From a virus (lineage: Duplodnaviria > Caudoviricetes): DNA of 50,818 nt. Position 1 is the first letter of the stretch, and each line of letters opens with the position of its first letter. The position numbers and the translations under genes are program-made. Under the pieces are notes generated by a model. That model ran no database searches. It worked only from the letters and a program-made list of their open reading frames with translations, and was not told the DNA's origin. Shown here piece after piece: positions 1 through 50,818 of this stretch. The DNA lies in the IMG/VR virus record IMGVR_UViG_3300032303_001830, positions 1 through 50,818 of that record. One strand, given 5' to 3'.

Positions 1-1
1 C

Positions 2-355
2 ACGATACTTCTTGCCACTCGAACGCACCTGTTGAGCGTAAGGCTGAAGCTCTAGCAGCCTAGCTAATGTAGCTGGACTCGGTTCAATATAAACAGGGCG
101 TGGACGCTCTGGCTTAATCGGAGGCTCTGGAATTTCTACTGTCAAAGAAACAGAAATAGAAGAAGGTGTTGAGGCAATCTGTCTTACTCTTTCTCTAGTT
201 AGATTAGATGCAGAGGCAATTGCTTCTAGCGTCCATCCCTTAAATCGGAGTCCTCTAATTAACTGATCTCTAACATTGCTTGGAATATCCTTGAAATGGT
301 TAATTATGTACTCAGGCAGTTGCTGATTCTTTTTAATGTATTGTGTAGTTGTCAT
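2..355 (-). CDS. HTH DNA-binding protein (sigma region-4-like HTH), runs off left edge; paralogue of 2001..2519
   Basis: Hand-translated from ATG at 355: MTTTQYIKKNQQLPEY...GWTLEAIASASNLTRERVRQI...LLELQPYAQQVRS; AAGGA upstream; absent from ORF track because truncated. Confidence 0.75.
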   Translation of the reverse strand, partial: MTTTQYIKKNQQLPEYIINHFKDIPSNVRDQLIRGLRFKGWTLEAIASASNLTRERVRQIASTPSSISVSLTVEIPEPPIKPERPRPVYIEPSPATLARLLELQPYAQQVRSSGKKYR

Positions 356-391
356 GTTGTAATGTTAATCCTTTGTTATCTAGTTGTCAAA

Positions 392-688
392 TTATCTTTG
401 AAATCGTCCCTGGTTGTTTCTGTAGGGAACCTCAGAGATCTTAAAGTTATAAAGAAAGTATTCTTCTAGCTTCTCTTCATCTTCGTCGTAAATCTCAGTA
501 ACACGAGTTTTAACAATATTTATCGTTGATCGAATAATGCCAAACATTTTATCTATTTCTGAGGATGGAGCTGTTGGACTGCATTGTAGCTCTACATTGC
601 AATCAAAGATCTCAAATAGCCCTGAGGTCGGTAGTGCATCTCTTAGTTCTTCGTAGCTATCTACTTTTAAGTTAATTGTTTTTGGCAT
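392..688 (-). CDS. hypothetical protein
   Basis: ORF track, tightly packed in operon. Confidence 0.6.
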   Translation of the reverse strand: MPKTINLKVDSYEELRDALPTSGLFEIFDCNVELQCSPTAPSSEIDKMFGIIRSTINIVKTRVTEIYDEDEEKLEEYFLYNFKISEVPYRNNQGRFQR

Positions 689-691
689 TAC

Positions 692-862
692 TTATCTCTT
701 TCTACTTGATTCTATAAGTGCATCTGATTCTTCAAAATCTTCTTGGCTATTACTTAGCGGTTCACCTAAAAATGCAGCTAAAAATACTATAGCTAGAATG
801 CTTATCACCGATACAACAACAATGGCAGCTAAAGTCAAAGCTACTGTTGTTAACACATCCAT
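692..862 (-). CDS. small membrane protein
   Basis: Internal ATG (MDVLTTVAL...) preceded by AAGGAG; one hydrophobic helix. Confidence 0.6.
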   Translation of the reverse strand: MDVLTTVALTLAAIVVVSVISILAIVFLAAFLGEPLSNSQEDFEESDALIESSRKR

Positions 863-864
863 AT

Positions 865-1032
865 TCACTCCTTCCCTGAAAGTAGGGCTACTGCAATAGC
901 AGAAAGTCCGAGTGAAAGTGGAACTGGAATTGTGCCTGTAATAAAGGCAGAAGCAACAGATGCAACTATAAGAATAGACGTCACAACTGCTGCCCAAGAA
1001 ATGGAACGGAGGAACAGAATAAATTTAATCAT
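865..1032 (-). CDS. small membrane protein
   Basis: MIKFILFLRSISWAAVV...; two hydrophobic segments. Confidence 0.55.
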   Translation of the reverse strand: MIKFILFLRSISWAAVVTSILIVASVASAFITGTIPVPLSLGLSAIAVALLSGKE

Positions 1033-1195
1033 TTTCGTCTTTCGGATAGATGACACCAAGAAGAGGTTGAATTTCTTCTTGCTTTTGTTTTTTATATTCT
1101 CTAAACCTAATATACAGCTCGCAGACTAAATAAGCAAACACGCCTGTAAACGCAATTACGGGAATAATGCTAAACATAAAGAATAAAAGTATCAT
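1025..1195 (-). CDS. small membrane protein (56 aa)
   Basis: Hand-translated MILLFFMFSIIPVIAFTGVFAYLVCELYIRF...; stop overlaps next start. Confidence 0.5.
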   Translation of the reverse strand: MILLFFMFSIIPVIAFTGVFAYLVCELYIRFREYKKQKQEEIQPLLGVIYPKDEND

Positions 1196-1263
1196 AAGTT
1201 ACATTATAGTGCAAGTTGAAGTTTATGGTGGGACAGTTTTAAGCCATGTCCCAGGGCTTGAGC

Positions 1264-1842
1264 TTATAGGCTCAGGTTTTTAATAACCTTTTCTTGCTCA
1301 ATCACACGCACAAAACGAATCTGGCTACCTTTGTAATCAGTCAATGGTTGAATGATTGTAGTTCTAGCTTCGTAGTGAGCGTTGATGATTTTACCATTAC
1401 CAATGTAAATAGCAGCGTGGTAGAAATTAGTACTGCCGTTATAGGCAAATACAACAATATCTCCAGGAACTGGCTTAGATACACGCTTGCCCAAATGAGC
1501 TTGCTTATTGGCGGAGTGGGGCAGTTCTAGGCCAAACCTCTCATAGGTCCATCGGACCAAGCCTGAACAATCCCAGCCTCGTGGGCTGGCACCAGAAAAC
1601 ACATAGGAAGTTCTTCCTACGCGGGTTTCTAGATATTTGATAACCTTTTTCATTTGAATTAGGTTGCGTTGCAACTTAGTAATCTTTACGACATATCTTG
1701 TCTCAAGAATATTAGTTGCTGTTTTTTCATTAGTAGTATGCACTACCGCATTTAATTTTTGAGCGGCGTTTGCAGATACTGCTGATGCTGAACATCCAGC
1801 TAAAGTCAGCACTGTAACTGCTGCAATAATGGACTTTTTCAT
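1264..1842 (-). CDS. secreted NlpC/P60 cell-wall peptidase
   Basis: Signal peptide with LAGC lipobox-like motif; YVFSGASPRGWDCSGLV, PGDIVVF, HAAIYIGNGKIINA motifs. Confidence 0.9.
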   Translation of the reverse strand: MKKSIIAAVTVLTLAGCSASAVSANAAQKLNAVVHTTNEKTATNILETRYVVKITKLQRNLIQMKKVIKYLETRVGRTSYVFSGASPRGWDCSGLVRWTYERFGLELPHSANKQAHLGKRVSKPVPGDIVVFAYNGSTNFYHAAIYIGNGKIINAHYEARTTIIQPLTDYKGSQIRFVRVIEQEKVIKNLSL

Positions 1843-2000
1843 TTAGCGACCTTACCTTTCCTTGTTAGTTAGCACTGGGGTCGTTTATTGTCGAAGTGAC
1901 ATTCTTTATTCAGTTATGCGAAAGAGCCTATCTTGCTTTTAGTGCAAAATAAGCTCTCCGTTATTTATATTATCACGGATGGGAGTCATCTTTGTCAAAT

Positions 2001-2519
2001 TTAGCGTTTTCCGAGACGTTTTACCATAGCACGGTAGGTAACTCCAGCTGCCTCAGCTAGCTCACGGACTGAAACACCTGACTGATTTAGCCTGATACAG
2101 ATTGCTGTAAGTTGGTCATTTGAGACTGCAGCAGATGAATTTGAGGACATTTTAGCTCTATAAGTACGTGCAATAGGAGCCAACGTTCTAATCAACTCAA
2201 GCTCGTCGGGCAGAATTCCTGGAGACGGCTTTTTACGGGGCTGGTAGCCCTCAGGATGGGTTTTATATCCTGGAATAGGTAAATTAATAGGGGCGTCTAC
2301 TAAATCGCGTTCTGCGGGGAGCTGGTGGCGTAGGAGCCAAGATCGAATGGTTGAGCGAGGACGCTTCGGGGTCAGGGCATCCCCAATCGCCTGGAGGGTC
2401 CAGCCCTGGTGATAAAGATCGTAGACGCGTTTAATAAGTTCGTCCTGATTTAGTTTATTTAGGTGGGCTACCTCTTCTGGAGGAAGCGGCTGATTACGAG
2501 CTGATCTACGTTCTGACAT
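2001..2519 (-). CDS. tandem HTH DNA-binding protein
   Basis: GWTLQAIGDAL..PRSTIRSWL and GVSVRELAEAAGVTYRAMVKRL HTH motifs. Confidence 0.75.
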   Translation of the reverse strand: MSERRSARNQPLPPEEVAHLNKLNQDELIKRVYDLYHQGWTLQAIGDALTPKRPRSTIRSWLLRHQLPAERDLVDAPINLPIPGYKTHPEGYQPRKKPSPGILPDELELIRTLAPIARTYRAKMSSNSSAAVSNDQLTAICIRLNQSGVSVRELAEAAGVTYRAMVKRLGKR

Positions 2520-2819
2520 GTTTCTAGTATAGCGGGCAAAGTTAGTGTACTGTACGGAAGAAATGATACCTTAACGCTAACTGCTTTTGGCCTGCGAGAC
2601 GGCAGCGCACTCTTTTGCTAATACTGAAAATTGTTTCCTAACAGCAAGGGGGGTACTTTTAGTGAACGAGGTAAATAAATTACTTCTAGACAGACAATGT
2701 TTGCTAGACAAAAAATCAGTCAAACAAGGCTAGTTGATAGACGAGCGAGCAAGACTAGTTGGTCAGCCAATACATACACAGATACACCTAGGTAGTCAAA
2801 GAGTGCTTAGAAGTGATGA

Positions 2820-3752
2820 GCCGCACACAGGGTCATAGTTAGGAATAGCCGCACATAAAAAGACTAACAAAAACCGCAAACCCGAAAACCCGAAAGCAGC
2901 AGCATACACACCAATCCAACACATACAAGTAAGGTAAGCCTACCCTTACTAGACAGGAGCACCGCATAGATACATAAGTCAAGATTATAGATACAAGAAC
3001 ATACTCATAGAGGATAGACATAAGGGCAAGCACTACATCCGTCAACTATAGATACAAAGATAGGTCACACAATCAAAGGACAACATTACAAAACAAATCT
3101 CAAGCGGGTACCACATACAAATACAACCAGTGGATTAGTAAATAAAAAAGTAGTCCGTGTTAGTACTACAGGCGTACACACCTGCATAGATAGACAGACA
3201 TTACAGATACCTATCTAGACAACTACCGCAGACATAGGTACATACACAAGCACACCAACTACACCCACCGCAGACAACCCAATCACAGAACACCTGACCT
3301 AGGTACCTACGGCAAACACCTACATCAAGACACACCTACCTTAGGTGGGCAGAGCACCATAACCAAACACTAGATACAACTAACAATACCCAACCCCATA
3401 GCACTCACCCCATAGCACTACTGAACTACCTAATGCCTACCTATTACCAACCCACCCCATAGCACCACTGAACTACCCACTACCGCAGACACCTAGACCC
3501 ACCTGACTACCTACACCAATACAGAAGTAGATACTTAAGTAACACTGCCACCGCAGACACTTATCAATCAAAGCGAGCAGGACTACATAGAGCAAGGACA
3601 ACTACTACTTAGGCAAGGCTGTCCTAACTACTTCAGACCTAGTCAACCTAAAGGGAGTAGTACCCCTCAAAAAAGAAAACACCCGTGTTGATGTAGGTAG
3701 GTTAGTTCTTCTAGTATTAGTAGACACTAACCTAACAACTACCGCAGACATA
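2820..3752. repeat. A/C-rich, largely non-coding tract with dispersed ACCGCAGACA and CCCCATAGCAC repeats
   Basis: ACCGCAGACA near 3225, 3268, 3482, 3550, 3741; CCCCATAGCAC near 3395, 3407, 3455. Confidence 0.7.
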
Positions 3753-3800
3753 GCCTTACATCATTTAGGGATTTGGCTATCATTAGTGTAGGATATACCA

Positions 3801-4067
3801 ATGAATATAACCCCAGAAGAGTACGCCAAGGCAGTAATCAGAAAACTATACAAGACTGAGACCCCATACAACCTAGCAAGGATTATTGCAAGAGTCGCAG
3901 ATAAGTACGCCAAGTGGATTAGTACTAGCACTGAACGGGACAAGAGTGCTATGTCTGAAGGTTCTAAAGACCCTTATGTCTATGAGCAACAATATGAGGC
4001 ACAGATAAAACGGGAAGCCTACAGACTAGCCTTACTAATGCTTACTGAAAAGCTTCCCAAAGCCTAG
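3801..4067 (+). CDS. hypothetical protein
   Basis: ORF with AGGA upstream. Confidence 0.6.
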   Translation: MNITPEEYAKAVIRKLYKTETPYNLARIIARVADKYAKWISTSTERDKSAMSEGSKDPYVYEQQYEAQIKREAYRLALLMLTEKLPKA

Positions 4068-4156
4068 CAACTATTCCACCCCATAACTACTTAGTAAGTT
4101 ATCCCATACAGACATATAGTTCCACTGATTATTGCTAAGCTCTTGTCAACCTAAAT

Positions 4157-4240
4157 CCTACTCAAAAGTGTGAACCTAAAAAGTCCTACCTATTCAAAAG
4201 TGTCAGCCTAAAAAATAGCACCTATTCAAAAGTGTCAGCC
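4157..4240. repeat. three direct repeats with 32-bp period
   Basis: CCTA(C/T)TCAAAAGTGT(G/C)A(A/G)CC at 4157, 4189, 4221. Confidence 0.85.
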
Positions 4241-4371
4241 GTGTGAAGGCTACCAGCTACTAATAAAACTAGCAAAAAATATTTCAGCCTATCACTAGCC
4301 AAACACTAAAACTTTAGGGTAGTCTATCTATCTACACTGTCACTACCTAGCAACAATAGAACAGGATACAA

Positions 4372-4749
4372 ATGCTAAGAGTAATCATATGTGGCTCAAG
4401 AGAGTTCACTGACTTAGACCTTATGGCACAGGCAATCACAGAACTTAGGGAGTGGGCAGACAATAGACCACTTACAATAGTCCACGGCAGAGCCAGAGGG
4501 GCTGACTCACTGGCTGACTCATTGGCTAGAGTGCTTATCCCAGACGCAGTTATTGAGCCCCATCCCGCAGACTGGAACTACTATGGCAAGTCAGCAGGTC
4601 CTATTAGGAATGCTGAAATGGTTAGCCTAGGGGCTGACCTGGGTCTAGCCTTTTACATAGAGGGAGTTGACTCTAGAGGCACTAATGGTTGCGTAGCACT
4701 AATGAAACTAGCAGGGATTCCAGTCAAAGAGTTTACCCAGGCTAACTAA
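4372..4749 (+). CDS. SLOG-family (YspA/DUF2493-like) protein
   Basis: ICGSREF, HGRARGAD, HPADW..YGKSAGPIRNAEM, SRGT motifs. Confidence 0.8.
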   Translation: MLRVIICGSREFTDLDLMAQAITELREWADNRPLTIVHGRARGADSLADSLARVLIPDAVIEPHPADWNYYGKSAGPIRNAEMVSLGADLGLAFYIEGVDSRGTNGCVALMKLAGIPVKEFTQAN

Positions 4750-4865
4750 CAAAAAATAAGTACCCGTGTTACAAGCGCAACATACCAGTAGCTACTCTTC
4801 TAGAAAAAATGAAAACTTGTGGGGCTAGTCATAAAAAACTGGGCGACATACCAGACATAAAAATA

Positions 4866-4895
4866 ATCCCCTTACCTGATTAGGCAAGGGGACTA
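4866..4895 (-). terminator. intrinsic terminator (representative; a similar hairpin plus U-tract follows nearly every array cassette)
   Basis: TCCCCTT..AAGGGGA hairpin flanked by A/T runs; similar hairpins near 5409, 5807, 6551, 7210, 8113, 8601, 10577, 11326, 12474. Confidence 0.75.
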
Positions 4896-4912
4896 TCTTT
4901 TTTTTTCAGCGA

Positions 4913-5257
4913 CTAACCGAAAAGCACTTCACCAAACATAGCAACCTGAACAATACAATCAGCGTCTTCTGCGTCATAATCAACATCAGTAGGGTCGCTA
5001 ATAATCTGTTGGCATACTGCTTTGGTTCTAGGGTTGATACTGACTTCACCAGTAGCAAGTTTCCTGCTTGCTTCTAGTAAGTCTTCATAGGTCAGGGTCT
5101 TTGACTTGATTTCGTCATCTAGGTATTCTTCCATAACTACCACATCATAAGTCTTGGTAGTTCTGTCGTTAGTCGCTTCACTAGCCCAGTAGCCAATGCC
5201 ACCATAACTAGCGTCTTCACATAGGTTATCAAAGAGTTCTACGAGAGTTTCGTTCAT
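4913..5257 (-). CDS. hypothetical acidic phage protein
   Basis: ORF with AAGGA RBS inside cassette. Confidence 0.7.
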   Translation of the reverse strand: MNETLVELFDNLCEDASYGGIGYWASEATNDRTTKTYDVVVMEEYLDDEIKSKTLTYEDLLEASRKLATGEVSINPRTKAVCQQIISDPTDVDYDAEDADCIVQVAMFGEVLFG

Positions 5258-5300
5258 CTTCTTATCCTTCTTCTAGGTTGAGTTGTAGCCGTGTGGCTAC

Positions 5301-5332
5301 ATAACTATCTAACCACAAGCAACCGACATTTG
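5301..5332 (-). promoter_or_regulatory. early promoter motif (representative): minus-strand AATGTC..TGTG(G/T)TTAGATAG
   Basis: Plus-strand TATCTAA(A/C)CA recurs at 5306, 6450, 8510, 9533, 10476, 11235, 11769, 12378, each just upstream of RBS and start codon. Confidence 0.7.
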
Positions 5333-5447
5333 TTCTATTTATTACAAAGTTTTTCCCTACTATTAGAGAAAATGAAAACTTTTGTTGCCCCCCATAAAAA
5401 ATAAACTAACCCCCTACATAAGCAGGGGGCTAGGTTATTAGGAGAAC

Positions 5448-5666
5448 CTAATCTTTATTAGGGGCGACCCAAGCCCAGATTAGAGCAACGACAGACAAGA
5501 GAATAAAGACCCAAGAGATTACTTCCCAGCGAGAATACATAACCAAGTCATCATCTAGGCTATACCTTACCCAAGATAGCAGATACATACCCGAAATCTT
5601 TTGAGACAGATAAGCAATAGCGACAATCGGGACTAGAACCAAAGCACGAAGAAAAAATGTCTTCAT
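5448..5666 (-). CDS. small membrane protein
   Basis: Two hydrophobic helices; GAAAGG RBS. Confidence 0.65.
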   Translation of the reverse strand: MKTFFLRALVLVPIVAIAYLSQKISGMYLLSWVRYSLDDDLVMYSRWEVISWVFILLSVVALIWAWVAPNKD

Positions 5667-5836
5667 TTGATACCTTTCATTATTAGTTGTTTGTGTTGCT
5701 ATTTAGATACTACTAAAACTTTTAGATACAACACACTATTTGTTCTATTTTTTTCTATCTATTAGAAAAAATGAAATCTTTTGTTGCCAACAATAAAAAA
5801 TAAAACTCCCCTAGCCATTTGACTAGGGGGGCTTTA

Positions 5837-6007
5837 CTATCTTCTAAAAAAGTTATAGATAGCAGTTAGGGGCTTACGCTTTTTGTGCTTACCACTTTTA
5901 GAGTAAGCCGTGTAAGCCAAGTTATGCGACTTGTGAAATACCAAGTATGAAGTTCGGCTAATCGCTCTTAGGACTTTGTAAGCGAAGTAGTAAAAAGTTT
6001 TTTTCAT
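5837..6007 (-). CDS. small basic protein (56 aa)
   Basis: Hand-translated MKKTFYYFAYKVLRAIS...; GGAG RBS; ATGA overlap with upstream gene. Confidence 0.5.
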   Translation of the reverse strand: MKKTFYYFAYKVLRAISRTSYLVFHKSHNLAYTAYSKSGKHKKRKPLTAIYNFFRR

Positions 6008-6177
6008 AGTTGCTCCCTAATAGATTTGGATTTATTTGCTAGGCGAGTTCTTGCTCTCCTATTGGACTTGTTCAGGTGAGTTCCACTAGCATTACTCCTA
6101 GAACGCTCACGAAGTAGCAGGGCTAAGATAGAACGCTCTACCCTAGCCCTAGCCTGTTCAGCCTTATTGAGTTTCAT
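6004..6177 (-). CDS. small basic protein (57 aa)
   Basis: Hand-translated MKLNKAEQARARVERSIL...; TAATG coupling. Confidence 0.5.
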   Translation of the reverse strand: MKLNKAEQARARVERSILALLLRERSRSNASGTHLNKSNRRARTRLANKSKSIREQL

Positions 6178-6407
6178 TAGGCTTCACACTCCCAGCAAGA
6201 CGGGGACACATCACCATAAAGGAAGACGCCGTGTTGGCAGAAATCGGTTTTACGCTTCTGCTCTAAGATTTCGCTCATTTGGTCAATCATAGCAAGCAAG
6301 CGTTCAGCGTTACCAGCACCGAGAGAGAGTTGGCGTTGTGCTTCTTCTATGGCATAGCCAAGAGTTTCAGCAGAGTAGTTCTTGTAAGGGTTTTCAGTTT
6401 TAGCCAT
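6177..6407 (-). CDS. hypothetical protein with C-terminal Cys/His cluster
   Basis: ORF track; first gene of cassette. Confidence 0.65.
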   Translation of the reverse strand: MAKTENPYKNYSAETLGYAIEEAQRQLSLGAGNAERLLAMIDQMSEILEQKRKTDFCQHGVFLYGDVSPSCWECEA

Positions 6408-6582
6408 TTGTAAAGTTCCAATCTGTTTGTTCGGCTTTTTGCCTATAACTATCTAAACATAAATAGACCCATTTGGCAACATTTGTCTTGTATTTTCCAT
6501 ACTATTAGAGAAAATGAAAACTTGTGAGGGTAGCAATAAAATAAAAGTTTTCCCCTAGCCCGTGTTGGACTAGGGGACACTT

Positions 6583-6831
6583 TTAGAGTATGTCGGTTAT
6601 GTCCCCGTCAAACCCGTCAAACTCCAACTCGCTAGCAAGTTCAGTTGGACTTATCTTGCCGTCTTTGTATTGCTTTATGGTCTGGTCAAACGGGAAACCA
6701 TACTTTTCAGTTAGGGGTTCTAGGGGAGTATCAAGTTCAGGTTCAGGGGCGTTTAGTTCTTGCTCCTGCTCCCAAACTTCTTGCTCCCATAGAGTAGGTT
6801 CAGGGTCTTCTGGCAGTTCCATTAGTTCCAC
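6583..6831 (-). CDS. acidic hypothetical protein
   Basis: Glu/Pro-rich; AGGAG before GTG. Confidence 0.6.
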   Translation of the reverse strand: MELMELPEDPEPTLWEQEVWEQEQELNAPEPELDTPLEPLTEKYGFPFDQTIKQYKDGKISPTELASELEFDGFDGDITDIL

Positions 6832-7064
6832 TCTCCTAATGCCTTCATAAGTTCATTAGGGGACACTTTTAGGGCTAGGCACAACTTAGCAAGTGTATCT
6901 GCTGGCAGTTGGCGTTGCTTGTGGAAATAACGGCTTAGGCTGGACTTCTGTAATCCTGTTGCGATTGCGAACTGATTTAGCGACTTGTAGCCCTGCTTAG
7001 TGTATCTAGCAACGAACCACTCCCAAGTTATTTCACTTTGAGACTTGACTTTTACTTTTGGCAT
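6822..7064 (-). CDS. XRE/Cro-family HTH protein
   Basis: SLNQFAIATGLQKSSLSRYF...LAKLCLALKVSPNELM. Confidence 0.8.
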   Translation of the reverse strand: MPKVKVKSQSEITWEWFVARYTKQGYKSLNQFAIATGLQKSSLSRYFHKQRQLPADTLAKLCLALKVSPNELMKALGEWN

Positions 7065-7240
7065 TTTATCTCCTAGTAGTTGAGTTAGGTCTTTTGACCT
7101 GTTTCCAACTTACACCATTTCCAAATGGAAAACCACCCGTGTTCTCATTTATTTTCCTATCTATTAGAAAAAATGAAAAGTTTTGTTCCTGCCAATAAAA
7201 TAAAAACTAACCCTGCTCTATCGGCAGGGCTAGTTTAGAT

Positions 7241-7402
7241 TTAGATTTCAGTTTTGAGTTTGCGAACTAGGCGAGTAATAGTTATGCGATTACTCCAAGG
7301 GACTAGACCTAAGACCATACCAATCCTAATCAAGTCAAACTCTCGGTGTAGTTGGTATCGGTCAAGTTCGGCTATTCTCTCGGGGGTTAGTTTAGTTCTC
7401 AT
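7241..7402 (-). CDS. small hypothetical protein (53 aa)
   Basis: Hand-translated MRTKLTPERIAELDRY...; GGTG upstream. Confidence 0.5.
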   Translation of the reverse strand: MRTKLTPERIAELDRYQLHREFDLIRIGMVLGLVPWSNRITITRLVRKLKTEI

Positions 7403-7556
7403 TTACATCACCACCATTAGCCTTAGTAAAGTCTGCTATTGCTCTATCTACTTCGGGGTCAAATAGCCATTGTAAAAACTCACCTATTCCCTTTTGAGTA
7501 TTCAGGTCAAACTTCGGGTTTAGGGTGTCTTGCTTAGGGTTTTCATTTTCGGTCAT
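7392..7556 (-). CDS. small hypothetical protein (54 aa)
   Basis: Hand-translated MTENENPKQDTLNPKF...; GAAAGGA RBS. Confidence 0.55.
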   Translation of the reverse strand: MTENENPKQDTLNPKFDLNTQKGIGEFLQWLFDPEVDRAIADFTKANGGDVNEN

Positions 7557-7590
7557 TTTGTTTCCTTTCACTTATTAGAACTAATAACTT

Positions 7591-7794
7591 CTAAGATTTA
7601 TTCCCGATTTTGAGATTTCTTTTGATTTTATTTTTGAGCAAGCGAACTCTAATCCTAGTTGTTCCGTGTGTTCGGCAGAACCTAGGGTGCTTACAAGGGA
7701 CAAGGGTTAGAGTTCCATTATCCTTAGGCTCTTTGAGCAACCCTAGGGCGTAGAGTTCTGCCTGTTCGGCATCTCCGTCAAGTTCTATGAACAT
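7591..7794 (-). CDS. hypothetical protein
   Basis: ORF track; TAATG coupling. Confidence 0.55.
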   Translation of the reverse strand: MFIELDGDAEQAELYALGLLKEPKDNGTLTLVPCKHPRFCRTHGTTRIRVRLLKNKIKRNLKIGNKS

Positions 7795-7970
7795 TAGAAC
7801 CCTAGGTCTGGATAGTAAGGGGTTGGGTCATAGCAGTTATCGCAATAACCAAGATTAGGACCAACCGAATAGCGTTCAGCGTCAATCAACGGATTACGCT
7901 CTGTGATTTCGGCTTCACAGCCGGGGCAGGTTTCAGGGGCAGGGGTTGAGTTGGAGTTTGTGTTTTCCAT
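7794..7970 (-). CDS. small zinc-finger protein (58 aa)
   Basis: Hand-translated, CPGC...CDNC; AAGGA RBS. Confidence 0.6.
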   Translation of the reverse strand: MENTNSNSTPAPETCPGCEAEITERNPLIDAERYSVGPNLGYCDNCYDPTPYYPDLGF

Positions 7971-8147
7971 TTTTATCCTTTGTTAGTTGGGACACTATCT
8001 ATAACCACAACTCTACTATTTTTATTCCCGATTAGTAAGCATTTTTATTTTTTATTTTCCCTATCTATTAGAAAAAATGAAAAGTTATTGAGGCGACATC
8101 TATAAAAGTAAAGACCCCCTAGACTACTAGGGGGCTTTACTAGGCGA

Positions 8148-8480
8148 CTAAGTGTTCCAGCACATCTTAGACAATCTACGCTTAGTAGCCGTGCTAATCT
8201 CGGCAGTTGCTAAGAAGTCTAGGACACTTGTTCTAGGTAATGCCCTAAGTATGCGACCAACTAGGGTGCTAGTAGTTTGAGAGATTGACCCAGTTTCCAA
8301 GAATAAGATTTTGTTAGTATCTACATCTAGGGTAAGTATGTGAGTAGCCCAATGAGTAATGGAATAAATGTTTTCCACTTTATCGGCACGGATTGAGTGA
8401 TTGTAATTGGTAAATGGTTGATAGTCAGTAATCAACCTAGGCAGTTTCCAATTAGGGGTTCTGTTATTAGCAGTAGCCAT
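8148..8480 (-). CDS. hypothetical protein
   Basis: AGGAG RBS, single-gene cassette. Confidence 0.7.
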   Translation of the reverse strand: MATANNRTPNWKLPRLITDYQPFTNYNHSIRADKVENIYSITHWATHILTLDVDTNKILFLETGSISQTTSTLVGRILRALPRTSVLDFLATAEISTATKRRLSKMCWNT

Positions 8481-8640
8481 TTGTTTATCTCCTATCGTTT
8501 GGCTATAACTATCTAAACATAGATTGGAGAGAAATTGTGGATTTTGTTTGTTCTATTAGAAAAAATGAAAAGTATTGTTGGCAACAATAAAAAAAATAAA
8601 TCCCCCCGTGTTATCGGGGGGACTTACTTCCAACTGATTA

Positions 8641-8994
8641 CTAACTAACCATTTCCAATAAGGCGTTAGTAATCATTTCCACCTGCCCATCTGTTAGGGG
8701 CATAGTTTCACCAGCGTTATCTGCTCCACCTGTGATAACTACATTGCCAACAATAACATCTGTCTTGCCATAAGACTTTTCCCAAAGGTGAGTGGCACTC
8801 TCGTTGATTGGCAGACCATACATCTTGCCTTCTTCATTGACCCAGAGAGATACGCCTTCTAGTTCTCCAACTAGGTCTATGACCTGAACATAACCCCCGA
8901 CTTGTTCTTGTAGAAATGCTAGTCCCTGATTTTCAGGCATTTCAGCCGTGTTTAGTTCGCCTGTAAAACTGATAACTAAAACTTGATTAGTCAT
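8641..8994 (-). CDS. DUF3846-like protein
   Basis: LQEQVGGYVQ, WVNEEGK..GLPIN, IVGNVVITG motifs; start moved to MTNQ after AGGAAGG. Confidence 0.75.
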   Translation of the reverse strand: MTNQVLVISFTGELNTAEMPENQGLAFLQEQVGGYVQVIDLVGELEGVSLWVNEEGKMYGLPINESATHLWEKSYGKTDVIVGNVVITGGADNAGETMPLTDGQVEMITNALLEMVS

Positions 8995-9297
8995 TTGTTG
9001 CCTTCCTATTTTTGAGTGTCTGTTGTATTTTCCAGACAATAAAAACTTATCACTATCAAGTAAAACTTTTCACGATTAGTTAGAAGTTTTCCCTATCTAT
9101 TAGAAAAAATGAAAAGTCTTTGGTCTGCCAATAAATAAAAAAGTTCCCCCCTGCCAAAAGAGAGAGAAGGCAGGGGGGAGATTTTTAGAGATTGGTAATG
9201 ATTTGGACTATCAGCATAACTAAGAATAATCCAACTGAAATACGGCAAGCAATCTCATCTTGGCGTTTAGCCTTGATTTGTTCTGGTGTTAGGCTTC

Positions 9298-9504
9298 TCA
9301 CTTGGTCTTGACCCAACGGAGAGTTGTTTGTAGCAAGTGGTCATAATCTCCACTTGTGGCTTCCTTGTAGTAAGCGTCTTGGACTTCCTTAGACAGACCT
9401 GCTACACGCATAGCCTTCATAACTCGGGCTAGGATTGAGAAGGCGTTTCCATCTTCACCAATCAACTTTACGGACTTTACTTCTGGATACTTTACATCAG
9501 CCAT
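9298..9504 (-). CDS. small conserved-type phage protein
   Basis: VKLIGEDGNAFSIL...ATSGDYDHLL; AGGAG RBS. Confidence 0.7.
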   Translation of the reverse strand: MADVKYPEVKSVKLIGEDGNAFSILARVMKAMRVAGLSKEVQDAYYKEATSGDYDHLLQTTLRWVKTK

Positions 9505-9732
9505 TTTTTATCTCCTATCTATTGGCTACATCTATCTAAACACAAGTTGCCGTGTTATGTTCCTATTTTGGAAAAGTTTTTCCTATCTATTAGAAAAAAT
9601 GAAAACTTATGAGGCTGGCAACAAGATAAAAAAGTTGGTCTAGGTAAGGGGCATAACCTAGACCAACTCAAAGACGGATTGGACACGCCTTTATTTTTGA
9701 CTTAGTGGAATAGGGACACTAAGCCAAGTTTT

Positions 9733-9900
9733 TTATTTTTTTCGTTCCCCAATAGCAACCACAATAGCACCAAGAATTAGGGTTATACCCAGATAGCCAC
9801 CAATCAAGAAGTGGATAGGATTGCCAGATGTATCGGTGTTCTCATAATACAGACCTGTAAGGATAGACATAGCACCTAACGCCATTAGTAAGTATTTCAT
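9733..9900 (-). CDS. small membrane protein (55 aa)
   Basis: Hand-translated MKYLLMALGAMSILTG...; TAATG coupling. Confidence 0.55.
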   Translation of the reverse strand: MKYLLMALGAMSILTGLYYENTDTSGNPIHFLIGGYLGITLILGAIVVAIGERKK

Positions 9901-10109
9901 TAGTTCTTACTCCCTGCGAATAGAGCAAAGGCTAGGGTTGCCAATACTCCAAACATAAGACCATTAGACCAAGCACTAGCCACGCCACCAGACCAGCCAG
10001 CACCCATAGCGTAGAGCATAGCAACTAGCAAGGTATAGACCATAGCAACGGCAGGGATAATAACTATTCCTGCTAGTAATCTACGAAATGTGTATTTGTT
10101 GATTTTCAT
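9900..10109 (-). CDS. small membrane protein
   Basis: Two hydrophobic helices. Confidence 0.65.
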   Translation of the reverse strand: MKINKYTFRRLLAGIVIIPAVAMVYTLLVAMLYAMGAGWSGGVASAWSNGLMFGVLATLAFALFAGSKN

Positions 10110-10307
10110 TTAGAGCCACCTTTTCAGTTCAGTTGGATTGTTCCAACAAGTTCAGTTTAGTATTAGCCGTGTTAGTAGAGCAACACTTTTTCCAAAGATT
10201 TTTCCTTACTATTAGAGAAAATGAAAACTCTTTATCCTGCCAATAGAATAAAGGTTCTCCCCCCTGACGACCAACCACGGAGAACAGGGGGGAGAAGTTT
10301 TTAGGGT

Positions 10308-10448
10308 CTAGTTATTATCACTAGGCTTGGTAGTAAGGTCAATGCCAATCAGTTCAGCAAGGGCGTTCAGGTTCGCTTTTGTTTGGTTCAGTTCAGCGAT
10401 TAGAGCATCAATGCGAGCAATCAGTTCATTATTCGTTTGAGTTTCCAT
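10308..10448 (-). CDS. small coiled-coil protein (46 aa)
   Basis: Hand-translated METQTNNELIARIDALIAEL...; AGGAG RBS; sole gene of its cassette. Confidence 0.65.
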   Translation of the reverse strand: METQTNNELIARIDALIAELNQTKANLNALAELIGIDLTTKPSDNN

Positions 10449-10617
10449 TTGTATCTCCTATTTGTTTGGATACTTTATCTAACCACAGACCTAGGACATT
10501 TGTTCCCCAATCCGTGTAGTTTTTTCCTATCTATTAGAAAAAATGAAAAGTTGTTAGGCTGGCAATAGATAAAAAATAGTCCCCCTGACTTTTTATCAAG
10601 GGGACTATCTTGGCAGA

Positions 10618-11205
10618 TTAGTTTAGATAGTTTTCAGCAACAAACTCAGGTGTAATCTCAAAAAACTCTTGGACTACTTCCACATAAGCATAGTCATCAT
10701 CATTCAGCCATTCTCTATAAATAGAGCCGTCATCTGCCGTATAGACCTTAGCAACTTGGCGTTGGACTAGATAAACTTCACCCTTGTAGTAAGCGTCTAT
10801 CTCCACCATAGCGTTTTTGAGTTCATCTAGCGTATAGTTTTCAGGGTTATTTATTGGATAGACAACTACTTCATTCCACTCACCTTGACTATACCCTTTT
10901 AGTTCATAAAATAAGTGAGGCACTTTATTTACGCCAGAGTTTAGGTAATCACTAATAAGACCCTTGACCTTGCCAAAGTCCCCTAAGTAGATTGCTTCAC
11001 CAATGATGTCCTGAATACCATTAGAGTATGATGAGTTAGCCGTGTATGGTCGCATTCCCCTTGCTGATTGGATTGTTTCCAAACCTATACCTTGATTACT
11101 TGCGTAAGTTTCAGTTGGTTCATACTGACCTGATACATACGCTATAACCCTAGTATTTTCATCTAGCATTAGGATTGTAGTTCCTTGCTCTTTTTCAGTT
11201 TCCAC
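10618..11205 (-). CDS. hypothetical protein
   Basis: GTG start after AGGAG; KGYSQGEW motif. Confidence 0.7.
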   Translation of the reverse strand: METEKEQGTTILMLDENTRVIAYVSGQYEPTETYASNQGIGLETIQSARGMRPYTANSSYSNGIQDIIGEAIYLGDFGKVKGLISDYLNSGVNKVPHLFYELKGYSQGEWNEVVVYPINNPENYTLDELKNAMVEIDAYYKGEVYLVQRQVAKVYTADDGSIYREWLNDDDYAYVEVVQEFFEITPEFVAENYLN

Positions 11206-11370
11206 TTTTTTCTCCTATCTAGTGTGGATACATCTATCTAAACACAAGTTATCCACTTATGCTCTTTATTTTCCTATCTATTAGAAAAAATGAAAACTTA
11301 TGGGCTTGCCAATGAAATAAAGTTTTCCCCCTAACCTTTTCAGGCTAGGGGGCTAACTTTTAGCCGTGTC

Positions 11371-11721
11371 TTACTTCTTGGACTTGTAAAGCGACACTAG
11401 AACTGAATAACGGATTTTCTTGCGAGTAGCGTTCCAGATTTTATCGCTGACCATCTCTTTTAGGATTTCGTCATCTGTTGCTTCTCTCTCACGCCAATCT
11501 CTACGCAAGACATCTATGTTTTGGTGGATTAGCAAGTTGCTACCTTCGTCAAACAAGGTATCTAACTGCTCGCTGATTTCCTTGCGTAGTTTCTCTAATC
11601 TAGCGATTTCGGCACGGACTTCGGTTAGTTGCTCAACTAGGGCTACATCTGTTTTCTTGACCTTTGTTGCCTTAGGTTCGGTGTTGCTAGTCTTTGACTT
11701 TGATTTTATTTTCGTGGTCAT
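11371..11721 (-). CDS. hypothetical coiled-coil protein
   Basis: Single-gene cassette. Confidence 0.7.
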   Translation of the reverse strand: MTTKIKSKSKTSNTEPKATKVKKTDVALVEQLTEVRAEIARLEKLRKEISEQLDTLFDEGSNLLIHQNIDVLRRDWREREATDDEILKEMVSDKIWNATRKKIRYSVLVSLYKSKK

Positions 11722-12078
11722 TTTGTCTTTCTTGTTAGTTAGGTAAGCATTTATTTCACTTACATTATTATCTAACCATAGACCTAAGACATTTGTTCCT
11801 GATTTCTTATTTATTTTCCTATCTATTAGAAAAAATGAAAACTTATGTTGTTGCCAATAAGATACAAAATAAACCCTTATTGCTAAGGGTCTATTTTTTG
11901 TTTTACTCGGTGTTGCTATAAGTTCGGTTATGGATTGGCTCTATTCCGTCAAGTAGTTTTTCACACTTTTCACAAAGTATCATAACGCTTATTTTTCGGC
12001 TCTCTTTTACCATTACAACTTTTGTTCCCAAAACCCAACTCTCGCAATACTCGCAGAGAGATTGGCTTTTCATTTTGA

Positions 12079-12348
12079 TTAGTCCCAACCATAGCAACCA
12101 CAATAAAAACTATCTGTTTCACTATTAGGGTGATAGGCAAAGAACGGCAGGGAGAGAGATGAAGCAGTTTCAGCACCACAACCATAACTACACTTAGCCT
12201 TGCGATTATCTAGGCTAGGTTGCTCATCAGCGACTTCATCAGCACCAGCGACAATACCAGAGCAGGACACACAACAAGGCTTTTCAGTTCCGTCTTTTAG
12301 GATAGTGAAACCTGTTGCCGTATGACCACATTTCATTAGTTCAGCCAT
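12079..12348 (-). CDS. Cys-rich (zinc-binding) protein
   Basis: CGH, CVSC, CSYGC, FYCGCYGWD. Confidence 0.7.
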   Translation of the reverse strand: MAELMKCGHTATGFTILKDGTEKPCCVSCSGIVAGADEVADEQPSLDNRKAKCSYGCGAETASSLSLPFFAYHPNSETDSFYCGCYGWD

Positions 12349-12521
12349 TTTTTATTTTCCTTTCGTTAGGCATACTTTATCTAAACACACTTTTCACTTT
12401 TATTGCTATTGTTCCCCATACTATTAGAAAAAATGAAAACTCGTGGTGTTGCCAATAATAAATAGATAAAAAATAGTCCCTAACTTTTTACGCTAGGGAC
12501 TACTTTTACTCGGTGAAGATT

Positions 12522-12929
12522 TTACTCGTCTTCATCTTCTTCCCGATCTTCAGGTTCGCCATCTTCGTTATCGTCATAGTCGGCACACACTCCACGACAA
12601 CTAGGGTCATTACAATCTTCACATTCTTCGTAATCCTTAGCACCTTGCTCAATCAAAGTGATAAAGCCTTCATTTTCATCTTGACCTGCTGGCACACTCT
12701 CTATGGCTTGGATAAAGCGTAGCGAGCAAGACTTCTCAAACCACTCTTTTAGGGTCGCTAACATCTGGCTAGGGGTTAGTTGCTCGCTAGTGTAGATAAG
12801 GTCGTATTCATACACTCGCATTTGCTCAACTTGCTCGGTGTCTAGTAGCACATAGATTTTGTGGCAGGTATCAAACGCAATACCCTTAGCGTCATCTAAA
12901 TACATCTCAACATTTTCCCAATCAATCAT
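12522..12929 (-). CDS. hypothetical protein with acidic tail
   Basis: FDTCHKIY..CSLRFI; D/E-rich C-terminus. Confidence 0.7.
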   Translation of the reverse strand: MIDWENVEMYLDDAKGIAFDTCHKIYVLLDTEQVEQMRVYEYDLIYTSEQLTPSQMLATLKEWFEKSCSLRFIQAIESVPAGQDENEGFITLIEQGAKDYEECEDCNDPSCRGVCADYDDNEDGEPEDREEDEDE

Positions 12930-13109
12930 CTTGACTTTTTCCTATCTATTTTCGGGGGGTGTTGCTTACATACTTACTCTAACTCTTTTCACCTAAAAAA
13001 TGTTTCCATTTTGGAAAACTTTTTTTAGTTTTTTCCTATCTATTAGAAAAAATGAAAAGTTATGAGGGTGTCAATAAAATAACTCTGCTCGGTGTTTAGC
13101 ATTTTATTT

Positions 13110-13658
13110 TTATCTGGCTTTTTTCTTAGCCTGAAACTTGTCGCTTGCTTTTTTGGCAGACACTTTTTGGCAAGGTAAGCAAGTTGGAGTTGTATTTCGT
13201 ATCAAAGTATTTTCAGGAGTTCTATCGTGTAGTCCATTTCTACATTTAGGATTAGCCTTGATACTCGCAATCAAGTTAGGGCGAGAGTTATGAGCAAAGA
13301 TTTCTCGGTGTTTCAGTTCGTAATGATTTGGATTTACGCATAGGTCTAGTTCGCAAGTCTGCTCTAAGGCGTAGTAGCGTTGTTCTGGCAACTTGCCTAT
13401 TCTGCTCTCGTAAGCGTATCTATGAGCAAAAACCATTTTGCCATTTGTGCGACCTTGACCTGACCAAAATAGAGGTCTGCGTTTGTTGCCATTAGATTTT
13501 TTGGCTGGCTGGAAACTTCCGTGCCATAGCCAACAACCATTATCTAAAATCTCAACCCTGCGAGCAAAGTTTATTTCGGTGTGGTTGTGCGAGAGTGGTG
13601 TTAGAACGCTAGTCCCTAAAAGTTCAGGGAGAGCCTTGTGTGAGTTTGTATTAGCCAT
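13110..13658 (-). CDS. HNH endonuclease-like protein (His-Me finger, possibly inactive) with C-terminal zinc finger
   Basis: GCWLWHG, AHRYAYE, C..DLCVNPNH, C.NG.H..TPENT..CLPC. Confidence 0.75.
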   Translation of the reverse strand: MANTNSHKALPELLGTSVLTPLSHNHTEINFARRVEILDNGCWLWHGSFQPAKKSNGNKRRPLFWSGQGRTNGKMVFAHRYAYESRIGKLPEQRYYALEQTCELDLCVNPNHYELKHREIFAHNSRPNLIASIKANPKCRNGLHDRTPENTLIRNTTPTCLPCQKVSAKKASDKFQAKKKAR

Positions 13659-13922
13659 AAATACATACTAAGGCTAGGGGGTGTCATTTTTTTCGGTGTT
13701 CTGCCTATCTATTAGAAAAAATGAAAACTTGTGGTGTCCCCCAATAAATAAAAATAAAAAAATACCCTGCTATTTCTAGCAAGGTATCTTTTAGAGCGAG
13801 TGGATTATTTCATTACACCTTTACCTTTACAGGTGCGACAGATTTGCTCGTATTTGTCTTCACCTGCTCCATTACAAGATAAACAGAGTTCGTATTGTTC
13901 TTCTTCCATTTGGTTCTCCAAT

Positions 13923-14111
13923 CTAATCAGTTAGGAAGTCTTGGTCTTCGTGATGAATAGAAGTTTCGGTGTCTTCGTTTTCGTCTTCATCTTCGTCATA
14001 GTCCATTTCTAAACTCTCCCTATAAGCGTCAATAGGGTCTGGCTCGTATCTACCAAAAGGGTCGCTTTCGGTATAGCAAGAGCAACAAGGTCTGTCTTCG
14101 CAATCACACAT
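13923..14111 (-). CDS. small, highly acidic Cys-rich protein
   Basis: CDCEDRPCCSC followed by D/E tract. Confidence 0.65.
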   Translation of the reverse strand: MCDCEDRPCCSCYTESDPFGRYEPDPIDAYRESLEMDYDEDEDENEDTETSIHHEDQDFLTD

Positions 14112-14291
14112 TTTGAGTTTCCAATCTACTTAGTTAGTGAAGCATTACATAAAAATAATAACCCAAACAGAAACATTTTTATTCTTATTTTTTCGGTGTT
14201 TATTGTTCTATTAGAAAAAATGAAAACTCGTGGTGTTCCCAATAATAAAAAAAAATAACCCTGACTAATCAGGGCTATTTTTTTGGTGTTG

Positions 14292-14531
14292 CTAATCTTC
14301 TTGACTTAGCAACATCTGGACTTGGTGGCTTGCTTGTAAGATTGCTAGGCGTGTTGAGATTATGGCTTCTCTAACTTCTAAATCTTCTTTGGTGTGGTGT
14401 GGTTCAGTAATAAGCAATCCTAAGTGGTCATTAGTCCATAGGTCATTTATTAGGTCAAACGCTAAATCAAGTTGGGCTTGGGCAAGCGTTAGGCGTTCTT
14501 CTGGTGTTTTTGCTGGCATTTCAGTTTCCAA
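14292..14531 (-). CDS. hypothetical protein
   Basis: Single-gene cassette; start uncertain (TTG 14531 or ATG 14519). Confidence 0.6.
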   Translation of the reverse strand: METEMPAKTPEERLTLAQAQLDLAFDLINDLWTNDHLGLLITEPHHTKEDLEVREAIISTRLAILQASHQVQMLLSQED

Positions 14532-14754
14532 TCTATTTTTGAGTGTTGCTATAAAGATACTAACTTTATTACTAATACTTTTATTCCTATTTCCCCCTTT
14601 TATTAGAAAAAATGAAAACTTGTAAGGTTGGCAATAGTAAGGGCAACCTAACTTTTTGTATAAAAAATGAAAACTCTATTTTTCAGCGTTCATAAAAAAA
14701 ATAGGCAATAACGCTTTTACACGCTATTACCTATCTCTTTACGCTTTTACGCTT

Positions 14755-15156
14755 TTACACTTGTTCCCGTTTAGCGTTGATAATCTCTATCGCTGATAAC
14801 GGCTTAGGTATCTCTACGGCTTCACTTGTAGCGAACTCCCTATACTCTACTCCGTCATAAGTGTAAATACCTGTATCGGCATCTACATAGACACTAGGAC
14901 TATCTACCCAAGCCGTCTTATCGTCAATGTGTCCTTGCTCTATACCAAACCCTAGCGAGCCGTCATACGAGCCGAGTATTATTGCGAACTCGTAAAATAG
15001 TTGAGCCGTTAGATACGATACATCTCCAAGCCGTGCCGTCTTTTCCAATACACTCTGAACGGCTAACAGGTTATCCGTGCCTGACCAATGCCCGTAAAGT
15101 AATACGGGAACTTCCAAGCCGTCTGCGTTTATCTGTATGTATGACCGATTACCCAT
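14755..15156 (-). CDS. hypothetical protein
   Basis: MGNRS..LYGHWSG; TAATG coupling. Confidence 0.7.
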   Translation of the reverse strand: MGNRSYIQINADGLEVPVLLYGHWSGTDNLLAVQSVLEKTARLGDVSYLTAQLFYEFAIILGSYDGSLGFGIEQGHIDDKTAWVDSPSVYVDADTGIYTYDGVEYREFATSEAVEIPKPLSAIEIINAKREQV

Positions 15157-15452
15157 TATGCTACTTCCTTGCCGTTATCGGTGTCGGTGTCTGTTGCGAG
15201 CCACTCGGTTAGGTGGTGGTGTTCTACGATTACCGATACGGGTGCTGTGTGCTTGCCGTGATACATTACTCCGTCTGGCAGATTTATCTCGGTGTCCCAA
15301 TAGCCGAGCCGTGCTAGTTCTATGCTCTCTATACAAGGCTCTACCATAGTTGTCGGTATCGGTGGATAGTGATTGGCTGTTAGGTGGATTGCTAACTGCT
15401 GGCGTAGTGATACTTCTGCCACTACTAACTCTGTTGCCATTTGCTTACCCAT
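15156..15452 (-). CDS. hypothetical protein
   Basis: HLTANHYPP..HHHL; AGGAG RBS. Confidence 0.7.
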   Translation of the reverse strand: MGKQMATELVVAEVSLRQQLAIHLTANHYPPIPTTMVEPCIESIELARLGYWDTEINLPDGVMYHGKHTAPVSVIVEHHHLTEWLATDTDTDNGKEVA

Positions 15453-15635
15453 TTATTTACTCCTGTTCGTTAGGGTAATACGAGTTTAGCCTAGTTCGGT
15501 GTGGTGTCAAGTTCATTTCATTATTTTTTTATTCGTGTTTATTGTTCTATTAGAAAAAATGAAAACTTGTAGAACTGCCAATAGATAAAATAAGAACGCC
15601 TACCTTTTCAGGTAAGCGTTCCCATTTAGCGAAAC

Positions 15636-16013
15636 TTACTGCTCTAATCTGAACCCTAGACTTTCATAAGCCCTGATTGGTGTTGAGATAATCTGTCGTT
15701 CCCCATCTTCTTCACTATAAGCGAAGATTGTGAAACGCTTATCCCCACTTGGATTGTTTAGGGATTTTAGAAACGCTAGAACTTCTTTGACTTGCTCTTG
15801 TAGTTCTGCGACATCTACGCTGTCTGTGTCAATCTCGGTAAGATTGTCCAACTCGCTTGATAGGTCGCTTGCCTGACTTGCCAAGTCTGTTGCTGTGCCT
15901 TGTAGGTCGCTGATAGCACTATTTAGGTCATTAGCGTTATCAACGATTGTATCTACTTCATCTAGGCTAGATAAAACTTCTTCCAACTTAGATACCATTT
16001 CTGCTGGTGTCAT
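15636..16013 (-). CDS. acidic coiled-coil protein
   Basis: AGGAG RBS; heptad pattern. Confidence 0.7.
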   Translation of the reverse strand: MTPAEMVSKLEEVLSSLDEVDTIVDNANDLNSAISDLQGTATDLASQASDLSSELDNLTEIDTDSVDVAELQEQVKEVLAFLKSLNNPSGDKRFTIFAYSEEDGERQIISTPIRAYESLGFRLEQ

Positions 16014-16209
16014 TTCTGAACTCCTATTTCTTTACAAGCAACTTTTGTTGCCATACCTAAATAGTATCAACTTCTAATCTTTCGTCAAATGTTTTGAGCA
16101 AGATTTTCCTACTTATTAGAAAAAATGAAAACTTGCGAAACTGACATTAGATAAAAAATGTAGTCAGTTTAGACACTTGACTAGGTGTTTCCCATTTTTC
16201 AGGGGTGGT

Positions 16210-16728
16210 CTAGCAGATTGAGAACCCACCTGAGTTTTCCAAGAACTCTGCGAACTCTGCTATGTCGTCTAGGTCTAGGTAATAGTTGAGTTCCCAACTA
16301 TCTTTTTTACCCTCACCATTACAACCATTACACCAGCCGTGAGAACGACCTAGCAACACTCTATCCGTTTCACTTAGTTCTCTATCAGGCATACCATTTT
16401 CCAAGCCGACTTTATCAGCACGAATACCCGAGCCACTACATAGGTCGCAGTTCTCTCTTGGCAACATAGATAGATGTATGTTCCGTGCCGTTATGTAAGT
16501 GCTTGCCGTGCCGTCAGCCAAGTCTTGTCTAAGCAACTCGGCAAGTTTTAGCGAGCCGTTCTTGCCTAGTCCGTCCCCACTATTGCTGTGTCCGTGCTTG
16601 ACCTTGCCAGCAACCTTGCCGTGTCGGTCTAAGCAGTAGTCCCATAGTGGTCGCCAGCCCCAGACATTTCTGCGAAAATACGAGCCGACTTCGTTAGTCG
16701 GGTTCTTACCATAAACGTCCATACCCAT
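16210..16728 (-). CDS. hypothetical protein with DnaJ-type CxxCxGxG zinc motifs
   Basis: YFRRNVWGWRPLW; CDLCSGSG, CNGCNGEG; SGGFSIC. Confidence 0.7.
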   Translation of the reverse strand: MGMDVYGKNPTNEVGSYFRRNVWGWRPLWDYCLDRHGKVAGKVKHGHSNSGDGLGKNGSLKLAELLRQDLADGTASTYITARNIHLSMLPRENCDLCSGSGIRADKVGLENGMPDRELSETDRVLLGRSHGWCNGCNGEGKKDSWELNYYLDLDDIAEFAEFLENSGGFSIC

Positions 16729-16930
16729 TTGATTTACTCCTTATTTATCGGGTTGTAGTTTCACATTACACGCATTTTATTTTCCACGCAAGCCGTATCT
16801 AAAAAGTTTTTTGTTCTATTAGAAAAAATGAAAACTTGCTATTCCGTCAATAGTGAAAAAAGAAATCCCGACCAGCGAGAGAAATGGAGATAAAAAACGC
16901 TAGTCGGGATTTCGGTCTGTGTGCTATCCG

Positions 16931-17140
16931 TTATTCCATTTCGGTTTCAGGTTCAGCAGTTTCGGTTTCGTCAGGTTCGGCATACCCGAACTCCACTACC
17001 ATTTCGTCAATCTTGTTAGCGATTGTAAAAAATGCTTTTGAGTTTTCGGTATCCGTTTGAGCAGAATACATAAGCAGGTCAAGGAGTAGTTCCGTTTCCT
17101 TTTCCGTTAGTTTTGCTAAGGTGCTTGTGCTTGTTCCCAT
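16931..17140 (-). CDS. small acidic protein
   Basis: GAAAGGA RBS. Confidence 0.6.
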   Translation of the reverse strand: MGTSTSTLAKLTEKETELLLDLLMYSAQTDTENSKAFFTIANKIDEMVVEFGYAEPDETETAEPETEME

Positions 17141-17186
17141 TTGTGCGAGCCGTCCTTTCAGTTCAGGCTAGTTTGTTTGTTCTTAC

Positions 17187-17483
17187 CTATCTTGACACTA
17201 AATCGCTTGCCGTGTCAAGAAGTTCTTGTGCTGTATCGGGTATTGAGTATTTACTCATTACCAAGCCGACTTTGAGAATAAGGTCAGCCGTATCTACTCG
17301 CATACACTTTGCTATCTGTTCCAAGATTTCACTACTAGGGTCTTTGCTACCCCGTTCTAGTTCCCATAGATAGTTATACGAGAGATGAACCTGTCCCCTA
17401 CTAATAGTCATTTGTCTAAGGGTCAGGTTATTTTCTTTTCGGTGAGTTGCGATTACATCTGCGAGTGCTTGTCTAAATAACAT
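17187..17483 (-). CDS. XRE-family HTH regulator, ClgR-like
   Basis: LFRQALADVI..TLRQ..SYNYLWELERGSKDPSSEIL resembles actinobacterial ClgR ([20 protein letters not shown]). Confidence 0.7.
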   Translation of the reverse strand: MLFRQALADVIATHRKENNLTLRQMTISRGQVHLSYNYLWELERGSKDPSSEILEQIAKCMRVDTADLILKVGLVMSKYSIPDTAQELLDTASDLVSR

Positions 17484-17498
17484 CTGTCCGTGCCGTCC

Positions 17499-17720
17499 TT
17501 ATCTTTTGTTATACGCAGGGTGTCTAAGTTTAGCGAACGCTTTGTCGTATTCGTCCTTGCCGACTTTGTAGTAGTAGTTCTCTAAATAGATAATACCTGA
17601 TTTGAGAGCCTTAGCAACTAACTTTGAGTTAGGCAACTTCTTAGCAAGCCCCATTAGAAATACTACTCGCTTTGGCATACCAACTTCTTTGATAAAGAAA
17701 TCTCTGTAATGCTTTTCCAT
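17499..17720 (-). CDS. small basic protein
   Basis: GAAAGGA RBS. Confidence 0.65.
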   Translation of the reverse strand: MEKHYRDFFIKEVGMPKRVVFLMGLAKKLPNSKLVAKALKSGIIYLENYYYKVGKDEYDKAFAKLRHPAYNKR

Positions 17721-17917
17721 TTTCTTTTCCTTTCGGTTCTGTAAATACTATACAGAATACCTATGACATTTTGCTACTTATTTTCCGTGTTTTTCCATTT
17801 CATTAGAAAAAATGAAAACTTGTAAAAGTGCTAATAGATAAATAAAAAACGCTGACAGACTTTTACATCTGCCAGCGTTCTTAGTCGGGAAATGGTATTC
17901 AGTTATAGTGGCTCTGA

Positions 17918-18289
17918 CTAGACAACATCTACTCGTAGAGTTGGCTCACCAGCACCTTTGGCGACCTTGTAAGGCATTAGGAGTGCGTATAGTTCAGGGT
18001 TTTCCTGTTCTACACGAGCAAGGTCAATCTTTTCAGGACTAGGGATTACCTTGATTGAGATTAGACGCTTGCCCTTTGCGTCAGTTCCAATCAGGTTAGA
18101 AGTGATTGTGCCAAGAGCAGTTAGAAGTGATGAACGAGCAGTATCACTCATTTCCTTTGCTTGCTTGCCTAAATCACGACCAGCACGAATAGCCTTTGCG
18201 TGTCTTTGTAGCGTTGGTGATAACACGACAAGGGTATCGGTGGTGCTTACTGACTTTGTTTCTTTGGTGCTTGTTGTTTTAGTTGCCAT
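17918..18289 (-). CDS. hypothetical protein
   Basis: GAAAGGA RBS, single-gene cassette. Confidence 0.7.
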   Translation of the reverse strand: MATKTTSTKETKSVSTTDTLVVLSPTLQRHAKAIRAGRDLGKQAKEMSDTARSSLLTALGTITSNLIGTDAKGKRLISIKVIPSPEKIDLARVEQENPELYALLMPYKVAKGAGEPTLRVDVV

Positions 18290-18493
18290 TTGACGATTTC
18301 CTTTCAGGGTGCTTAGTCAATGGATTTGATTACCTTATGAGTAAATCACTTTTACTATCTCGTGTCAAGTCTATTTCCAAAAGTTTTTTAGATTTTTCCA
18401 TTTCATTAGAAAAAATGAAAACTTGCTGATTTGCTATCAGGTAAAAAAATAAACGCTAGCAACTTTTCACCAGCGTTTATCTTTCGTTAGAAG

Positions 18494-19282
18494 TTAGTCC
18501 AGCGTTGGATAGACACGCTTTCCTAGTTCATCTTTGACCACACAAATAGTTTCGTCCATTTGTAGTTCCAAAGTATCGGCAGTATTGTTCGCAAGTTCCC
18601 AAGCCTGTTCGGCATCTTTGGCGATTACTTTGTATGTCCGTGTAATCTCAACAAAGAACTCTTTGTTTTCTCTCGGGCAATCGTCATACCAATCTTCTTC
18701 ATCATCAGAATAGGAACACAAGCACCCGTCTTCGTTATCTCTCTCAACATAGTCAGCGTGGCTACTCGGCTCACTCCAAGACTTAGTTTCAGACAACTCG
18801 CCACTCTCACCGATAAACTCAGCACCCCAGCCTGTTTCTTCTTCACACGAAAACTCAAAAGTAAGTTTCGGGTGTTGTTCCGTCATAGCACGAAACACAG
18901 GTTCGGGAATAGACCAAGCCGTAGAGAAGTTTATGCTAACGCTAGCCGTATCAGCGTTGATAGAACTTGATACTTCCAAGCCGACTTCATTAGCGTCCCA
19001 CTTAGTATTCCAATTAGCATTATTCCACCCATACCAATTATTCGGGGTGTCCCCGAGTTGCTTGCCGTCAGCCCAGCCGTGAGTTCCAAAATACTCGCCA
19101 CTATCAACTGCGTCCTTTGGTGGTGCTACAAAGTTCCAGAACGAGAACTCGGGTTCGGTGGTCATTATGACCTTGCCGTCTATGAGGCTTTCAGGGTGTA
19201 GAGCCGTTGCTTTCGCAACGAACTCTGCCACTTCTTCCTTAGTGCCACTTACGCTGACGCTGTTATAGACCCAATTAGGCAT
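18494..19282 (-). CDS. DUF1281/YubB ferredoxin-like domain protein
   Basis: MPNWVYN, WYGWNNANWNTKWD, FSTAWSIP, HPKLTFEF motifs. Confidence 0.75.
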   Translation of the reverse strand: MPNWVYNSVSVSGTKEEVAEFVAKATALHPESLIDGKVIMTTEPEFSFWNFVAPPKDAVDSGEYFGTHGWADGKQLGDTPNNWYGWNNANWNTKWDANEVGLEVSSSINADTASVSINFSTAWSIPEPVFRAMTEQHPKLTFEFSCEEETGWGAEFIGESGELSETKSWSEPSSHADYVERDNEDGCLCSYSDDEEDWYDDCPRENKEFFVEITRTYKVIAKDAEQAWELANNTADTLELQMDETICVVKDELGKRVYPTLD

Positions 19283-19586
19283 TTAGTATCCTGTCAATGT
19301 CTTCATCAGGAACACCCTGTTCTTTGCCTGTTTTACGAACTTGCTCGGCTGTTTCCATTTTGAGCAGGACAAGCCTGTCTGTAAGTGGTGTGAAACCGAT
19401 TTTTTGAGAGATTTGGATAGCAATAGATAGAGCCTTGTAAGTGTCAGGGTCAGCGTAGCCTTGCTCTGTAAAACTCTCAACTAGCCCACCAATGATAGTC
19501 AAACTAAGAACTGCCAACGCTTTATCGTCAGCGTCATCTAGTAGTTCATTTAGGTCAGGGTGGTCGTTGCCACAATTGTCGCACAT
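19275..19586 (-). CDS. hypothetical protein
   Basis: Start MCDNCG after GAAAGGA. Confidence 0.65.
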   Translation of the reverse strand: MCDNCGNDHPDLNELLDDADDKALAVLSLTIIGGLVESFTEQGYADPDTYKALSIAIQISQKIGFTPLTDRLVLLKMETAEQVRKTGKEQGVPDEDIDRILNA

Positions 19587-19851
19587 CTTTCGTCCTTTCA
19601 TTAGAAGTAGGTGCTTACAAGAAAAGTAAAGCACAACTAACTATTCGTGTCAAGTTCATTTACAAAGTTTTTTTGTGTTTCGCAATCTATTAGAAAAAAT
19701 GAAAACTAGCAGAAGTGCTAATGATAATGAACGAACCCCTGACTACCCAGAAAGGACGGAGAGATAGTCAGGGGTTCTAATCAGTTGAGAGAGAGCATTA
19801 GGTTAGGGGGCAAGTTTCTCAATCTCTCAACTGACTTTTGTTAGCGATTAG

Positions 19852-21672
19852 TTATCTACCAATCGCAATCTTTGCTAGTGCGTCTGTTGCTGACTTACCG
19901 ATTGCCATAGCAATCTTGTCTGTTTCCATTTGGTTTAGCACCACGCCATTATTTCCAACTATGGAACTAGCACTATTGTAGCAACCCTTAGGAACAACCC
20001 ATAGAACAGCAACTCCATTTTGCTTACACATCTCTAACGCTTTCTTAGCGTTAGCAGTTTCATCACTTGTGTATTGTCCGTCAGATACGATTACGAGCAA
20101 CTTCACGCCTGATGAATAAGTTAGTCCCAAGTGTCCGTCAAGTGCGTCCCACGCCTGACCAAAGACTTCCGTGCCGTCAGGGGCAGAATAGACCGATACC
20201 TTTTCCAACTTCTGTCCGACTTTTAGGGTCGGGAACACACCCGAGCCGTAATAGACCATAGCAGTTTTAGCCTGAACCCTGCGACCACTCTCGGATAGAA
20301 CCCAAGCCGTAGTTGCCATAGCGTCCATAGCACCACCCATAGAACCTGATACATCTACCATTACTCCGATAGATAGTGTCGGGTCGTCTGTGTGTTTCCG
20401 TATGGTTCGTTCCCAAGCAGGAAGTTCTGCGAGAACACCCTTAGACTTCATAGCCAAGTTCTGAATAGCGATACGAGTTTTCAGGCGACCCTGTGGCAAT
20501 ACAGACTTTACATCTGTGATTGACCTTTCACGATACTTTGCCTTTTCCAGCATTTGAGCAATCTTTACAGCACTTGCTCTCTCGTTCCCACTCGGATTTC
20601 TTTGCTCTCTCAATACAGAACTAGAACCTGATGTTCCAACTTCGCCTGTGCCTTTACTAAACACTTTGCTCGCCTGATTTTTAGCCTTTTGGATTTCCTT
20701 TTGGCGTTCCTGCGATTTGCTTAGTTGTTCCTTTTGCTGTTCGGAAAGTTGCTGTTCATTGACTTCCTGATTAGCAGAGAGCATTGTTTCATCTGCGTCA
20801 TTGGTCAAAGCGTCAAGTAGTTCTTGTAGTTCGTCAGGGGTCATTGGACGCTTGCCCTTACCCTTACCCTTTTCACCACTCTCGCCACCTTTCCCAGACG
20901 GAAACTTACAGCCGTCAGTTTCAGTTTCAGGGTCAAGTTCATTTAGTAGGTCGTTCCAATCCTTAGCAAGTTGTTCCCCCTTAGCGACTTCGGTTTGGTC
21001 TAGTTTCTGAAACGCTACCCAGATAGCACGGAACTTATCAAAGGTTTCCTTACCAATCAGTTCTAGCACCTTGTCATAAGTAGCACGAACATCTGATAGC
21101 AACAGAACGCCACTATCAACACGAGCAAGTGATAAAGCACAAAGGAACGCAACAGCCCTAATGTGAGATAGACCTGCCAGACTTTCATTTACATCTGCGA
21201 GAGCAATCTCTAAGGCAGAACTTCTAAGGAACACAGCATTTTCAGGGTGGTTGATAACACCCAATCTCTCAATACGACTTTCATCTAGTAGAGAGAAAGT
21301 TGCGAAAACCTTTTCGTCCATAGCGTCTAATACTGATTGTTCCCACTCTGAAAATCTAGCGTGTAGAGCCTCGTGGAAAATGACACCTGTTGGAACTGCC
21401 CAATCGTATTGGACGGCTCTATCAGTTAGGTCGCCTACCAGAGCAGGTGTAGCACCTTTACCAAAAGCAACTTCTATGTTGATTTCCATTTCAGCAACAG
21501 ACTTTACATAGCAAGCAGTATGTCCCATACCTGCGTCAGTTCCAGCATAGACAACTATGTCGCCACGCTTTGCCCAAGTATTTACAATCTGCCCTATTTG
21601 AGAACAGATTTTTAGCCACTCCTTAGGGGTAGTGCTAGTGCGTGTATCTAACCTTGATACATAATGAGCCAT
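19852..21672 (-). CDS. VWA-domain protein with N-terminal HExxH metallopeptidase-like motif (CobT-like partner of AAA ATPase)
   Basis: FHEALHARFS; MIDAS DVSGSM...DGT...VSDG; start moved to MAHYV after GAAAGGA. Confidence 0.85.
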   Translation of the reverse strand: MAHYVSRLDTRTSTTPKEWLKICSQIGQIVNTWAKRGDIVVYAGTDAGMGHTACYVKSVAEMEINIEVAFGKGATPALVGDLTDRAVQYDWAVPTGVIFHEALHARFSEWEQSVLDAMDEKVFATFSLLDESRIERLGVINHPENAVFLRSSALEIALADVNESLAGLSHIRAVAFLCALSLARVDSGVLLLSDVRATYDKVLELIGKETFDKFRAIWVAFQKLDQTEVAKGEQLAKDWNDLLNELDPETETDGCKFPSGKGGESGEKGKGKGKRPMTPDELQELLDALTNDADETMLSANQEVNEQQLSEQQKEQLSKSQERQKEIQKAKNQASKVFSKGTGEVGTSGSSSVLREQRNPSGNERASAVKIAQMLEKAKYRERSITDVKSVLPQGRLKTRIAIQNLAMKSKGVLAELPAWERTIRKHTDDPTLSIGVMVDVSGSMGGAMDAMATTAWVLSESGRRVQAKTAMVYYGSGVFPTLKVGQKLEKVSVYSAPDGTEVFGQAWDALDGHLGLTYSSGVKLLVIVSDGQYTSDETANAKKALEMCKQNGVAVLWVVPKGCYNSASSIVGNNGVVLNQMETDKIAMAIGKSATDALAKIAIGR

Positions 21673-21854
21673 TTGTTTTTGTCCTTTCGTTTGGCTTACT
21701 AAAAGTGTATAGGATTTTTGGCTAGTGTCAATAGTATTTCCAAAGATTTTTTCCTGACTATTAGAAAAAATGAAAACTAGCAGAAGTGATAAAGAGAAAA
21801 GAAAAAGTGCCAAGTTTTTAGGCTTGACACTTTTCTTGTTAGTAGGACGAACTA

Positions 21855-22874
21855 CTAAATCTTTGCTGACTTACACTCTGCCCCAAAGACACGAGTGAAT
21901 ACATCAGCAACAACAGCCCTGTCCATTTCGGGTGCTGACGCAAGCAGATTGGAAACTGCCCACTCTGTCCCGAAAGTTTTGGCAACATCACGGAACGCAA
22001 GCAACTCTCGCATTTGTGGCGACCAAGATACTTCACCTGAAATCTGTTTCTTGTTTAGGTTTTGAGCAACAGATACAGCGTGAGCAGGAACACCCAACTT
22101 CTTAGCAAGTGAGTAATCAGTAGTCATTTCTGCCTGAATAACACAGCGAGATAGTAGTGCTTCGGATAGGCGAACCCCCGGTGCGTTAGGGTTTGTGGCA
22201 CAGATTACATAGAAACCCTTTTTGGCTTTGATTGTTCCCCTTTCGGCATTTGCCGTAATGGTCAGTTCATCTCTGCCGTCCATAAGACCATAGACGATAG
22301 ACATAACCTTAGGGTCAATCAGACCAACTTCGTCAATCAGTAGAACCTTACCTTGCTCTACTGCCTGTGTCAGAACTCCGTCAATCCACTCAAAAGAGCC
22401 ACTAGGGGTCTGAACATAGTTTCCAACGAAGTCAGATACTTCGGTGTCGCCTGTTCCCAAAATGGTAAGCAGGTCGTCCCCGAAACTTGCTTCGGCTAGT
22501 GCTGTCTTACCACACCCCGGCGACCCATAAAGCAAGATGAACTGATTGTTCTCTCGTGCCTTACGCAGAACCGAAATGTCGGTGTGGCTACCCCAAGCAC
22601 GAGTGTAATACTCCTGCCCATTTGGACGAGTGTATTTCTCGTCAGATGTCATACTTTCCACCACTTGCTCTACAACCTTTGCTTTTGGTTTGGTAATGCC
22701 TGTTCCAGCCTTTGCTCGTAGATTAGCACGAGCAGATGTAGGCATTAGGGTTTCCATAGTAGCAGTAATGCTTGCCACGCTAGGAAGTCCTAGTGTCTGA
22801 TTTGTGATACCTGTTAGCAGGTCTGACATCTCTGAATAGATGTCTTTGATGTTTAGTTCATCAGTTGTTGTCAT
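21855..22874 (-). CDS. MoxR/CbbQ/CobS-type AAA+ ATPase
   Basis: Walker A GSPGCGKT, Walker B LLIDE, CATNP, LSEALLSR. Confidence 0.9.
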   Translation of the reverse strand: MTTTDELNIKDIYSEMSDLLTGITNQTLGLPSVASITATMETLMPTSARANLRAKAGTGITKPKAKVVEQVVESMTSDEKYTRPNGQEYYTRAWGSHTDISVLRKARENNQFILLYGSPGCGKTALAEASFGDDLLTILGTGDTEVSDFVGNYVQTPSGSFEWIDGVLTQAVEQGKVLLIDEVGLIDPKVMSIVYGLMDGRDELTITANAERGTIKAKKGFYVICATNPNAPGVRLSEALLSRCVIQAEMTTDYSLAKKLGVPAHAVSVAQNLNKKQISGEVSWSPQMRELLAFRDVAKTFGTEWAVSNLLASAPEMDRAVVADVFTRVFGAECKSAKI

Positions 22875-22886
22875 TTTTGTTCGTCC

Positions 22887-23393
22887 TTATCTTGTATAAA
22901 CTTTGTCAGGAAAGCCAAGTGATAACCTAGCCTTTTGTATGCGTCTAAGTGCTGACGCAGGAACTTTCCACTCCTTGATGTCTGTTAGGTCTATGTTGCT
23001 CAACTCAAAGACAATAGGTGTGTTCTTACGAAGTATGGTGTAGTCGTAAGACATTTGGCGTTTTAGAAACTTCTCAATCTTTTCAGTAATAAGTTTCTGT
23101 TGTTCGTCCTTAGGCAACTTCTTTTCATCAGCAGATAGTCCCATAAGGTTTGTTCGCCATTGACTTCTAGGCGACCAAGACGAGATGTTTCTGAAAATGA
23201 CAGCAGTTTCTACTAAATTGCCCTTTTCATCTACACCAGCAGGGGTGATTAGCACCTGTGCTGTGTAGTCGTGTGATGTGTTGCTGTGTTGTAGTTCTAG
23301 GTAGATACCTTTTCCTACAACCTTTGGTTCTGACAGAGCAGTAGCGACAGCAGTTGCTACTTCTGTTTCTAATGTTCCGAACTCGGTTGTCAT
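22887..23393 (-). CDS. hypothetical protein
   Basis: Start MTTEF after AGGA; TTGACA promoter near 23472. Confidence 0.65.
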   Translation of the reverse strand: MTTEFGTLETEVATAVATALSEPKVVGKGIYLELQHSNTSHDYTAQVLITPAGVDEKGNLVETAVIFRNISSWSPRSQWRTNLMGLSADEKKLPKDEQQKLITEKIEKFLKRQMSYDYTILRKNTPIVFELSNIDLTDIKEWKVPASALRRIQKARLSLGFPDKVYTR

Positions 23394-23506
23394 TAGTTTC
23401 GTCCTACACTTTCGTTGATTTGTTATTTGTTGGTGTTCCAACATTTACTACTTTACACGAGTATTTAGTTCTGTCAAGTCTTTTTACAAAGATTTTTTAT
23501 TTTTTT

Positions 23507-23965
23507 TTACAAGAACAAAATACCAGCAAGTATAAGGTAGCCAGCGTATAGAGCAGGTGCTAGTGGAACTGACTTCACTCCAACTTTGATAAGTAGAACT
23601 AATGAAATAGGAATAGCAACAGCAATAGCAACAAAAGGAACTACTAATACAAAGAGAGATGCCCAAGATAGAGATAGCACCATAGCAGTTATCAACTTCA
23701 CATCACCCATACCAATCCAATCAAAGTAGTTGGCAACTACACCAACTATTAGATAGGCAGTAGCAAGAAGTAGTGGCATTAGTAAAGCGTTCCACCAATC
23801 AGCAGTAAGCACTACATAAGTAATAGATGTAAGTAGCCAGATAGGGAATAAAGGTAGAACTAACTTATTAGGTAGTCTGTGTTCCTTTATGTCTATTACT
23901 AATAGTGGAATAGCAATAGCGATTAGATAAGCAATAGGAATAAATAAAAGGGTTTCATTAGTCAT
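23507..23965 (-). CDS. A24 family prepilin peptidase (TadV-like aspartic peptidase)
   Basis: Polytopic; IDIKEHRLPN, GMGDVKL (both catalytic Asp), VPLAPAL. Confidence 0.85.
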   Translation of the reverse strand: MTNETLLFIPIAYLIAIAIPLLVIDIKEHRLPNKLVLPLFPIWLLTSITYVVLTADWWNALLMPLLLATAYLIVGVVANYFDWIGMGDVKLITAMVLSLSWASLFVLVVPFVAIAVAIPISLVLLIKVGVKSVPLAPALYAGYLILAGILFL

Positions 23966-24091
23966 ACCTAAAAAGGTAGCACACTTGTTTTATTGACGCA
24001 AGTGTTATTTTTCATTTTTTCGTTTTTTATTTAGATTTCGTTAGAACTTGATAAACGGGAACAGACTAGACATCAACATCAAAACTTCTAA

Positions 24092-24397
24092 CTAATCGTC
24101 AAGAGTGAAGTCATCAAAATCTTCGTGCTTATCAAACAAAGTTCCATACAACTCAACGGGTTCATTGGTATCGGGTGCTAGCACAGGGGTAGCACAATCA
24201 AGGCAAACGAACCAAGTAGTGTCCGTCTCATCAAGCACTAGCGCAAATGCGTAGAGCACTCCGTTCACATCACCGATGTTCTCTTCACACGTAGAGCAGA
24301 CCAAGCCGTTAATCTCATCACGCTCAAGCAGGCCAGACAGGCAAGCCGTCTCGACATCGCGTGCCGTTTCAATAATGTGAAGTTCAATATGTCTCAT
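24092..24397 (-). CDS. zinc-binding acidic protein
   Basis: CSTC...CLDC. Confidence 0.65.
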   Translation of the reverse strand: MRHIELHIIETARDVETACLSGLLERDEINGLVCSTCEENIGDVNGVLYAFALVLDETDTTWFVCLDCATPVLAPDTNEPVELYGTLFDKHEDFDDFTLDD

Positions 24398-24470
24398 ATT
24401 GCTATAGTAACCCGTTCCGTTAAACCTTATTTGGAAGTAGCAGTGTGCTCGCCCGTCATCGGCAGCGGGC

Positions 24471-24674
24471 CACTTCGGGCCGTTCGTTAGAAGTGGGGAG
24501 CTCTAAACCCTGAGGACCTTGAGGACCTGTTGGTCCAGTAGGTCCTTGTGTCCTCTCACTTCGGGCCGTTCGTTAAAAGTTCGGATCCGCAGCACGCTGC
24601 AGGCCACATCCGTTTATTCGTTGGAAGTTTACCTGGGATGCTGAGCTCATCACTTCAAGCCGTTCGTTAAAAGA
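24471..24674. repeat. four 24-bp repeats CACTTCGGGCCGTTCGTTA(G/A)AAGT
   Basis: Copies at 24471, 24557, 24605 (degenerate), 24651 in non-coding DNA. Confidence 0.85.
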
Positions 24675-24718
24675 AAAGACCCCGTCCGTTAGGACAGGGT
24701 CTTATTTAGGCGGGCCGT

Positions 24719-24931
24719 TTAAACGTACTCAGCCTTGAAGTCTTCTTCGCACGAAGTGCACCACCATTCAAGTTGACCGTCTTTGAAGTTTATCTCTTGA
24801 CTGGCCAGCCCGTTATCACAGGCTTCACAGGTGAAAGTAGCCCAGCCATTGAAGCAGGACTCGCACATCGGGAAGTTCGGGTGGCCTTCGGGGGAAGCCA
24901 CCAAGTCTTCGCACTTATAACAAATCTTCAT
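24719..24931 (-). CDS. Cys-rich zinc-finger protein
   Basis: Four CxxC pairs. Confidence 0.65.
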   Translation of the reverse strand: MKICYKCEDLVASPEGHPNFPMCESCFNGWATFTCEACDNGLASQEINFKDGQLEWWCTSCEEDFKAEYV

Positions 24932-25378
24932 TAGTTGTCCTCATCGGCTTCTTCATTAAACTTTTCCCAGAGTTCTTCCGCCATTGGATGTGGGATTTGC
25001 TCCACGCCATCAAGTAGCCTGAAAAACATTTGCTTCCAGTCGTTCATTAGTTGTTCTCCTCTGTCCTGAGTTTGTTTAGTATTACCGCGTAAGAATTGAA
25101 AGCCCCGTCAGCATAGGCATAATCGTATGAGTTGATGTTTATTGTTTCCATCGTATTAGAAAAGTATTCCATCTGCTCTTTCACAAAAGCAACTAGTTCT
25201 TCATTCATTAGTTGTCCTCGCCATCGATTGTTTGGTTGTACTCTTTCCAGACGTCAGTCTCTCTGACTTCGCTACCGAATACTTCTTCTAGTCGGTCGAG
25301 TGTATATCTCACGCCATCAATAAAAACTTCGGTTTTTATCTCTTCAAGAGTTTTATTTAGGTCTTCTTCGTTGTCCAT
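24931..25378 (-). CDS. three translationally coupled mini-genes (24931..25047, 25047..25208, 25208..25378)
   Basis: Hand-translated; each joined by GAG(G/A)ACAACTAATG. Confidence 0.6.
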
Positions 25379-25435
25379 TGGTTTTCCTTTACAGTCTTGC
25401 TACAAGTGTAACTTGTTCTGTTGTTTTGTCAAGTG

Positions 25436-25648
25436 TTAGTCGTCTTCTAATTTCTTAGTGTTTAGAAGTTCCAGTGCAAGATGGTACTCTCCATCTTCTT
25501 CTTCACCTTGGTATTCTCGCCACTCTTGTGTGTCTGTATCCCAGACCTGCTCGTAATCTTGAAAGCGAGCAGTAAAGGTTCCATCATCTATGGAAACAGT
25601 TTGCGCGTCTAGGTCAACAGCAAGAACAAAGTAAACCATCCTTGCCAT
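25436..25648 (-). CDS. small acidic protein
   Basis: ORF track; coupled to 25648..25824. Confidence 0.65.
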   Translation of the reverse strand: MARMVYFVLAVDLDAQTVSIDDGTFTARFQDYEQVWDTDTQEWREYQGEEEDGEYHLALELLNTKKLEDD

Positions 25649-25824
25649 TAGTTGGTTTCCTCTTTGTCGTGGTCTGAGATGAACTCATCTTCAATGTCAT
25701 AGAAACGCTTCACTACTTCCATAGCCTTAGGCCACGTGAATAGGTTGATGTATGTTCCTCTGTGCATTTCAATAAGTTCGTCAGCGAACTCGTGTAGTTC
25801 TTTGTCGTATGGTGGGTTGCTCAT
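25648..25824 (-). CDS. small hypothetical protein (58 aa)
   Basis: Hand-translated MSNPPYDKELHEF...; GAAAGG RBS; TTGACA upstream. Confidence 0.6.
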   Translation of the reverse strand: MSNPPYDKELHEFADELIEMHRGTYINLFTWPKAMEVVKRFYDIEDEFISDHDKEETN

Positions 25825-25909
25825 TGGGAGCCTTTCTTTAAGTGATGACTAAAACGTAGCACGTGTATTTTTGAATGTCAAGTATTTAAAAAAGAAAAAA
25901 TGAAAACTT

Positions 25910-26095
25910 TTATTTTCTGAGGATGACTTCTGATGAAACAACAGTGCTACGCACCCTGGTCTCTTTTATTAGTTGAGCATTGAACCTTATGCGGTCAAAC
26001 GCACGCTGAGCGTCAAAGAAGTTATTAAACGTTTGAGCACTGTCAACGGTTCCGTTAGAAGTTTGATGAATGACAACAAACGTTGGCTTAGACAT
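25910..26095 (-). CDS. hypothetical protein
   Basis: Start MSKPTF after GGAAG. Confidence 0.5.
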   Translation of the reverse strand: MSKPTFVVIHQTSNGTVDSAQTFNNFFDAQRAFDRIRFNAQLIKETRVRSTVVSSEVILRK

Positions 26096-26396
26096 ATTCA
26101 CTTCCGTAAAGTCTGTCCAGCAACCTAGGCGACTGAACAAAGAATCCCTTGTTAGCAGGAGCATCCGTGAAGTCTTCTGGCGTCAACAAACGACCAAGCC
26201 GAGTTTCAACGCAACCGATGCACGCCATCACTGGACGCCTGGAACTTTCTAGTGGAGGCCGTGCCGCAAGCCAAACCTCATCGTGAAGCATATAGTACTC
26301 ATTGATGTGAAGTGTGTTGACTCCGCAGTGGACACACGTAAACAAATCGCAGTCCCGTTTTTTATTTGTGCAAGTATTGCAAGTTTCTGAGTTCAT
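26088..26396 (-). CDS. zinc-binding phage protein
   Basis: CVHC..EYYMLHDEVW..CIGCVETRLGRLL.PEDF. Confidence 0.7.
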   Translation of the reverse strand: MNSETCNTCTNKKRDCDLFTCVHCGVNTLHINEYYMLHDEVWLAARPPLESSRRPVMACIGCVETRLGRLLTPEDFTDAPANKGFFVQSPRLLDRLYGSEYV

Positions 26397-26437
26397 AGAA
26401 GTAGTAAACCATACCGCGCCTGGTTTGTCAAGTCTAC

Positions 26438-27289
26438 TTATTCGTTGATTGTGAAGAGGCCCGTCTCCTTGGACAGTCTAATCAGTGACACCAGGTCAGG
26501 GGTACCGTTTGCATCGGATCCGACTCTTCCGATGGTTCGTTGGAAGTTAGCGAAGGCTGCAGCTGTAGCACCATCCCACTTCCCACGTTCTGCTCCCTGG
26601 ATATCCGTTACCTGGGACAGTGCTAACTGAACTAGTTCAATGTGAGAATTTCGCGTGCCTGGTCGGACCAACTTCGAACGAACCGTCTCTTGCTGAGCTG
26701 CAGCTTTCTGAACCGCTTCGAGTTCTAGCCTGGATGGATACCTCCTGGTCAACTTCTTAACAAGCTTCGTGAGAAGTTGGAAGATGCTGCGGGCCCCTGA
26801 GTTCTGAAACTCGGCAGGCCTACAGAACAAAACAACATCCGTTAGGTAGCGGATTCTAATATGCACGCCGTCTTTATCTTGATGACCCGTCAGGCCAGTG
26901 GTGTTACCTTCGATCGTAAGGAAGCGACCGTTCGTGCGAAGTTCGCGGACGTCGGTAACAATTCCAACATGCTGCATGCCGAACCCGTCACTTGCTGATG
27001 AGAAGTTAAAGATCGCAATGTCACCTTGCCTCGGTCTTCGTGAGATGTTACCCTGCCGCACAAATTCCGCAAGTCCTGCTGGGACATATGTGAATGACGG
27101 AAGTCGAAGGCCTGCAGATCTGGCAACAACATCAATGAAGGCACCAGCCCATGGTTTGTTGCTATAGCCAACCGTTGTTGCGAATGCGCTTCCTCCCAGG
27201 ACATCCGATGTATATCCTAAGTGTTTGCGTGCCGTTTCAATAAAAGTTGCAGCTGCTGCAGTGTGCTTCTTCATCTTCCGTCTTTTCAT
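26438..27289 (-). CDS. CHAP-like domain plus peptidoglycan-binding domain protein (catalytic Cys absent)
   Basis: PWAGAF (cf. PWC), GDIAIF, HVGIV, TIEGNT; C-terminal VQLAL..G.WDGAT..A.ANFQ. Confidence 0.75.
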   Translation of the reverse strand: MKRRKMKKHTAAAATFIETARKHLGYTSDVLGGSAFATTVGYSNKPWAGAFIDVVARSAGLRLPSFTYVPAGLAEFVRQGNISRRPRQGDIAIFNFSSASDGFGMQHVGIVTDVRELRTNGRFLTIEGNTTGLTGHQDKDGVHIRIRYLTDVVLFCRPAEFQNSGARSIFQLLTKLVKKLTRRYPSRLELEAVQKAAAQQETVRSKLVRPGTRNSHIELVQLALSQVTDIQGAERGKWDGATAAAFANFQRTIGRVGSDANGTPDLVSLIRLSKETGLFTINE

Positions 27290-27295
27290 TAAAAG

Positions 27296-27472
27296 TTATG
27301 AGCTCTTCTCATCCTGAGCGAAGTTCTCAAGATCCGTTAAAAGATTAGCAGCTTCCTGAGCTAGGGCCGTTAATCGAATGTGCTCGAGCCTGGTTGATGC
27401 GTTTTCGATGTCCGCTTTAGCGTTTTCAAAATGCATACGGGCCGCGTCGATGATCTCGTTAATTGTCTTCAT
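27296..27472 (-). CDS. small helical protein
   Basis: Start MKTINE overlapping upstream stop. Confidence 0.55.
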   Translation of the reverse strand: MKTINEIIDAARMHFENAKADIENASTRLEHIRLTALAQEAANLLTDLENFAQDEKSS

Positions 27473-28382
27473 TTGATTTACTTTCATTCTCTTCCTCAAC
27501 GATATCAACGTCGACTATATCACTATCTGGTGTAACATGCAAACCAGCATCGGCTAGCTTAGCTGCAGCTTCGATAGCTCCCTGGGCCAGACGGTCCAGA
27601 CGTTCTGCAATTACCTGGGCCGCTGGTCTTACATCGATGTTAACAGACGTATCTATTTCAATACCTCCACGAACACCCGCTCGATCAAGGATCTCGGTTG
27701 CAGCTTTTAGCTTAACAGGTTCTGACTCGGCTGTCTCCATCAATTGTTCGAGGACGTCAACGGCGTAAGGAGCTGCTTGCACTAACTTCGTACGAGCTCG
27801 TTCGATGTCATCCGACGTCTTGTGTTTTGTGCTCCTCAGGTGTATACGGCACAGGCCGTCATCTTTCGGACGTCCCGAGGACCACAACATGCAACGAATA
27901 CCGTCATCCTTGATTTGACGACAACGATGAGGCTGAGCTAACGGTTGACGCTTTTCAGACTTCGGGCCACCCTCCTCTTGTTCTTTTAAGTAGAGGCGGG
28001 TTGAGTGTATCACCCAAGGTGGAACTAAGTAATCCGTCTTCTCTTCTGCTAGTAAATCCAGGCCCGTTATGAAATCGGAGTTATTTGAGTTCGGGTCTAC
28101 AAGTAGAGGCCGCTTTTCGGCAAGACTGAGTAGACGCCGTTCGATGGTTGTTTGTTGTGATCGGGCCCTGATGAGACCCGTTGGGATTCCGTTGGTCGAG
28201 TAAACAGGATCCCAGTTAAGCTTGGCTCGCCGTAAGACTTGGCGGTTTTCGTAGGTGTCTTCGCAGACTCCTTTTTCTACTTCCTCCAGGCCGAGTTCTG
28301 AAAGATCGGGCCTGAGGTCGATTGGTTCGTCGATTTGATATTCGGAACGCTCGTCGGGTTCTGAGTTGCCGTTTGTATACAT
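27459..28382 (-). CDS. putative terminase small subunit-like / DNA-binding protein
   Basis: C..C..CRIH zinc knuckle followed by AVDVLEQLM..EPVKLKAATEILDRAG, an architecture I associate with phage small-terminase-like proteins. Confidence 0.5.
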   Translation of the reverse strand: MYTNGNSEPDERSEYQIDEPIDLRPDLSELGLEEVEKGVCEDTYENRQVLRRAKLNWDPVYSTNGIPTGLIRARSQQTTIERRLLSLAEKRPLLVDPNSNNSDFITGLDLLAEEKTDYLVPPWVIHSTRLYLKEQEEGGPKSEKRQPLAQPHRCRQIKDDGIRCMLWSSGRPKDDGLCRIHLRSTKHKTSDDIERARTKLVQAAPYAVDVLEQLMETAESEPVKLKAATEILDRAGVRGGIEIDTSVNIDVRPAAQVIAERLDRLAQGAIEAAAKLADAGLHVTPDSDIVDVDIVEEENESKSNEDN

Positions 28383-28629
28383 TGGGGTATATTCAACTTT
28401 ACTTTAATCGTTGGAAGTTAATTGGATCCGGATCGAGCTTCCAACTTTTAAACAAGATTCGGATGTTTGGGCAACGGCTATCTTACTGGGGAGAGGACTT
28501 GAAGATAGCCGCCGCTGCTATTAATTTTAGCAGGGGAGCAAATCGTTGAGTTGAAAGTTGATAAGTTCGGACGAATTTTTGAGTGAGTAGAGGGAAACGG
28601 CTACCTTTTTCCCCCTCATAAACAACATT

Positions 28630-28905
28630 TCAGAATTGCATTCCTTTTAGAATAGCAATCGGTCTAGACCCAGACTTTATGAATCTACCCATTCTGTCTC
28701 TTTGCATCCCAGATACTGCTCGTCTTCTCAACATTTCTTTACGTTTTTGTACCTTAGATGAAGCAGCATACTCAAGGTCAGACTTTAGAACATATCCTGG
28801 CCGAACCTTCTTTAAGGTACCATCTGATATCCAATTGTAGATAGTCTTAGGGGTGACTCCCAGTAGTCGAGCAGCAAGACTAATCTTTATTTCTTCGTTG
28901 TCCAT
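28630..28905 (-). CDS. excisionase/MerR-type HTH DNA-binding protein
   Basis: AARLLGVTPKTIYNWISDGTL. Confidence 0.8.
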   Translation of the reverse strand: MDNEEIKISLAARLLGVTPKTIYNWISDGTLKKVRPGYVLKSDLEYAASSKVQKRKEMLRRRAVSGMQRDRMGRFIKSGSRPIAILKGMQF

Positions 28906-29033
28906 TAGAACTCCTAGTCCGTTAAATAGAAAACCGTCCCACTCACAATAACATGAATGAGACGGTTTCGCAGAAGAAACGCACTAAGGAGATAAAGTCT
29001 CTCCCTCTACGACTTAGTGGCTAGTGAAAGGAG

Positions 29034-29303
29034 TCACTTCTTCTTTGTAGTTGGAGCCGAAGTCTTCTTGACTACTGGCTTTGCAACTTTCTTTTCCACT
29101 GGCTTTTCAGCCTTTGGAAGTTCCTTGTGAGTAGCAACACTGATGTTGCCATTCTTGTCCAACGACAATTCAACGCAAAGCTTTCCGCCCTGCTCTGAAA
29201 CTGTAGTTAGGTCAGCAAGAATGCTGTCTAGCTTTAGAACTAGTTCGCTATTCAGCTTGCTTGCACTACTAAGAATCTTAGTAATAACTTTAAGTAGTTT
29301 CAC
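29034..29303 (-). CDS. hypothetical protein with Lys-rich tail
   Basis: GTG start after AAGGA. Confidence 0.6.
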   Translation of the reverse strand: MKLLKVITKILSSASKLNSELVLKLDSILADLTTVSEQGGKLCVELSLDKNGNISVATHKELPKAEKPVEKKVAKPVVKKTSAPTTKKK

Positions 29304-29338
29304 TTTTTTCCTTCGGTCTTTGTTTAATACCCTGAAGA

Positions 29339-29557
29339 CTAATCGTCGTCAGAATCCTTTTCAATCTGCTTTTTGATAATCTGCCAGTAGCGAGATAAAT
29401 CTGTGTAATCATCTTTGCCATCTGTAAACTCTATCTTAGCAACAATTTTTGTAATGTTGTCTACCAGTGTCTCAGCAATGTCGATGTTGATTACATCGTA
29501 CTCTGCAAGAAACATGATGTGCTGTTCAATCTTTTCGATTGCTTTATCTTTTGTCAT
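29339..29557 (-). CDS. hypothetical protein
   Basis: AAGGA RBS. Confidence 0.65.
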   Translation of the reverse strand: MTKDKAIEKIEQHIMFLAEYDVINIDIAETLVDNITKIVAKIEFTDGKDDYTDLSRYWQIIKKQIEKDSDDD

Positions 29558-29710
29558 TGGTTATTTCCTTCTTTTTTCTTTTGGTCTTCAGCCTCTAACG
29601 GTTGTCCGTCAGGGTAACACTTGGTGCAATAACAATACCATACTTTGTCGTACCATGCAATCCTAGGTCTACATATCTCATGCGACCCAGTATTGCAATA
29701 ACCACAACTT

Positions 29711-30208
29711 CTAAGCAAGGTTCTCCCTACAGGTTACGCATAGGAGTTTATCATATCCTGTTGCCTCTTCCATGATAACTCCTCTTTGGCTCACAGAAAC
29801 AGGACGAACCTGACCTTGTGTTCCACACTTATCACACTTCATCTCAATCAACCACTTTACAGTATGTCCTGCTTTTTGAGCAGCATGAAGTCCTTGAGCC
29901 AAAGCATGTAGTGTACCTGACCCACGAGTCTTACGAAGAAACACTCTTGTGTCTGAAGTCTCAACTACTGCTCTTGATTCCTTACATGGGCACACCAATC
30001 TAGTTGGTGAGCAAGTAGATAGTCCTCCATAAGAACTATGACGTTTCATTGGATGTCCACATGCACAGATTCGACCATCTCGGTCGTAACCTTCAGTAGA
30101 AATATTTAAAGCCGCTTCTTCGGTTTCTTCTTCTGAGAAATCGAAAAACTCAAATGCGTTGTTATCTGTCATAACCATCATCTTTCCACTTGACAAATCT
30201 TTTGTCAA
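29711..30208 (-). CDS. Cys-rich zinc-binding protein
   Basis: CACGH..H..C..CPC; CDKC...CVTC; true start probably near 30172-30181. Confidence 0.7.
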   Translation of the reverse strand: MTKDLSSGKMMVMTDNNAFEFFDFSEEETEEAALNISTEGYDRDGRICACGHPMKRHSSYGGLSTCSPTRLVCPCKESRAVVETSDTRVFLRKTRGSGTLHALAQGLHAAQKAGHTVKWLIEMKCDKCGTQGQVRPVSVSQRGVIMEEATGYDKLLCVTCRENLA

Positions 30209-30567
30209 GTCCCTTTATTCTAACACACTAAAACTATACTTATCTACACTTAAATTTAATTAATGGATTAAGTCGACTATTTTTTCAGTTACCGTGAAAT
30301 TGATTTTCTTACGCGCGTAGTGGAATATAGTTCACTTAATTCATTTAGTATATAGTTTATTAGTTTCATTAGCAACTTTTTCACTTCATAAAACATTTTT
30401 TCTTGCTAGTAACTACCTTCATATACTAGCAGCTTTTTTAATAAGAACGTCCATTTTTTCTGCTAATAACTTTTTTGCTTTTACTTCATTTATATAGTAC
30501 ACTCCCACCCCATATGCTATAGTTAAAACAACAAATAAATACACAAAACACCCATTAAACTTGTTTT

Positions 30568-30807
30568 ATGGAAGCAAGAAGGATACCATCTCCAGACACC
30601 AGAGACCCTCTTAGTCGTGTCTTAAGTAGGGTAGAACTTTGTACGCTTGCAATCCAAGAGGCTCACTACGAACTAGAACAACCTCAAACTCCAGACGGCA
30701 AAGCAGATCTTTTAATAGCCGTTGAAGCCCTAACCTACGAGGTTTTAGACCTACTTCAGACTACAAAAACTTATGTCTGGGGAGATGACCCTGACGAAGA
30801 AGTCTGA
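30568..30807 (+). CDS. hypothetical protein
   Basis: First gene after strand switch. Confidence 0.6.
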   Translation: MEARRIPSPDTRDPLSRVLSRVELCTLAIQEAHYELEQPQTPDGKADLLIAVEALTYEVLDLLQTTKTYVWGDDPDEEV

Positions 30808-30848
30808 TAAAATAGTATAGGGAGAGACCACTTCACACCAAGGGTCTC

Positions 30849-33647
30849 ATGCGAAACAACAAATACAAAGGAAAAGGGCCACTGTTATTCACAGCAGCCC
30901 TTATAATTTCCTGCCCAATTCTTATGGCCGAACAGGCAAAAGCTCTTTCTACGGCCGCTTACGGCCCTTCTGCTGGCTCTTATACTGGCGTGCAGCAATA
31001 CCCACTAGCACAAAAAAGCCCACTAGGACTGTTGCCACAGCACCAGCAAAGAATGACGCCCAATCTACAACAAACGAAACTACCATATGTATCCTCATCT
31101 CCTCTCGGAAAACTAAAGGCTCAGGACTTAGAATCAGCCCAAGCACAGCTAGAACAATATAAAGCCAGTCTGACGACTGCTACCAACAGACTAACACAGT
31201 TAGAGCAAAATCTCAACACAACTCAGGGTCAATTAAAAAGTAGCCAAGAACAGCTTACAGCAATCAATGCCAAGATTTCAGGTCTTACAATACAAATCTC
31301 GAAACAGCAAGATGTTTTAGATGTAGCCAACGCCGAAGTATCAAGACTTAGCAACCTACTAATCCAGAGCTCTACAAACCTAGAAACACTTGACGCAGCC
31401 CTGACGGCTCAAACTTTAGTCAAAGAGACAGCACTAGCAAAGCTTCATACAGCTCAACAAAATCTAAACACAGCAACATCAGAGCTTCAGTCAGCTCAGG
31501 AGAATCTAGCAGCAAAGCAAACTTCTTACGAAGTAGCCCAAGCACTAACCACTACAGCTCAAGCAAACTTCCAATCAGCAGTCACAAAAGTCGAACAAGC
31601 AGGTACAAATGTTGATGCAAAGTATGCAGCTCTACAAGAAGCAATCAATATTAAAAACTCTAAACAAGATATTTTAGAAGTTGCCCAGGTAAACTTTCAA
31701 CGAGCTCTAACTTCTTACGAAACAAAGAAAGCACTAGCTGATGCAGCTAGAAGCACATACAACCAAGTCACTGCACAATACAACGAAACTCTAGACATAT
31801 ACACAACCGTTTACAACGAGTATCTAAATGCGCAAGAGACCGTCAACATCACACGAACAAATCTCCAAGAAGCAACTAACCAACTAAACCAAGCACAATG
31901 GAACTACGATAACTTACTTATTCCTGACCCAGCTTCTAATCTTCCAGCTTCAACCCCAGGTATTAAAGTTGATATATACAACAGAATAACTTCCTCTAAC
32001 CCAAGAAGAGACCCTAACGCTTATACATTCTGTAAGACAGAAACTCTCACTCAAATCAATAATAACTGGGGCGGAGGAAATATCGATGGTTGTGGAACTG
32101 ACTATGTGATGCTCCATTACACAGGTTCATTTACACCTGACCAAGATATTACTTATCTTATGAATAGTGCCGATGATGGCTTTTACATGGAACTAGACGG
32201 TAAGACAGTTATCAACGACTGGAGACTAAAAGGCTGCGGAGGCAGCTGGTATCCAGTTTCTTTGAAAAAAGGCCAAACCTACCAACTTGATGCTTGGTTC
32301 TATGAATGGGGAGGAGGGGCTTGCTCAACTCTTTACTACCAGTCAAATAATAACTGGGGCGTAGTTCCAGCAGCTTGGTATACACAAGGTGCTCCAGCTC
32401 CACTTGTTCGCAATCCAGCTCTACTTACTGAACTCAACAATGCACAAATCTATTACGACGCAACCGTTCTTGCTAACCAGCAAGCAGAAGAGGACTGGCA
32501 GACATCCCAAGATAGCCAACAACAAGCGGCTCAAGATTCCACAGCAGCCTATTACCTACTTATAGATACTGCCAACATTCTTAACTCTCTATCTACAGAA
32601 GCAGATTCAGCCCAGGTAACTTCTAATGAACTACAAAGCATCCTCAGCTCAGCTCAGCTAGAGGTAGACCAGGCAACTTCAAACGAAGACTCAAGCAACC
32701 AAGAATATCTTGCAGCTCAGAGAATCTCATCAAATGCAACTCAGGATTACGTAACAGCTAGCTCAAATCTCGAAGCTGCAACTTCTAATGAAACTGATGC
32801 ACATCTGACGCTCACCAATGCTCAAGCAGTACTTAACCAAGCAACTTCAAATAAAGAGTCAGCAACTTCTAACGTATCTTCAGCTCAGCAGGAGGTAGAC
32901 ACAGCAACATTAGAAGAATCAAGTTTAGTTTCACAAAAGCAGGTAGCTACAGAAGTTAAAACAAACAACGAAACACTTCTAGCAAATGCAGAAGCTACAG
33001 CTTCTAATGAAGCTACAACACTAACTTCTTACAAAGATTCATTAACTTCATCTCAAGATAATCAATCCGTTATTAGTTCATCCGTTGCATCTTCTACAGA
33101 AACTATTAACGAAACTCAAACAAACATCTCATCTACTAAAGAAGAAATCTCATCTACACAAGCAAACATATCAGAGCTTGAAGATCTAGTTATTGAACTA
33201 TCTAAGCAAGACCAAGGCTCAGCAGAGATTCCAGCAGTAATTGAAGACCTAATGCAAGTAGACCTACAAGCAGTAGACCCAACTGAACTTACCCCAGAAC
33301 AGGCTACGCAACTTGTGGAAGCAGCCCTCGTTGCCTTTGAAACAGCCACAGAAGGCTCACCAGAGTACGAACAAGCGTTGGACGCACTTGCACTTGCAGC
33401 ACAGCAAGACGACATCGTTGTTGACGAGTCCATTGCAAACATTCCAGGTGTTGGACAAGCAGCAGTTGCTATTGCAAACGTTCTGAACCTTGTAGGCAAC
33501 GTTGGTGCTGACATCTCACCAAAGAAGCGTAAAGAGGCTCAAACACTTGTTGTAACCACTCTTGTTGTTGGACAAATTGCCCAGACAGCAGCCCTAGCTA
33601 CCGCTAGCTCAGGCGGCTCATCTAATAGAACTACAAGGAGAAAATAA
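30849..33647 (+). CDS. large exported coiled-coil protein with central PA14 domain
   Basis: Signal-like N-terminus; Q/A/T heptad repeats; PA14 motifs NWGGG, ADDGFYMELDGKTVINDW, WFYEWGGGA; hydrophobic C-terminus. Confidence 0.8.
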   Translation: MRNNKYKGKGPLLFTAALIISCPILMAEQAKALSTAAYGPSAGSYTGVQQYPLAQKSPLGLLPQHQQRMTPNLQQTKLPYVSSSPLGKLKAQDLESAQAQLEQYKASLTTATNRLTQLEQNLNTTQGQLKSSQEQLTAINAKISGLTIQISKQQDVLDVANAEVSRLSNLLIQSSTNLETLDAALTAQTLVKETALAKLHTAQQNLNTATSELQSAQENLAAKQTSYEVAQALTTTAQANFQSAVTKVEQAGTNVDAKYAALQEAINIKNSKQDILEVAQVNFQRALTSYETKKALADAARSTYNQVTAQYNETLDIYTTVYNEYLNAQETVNITRTNLQEATNQLNQAQWNYDNLLIPDPASNLPASTPGIKVDIYNRITSSNPRRDPNAYTFCKTETLTQINNNWGGGNIDGCGTDYVMLHYTGSFTPDQDITYLMNSADDGFYMELDGKTVINDWRLKGCGGSWYPVSLKKGQTYQLDAWFYEWGGGACSTLYYQSNNNWGVVPAAWYTQGAPAPLVRNPALLTELNNAQIYYDATVLANQQAEEDWQTSQDSQQQAAQDSTAAYYLLIDTANILNSLSTEADSAQVTSNELQSILSSAQLEVDQATSNEDSSNQEYLAAQRISSNATQDYVTASSNLEAATSNETDAHLTLTNAQAVLNQATSNKESATSNVSSAQQEVDTATLEESSLVSQKQVATEVKTNNETLLANAEATASNEATTLTSYKDSLTSSQDNQSVISSSVASSTETINETQTNISSTKEEISSTQANISELEDLVIELSKQDQGSAEIPAVIEDLMQVDLQAVDPTELTPEQATQLVEAALVAFETATEGSPEYEQALDALALAAQQDDIVVDESIANIPGVGQAAVAIANVLNLVGNVGADISPKKRKEAQTLVVTTLVVGQIAQTAALATASSGGSSNRTTRRK

Positions 33648-33943
33648 TGAAATTATTTGGAAACGTAATACTAAGAGTTATAGCAACATTTGTTGCATCT
33701 GCACTTGGTGTAATCGGTGCTGGATCAGTTGCAGGGTCTGTTAGTGGTGTTAATATTCCAATCTGGTTTAGTGCCATCATGGGTGGAATCATGGCAGTTG
33801 CCAAGGTTGTTGAACTTCTATCCCTAGCGTTCCTAGAAGATGGAAAACTCAGCAGAGATGAAATCAACGCTGCCTTCCGTCAGACTACCAAAATCAAAGA
33901 CATTGACGAAACAACTTCAACAAGCAAGAAAGAGAAAGAATAA
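33647..33943 (+). CDS. membrane protein (holin-like), paralogue of 47744..48013
   Basis: Two TM helices and DGKLSRDEINAAF; upstream of M23 gene. Confidence 0.65.
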   Translation: MKLFGNVILRVIATFVASALGVIGAGSVAGSVSGVNIPIWFSAIMGGIMAVAKVVELLSLAFLEDGKLSRDEINAAFRQTTKIKDIDETTSTSKKEKE

Positions 33944-34137
33944 TGAAGAAGATAGCAAAGTTCCTAGGAGACCTCTTCAAAGACCTACTTGACCAAGCGT
34001 GGACCCTACTAGGTCTAGCGTTGGGTTGGGTACTTCTTGAAGGCTCTGCCAGAGACATCGTTGGAAAGCTGATAGGTATTACCCTACTTATCTGGATTCT
34101 GACCTTCCCTATTCGACGTGAAAAAGACGACGAATAG
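33943..34137 (+). CDS. small two-TM membrane protein
   Basis: DQAWTLLGLALGWVLLEG; TAATG coupling. Confidence 0.65.
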   Translation: MKKIAKFLGDLFKDLLDQAWTLLGLALGWVLLEGSARDIVGKLIGITLLIWILTFPIRREKDDE

Positions 34138-34188
34138 TAACAGTAGTAAAATTAGATGTAACCCCAATATTTACTAACAAGGAGAATC

Positions 34189-34719
34189 ATGGCAGACGTA
34201 ACTTATTACGAACCATTTGACCCAAAGCTTCGTGGCGACGAACTGGGCAACCTAGCACCATATCGCAACGGCCGTCCTCACAGAGGTCAGGACTGGCACC
34301 CAAAGGAAAAGTCCCCAATCAAGGCTATCTGTGACGGCACAGTTGGTCTAGTAGCTTGGACTGATGTTCTTGGACACATTCTTGTTCACTCTTCAGCAGA
34401 TGGCAAGCACTGGGTTCTATACGCTCACCTAGCAGCAGCTCCGACCCTAAAAAAGGGAGATAAGGTTGTCGGTGGACAGACTGTTCTAGGTCTCGTAGGA
34501 GGCGGTAAGAACACCCCTAGCGGTTCCGCAAGTACTGGTGCCCACCTCCACATGACTGTTGCCACAATGGGAAAGAACTACCAAGGCGTAGAAGCTCACC
34601 TACTCCCATTCGAGCGTCTAGTTGACCCTCTAACTCTTTTCACAGCAGCACCTAAGAAGTCTGTTGTTTCTAAAGTTGCATCCGCAGTCAAGAAGGTAGT
34701 TCCTACCAAGAAGGCATAA
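34189..34719 (+). CDS. M23 family metallopeptidase (probable endolysin)
   Basis: HRGQD, YAHL, STGAHLH zinc motifs; AAGGAG RBS. Confidence 0.85.
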   Translation: MADVTYYEPFDPKLRGDELGNLAPYRNGRPHRGQDWHPKEKSPIKAICDGTVGLVAWTDVLGHILVHSSADGKHWVLYAHLAAAPTLKKGDKVVGGQTVLGLVGGGKNTPSGSASTGAHLHMTVATMGKNYQGVEAHLLPFERLVDPLTLFTAAPKKSVVSKVASAVKKVVPTKKA

Positions 34720-34787
34720 CAGACTAGACAGGCATAAAAGCGTTCCTCCGTTCAGACTGTATAACGCATAATAAAAACAGCCCCTAG

Positions 34788-34829
34788 AAAAAACCCCCTG
34801 GCTTGATCCACCAGGGGGTTCTTTTATTT
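34788..34829. terminator. bidirectional intrinsic terminator
   Basis: AAAAAACCCCCTG-loop-CAGGGGGTTCTTTT. Confidence 0.8.
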
Positions 34830-36221
34830 AGTTGGAATCAGTGCAGATTCTTCAGGTGTACAAGGTCTGTCATTCCCATTCATCTTAGTTGGATATGAAG
34901 GTTTAGTTTCATCCCACCAACCATCGACAATGCAAAAACCACCATCAGACTGGAAATCTTCAAAATTATTAAAAGTTATTTCTATATTTTTATATATTTC
35001 AAACTCTTGTTTTGTAGATTTTCCAGTTGGTTTATATCCCGAAACAGAACAGTTTAAAGTAGTTGCTTTATTATAGGCACTATTTGAAATAGATATCCAT
35101 TCTAGTCCATCTTTAGATAGATATTCATAACGGTCGTTTGGCTTAGACCAATATCCACTTTTTAGGTATTTGATATCAGTGTAATAGGTATCCCCCTTAT
35201 CAACTACAATTCCTTTTATAGTTTTTGACTCAGTGTAGTAAGTCTGGGCTAGATAGAAAAACTTAATAGATCCTAAAGAACCATCAATATATCCATTAAT
35301 AGAATTACTTTTACTTTCTCCTACCCAATTAGGCCATCTATCTCCATTAGCAGATTCACAATTAAAAGAAGGATTTTTTAAATAATTACCATTTAACAAA
35401 ATACTTATATCATAATTTTTAGTCCAGAAAGCTCTATCATCATATTCCATAGGAAACTTAAGTTTGTCATTGAAAGACGCAGAATGGTGAGTCTCTATTA
35501 GTTCACTTCTAGATATATCAAAAGAACAACTAGTCAAGCAATCTTTACCATTAATTTTTATACTTGCAATAGTAGGGTCGGGCCAAACGGACTTTATCTC
35601 ATAGAGATATCTCTTAGTGCCTTTCATATCAGTAACTACAAAAGTAAAAAACAATTTAGATTTATTTGCAGTTACATTACTAATACGAGCAGAATTCTTA
35701 CCAATTTTAGTGACTACCAAATCAGATTTTATATAAGTCTTTTTATTCGGTGCTGGGTCATACCATCCACTATAAAACTGAACTTTATCTGTCTTAGGGT
35801 TATCAGTACTGATTGATAGGTCAAATGATTTAGTTTTATAGTTTAAGTTTAAAAGACCAGGATCTCCAATAATTGTTTTGTAACTGCCATCCCATACTTC
35901 TTTACAAGTCTTACCATTTTTTACATAAAATAGTCCGTTATATGTCCAATTTTGATAGCATTCAGTTGTGACATGATCTTTGTAGTAATATGTCCCCATA
36001 CTTGCATCGTAGCGAAAAACATTCCCACCACCATTTTTACTTCCACCCTCTGCCCTAGACGAGAACCTATCACCCTTAACACCGCTGCCCCAATATTCCT
36101 GAGCAGTGATACTAGGAGCTTTATATTCATGGTAACCAGAGTACGGCTCAGCAATAGCTGGAACATAAGTAAATGAACTTGTAGTAGCAACAACAACTAG
36201 AGTTATAAATAATTTTTTCAT
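34824..36221 (-). CDS. AT-rich secreted hypothetical protein (moron-like)
   Basis: Signal peptide MKKLFITLVVVA; lower GC than neighbours; own TTGACA promoter near 36250. Confidence 0.7.
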   Translation of the reverse strand: MKKLFITLVVVATTSSFTYVPAIAEPYSGYHEYKAPSITAQEYWGSGVKGDRFSSRAEGGSKNGGGNVFRYDASMGTYYYKDHVTTECYQNWTYNGLFYVKNGKTCKEVWDGSYKTIIGDPGLLNLNYKTKSFDLSISTDNPKTDKVQFYSGWYDPAPNKKTYIKSDLVVTKIGKNSARISNVTANKSKLFFTFVVTDMKGTKRYLYEIKSVWPDPTIASIKINGKDCLTSCSFDISRSELIETHHSASFNDKLKFPMEYDDRAFWTKNYDISILLNGNYLKNPSFNCESANGDRWPNWVGESKSNSINGYIDGSLGSIKFFYLAQTYYTESKTIKGIVVDKGDTYYTDIKYLKSGYWSKPNDRYEYLSKDGLEWISISNSAYNKATTLNCSVSGYKPTGKSTKQEFEIYKNIEITFNNFEDFQSDGGFCIVDGWWDETKPSYPTKMNGNDRPCTPEESALIPTK

Positions 36222-36275
36222 ATTTAAAATATACATACTTTCATAGTATATGTCAAGGAAAAATACTTATTAAAT

Positions 36276-36315
36276 AAAAAACCCCCTGCCAATCACAACA
36301 GGGGGTTCTTTTTTA
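36276..36315. terminator. intrinsic terminator, near-duplicate of 34788..34829
   Basis: AAAAAACCCCCTG-loop-CAGGGGGTTCTTTTT. Confidence 0.8.
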
Positions 36316-36386
36316 TTTGAAAGGAAAGCCACACACGAACAAATGTGACTCTTACATTCTAGTACACCAACTAGAAAGAAGTCAAA

Positions 36387-36665
36387 TTATTTACCAAAAA
36401 GACCATCATCTTCATCATCGTCAAAGTCATCAAAAATACCACTATTCATTAGACCGTTCATAATATCCTGGAAAGATTCATTTACACGAACAATCTTACG
36501 GTCACGCACAGACATTTCGATTAGCTCAGCTTTATATATTAGCTCTGCCATCTTCTTTCTATCACGAGGACTTAAATTTTTAAAGACAGAATTGTTTAAA
36601 AGCATAAGAAGAATGTCTGACATGTGACGTTGCTTCTGGATCTTTCGTATTTGACGTTCACGCAT
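36387..36665 (-). CDS. hypothetical protein
   Basis: ORF track. Confidence 0.6.
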   Translation of the reverse strand: MRERQIRKIQKQRHMSDILLMLLNNSVFKNLSPRDRKKMAELIYKAELIEMSVRDRKIVRVNESFQDIMNGLMNSGIFDDFDDDEDDGLFGK

Positions 36666-36669
36666 GTTG

Positions 36670-36906
36670 CTATCCTATCAGTTTTTCTGGAGTTAAAAAG
36701 ACCAAATAGTCTTCTTTTCTAACAAAATAAATATCATCTTTTATGCTATAGTTTAAAATTTCTAGTAAAAGTAGGTGTTCAAACACCTTTTTTGTCTGCT
36801 CAAGAGCAACTTTTTTAGAAACTTTCTCAATTTCTTCTAAAAATCGTGCTTGTTTTTCTTCACTAGATATGGTAGGATCTGAAATCCAACCTAACTGTTC
36901 TTCCAC
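36670..36906 (-). CDS. hypothetical protein
   Basis: ORF track. Confidence 0.55.
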   Translation of the reverse strand: MEEQLGWISDPTISSEEKQARFLEEIEKVSKKVALEQTKKVFEHLLLLEILNYSIKDDIYFVRKEDYLVFLTPEKLIG

Positions 36907-37026
36907 TTAGTCTCAAATTCTTTTATTTTATTAGAAAGTTTATCAATTTCTTCACCTATCACCTCAACAGTCATAAGTTCTATATCAATTCTTTCTGCAA
37001 GCTCATCTAGTCTTTGCTCTAGTGAC

Positions 37027-37920
37027 TTATCCATTTAGAATAGTTCCTTTTACTAAATATTGCAAATGCTCGATTGTTCCTTGATTATGCAGTAATCCAT
37101 CAAATGAGTAATCATCCAAGGCATGTTCAGAGATATGTTCATTAGCTGCGTTTACTCCATCACGAGTAATACGCCAAACAGTCCCACCAAGTTCTTTAAT
37201 TGCATTAGCTTCATTAGGAAAACGAACATCAGATATAACTACCTTTGAACCATCAGGAACATTTTGTAAAGCATAATTTACCCAAAAATCTTCACCAAAC
37301 ATTTCACGTCCGACTTCAGTTCCAAATCTTTGTAATAGTCCACGAATTTCAGGTCCATGTTCTTTTAATTCATCCCAACCATAAATATCAACTCCAATAC
37401 GAATAGGAGTTCCAACTACATTATTAACAGTGATTTTTGGATTGAGCTTATATAGCGCCTCTTTCATAGGTGCAGCAAATGAAAGTTTAGTATACCCATG
37501 CTCAGCAACAAGATAATCAGCAACAGTATCTTTACCACTTCTAGCCCAACCAGCAAGACCAACACAAGTAACTCTAGGCTCTAGCTTTCCATCCCTGAGA
37601 ATATACAAAGGAATGCCTAACGCTTTTGCAACGTAAACTTCGAGCGAAGCACCTTTACTAGTTTGCCACCCTTGTAGTACACATATAGCATCGGATAACA
37701 CAAGATTACCCAAATCACGCCGAAGATAAGTAGACCAACTAGTCCCATTAGTACTAGAGGAAATTGCATCTTTGATGGCAGTTTCGAGATCAGTACTGTC
37801 ATTAGCGGCTGGGTTGAGCGTCTCATGTCCTAATTCCTTTAGTTTGTTTTCAGTCTCAAAAAATAAAGGGAAGTTAAAATCTTTTATCCCAGTCATTGGA
37901 CCAGCAATGTAAATTTTCAT
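37027..37920 (-). CDS. fusion of DUF4406 (nucleoside deoxyribosyltransferase-like) and deoxynucleoside monophosphate kinase
   Basis: IYIAGPMTG..FNFP..NPA..GWQTSKGASLE; then GLAGWARSGKDT, LQRFGTEVGR, ISDVRFPNE, HISE. Confidence 0.85.
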   Translation of the reverse strand: MKIYIAGPMTGIKDFNFPLFFETENKLKELGHETLNPAANDSTDLETAIKDAISSSTNGTSWSTYLRRDLGNLVLSDAICVLQGWQTSKGASLEVYVAKALGIPLYILRDGKLEPRVTCVGLAGWARSGKDTVADYLVAEHGYTKLSFAAPMKEALYKLNPKITVNNVVGTPIRIGVDIYGWDELKEHGPEIRGLLQRFGTEVGREMFGEDFWVNYALQNVPDGSKVVISDVRFPNEANAIKELGGTVWRITRDGVNAANEHISEHALDDYSFDGLLHNQGTIEHLQYLVKGTILNG

Positions 37921-38336
37921 ACAGCACAATCTTTGCAGATATCCCAAAGTGCGTCAAATTCACCAACAGTAGTCTGCTGCCCACTTACTTCTTCTATGTC
38001 TTTAATTAACTCACACTTAGGGCAAGTAAATACTTCAACTGACTCAAAAGGTTCAAAGTTAGTAATCCGTTGCATACGACCGTTATGTTCTTTCATACGC
38101 TCTTCAAGAAGTAGAGCATCTACATGATCTTCCCAACCATCACGATGTCCAGCAGAATAGGCAGCAATCTCATCTTCAGTTGCTTCACGAACAATAGATA
38201 TAACTTCTTCGTGGTCTATCTGCTCAACTACCGCTACTCCATACTCCGATGCTTCATCTGCAGTATCTGCGTCTATAAAAATGCATTCAGATATTTCATC
38301 ATCTTTAGATATAAACGTCACTTTGTATAAGGCCAT
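37917..38336 (-). CDS. acidic hypothetical protein with C-terminal zinc ribbon
   Basis: CPKC...CKDC. Confidence 0.65.
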   Translation of the reverse strand: MALYKVTFISKDDEISECIFIDADTADEASEYGVAVVEQIDHEEVISIVREATEDEIAAYSAGHRDGWEDHVDALLLEERMKEHNGRMQRITNFEPFESVEVFTCPKCELIKDIEEVSGQQTTVGEFDALWDICKDCAV

Positions 38337-38339
38337 TTG

Positions 38340-39146
38340 TTACTTCTTTTTCTTTTCTTTAGGAGTAGGTGCGAGTGTAAGTGTATCAACAGGCTCTGGC
38401 TCAGCAACCTGATTTTGAATCTCTAGAGTCTTCAAGAAGTTACCATTAAAGTTGTACTCACCAGCATGTGAAATACGAACCCAAGGAGCAGCATAGACTG
38501 AATTACCCAAAGATCTCCAAAGGTGACAGAAGGCATAGTCTTCCGACAAAAGAATGCTTTCAGGAGCATCAGTAATTAGAGTAGGGAAATATTCAACAAT
38601 TTCCTCACCTAGAGGAATTTCACCAGGAGAGTTATTTTTGTAAATATTACAAACTTCTTTCATCTGCTCAAATACATTGCGTCTTATGAACAACATACCA
38701 GTACCGATGTCACGAACCTTAAATGGCTCATCACCTCTAAAACTTTGAGAGTCAGGAAGGAAGTTAATTGCAAAGTTACCTGTGTAAAGCTGAAGCTCTT
38801 CGACTGGTACACCAGCTAGTACAGCCTTCTTGACATTTTCCCAGTTAATAGACTTCATAGGATAAACAGCTCCGATGACATCTTTACCAGAGTTGACCAT
38901 CTTTACGATGTCTTCAGATACAAATCCGTGGTCACCATCAATGAACAGCAAAGCATCACAATCAGACTTAATAAACATATGAGTAAGAGTATTGCGAGCA
39001 CGAGTAATCAAACTCTCATTAGTAATAGAAATATGAGTAGTATCATGTCCAGCTTTAGCAAGTGCTTGAATGAGTTCATTCAAACAAGCAACATATACGC
39101 TCTTAGAGTTACCACCATACATCGGGGTAGCAATACAGATTTTCAT
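38340..39146 (-). CDS. GT-A fold glycosyltransferase-like protein
   Basis: IATPMYGG, NESLITRARN, LLFIDGD, GTGMLFI, LSEDYAFC. Confidence 0.8.
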   Translation of the reverse strand: MKICIATPMYGGNSKSVYVACLNELIQALAKAGHDTTHISITNESLITRARNTLTHMFIKSDCDALLFIDGDHGFVSEDIVKMVNSGKDVIGAVYPMKSINWENVKKAVLAGVPVEELQLYTGNFAINFLPDSQSFRGDEPFKVRDIGTGMLFIRRNVFEQMKEVCNIYKNNSPGEIPLGEEIVEYFPTLITDAPESILLSEDYAFCHLWRSLGNSVYAAPWVRISHAGEYNFNGNFLKTLEIQNQVAEPEPVDTLTLAPTPKEKKKK

Positions 39147-39500
39147 TTATTCTTCTCCATCTAACAACCAGACAAGGATATCTGGATTTTCTTTCAAAAT
39201 CAATAACAAAGACGATTCCCAAATTCCAATGAAGTAATGTTCCCAAGCTTCAAAGTCATCTGTCTTTTTAGGTTTCGTTCCGTTATCAAAAACCATTCTA
39301 GCAGCATGCATTATTTCATGTAGTAAGGTGACGCGTTTTTTACTGATATGAATATCTGCGTCTATTACAATTAAGTTCTTACTGTCAAGCGTATAGCCAT
39401 AGCTACCATCAGTTAGCATTCCATCCTTCGAAGAGGAGCGCTCAACAATATCAAATATCTGCGGTCCAACTTTTACATAAGCAGGAAGTACGGAATTCAT
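39147..39500 (-). CDS. HExxH metallopeptidase-like protein
   Basis: TLLHEIMHA. Confidence 0.7.
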   Translation of the reverse strand: MNSVLPAYVKVGPQIFDIVERSSSKDGMLTDGSYGYTLDSKNLIVIDADIHISKKRVTLLHEIMHAARMVFDNGTKPKKTDDFEAWEHYFIGIWESSLLLILKENPDILVWLLDGEE

Positions 39501-39694
39501 CAGTCTCCAATAATAGGTCCATGCGTTTCGCAAGCTTCAATAGCTGCGTTTTCAGTTTTGTACTGGTCCCAGCAGTTTTCACTTTTTGGAGAGACTAGCA
39601 CAATAACCAATTCTATCAGTGCAATTGCAACTAGTACAGATACAACTCCAAGTACTCTTTTAGTTGTCATTATCTTCTTCCTCTTGCTTGTCAT
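39500..39694 (-). CDS. small membrane protein
   Basis: One TM helix and CWDQY..AIEACE. Confidence 0.6.
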   Translation of the reverse strand: MTSKRKKIMTTKRVLGVVSVLVAIALIELVIVLVSPKSENCWDQYKTENAAIEACETHGPIIGD

Positions 39695-39760
39695 AGTATT
39701 TAGTAAGGATTCCTAATAATACCACACCTACTACTAAAATTGCAATATTTACTATTTCCA

Positions 39761-40390
39761 TTAGGCTTCTCCTCTCTTTGGATATGGTAGTACTTTATAT
39801 TTAAGTTTTGCAAGTAGTTGCTTCTTACGAGTCCTAGAAGCATTAAAAGTCACGTACCTATGCTTACGAGGACGCTCAATATAGTAGACATTCTCAGCCC
39901 CGTACTTCTCTACTACCTCAGCTTTAGTCAGCCCTTTATCTAAGGTAGTGTGGTGGACATGCTCTAGACCTTTTACTTTTGGATCTTTAAACTGCTTACT
40001 TAGTCCTGTATATAGCCAGTTAGTTGCTTGATATACAGTACCAATATGATTGTAGGAACTATCTGCATAGCTCACAATAATCTCTTTATCTAACTGTTTA
40101 AGAGTATTACCAATTAAAAAGCTTTCGCCGTTCTTTGGGACACTGTCATCGATCCACAAGCGGTTAAGCTCATAGACATTCTTAAATTCATCTTCACCAC
40201 ATACTCCTTTTAATAGAGTAATAGAAGCAGGAACACCGTAGACAATTACACCTAAACACTTTAAAGAGTTTTTATGAAACAAACCAAAAGCCACAGAGTA
40301 CGGAGCTTTACGATGCAAGTAATGATTAGTTACAATCATCTCCATTGCAAGGTCATAAGTAATTTGTTCGATGTAATAGTTTTCAAGCAT
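39761..40390 (-). CDS. Mom-like (GNAT fold) DNA-modification protein
   Basis: HYLHR, GVIVYG, ELNRLW, NGESFLI, VSYAD..H.GTVYQATNWLYTG. Confidence 0.8.
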   Translation of the reverse strand: MLENYYIEQITYDLAMEMIVTNHYLHRKAPYSVAFGLFHKNSLKCLGVIVYGVPASITLLKGVCGEDEFKNVYELNRLWIDDSVPKNGESFLIGNTLKQLDKEIIVSYADSSYNHIGTVYQATNWLYTGLSKQFKDPKVKGLEHVHHTTLDKGLTKAEVVEKYGAENVYYIERPRKHRYVTFNASRTRKKQLLAKLKYKVLPYPKRGEA

Positions 40391-40393
40391 AGG

Positions 40394-40678
40394 TTACTCA
40401 AAAAGAATATCTTCTAGCTTTTCAAATCCTTCATCTTCTAAATCAAGTGCATCAAGAAGTAGCCTAAAACCTTCATTTATAAAACTCTTAGCTGTATCAC
40501 TAATTCCTGCAGAGCTAATGATTCCATTAGCTAAACAGTAAGCAAGAGGAAGACCTAGATCATTGTAGGCAATGAAGTCTTGAAATGTTTCATCATTTCT
40601 GTAATCTAACCAAAGGTCAGCCAAAATTTCACATTTCTTTTCAAAAGTTGTTTCACTCATTAATCCACTCACAGACAT
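40394..40678 (-). CDS. conserved-type actinophage protein
   Basis: KCEILADLW..FIAYNDLGLPLAY. Confidence 0.65.
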   Translation of the reverse strand: MSVSGLMSETTFEKKCEILADLWLDYRNDETFQDFIAYNDLGLPLAYCLANGIISSAGISDTAKSFINEGFRLLLDALDLEDEGFEKLEDILFE

Positions 40679-40811
40679 CTACGCTATGTGCTCCACCCAA
40701 ATCTTGATACTCAATGGTTGAACACTTATAGTGCTGACTTACATACATGTAAACAATACCACCAATAAATAGCGTCATAGTAATGAGCAACATCTTTAGT
40801 TCTTTACTCAT
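40653..40811 (-). CDS. small membrane protein
   Basis: MSKELKMLLITMTLFIGG... Confidence 0.5.
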   Translation of the reverse strand: MSKELKMLLITMTLFIGGIVYMYVSQHYKCSTIEYQDLGGAHSVDVCEWINE

Positions 40812-41043
40812 TGTCTGGCTCTGGTTCCCAGCTGTAGTCGGGTTCGTCAGGCTCGCAATTGCCATCACATTTACCTTCACCTTTACATTCAGGGCAAGGC
40901 TCATCATCTATTGATACTTGGTTCTCTTCATCCCAAGCAGTACCTTCACCGTCACACTCAAGACACACATGCTCACAAGGCTCTGCATCCCAGCTGGAAG
41001 GGTAAGATGTTTTCCATCCATCGTATCCAGGAATTGATTCCAT
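40804..41043 (-). CDS. acidic protein with CxxCxGxG zinc motifs
   Basis: CLECDGEG, CPECKGEG. Confidence 0.65.
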   Translation of the reverse strand: MESIPGYDGWKTSYPSSWDAEPCEHVCLECDGEGTAWDEENQVSIDDEPCPECKGEGKCDGNCEPDEPDYSWEPEPDNE

Positions 41044-41249
41044 TAGTTTTCTCCTTCAATTAGTTCAATATGCTCACGAACAGCCCTGCAACTTGCATGG
41101 GTTCGCATTAACTTTGCATCTCTACAATATACATTAGTACATGCAAGATTGTCAAGTAGCTGAATTATTCTAGCACGCTCTTCTCGTCTTCCGACTTCTT
41201 CACCTGCTAACCAGATTATTCTGGCTTCTTCATCTTTCATGTTACTCAC
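41043..41249 (-). CDS. hypothetical protein
   Basis: EERARII motif, coupled ORF. Confidence 0.6.
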   Translation of the reverse strand: MSNMKDEEARIIWLAGEEVGRREERARIIQLLDNLACTNVYCRDAKLMRTHASCRAVREHIELIEGEN

Positions 41250-41553
41250 TAGCTTTTAGAAAAGCAATTAAATCTTCAGAGCGGAAGTGGTCTCGATGCA
41301 TAACCCCACCGCCATCAAACTCAATAGTTGTACGATTCTCTTCAATCCACTCTAGTAGGCGGGTACGGAGATCCATCTCTCCCACCTCATGTCCAAACAA
41401 GTAAGCAGCATCAATAGCATCCCCGAAAGCTCGGTTTGCAATTTCCCTAGACCGAATAGCATTATTTGTTGCTTTTCCGATTTTAGATTTAATAGCGGCG
41501 TTTACTACTTCGTCCGTTACATCTCCAGCATGTTCAAAATCATTTAAACTCAT
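41242..41553 (-). CDS. hypothetical protein
   Basis: ORF track. Confidence 0.65.
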   Translation of the reverse strand: MSLNDFEHAGDVTDEVVNAAIKSKIGKATNNAIRSREIANRAFGDAIDAAYLFGHEVGEMDLRTRLLEWIEENRTTIEFDGGGVMHRDHFRSEDLIAFLKASE

Positions 41554-41817
41554 TTAGATTCTTTCTGCTTAGCGTTTCCACGTCTAGCTTGCTCATATAG
41601 ACGCTTCTTCTGCATCTGGCGGTTGAAGCGAATCTCTTTAATTAGCTTCTCATACTCTTCGTTTGTCATTGCTTCCTTCTTTGTTAAGCGACATATAAAT
41701 CGTAACACTACAAACTACCTGATGCAACTCTCTGCGTCACGGCGTTCCTTATAACATTTAGGACAGTAGCTTCCTAGGAATCTAATCCGATGTTTACGAC
41801 ATGGATAACCGCGTCTA

Positions 41818-42171
41818 CTATTCTTCATTAGAAGTTGCTTTCTCTTCTTTAATAGCTCTTTTCTTTTCTTTGTGAAGCTGAGCTAACTTTTCATCAGACT
41901 TACCTTTAATGTGTACACGTTTTACTTTTTCCATAGAATAACTGCGGAATGTGCTTGCACCTTTAGGTCCCCCCCAAACATCAATCCATTCAACTCCAGT
42001 TTCAGTAACAACATGTTTTACAAAACTATAGCGACCACGTTCACCTTCAATTTTCAATTCAGTACCAGGAACAACATTTCTACCATTTATCTGTATCTCA
42101 GTTTTAATTGTCCACTTAGCTATAGAACCAGGGGCTAGCTCAGGAATCACTCTTTTACTACGACGACTCAT
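41818..42171 (-). CDS. conserved-type actinophage protein
   Basis: GTELKIEGERG..F..HV...EWIDVWGG. Confidence 0.65.
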   Translation of the reverse strand: MSRRSKRVIPELAPGSIAKWTIKTEIQINGRNVVPGTELKIEGERGRYSFVKHVVTETGVEWIDVWGGPKGASTFRSYSMEKVKRVHIKGKSDEKLAQLHKEKKRAIKEEKATSNEE

Positions 42172-42859
42172 CTTTGGTTTCTTTCTCTTCAATAGTTGCG
42201 TCTACTATGTTTTTCACGGTCGAAGCATACCACTTACCACCGTTCTGCGTAGGAACCTCATCTCGGTTCAAACCATCGGCAATTTTAGCGTAACTGCGTC
42301 CACTACTTCTTTCTACCATAATACGCTCTTTAATGTCAAGCGGAGTTTTATTTTTAGGTCCCATGTCTACCCCCCACTTAATTCCACGGTCTCGACGGTC
42401 TTTATGGACATCCTTTTGACGGGCAGCAATAATACCTCGCTCCATCTCAGCAAGGGCAGACATAACGGTTACAACGAATCGACCCTGATAGGTAGAGGTA
42501 TCTAGGTTCAAATCCAACATAATTAGTCGCCAACCCTTTTTATTTGCCATATCCACGATATCTAGGAAGTCCGTCGTTGAACGGGCAAGTCTATCAATTC
42601 TAGTAACAATAAGGGCGTTTGCTTCACCCTTTTCTAATCTAGTAAGGGCGTCTGTTAAAACAGGTCTACCCTTGATAGATTTACCAGAACGGCCTTCCTC
42701 TCTGATAACTTCCCACGAAGTAAACCCATGGAACTCAGCAGCATTAATTAAAGTTCGCTCCTGAACATCTAGGGAAACACCATCATTGACCTGAAGCTGT
42801 GTAGATACACGAGCATATAGAAGAGCTACTCCAGGATTGACAGGATCAGTCAGTGCCAT
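42158..42859 (-). CDS. serine recombinase (resolvase domain plus short C-terminal DNA-binding region)
   Basis: YARVST, SG....RP.L, RIDRLARS, AEMER, IADGLN..VPT..GGKW..STV. Confidence 0.9.
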   Translation of the reverse strand: MALTDPVNPGVALLYARVSTQLQVNDGVSLDVQERTLINAAEFHGFTSWEVIREEGRSGKSIKGRPVLTDALTRLEKGEANALIVTRIDRLARSTTDFLDIVDMANKKGWRLIMLDLNLDTSTYQGRFVVTVMSALAEMERGIIAARQKDVHKDRRDRGIKWGVDMGPKNKTPLDIKERIMVERSSGRSYAKIADGLNRDEVPTQNGGKWYASTVKNIVDATIEEKETKDESS

Positions 42860-43547
42860 TTCTTACTGACTCCAACCACTGTTCATAATGAGTTTCCTGA
42901 AGCCATATCTGCTTGTGGTGAGGGAACAAGGCTCCTGTATGAGCATGCATTTGGAATCCAGCTTCATAGACACGAAGAGAGAACAAAACATCCTCCCCCA
43001 TCCATCTATCATCTGACATAGCTCCATCAGCAAACCAAGCCCAGCTAGGGCCAGTCTTATCCTTAAACATCTCCTGAATCTTTAGAAGTACGCTCCTGTG
43101 GATAAGTAGCGAACCAGCACTGGCTCCAGCAACAGGGATTAGTGAATCTTTAGGATAATCAGTCATAAATGAGACAGACCCATCATTACTTCCATAGATC
43201 AACGGAGTTGATTCTAGTGTCACTGAATTACGAAGAGTGAAGACCAACCCACTGACAATTGGATGAGTTTCTGCATTAGCAGATTCAATAAGCTTCCCAA
43301 CTCCATCAACTGTAAAGAACTGGTCAGCGTCTACCATAAACAGCCAGTCATCTTTTGTATTACGGAGGAAGTGGTCAACAAGCATATTGCGTCCACGAGA
43401 TATCAGTCCGCTCACTTGAACAGTATTGTAAGAGCCAAACCTCTTGGAATAGGCACCAAGTACATCAATAATACTTACCATAAAGTTGCCATCAACCATT
43501 CCGTTGTGGCACCAAGCTAGGTGGATAGTTTCCTTTTCACCGATCAT
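42846..43547 (-). CDS. GT-A fold glycosyltransferase-like protein
   Basis: GRNMLV, WLFMVDAD, LLIHRSVL, GEDVLF. Confidence 0.75.
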   Translation of the reverse strand: MIGEKETIHLAWCHNGMVDGNFMVSIIDVLGAYSKRFGSYNTVQVSGLISRGRNMLVDHFLRNTKDDWLFMVDADQFFTVDGVGKLIESANAETHPIVSGLVFTLRNSVTLESTPLIYGSNDGSVSFMTDYPKDSLIPVAGASAGSLLIHRSVLLKIQEMFKDKTGPSWAWFADGAMSDDRWMGEDVLFSLRVYEAGFQMHAHTGALFPHHKQIWLQETHYEQWLESVRNGTD

Positions 43548-44302
43548 TTGTTCTCTGTTCTGTCTAATCTATCTATTGAAGCATTAAAGTAATCTAAATC
43601 TTTTTCAGAACCTACGTAGTGTCTATTATTCTTTTTACAAACAACAGCAGTAGTACCAGACCCCATAAACGGATCTAGAACCAAGTCATTTTCATTGGTA
43701 GTAGCAAGTACAACTCTTTCCAAAAGCCACTCAGGCTTCTGAGTAGGGTGAATCTTTTTTCCACCTGCGGTCTTTCCCCTAGTCCAAATTGAACGCATTT
43801 GCTTCCCCCCGTTCATTTCTTTCATAACTTCATAGTTGAAAGTATTGCCCTTACCTTTTCTAGCCCATATAAAGTTTTCATGGTCTGCCACAAAACGCGT
43901 ACAAGAAAGATTAGGCGTGGCATCTGACTTATGCCATAAAACCTCATTTAAGATTTCAAAACCAAGTTTTTGTAGTACATACCCCACTAAATAGATATTA
44001 TGATATGTTCCAGATACCCATATAGCACCTCCAGGCTTTAGAACCCTATAGCTTTCAGCTAACCATTCTTTTGTGAATTCTTCAAAGTCGGTCTCATTGA
44101 TGTCATCCCAGACTCCCTTATTTGTATTTAAATCGTTTCCGCCAGACTTACTAAACTTCATATTAAAATTGCTTTTACTTAAGTTATAAGGCGGGTCAGC
44201 AAAAATCATATCAATAGAGTCATCATCTATTTTGGAGAAAAGCTCTAAACAATCCATGTTATAGATTGAATCTATTTTAATAAGTTCTTTTTTATCAGTC
44301 AT
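43544..44302 (-). CDS. beta-class N6-adenine/N4-cytosine DNA methyltransferase (DpnA-like)
   Basis: FADPPY, NGGKQM, HPTQKPE, DPFMGSGTT. Confidence 0.9.
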   Translation of the reverse strand: MTDKKELIKIDSIYNMDCLELFSKIDDDSIDMIFADPPYNLSKSNFNMKFSKSGGNDLNTNKGVWDDINETDFEEFTKEWLAESYRVLKPGGAIWVSGTYHNIYLVGYVLQKLGFEILNEVLWHKSDATPNLSCTRFVADHENFIWARKGKGNTFNYEVMKEMNGGKQMRSIWTRGKTAGGKKIHPTQKPEWLLERVVLATTNENDLVLDPFMGSGTTAVVCKKNNRHYVGSEKDLDYFNASIDRLDRTENK

Positions 44303-44392
44303 ATGGAAAGCCTAACATATAAACTTAATCCTAAGTTTATACGACAATATACAAAATAGTTTTGTACATTAACTTTATGATAGATTAGATAC

Positions 44393-45316
44393 ATGGAAAT
44401 ACGACCACCTTTTGTATGCAACGAAGATAAGTTCGGCGGTACAGAGTATATGGCTAGAGGGTTTAAGGACAGAATCCTACCCTATGCTCCAAAGTTTAAT
44501 AACTACTTTTGTATGGTTCTTCCAGGACCTATTCCATCATTTGATCCTGAATTCTACAAAGATAAAGATTTGATACTTTGGATGCATAATCCAATGGATC
44601 AGCTACACGAGCTTGTTAATACTTTACTTAAAGATAGCATATTTGCAAGTAGAATCAAGTTTATTGTTGCAGTATCTGAATATCACAAATATAGGCTAGT
44701 TATTGACTTACCTCATATTTCAGAGGATAAGTTTGTGATAATTCCTAATGCTATAGATCCAATTAAGTTTAACCCGTCTAAGTTTGATAACGTACAAAGA
44801 CCAAAACTAATCCATGCATCTCAGTCATATCGTGGATTTAATATCCTTATGGAAGCTATTCCAATGATAGAAGAAGACTTTGAACTAAGTATATTTAATG
44901 ACTTTTATCCAGACTTCCCTCATAATTTAGGTTCCTTAGTTGAAGATAATAGGGTCATATTCTATGGCAATACCCCAAGAAAAACCGTCTACAAGGCACT
45001 GAGCGAATCACATATTCACGCATACCCATCTATTTTTGCCGAAACATCTTGCCTTGTACAGATGGAAGCACTCTCCGCTGGACTTTTAAGTGTTCATACA
45101 AATGTAGGAGCTCTTCCTGAGACATCACTAGGGCACGGAATAATGATTGACTATTATCAACTTAGTCCAGAACTTTATGCAGAAGAGCTTACTAAAGCAA
45201 TCATTAAAATTAAAAGCGGACAGCACTACCCAGAACAGCAAGTGAAAGATATTAAATCTATTTTTTCGTGGGAAAGAGCTTTAGCTAATTGGACAGTTTT
45301 TGAAAGTATTATTTAG
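44393..45316 (+). CDS. GT-B (GT4-like) glycosyltransferase
   Basis: GGTE, VSEYH, IPNAI, YPSIFAETSCLVQMEALSAG, GALPET. Confidence 0.85.
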   Translation: MEIRPPFVCNEDKFGGTEYMARGFKDRILPYAPKFNNYFCMVLPGPIPSFDPEFYKDKDLILWMHNPMDQLHELVNTLLKDSIFASRIKFIVAVSEYHKYRLVIDLPHISEDKFVIIPNAIDPIKFNPSKFDNVQRPKLIHASQSYRGFNILMEAIPMIEEDFELSIFNDFYPDFPHNLGSLVEDNRVIFYGNTPRKTVYKALSESHIHAYPSIFAETSCLVQMEALSAGLLSVHTNVGALPETSLGHGIMIDYYQLSPELYAEELTKAIIKIKSGQHYPEQQVKDIKSIFSWERALANWTVFESII

Positions 45317-46049
45317 ACTTTGCATTAAAGATTAAAGTTTCTGCAAAACTTCCAGAGTAAGCATAATCTCCATGGTGAGAAGTGTTAACCCAAGGAGCCG
45401 CGTATATCTTTCCACCTAGTTCTTTCCATTTAGTGCAGAAATAGTAATCTTCACCTAGAAGTTCACCTTTTTCATTAAAAGCATTGTCAAAGAACTGAGT
45501 AAGTTTACGTTCAACCTGGATACCAAATTTCATTGTGTGATCAATGTATGTTCTACTATTTGGGGCCATTGCTTCAAATACACTGCGTTTGATAGCCATC
45601 AGTCCAGTTCCAACTCCATCAACTTCAACTGGTTCAGATATCTTAATTTCAGTCCCCTGGGGAATATTACGGCCAGTAAATGATCCAGTCAGTTGTTCAA
45701 GGCGGTCCTCTTCGCCACTCAGTATTACTTGTTTAATTAGATCCCAGTTAAGAGTTTTTCTTGGGTAAATAGCTCCAATAATATCTTTATCAGAGTCGAG
45801 CATTTTAACTACAGCTGTCACATCAAACGATGTATCAGCATCAACAAATAAAAGAACATCAGCATTAGATGTTAAAAATTCATAAGCAAGACCATCTCTT
45901 GCCATACTAATGATGCTCTCATTATAGGAACGCGGAAAAGACACATAGTCACCACGGGAGGCTAAAGCAAATGCCAACCCCATCACACTATGCATATATT
46001 CGCCTTTACAGTTTCCGCCATACATTGGTGTAGCTATTGCAACGTGCAT
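45309..46049 (-). CDS. GT-A fold glycosyltransferase-like protein, paralogue of 38340..39146
   Basis: IATPMYGG, LLFVDAD, GTGLM, GEDYYFC, YAAPWV. Confidence 0.8.
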   Translation of the reverse strand: MHVAIATPMYGGNCKGEYMHSVMGLAFALASRGDYVSFPRSYNESIISMARDGLAYEFLTSNADVLLFVDADTSFDVTAVVKMLDSDKDIIGAIYPRKTLNWDLIKQVILSGEEDRLEQLTGSFTGRNIPQGTEIKISEPVEVDGVGTGLMAIKRSVFEAMAPNSRTYIDHTMKFGIQVERKLTQFFDNAFNEKGELLGEDYYFCTKWKELGGKIYAAPWVNTSHHGDYAYSGSFAETLIFNAKSK

Positions 46050-46071
46050 ATCATTCTTTCTACTAATTAAG

Positions 46072-46143
46072 CTGCCCCTGCTGGACTCGAACCAGCAACC
46101 TTAGAGTTAACAGCTCTCTGCTCTGCCATTGAGCTAAAGGGCA
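46072..46143 (-). tRNA. tRNA-Asn(GTT)
   Basis: Cloverleaf: TGCCCTT/AGGGGCA acceptor, GCTC/GAGC D arm, CTGTTAA anticodon loop, TTCGAGT T loop; CCA not encoded. Confidence 0.95.
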
Positions 46144-46164
46144 ATAAATAAAGTCTATACCAAA

Positions 46165-46200
46165 AAAGTAAAAACCCCATCCGAAGATGAGGTTTTTAGT
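46165..46200 (-). terminator. intrinsic terminator
   Basis: AAAAACCTCATC-TTCG-GATGGGGTTTTT followed by T-run. Confidence 0.8.
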
Positions 46201-46592
46201 GTGAATAGGTGGAGTGCTTTTTACCACCAGGGCCTAACTACTACGGTTCAGTAGATCCGCTTTTGAGCCCACCTGACGTTTGTCCGCTAAGACAATCCGC
46301 TAAGATCCGCCAGTGCTTTACCCGCCCCATGTAGCTTTGCGAGTTATTCAGCCATACTCCAAGTTTCCCGTCGGAACCTTGTTGATCTAACTTTAACAAA
46401 TACTTTTTTGTTTTGTCAAATCCAAAACGCATATTTGTTAAAAAATTTTGGAAGACCTAGTACTGACTTTTCCCAAGTTTGGACCTTGGTTCCAGAGGTT
46501 CCCACTCGCAGGGCGTACACCTAGCAAGTCGTCTCAAGCTTTCGCTCTGCTGGTTGGTCTTGTGAACTCAGCAGTAAAGAGCCTATAGTTAT

Positions 46593-46784
46593 TTAAGAGT
46601 ATAAGTAGTTTACCAGAACCACTGCCCCAACTACTATCGAGCCAAAAAGAGTAAGCCCAACTACTAGAAGTAAACAACTCTTCCATTCATTCTTCCAGCC
46701 AAGCCAACCAGTCAAATACTTTTCCCTATGATGCGAATCGTCTGGAATTGGGTCTGGGTAAGGATTTATGAAGCCACCAGCCAC
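46593..46784 (-). CDS. small membrane protein
   Basis: GTG start after AAGGAG; C-terminal TM helix. Confidence 0.55.
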   Translation of the reverse strand: MAGGFINPYPDPIPDDSHHREKYLTGWLGWKNEWKSCLLLVVGLTLFGSIVVGAVVLVNYLYS

Positions 46785-46936
46785 TACTTACTCCTTATCT
46801 AATCCGTGGACTGTGTAGATTTGCACTACCGACTACTACCTACCGAATCGACTCGTAGCACCTTGGCTACGCCAGCCCTTGGAGATTCCGTTGCCTAGGA
46901 CGGGTAGACCGCTTTACGCTCCTTTGTCTACAAGCG

Positions 46937-47236
46937 TGGAGATGGGGGGAATCGAACCCCCGTCCAGTGGACGTTCAGTTATTCTTCTACAAGCTTAGGT
47001 TTTACCAACCACGGTATTACAGGGCACTACGAGAGGGTCGTTCTATTTATTTAAAACCTGACTGCCCACCTAGAACTAGTGCTTTGTCAGGGGCCGAAGC
47101 GTTGCGATTAAATCACGCGGCTAGAGCGAATGCGGAAGTACGTTCAGCATTTATTGTTTTGCCACACTTTAAGAATGCGTGGCCGTTTCTGCTTGCTTCA
47201 CTAACATCAAGACAACTGTCGAAACCAGTCATCCCC
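46937..47236 (-). ncRNA. ssrA: tmRNA; tag peptide AERTSAFALAA
   Basis: 5' GGGGATGACTGGTTTCGAC and 3' GACGGGGGTTCGATTCCCCCCATCTCCA; ATAAAT then GCT..GCC GCG TGA tag frame at 47113..47148. Confidence 0.95.
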
Positions 47237-47243
47237 TCAATAT

Positions 47244-47378
47244 TTAGTTTTGTTTTGTTACTAGCTTACGCTTTTCTGGATCCCAAACTTTAGGACGCTT
47301 CTTTGACGCCTTGCCATTCTGTCTACCAGAACTTTTTACTTCAGGCACTGGCTTTGCGCCACTTTTACCTTTTGCCAT
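47244..47378 (-). CDS. small Lys-rich protein (44 aa)
   Basis: Hand-translated MAKGKSGAKPVPEVKSSGRQNGKASKKRPK...; AAGGAG RBS. Confidence 0.6.
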   Translation of the reverse strand: MAKGKSGAKPVPEVKSSGRQNGKASKKRPKVWDPEKRKLVTKQN

Positions 47379-47400
47379 TTATATCTCCTTAAGAATTATA

Positions 47401-47634
47401 TTATAACTCAATACCACGGTTTGTTGCTCTCCACACAGACGGAGCATGATTCTCTTCTATAGCCCTTTTATGCTCTTCATCTTCATATAGTCTAATAATG
47501 TGAACACATGGATCTGACTCAGAAAACTCTTCATCTTCATCTGCACTAAGCGGAAGTCCGTCATGGGTGTAACAAATACTCGGTCCAGCCCAATTATTTT
47601 CAATTCCTATGCGAAGCCATTCTTCAAAATCCAT
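47401..47634 (-). CDS. conserved-type actinophage protein
   Basis: EWLRIGI..W..CYTHDGLP..DPCVHIIRL. Confidence 0.7.
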   Translation of the reverse strand: MDFEEWLRIGIENNWAGPSICYTHDGLPLSADEDEEFSESDPCVHIIRLYEDEEHKRAIEENHAPSVWRATNRGIEL

Positions 47635-47743
47635 GATTTCCTTACTTTTATATATTTACAGTATTAATTACTCTAGCAAATTTTTACTGCAAATACAACA
47701 AATCCCTCGATTTTTTTGAGGGACTTGTTAGTTAGGGTTGGGC

Positions 47744-48013
47744 TTATTCTTTAACAGAAGACTTCTTGGTCTCAGCTAAAGCAGCTTCAGCTGAACTAGC
47801 AAATGCAATGTTAATTTCATCGGAGTCTAGTTTGCCATCTACGACGTAAGCACGAGCCAAAGACTCTGCAACTTCCATGATTCCAACGAAAGCAGCAATC
47901 AAAGCTGACTTCCATAGTTCAACGCCACCAATAGAACCAGCAGCTAGAACGGCACTGACCTTTAGAATTACAAGAGCAATCGTTCTTTTAAAGATTGTTA
48001 ATACGAGTTTCAT
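47744..48013 (-). CDS. membrane protein, paralogue of 33647..33943
   Basis: Two TM helices and DGKLDSDEINIAF. Confidence 0.65.
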   Translation of the reverse strand: MKLVLTIFKRTIALVILKVSAVLAAGSIGGVELWKSALIAAFVGIMEVAESLARAYVVDGKLDSDEINIAFASSAEAALAETKKSSVKE

Positions 48014-48067
48014 AGTTTCTCCCGAGAGGATAGTAAATTTAACCCCTCTCCCAGAGGCATATATCTA

Positions 48068-48403
48068 TTATACGATAGTATCAGGCTTCTTAGTTACTTT
48101 TATTTCAGTCCTATTTCTCATTCTTTTACGCTCTAATTCGGTAGTTCCACCCCAAATACCAATTTCTGAGTGATCCATAGCATACTTTAAACAAGCTTTT
48201 TTATACGGACATTCAGCGCAAATTGCCTTGGCTTCCCGTTCATAGTCATATCTAGCCCAAGTTTTCATAGAAATTTTGCCATTTCTTAGGACAGAAGATT
48301 CACTCTTGTCTGTCGTAAAAAATGCATCTGGAAATGACTCGGCACAAGGAGGAGTTCCATGCTCTTCAAAATCTGGGTAATCATCCATATTAAAATCGAA
48401 CAT
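48068..48403 (-). CDS. whiB: WhiB family Fe-S transcription factor
   Basis: C..PDAFF...AKAICAECP...CLKYA...GIWGGTT..ER. Confidence 0.9.
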   Translation of the reverse strand: MFDFNMDDYPDFEEHGTPPCAESFPDAFFTTDKSESSVLRNGKISMKTWARYDYEREAKAICAECPYKKACLKYAMDHSEIGIWGGTTELERKRMRNRTEIKVTKKPDTIV

Positions 48404-48420
48404 GTTATCTTTCTACTTGA

Positions 48421-48630
48421 CTAACGCCAAGATTGGCCAGTACTGAACCCCATACCTTTAAATTGAATTGGGGGTGCATTGAATACACGTTCGAGTCTAC
48501 CACCGCATCCTTCTATTTTGCAAATTAACTTTTCTGCTTCAGGCTCAGGATCAGTCATATGACGAATATCTTCATATTTATGACTAGTATCTTCTGGTTG
48601 ATTTTCACACTTATATTCATATGTAGGCAT
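48421..48630 (-). CDS. FmdB-family zinc ribbon protein
   Basis: MPTYEYKC...C..CGG.LERVF.APPIQFKG.GF. Confidence 0.8.
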   Translation of the reverse strand: MPTYEYKCENQPEDTSHKYEDIRHMTDPEPEAEKLICKIEGCGGRLERVFNAPPIQFKGMGFSTGQSWR

Positions 48631-48632
48631 TT

Positions 48633-48857
48633 TTATTCCTTAACTAAGCTATTCAACTTATCTAGTCTAAATCCAGCCCAGCTGTCCTCCCCCGCCACTA
48701 CGACGGGGGCTGACGCATAGCCTTTCTCTTCAATAAGAGAAAATACTTCTGGACTATCTTGTATCATTTTAGCCTCAAATTCAATACCCTTAACGGTAAG
48801 GAATCTCTTAGTCTGTTCACACGCAGTGCAGTTTGGGTTGCTGTATACGGTTACCAT
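48633..48857 (-). CDS. nrdH: NrdH-like glutaredoxin
   Basis: VTVYSNPNCTAC..TKRFL, GYASAPVV, WAGFRLD. Confidence 0.9.
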   Translation of the reverse strand: MVTVYSNPNCTACEQTKRFLTVKGIEFEAKMIQDSPEVFSLIEEKGYASAPVVVAGEDSWAGFRLDKLNSLVKE

Positions 48858-50818
48858 TACTTCTGGTTCTCTACAATCAACTTGATTTCACATGCGTCTG
48901 TCACGCAATAATTTTCACCAATGCCATCAATAGCCATACCAGCGTAAACACCATCAAATGAGATAGGGAACAAACTACTAGCAGCTTCTTCATACTCTTC
49001 CTTTGTAATCTGGGTATATGGCATTTGAGGATAGACGTGGTTTCCTGAAGGTAGGAACGACACAGTCTTTAGCTGACCGTCGTGCATGTGCAAGACAGTA
49101 CCAATTTTGTCTGCTTCAGTTTCTGGATCAAAAGTAACAGTTACAGACACAGAGTTATCTGACCAGTAACGCTGAGCAATAACAGCAAGGTTCATCTTTT
49201 CAAACACAGATACGTCGCGTTCTGCTCGCATGGCACCAGACTTAATTGGGAAGAACACAACCGAAGTTGTCTCTGGTGATTCTGAAGCTGGCTCTACACG
49301 ATAGTTAGCCATCTTGAACAGAGGCAACATCGGGTCGTTGTTTCCAAAGCGAATAGCACGAAGGAAGTACTCTCCACCTGGAGTCCAGTGAACACCTGGG
49401 CTCTCACCAGCCAAGATAGATACAGTACCTGATGGCTTTACAGTTGTGGTCTTGATTGATTCACGGATACCTAGCCACTCAGAGTAAGTAACGTCATACT
49501 TCTTGACTACTGCATAACCTTCATTCATCCAAGTACGAAGTTCTGGAAGACCCTTGCGGTCAGCAAAGTTAGCAATACCAGACATAGAAGTTCCGATACG
49601 ACGGTTACGCTGCATGATTGCGTTGGTCTCTTCCCAGTGGGTAGGGAGTAGGGTTACAGTCTTAGCGTATAGGTAGGCAAACTTCAAAGTACGAAGGTAT
49701 TCTTCCTTGCTTTCGTGACGGTTCAGGTAAGTCTCAACAAGAGTACACATTTCGTAGCTTTCAAGCGACTGCTCTGCACATGGGTTGTAGCCCATAATGC
49801 GGTGGTCCTTGTTGTTGATTGGGTCAATCAAACGACCATACTGCTTAGAGATGTCTTCCCAGATAACTCCAGGCTCACCGTTGCGGATGATTCCATCAAC
49901 AATCTTTGAAAAGTCAGTTCCAACGTTCACCATGACTGAGTTGTTTGACATCCAACCCCAACCAGGATTTTCTGGGTCATAAGAGTTACGCTCGGGGAAA
50001 GCCTCAGCATTCTTTAGATTCAAAAAGTTGTCATCGTCAATACGACCAATAAGCAACTCAGCAGAACGTCGAACGTTTCCAGACACAACACAGCGACCAA
50101 TCAAGTTACCAATATCTGCAATGTCTACTGTAGTTAAAAGCTCACCAGCACGACCACCAAAAATTCTACGAATTTCATTATGTAGAAGAACCAATGGGTC
50201 TGGACCAGATGCAGTACCACCGAAGGTAGCAATAGGCGCACCATATGGACGAATCTCACTGTAATCAAACTCAATAGTTGCCTGGTCTGGCTTTAGATAA
50301 GAGTTAATCAAAGCAACAGTAGATTCCTGCCAACCCTCACGAGTATCTGGAATAACATAAGCCTGGATCACACTATTAGGAGCATAAATTTCAAAGTTCT
50401 TATCAGCTCCCTTGTCGTCAAAGCCAACACCGACGCCGAGCATCGAGGCTTCCATGAGGAACGCAAAAGGCTTGGCAGGGTTGGTCTTGGTCATCTCCAA
50501 AGTAGATACAAAAGCACAGTTCTGCAAAGCAGCCGAGTTTTTCTGAACATTTACAATGTTGGTTCCCATAACCCAAAGTCCACGACCTGGAGGAGACCAC
50601 TTTAAATTAAACAGAGTGTCAAAAAACTCTTTAGCTGAAGCTGCAGCTTTAGCATCAGACCAAGGAAGACGCTGCTGTTTTGCGTAATCTTTTTGTAAAG
50701 AATAAGTACCGTTAGTTACACGTTCACAAACCTCAGCCCAAGTTTCCTTAGTGCCATCTTCTTTTTTGCGTGAGTACGTGCGCAAGAATGTGATCTCGCC
50801 TACAGAGTTGCCAGCGGC
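48857..50818 (-). CDS. nrdJ: class II (adenosylcobalamin-dependent) ribonucleotide reductase, start lies beyond right edge
   Basis: RTYSR, PPGRGLW, NCAF, VVSGNVRRSA, NPCAEQ, TVKPSGTVS; frame open to window edge. Confidence 0.92.
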   Translation of the reverse strand, partial: AAGNSVGEITFLRTYSRKKEDGTKETWAEVCERVTNGTYSLQKDYAKQQRLPWSDAKAAASAKEFFDTLFNLKWSPPGRGLWVMGTNIVNVQKNSAALQNCAFVSTLEMTKTNPAKPFAFLMEASMLGVGVGFDDKGADKNFEIYAPNSVIQAYVIPDTREGWQESTVALINSYLKPDQATIEFDYSEIRPYGAPIATFGGTASGPDPLVLLHNEIRRIFGGRAGELLTTVDIADIGNLIGRCVVSGNVRRSAELLIGRIDDDNFLNLKNAEAFPERNSYDPENPGWGWMSNNSVMVNVGTDFSKIVDGIIRNGEPGVIWEDISKQYGRLIDPINNKDHRIMGYNPCAEQSLESYEMCTLVETYLNRHESKEEYLRTLKFAYLYAKTVTLLPTHWEETNAIMQRNRRIGTSMSGIANFADRKGLPELRTWMNEGYAVVKKYDVTYSEWLGIRESIKTTTVKPSGTVSILAGESPGVHWTPGGEYFLRAIRFGNNDPMLPLFKMANYRVEPASESPETTSVVFFPIKSGAMRAERDVSVFEKMNLAVIAQRYWSDNSVSVTVTFDPETEADKIGTVLHMHDGQLKTVSFLPSGNHVYPQMPYTQITKEEYEEAASSLFPISFDGVYAGMAIDGIGENYCVTDACEIKLIVENQK

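Follow-up and report, generated by a model that had tools for sequence, protein, structure and literature searches.

Phages T5 and BF23 (Tequintavirus) carry a long direct terminal repeat that holds small early genes, and the available part of a study of these phages states that restriction sites matter only in the DNA that enters the cell first (PMC10644984). For Murciavirus, the available portion of another report describes a motif that matters only in the leading region (PMC12455610). In conjugative plasmids, the leading region is likewise first-entering DNA thought to face restriction; there, the accessible text of a preprint finds no clear difference in 4-bp sites and denies systematic depletion (bioRxiv 10.1101/2025.04.03.647016).

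The locus analyzed here lies in a window of 50,818 nucleotides, the whole stretch of DNA examined, from an uncultured lake phage of Actinobacteria. A block of 19.4 kb (4,794-24,240) with sharp edges is poor in restriction sites, having lost those recognised by about 30 or more Type II enzymes. We consider avoidance of restriction in early-exposed repeat DNA a very probable cause. The block probably represents the distal part of a long terminal repeat, whose DNA would meet the host's restriction enzymes in unmodified form while its early genes are being expressed.

Extent of the purged zone

4794..24240, no strand: zone purged of restriction sites; its 39 ORFs have a median length of 89 aa and all run on the minus strand
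2701..4793, no strand: half-depleted flank, comprising a skewed non-coding stretch and two plus-strand genes (SLOG protein at 4,372-4,749)

Ten of the 16 palindromic 4-mers (AGCT, ATAT, CATG, CGCG, GCGC, GGCC, GTAC, TCGA, TGCA and TTAA) have zero copies each within 4,800-24,230, and four more have low counts: GATC 1, ACGT 1, CCGG 3, and AATT 9 against a Markov expectation of 112. CTAG is retained (122 observed, 165 expected from the Markov model) and TATA is likewise partly spared (33 versus 68 under codon shuffling). Summed over the 16 words, 169 copies are observed where 1,114 are expected from the Markov model, while the 14 purged words total 14 copies against 578±19 in 200 synonymous-codon shuffles, the minimum of which was 528. 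The same codon-preserving comparison yields 848 observed versus 1,007 in the flank at 30-50.8 kb. CCGG is rare throughout the window, with one copy outside the zone against 33 expected. The first-pass annotation had described, by eye, a sharply bounded zone of ~19.4 kb nearly free of 4-bp palindromes in which CTAG stays abundant; both observations are borne out, the former more strongly than claimed, and the exceptions it named (GATC at 12,545, ACGT at 16,715, and CCGG at 7,921, 22,178 and 22,517) are exact in position. The change-point analysis that it had proposed alongside Markov-corrected counts places the limits of the depletion at ~4,843 and ~24,229, using 37 purged motifs.

The nearest words outside the zone are AGCT at 4,790 on its left and GCGC at 24,241 on its right, where the abrupt return of words noted earlier at ~24,240 is confirmed: the density of the purged set is 111 per kb in 24,241-28,444 versus 1.0 in the zone. 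The companion statement that words are common before ~4,795 describes the left flank only in part, as this flank is unevenly rich, with eight of the 16 words at zero in 2,701-4,793. Across positions 1-4,799 there are two copies each of GGCC and GCGC and three each of CATG and CGCG.

The lost words are restriction sites

The depletion had originally been presented as a matter of 4-bp palindromes; these are indeed purged, but the purge extends far beyond them. Among the 81 palindromic restriction sites with an expectation of at least 5, 57 have an O/E below 0.2 in the zone, and the purge also takes in Type II sites that are odd-length, degenerate, gapped or non-palindromic (CCGC, GGATG, CCTC). 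Depleted non-palindromic 4-mers comprise two of seven commercial-enzyme sites versus none of 113 other words (p=0.003), and depleted 5-mers two of 14 versus two of 395 (p=0.006). No such depleted non-palindromic 4-mers or 5-mers occur in the flank, and the pattern recurs in five related genomes (G002, G006, G007, G008 and G009). Among gapped words, GAAN4TTC (0 versus 12) and CAN6TG (0 versus 51) are absent and CAN7TG is not (67 versus 73). Asymmetric bipartite words of Type I character were considered and rejected, the strongest gapped matches collapsing to the symmetric CA-N6-TG, GAAN4TTC and CCAN5-6TGG. The loss of non-palindromic, odd, degenerate and gapped sites therefore indicates loss of restriction sites and not avoidance of hairpins.

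These results also bear on whether base composition, hairpin avoidance or faulty assembly could have produced the zone. A/T-rich spacers are numerous in it, as a compositional origin would predict, but its GC content equals that of the flanks (0.41), the purge survives codon-preserving shuffles, CTAG and long terminator hairpins persist even as non-palindromic sites disappear, and the zone is present in 26 lineages from separate assemblies. We regard such an origin as refuted by the shuffles, the non-palindromic losses and the 26 lineages, and its probability as negligible.

The purge has a measurable cost in protein sequence. Seventeen dipeptides unavoidably create a purged site, and they occur four times in the 39 zone proteins against 137±11 expected, with Ala-Ala, Val-Thr, Thr-Val and Phe-Lys among the pairs removed, whereas the 43 proteins outside the zone contain 249 against 240 expected. 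Orthologs of the AAA+ and VWA proteins encoded in the zone have 0-9 forced pairs in 12 zone-bearing records, and 38 and 44 in two zone-free ones. The zone offers a clear natural example of protein sequence shaped by defence. Together with the codon shuffles, the site vocabulary and the gapped words, the dipeptide loss supports restriction avoidance, the cause that the first-pass annotation had suggested.

Host methylation could be the target instead, if early DNA escaped marks that silence promoters or draw Type IV nucleases in the next host. Methyltransferases use the same sites, such that all counts fit equally, and ATAT, CAN6TG and CAGTC are purged although they are outside Biopython's list of 617 restriction sites. 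We nevertheless judge this improbable: the loss runs throughout coding sequence at an amino-acid cost that exceeds the needs of a promoter effect, and early unprotected exposure would still be required.

Gene content and cassette array

24092..24397, minus strand: 101-aa Cys-rich ORF; the purge edge lies within or just past it in nine of the ten genomes that have it
23507..23965, minus strand: peptidase A24-family membrane protein (PF01478)
22887..23444, minus strand: conserved protein, function unassigned (Atlas search without informative match)
21855..22874, minus strand: MoxR/CobS-like AAA+ ATPase
19852..21672, minus strand: VWA-domain partner of the ATPase (weak PF05762; DSL-LC01 homolog)
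18494..19282, minus strand: DUF1281_C ferredoxin-like protein
17187..17483, minus strand: XRE/ClgR-like HTH regulator
14755..15156, minus strand: conserved phage protein, function unassigned (confident model)
13110..13658, minus strand: HNH endonuclease
8641..8994, minus strand: DUF3846 protein
6822..7064, minus strand: Cro/C1-type HTH protein
4797..21775, minus strand: cassette-boundary motif TTTCATTTTTTCTAATAG, 25 copies in direct orientation
24010..24021, plus strand: the motif core once in inverted orientation, within the zone and ~210 bp short of its right purge edge

The AAA+ ATPase gene carries two of the three surviving CCGG sites, both at Pro-Gly and one of them in the P-loop GSPGCGKT. 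A fold search with the protein at 14,755-15,156 returned uncharacterised phage proteins as its sole structural neighbours and no match among solved structures. PADLOC, NCBIfam and other profile and structure searches of the zone gave no anti-defence assignment, and the idea of a DNA mimic was abandoned, as acidic proteins are not enriched there (p=0.62).

Each copy of TTTCATTTTTTCTAATAG is flanked by a terminator-like hairpin on one side and by the next cassette's promoter-like/SD region on the other, and the last copy adjoins the left purge edge. The inverted core lies just upstream of the first promoter-like site, and it is inverted near the purge edge in G006 and G009 as well. Terminator-like sites are enriched in the zone (30 versus 15.9±4.5); a consensus promoter scan gave no enrichment (24 versus 36.1±6.5).

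The HNH gene is compatible with self-avoidance, in which a phage nuclease would degrade host DNA while the early block alone is inside, as the available part of a preprint proposes for T5 A1 (bioRxiv 10.1101/866236). One nuclease, however, cannot explain more than 30 unrelated specificities that differ between lineages, and a tblastn search with 11 T5 pre-early proteins, including A1, A2 and dmp, gave no match at E<=0.01 in the window or in 13 further phage records, a set without T5 itself. We consider self-avoidance highly improbable.

The zone as part of a probable terminal repeat

4810..28444, no strand: predicted direct terminal repeat of ~23.6 kb that the assembly would have collapsed; limits drawn by synteny with Pumpernickel and Cece, with depth bracketing the right one
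24241..28444, no strand: site-rich part of the predicted repeat, ~4.2 kb (word counts, depth)
26438..27289, minus strand: endolysin (CHAP), site-rich
27459..28382, minus strand: gene 1 homolog, site-rich, whose counterpart (36-42%) in Pumpernickel, Cece and kin occupies the physical left end
28471..28515, minus strand: conserved hairpin (loop CCTCTCCCC) located 113 bp upstream of gene 1, close to where the repeat's left end is predicted

The zone is likely only a part, the distal 19.4 kb, of a direct terminal repeat of roughly 24 kb. The repeats of the Microbacterium phages Pumpernickel (19,963 bp) and Cece (18,079 bp), two cultured phages of cluster GD, both cover the homologous array of gene 1, endolysin and small genes, starting ~62 bp before gene 1 and ending ~60 bp short of the stop codon of the first gene on the opposite strand. 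By synteny their distal end maps to ~4,810, at most 50 bp from the left purge edge.

Contig depth, taken as per-contig means over the longest listed pieces from 9 kb rightward, is 1.86x that of the unique region for zone-side pieces in two runs, X1 and X2. Length-weighted depths are 14.6 (7 pieces) versus 7.9 (8 pieces) in X1, possibly the source of the window itself, and 14.2 (3 pieces) versus 7.6 (6 pieces) in X2, which comes from the same study as X1. The ratio is based on these two runs, X3 and X6 being left out as each covers one stretch only; the short pieces of X4, a third run covering both stretches, have depths of 4.6-6.2 versus 3.3-9.7, without a clear step. The contig spanning 24,240 has a depth of 14.4 and 13.0, where a step at that position would give 10.0, and thus ~4 kb of the repeat extends beyond the purge. 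A terminus at 24.2 kb is ruled out by depth, and depth and synteny together place the right limit near 28.4-29.7 kb, approximately at the gene 1 homolog. The collapsed long repeat, and the ~2x depth by which it was to be recognised, are therefore upheld from the earlier proposal by the depth ratio and the homologous 18-20 kb repeats, but its fixed end at 24.2 kb is contradicted.

Gene 1 is annotated as terminase small subunit in Cece alone, and searches of viral and PDB libraries with its fold (model pLDDT 69) gave nothing convincing. An excess of "decoy" sites in the gene 1-endolysin stretch was rejected, most words there being near Markov expectation. Contig ends gather 0.5-1.2 kb upstream of gene 1 (14 of 35 loci ending within 10 kb, many of them near-copies).

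Distribution among relatives and hosts

In a quick tree of gene 1 the zone is confined to one subclade, 26 of 49 lineages, with lengths of 13-31 kb. Exactly one zone per genome is present in the near-complete records G001, G007, G008 and G010, and the purged specificities vary between lineages. The gene 1 homolog is followed by endolysin, the small-gene array and then HTH, an order found in large actinophages like Pumpernickel and Cece; terminase and portal lie past the end of the window but are next in order in G006, G007 and G009.

A host search via phage contigs, or via WhiB in genome contigs, found none. According to Table 2 in the available text of one survey, seven lake Actinobacteria genomes have no methylated motifs and no methyltransferases (PMC6329791). 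That streamlined lake Actinobacteria reportedly carry few methylation systems is a puzzle, given that so many specificities are purged.

Direction of entry

We rate entry from the 4.8-kb end, followed by a pause, as evenly balanced; the proposal draws on analogy with T5. The end near 4.8 kb would be the physical genome end and would enter first, since the genes point at it, as the first genes of T5 point at the entering end there, and each cassette has a terminator-like site and a putative promoter of its own. The pause would fall near 24.0-24.2 kb, ~200 bp past the inverted motif and the first early promoter, and this motif, ~200 bp inside the edge, is a candidate stop signal. A product of the block would then blunt restriction or shield the DNA; the lysis gene would enter afterward, together with gene 1 and the unique genome, all three of which retain sites.

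It is possible, though we hold it to be less probable, that the gene-1 end enters first. The leading 4 kb (gene 1, endolysin) would then be disposable, with a second copy arriving last, and the DNA would have to survive only from shortly ahead of the first early promoter onward. This direction fits the purge edge, which lies 60-300 bp before the first promoter-like site, at offsets of 83-363 bp in the gene and at no fixed codon, as well as transcription heading away from the gene-1 end and the half-depleted flank at 2.7-4.8 kb in the present genome. The cleanest fifth of the zone is one of the two nearest gene 1 in nine of 11 genomes, and site density climbs toward the distal end in most of them, a gradient that fits entry from the gene-1 end better. 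Residual AATT, however, is concentrated in single cassettes (8,405-8,533 and 19,012-19,574), so cassette turnover can explain the gradient; the distal edge is abrupt in G006, G007, G008 and G012, and a margin of 200 bp would give scant protection against exonucleases at a cut end.

For the clade as a whole, a bolder reading, which we consider less likely than not, is that a two-step entry evolved independently of T5, with an orientation-specific motif halting ejection after a block of 13-31 kb; that one early protein neutralises dozens of unrelated Type II systems at once; and that the missing words can be read as a catalogue of the restriction enzymes that uncultured lake Actinobacteria possess, the unlisted ATAT, CA-N6-TG and CAGTC included. 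These three words are predicted host specificities. The first-exposed DNA and its edges could be mapped from sequence alone in uncultured phages, and the search for a broad anti-restriction factor is narrowed to ~40 small genes.

Comparison with known systems

Pumpernickel, Cece and DSL-LC01, the last a metagenome-assembled Actinomycetia phage with homologs of gene 1 (65%) and of the AAA ATPase (67%), have the same order of gene 1, endolysin, HTH, terminase and portal as the present phage and its relatives, yet none of the three has a local 4-mer purge. DSL-LC01 instead has no ATAT or TTAA anywhere in the 50 kb examined, and the ATPase gene of Pumpernickel and Cece is not within their repeat, whereas here it is inside the zone.

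The analogy with T5 drawn by the first-pass annotation holds qualitatively, as T5's long repeat with small early genes has a probable counterpart here; T5's first genes point toward the entering end, and the same orientation is assumed for the present block. In degree the two differ greatly. None of the 16 4-mer palindromes has an O/E below 0.2 in T5 bases 1-9,700 (O/E 0.83), against 14 of 16 in the zone (0.15); for 6-bp palindromes the O/E is 0.80 in T5 first-step DNA and 0.03 in the zone, and GGNCC and CCWGG alone are low in T5. The predicted repeat here, unlike that of T5, has 4 kb left site-rich, and the first-transferred block would not equal the whole repeat; its one-way array of 25 cassettes is a further difference. 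What is a qualitative rule in T5 becomes here an extreme and measurable genomic signature. In Murciavirus and T7-like Autographiviridae, a single Type I motif is concerned and the repeats are short, whereas in this phage dozens of Type II sites are lost over 19 kb.

Depletion of palindromic sites between 4.8 and 24.2 kb

Ten of the 16 palindromic 4-mers are absent between 4,800 and 24,230, and the others are counted as GATC (1), ACGT (1), CCGG (3), AATT (9), TATA (33) and CTAG (122), giving 169 occurrences where a Markov model expects 1,114; the GC content equals that of the flanks. The sharply bounded zone nearly free of 4-bp palindromes described in the first-pass annotation is therefore real; the exceptions it listed by eye are exact on counting. 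The final palindrome ahead of the zone is AGCT at 4,790 and the earliest beyond it is GCGC at 24,241, where an abrupt return had been placed near 24,240. The left flank is poorer than the description of palindromes as common before about 4,795 implies, with eight palindromic 4-mers missing from 2,701-4,793. CCGG is scarce throughout the window, in zone and flanks alike. With CTAG and TATA set aside, synonymous-codon shuffling of the zone ORFs (200 shuffles, touching 14,142 of 19,447 zone bases) yielded 578±19 occurrences of the remaining 14 words, with a lowest total of 528, against 14 observed; the same control on the 30-50.8 kb flank gave 1,007 against 848 observed.

Identity of the purged sites

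We compared the zone with the 617 sites of Biopython's restriction list, requiring an expectation of at least 5 and taking O/E <0.2 as depleted. Depletion affects 57 of 81 palindromic sites and 39 of 313 non-palindromic sites, many of the latter including a shorter purged word. Conditioned on sub-words, CCGC occurs 0 times against 47.5 expected and CCTC 9 times against 79.5. Under this conditioning the depleted non-palindromic 4-mers comprise two of seven commercial enzyme sites and none of 113 other words (p=0.003), and the 5-mers two of 14 enzyme sites and two of 395 other words (p=0.006), while the flank has none. The enzyme-site bias recurs in five relatives with p as low as 1e-11 at some lengths, although the 4-mers give no signal in four of the five and some 6-mer matches expand degenerate palindromes. 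Gapped sites are also lost: GAAN4TTC (0 vs 12) and CA-N6-TG (0 vs 51), whereas CA-N7-TG, one base wider, is found 67 times against 73. ATAT, CA-N6-TG and CAGTC are purged yet absent from the list, and CTAG is listed but nonetheless kept. These results rule out both hairpin avoidance and composition; the earlier proposal of restriction avoidance is supported.

The purge extends to protein sequence. Seventeen dipeptides create a purged site whichever codons are chosen, such as Ala-Ala (GCNGC), Val-Thr (GTNAC), Phe-Lys (TTAA or TTCAA) and Asp-Met (ATAT or CATG). The 39 zone proteins contain 4 such pairs, where shuffles give 137±11; the 43 non-zone proteins contain 249, where 240 are expected. All three surviving CCGG sites encode Pro-Gly, two of them in the AAA+ ATPase and one of these at the P-loop. 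In orthologs of this ATPase and its VWA-domain partner, eleven such pairs occur 0-9 times across 12 records that have the zone; the counts are 38 and 44 in G004 and the metagenome-assembled Actinomycetia phage DSL-LC01, which both lack it.

Gene content and cassette array

The zone genes form an array read in one direction, from the minus strand, and those named are an AAA+ ATPase, its VWA partner, DUF1281_C, DUF3846, two HTH, an HNH and an A24 peptidase; no recognised anti-restriction protein is among them. Features of the array and of the modification genes outside it are:

4,814-21,775: 25 copies of TTTCATTTTTTCTAATAG, the final one adjoining the left purge edge
23,507-23,965: A24 prepilin-peptidase-like gene, first behind the first promoter
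24,010: single inverted copy of the TTTCATTTTTTCTAATAG core
39,761-40,390: Mom-family gene, outside the zone among glycosyltransferases
43,544-44,302: CcrM-like adenine methyltransferase, likewise outside the zone among glycosyltransferases

Each TTTCATTTTTTCTAATAG copy comes after a terminator-like hairpin, and a start codon follows at about 70-130 bp. Terminator-like sites are enriched in the zone (30 vs 15.9±4.5), and a consensus scan found no enrichment of promoters (24 vs 36.1±6.5). Segment 14,208-14,601 is missing from the strains of sequencing runs X2 and X4, where the joint shows 20 letters of shared sequence; the cassettes are therefore exchanged via the TTTCATTTTTTCTAATAG motif. One X4 contig skips the CcrM-like gene, and 34,821-36,310 is absent from X2 and X4. 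The A24 gene is mid-array in G006, G009 and G011, three related phages.

The zone within a probable terminal repeat

An ORF at 27,459-28,382 (minus strand) has 36-42% identity to the left-end gene 1 of the cultured Microbacterium phages Pumpernickel, Cece and kin, each of which carries gene 1 in two copies. Their terminal repeats (19,963 bp in Pumpernickel, 18,079 bp in Cece) start about 62 bp ahead of gene 1 and reach to about 60 bp short of the stop codon of the first gene on the opposite strand. Projected onto the window, these limits fall at about 28,444 and 4,810, the latter <50 bp from the left purge edge.

Contig depths, taken from flat per-contig means, for 9.7-21.8 kb against 31-46 kb are 14.6 vs 7.9 in X1 (possibly the source sample of the window) and 14.2 vs 7.6 in X2 (same study, different strain), a ratio of 1.86 in both among the long pieces listed, with 290 and 154 further pieces outside those means. 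X4 shows no clear step between repeat and unique DNA. Contigs crossing 24.2 kb have depths of 14.4 and 13.0, which excludes a step at 24,240 (expected 10.0) and agrees with one at 28,440 (13.6-13.9). The suggestion that the zone is a collapsed direct terminal repeat of about twofold depth is supported by the depth in X1 and X2, but the predicted repeat reaches about 28,440, beyond 24.2 kb. Synteny and spanning-contig depth together support a repeat whose distal part is the zone and which would also hold about 4 kb of site-rich DNA.

Distribution among relatives

We kept the best 80 of 112 gene-1 loci. From these, the loci that had distinct gene-1 proteins and 9 kb or more of downstream sequence were combined with six other records into a set of 49 rows. 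The site drop is strong in 11, partial in 15 and absent in 23, and one branch of 28 rows takes in all 26 zone-bearing rows (support 88, quick tree). In 11 genomes studied closely the zone is 13.2-30.6 kb long, purged sites fall from 29-140 to 0-3 per kb at the gene-1-side edge, and the purged set varies by lineage (10-37 of 53 motifs tested), TCGA and AATT being retained in G002 and G005. The distance from this edge to the start of the 24,092-24,397 homolog is 83-363 bp in nine of 10 genomes and 987 bp in one. Each near-complete record has one zone. The cassette motif differs in sequence between lineages. In the window, G006 and G009 an inverted copy is found 178-233 bp inward from the gene-1-side edge, and the first copy in G008 is direct.

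In some genomes one to four words are also missing throughout, outside any zone: G001 (AGCT 0/518, GATC 0/271, TCGA 0/137), G007 (GATC 0/267), G010 (GATC 0/347, CCGG 1/206) and, over the 50 kb examined (10,001-60,000), DSL-LC01 (ATAT 0/42, TTAA 0/35). The gene 1 homolog at G004:C1:11204-12079 has a single TGA within the match.

Other elements in the window

28,471-28,515, minus strand: hairpin with a 14-17 bp stem and loop CCTCTCCCC
2,520-3,800: 1.3-kb non-coding stretch with strong A/C skew and short repeats such as ACCGCAGACA
4,157-4,252: 32-nt tandem repeat, three copies
46,071-47,236: tRNA-Asn, then manA RNA (46,198-46,378), then tmRNA (tag AERTSAFALAA)

The hairpin stem varies freely in sequence and the loop is conserved, in an alignment of loci chosen by presence of that loop; 58 of the best 80 of 112 loci carry the exact loop at a distance of at most 350 bp upstream of gene 1. 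Stem pairs in 32 copies include 68 G-U and 3 A-C, so an RNA or single-strand structure of the coding strand is likely. It has no match in Rfam, and is a candidate operator or terminus-generation signal. The 2,520-3,800 stretch and the tandem copies are a possible origin or packaging region.

Direction of entry and comparison with known systems

The zone is real and clade-wide, and is likely an extreme form of first-DNA restriction avoidance in a long terminal repeat, with site loss confined to DNA whose cutting would be fatal and not yet preventable. We infer a direction of entry, a pause and a protective gene: the 4.8-kb end would enter first, pausing just beyond the first promoter. This direction is favoured because the distal purge edge matches the predicted physical end, because T5's first genes also point towards the entering end, and because gene 1 is annotated in Cece as the small terminase and the DNA end packaged first is usually the last to leave. 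Less favoured is entry of the gene-1 end first, carrying a disposable leader; the purge is at its cleanest beside gene 1 in most genomes, although turnover among the distal cassettes could yield the same gradient. The core claim is common to both directions.

The host group is probably Actinobacteria, judging from WhiB and the phage relatives, and among the runs listed as carrying the phage, those with labels are freshwater. Within the accessible portion of PMC6329791, seven lake Actinobacteria genomes are tabulated without methylated motifs, and they therefore do not account for the source of selection. The part of the literature covered yielded no comparable actinophage zone, and none is described in the accessible portions of PMC10611076, PMC6802176, PMC6286503, 10.1101/866236 and 10.64898/2026.10.15.759504. 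As far as the available text of each source goes, systematic depletion was not seen in plasmid leading regions (10.1101/2025.04.03.647016), T5 and BF23 resist restriction unless sites fall in first-step DNA (PMC10644984), and one Type I motif obeys the same rule in Murciavirus (PMC12455610). Homologs of T5 pre-early proteins were not found in our searches. The first 9.7 kb of T5 differ from the zone, with a 4-mer O/E of 0.83 against 0.15, and no words with O/E <0.2 against 14.
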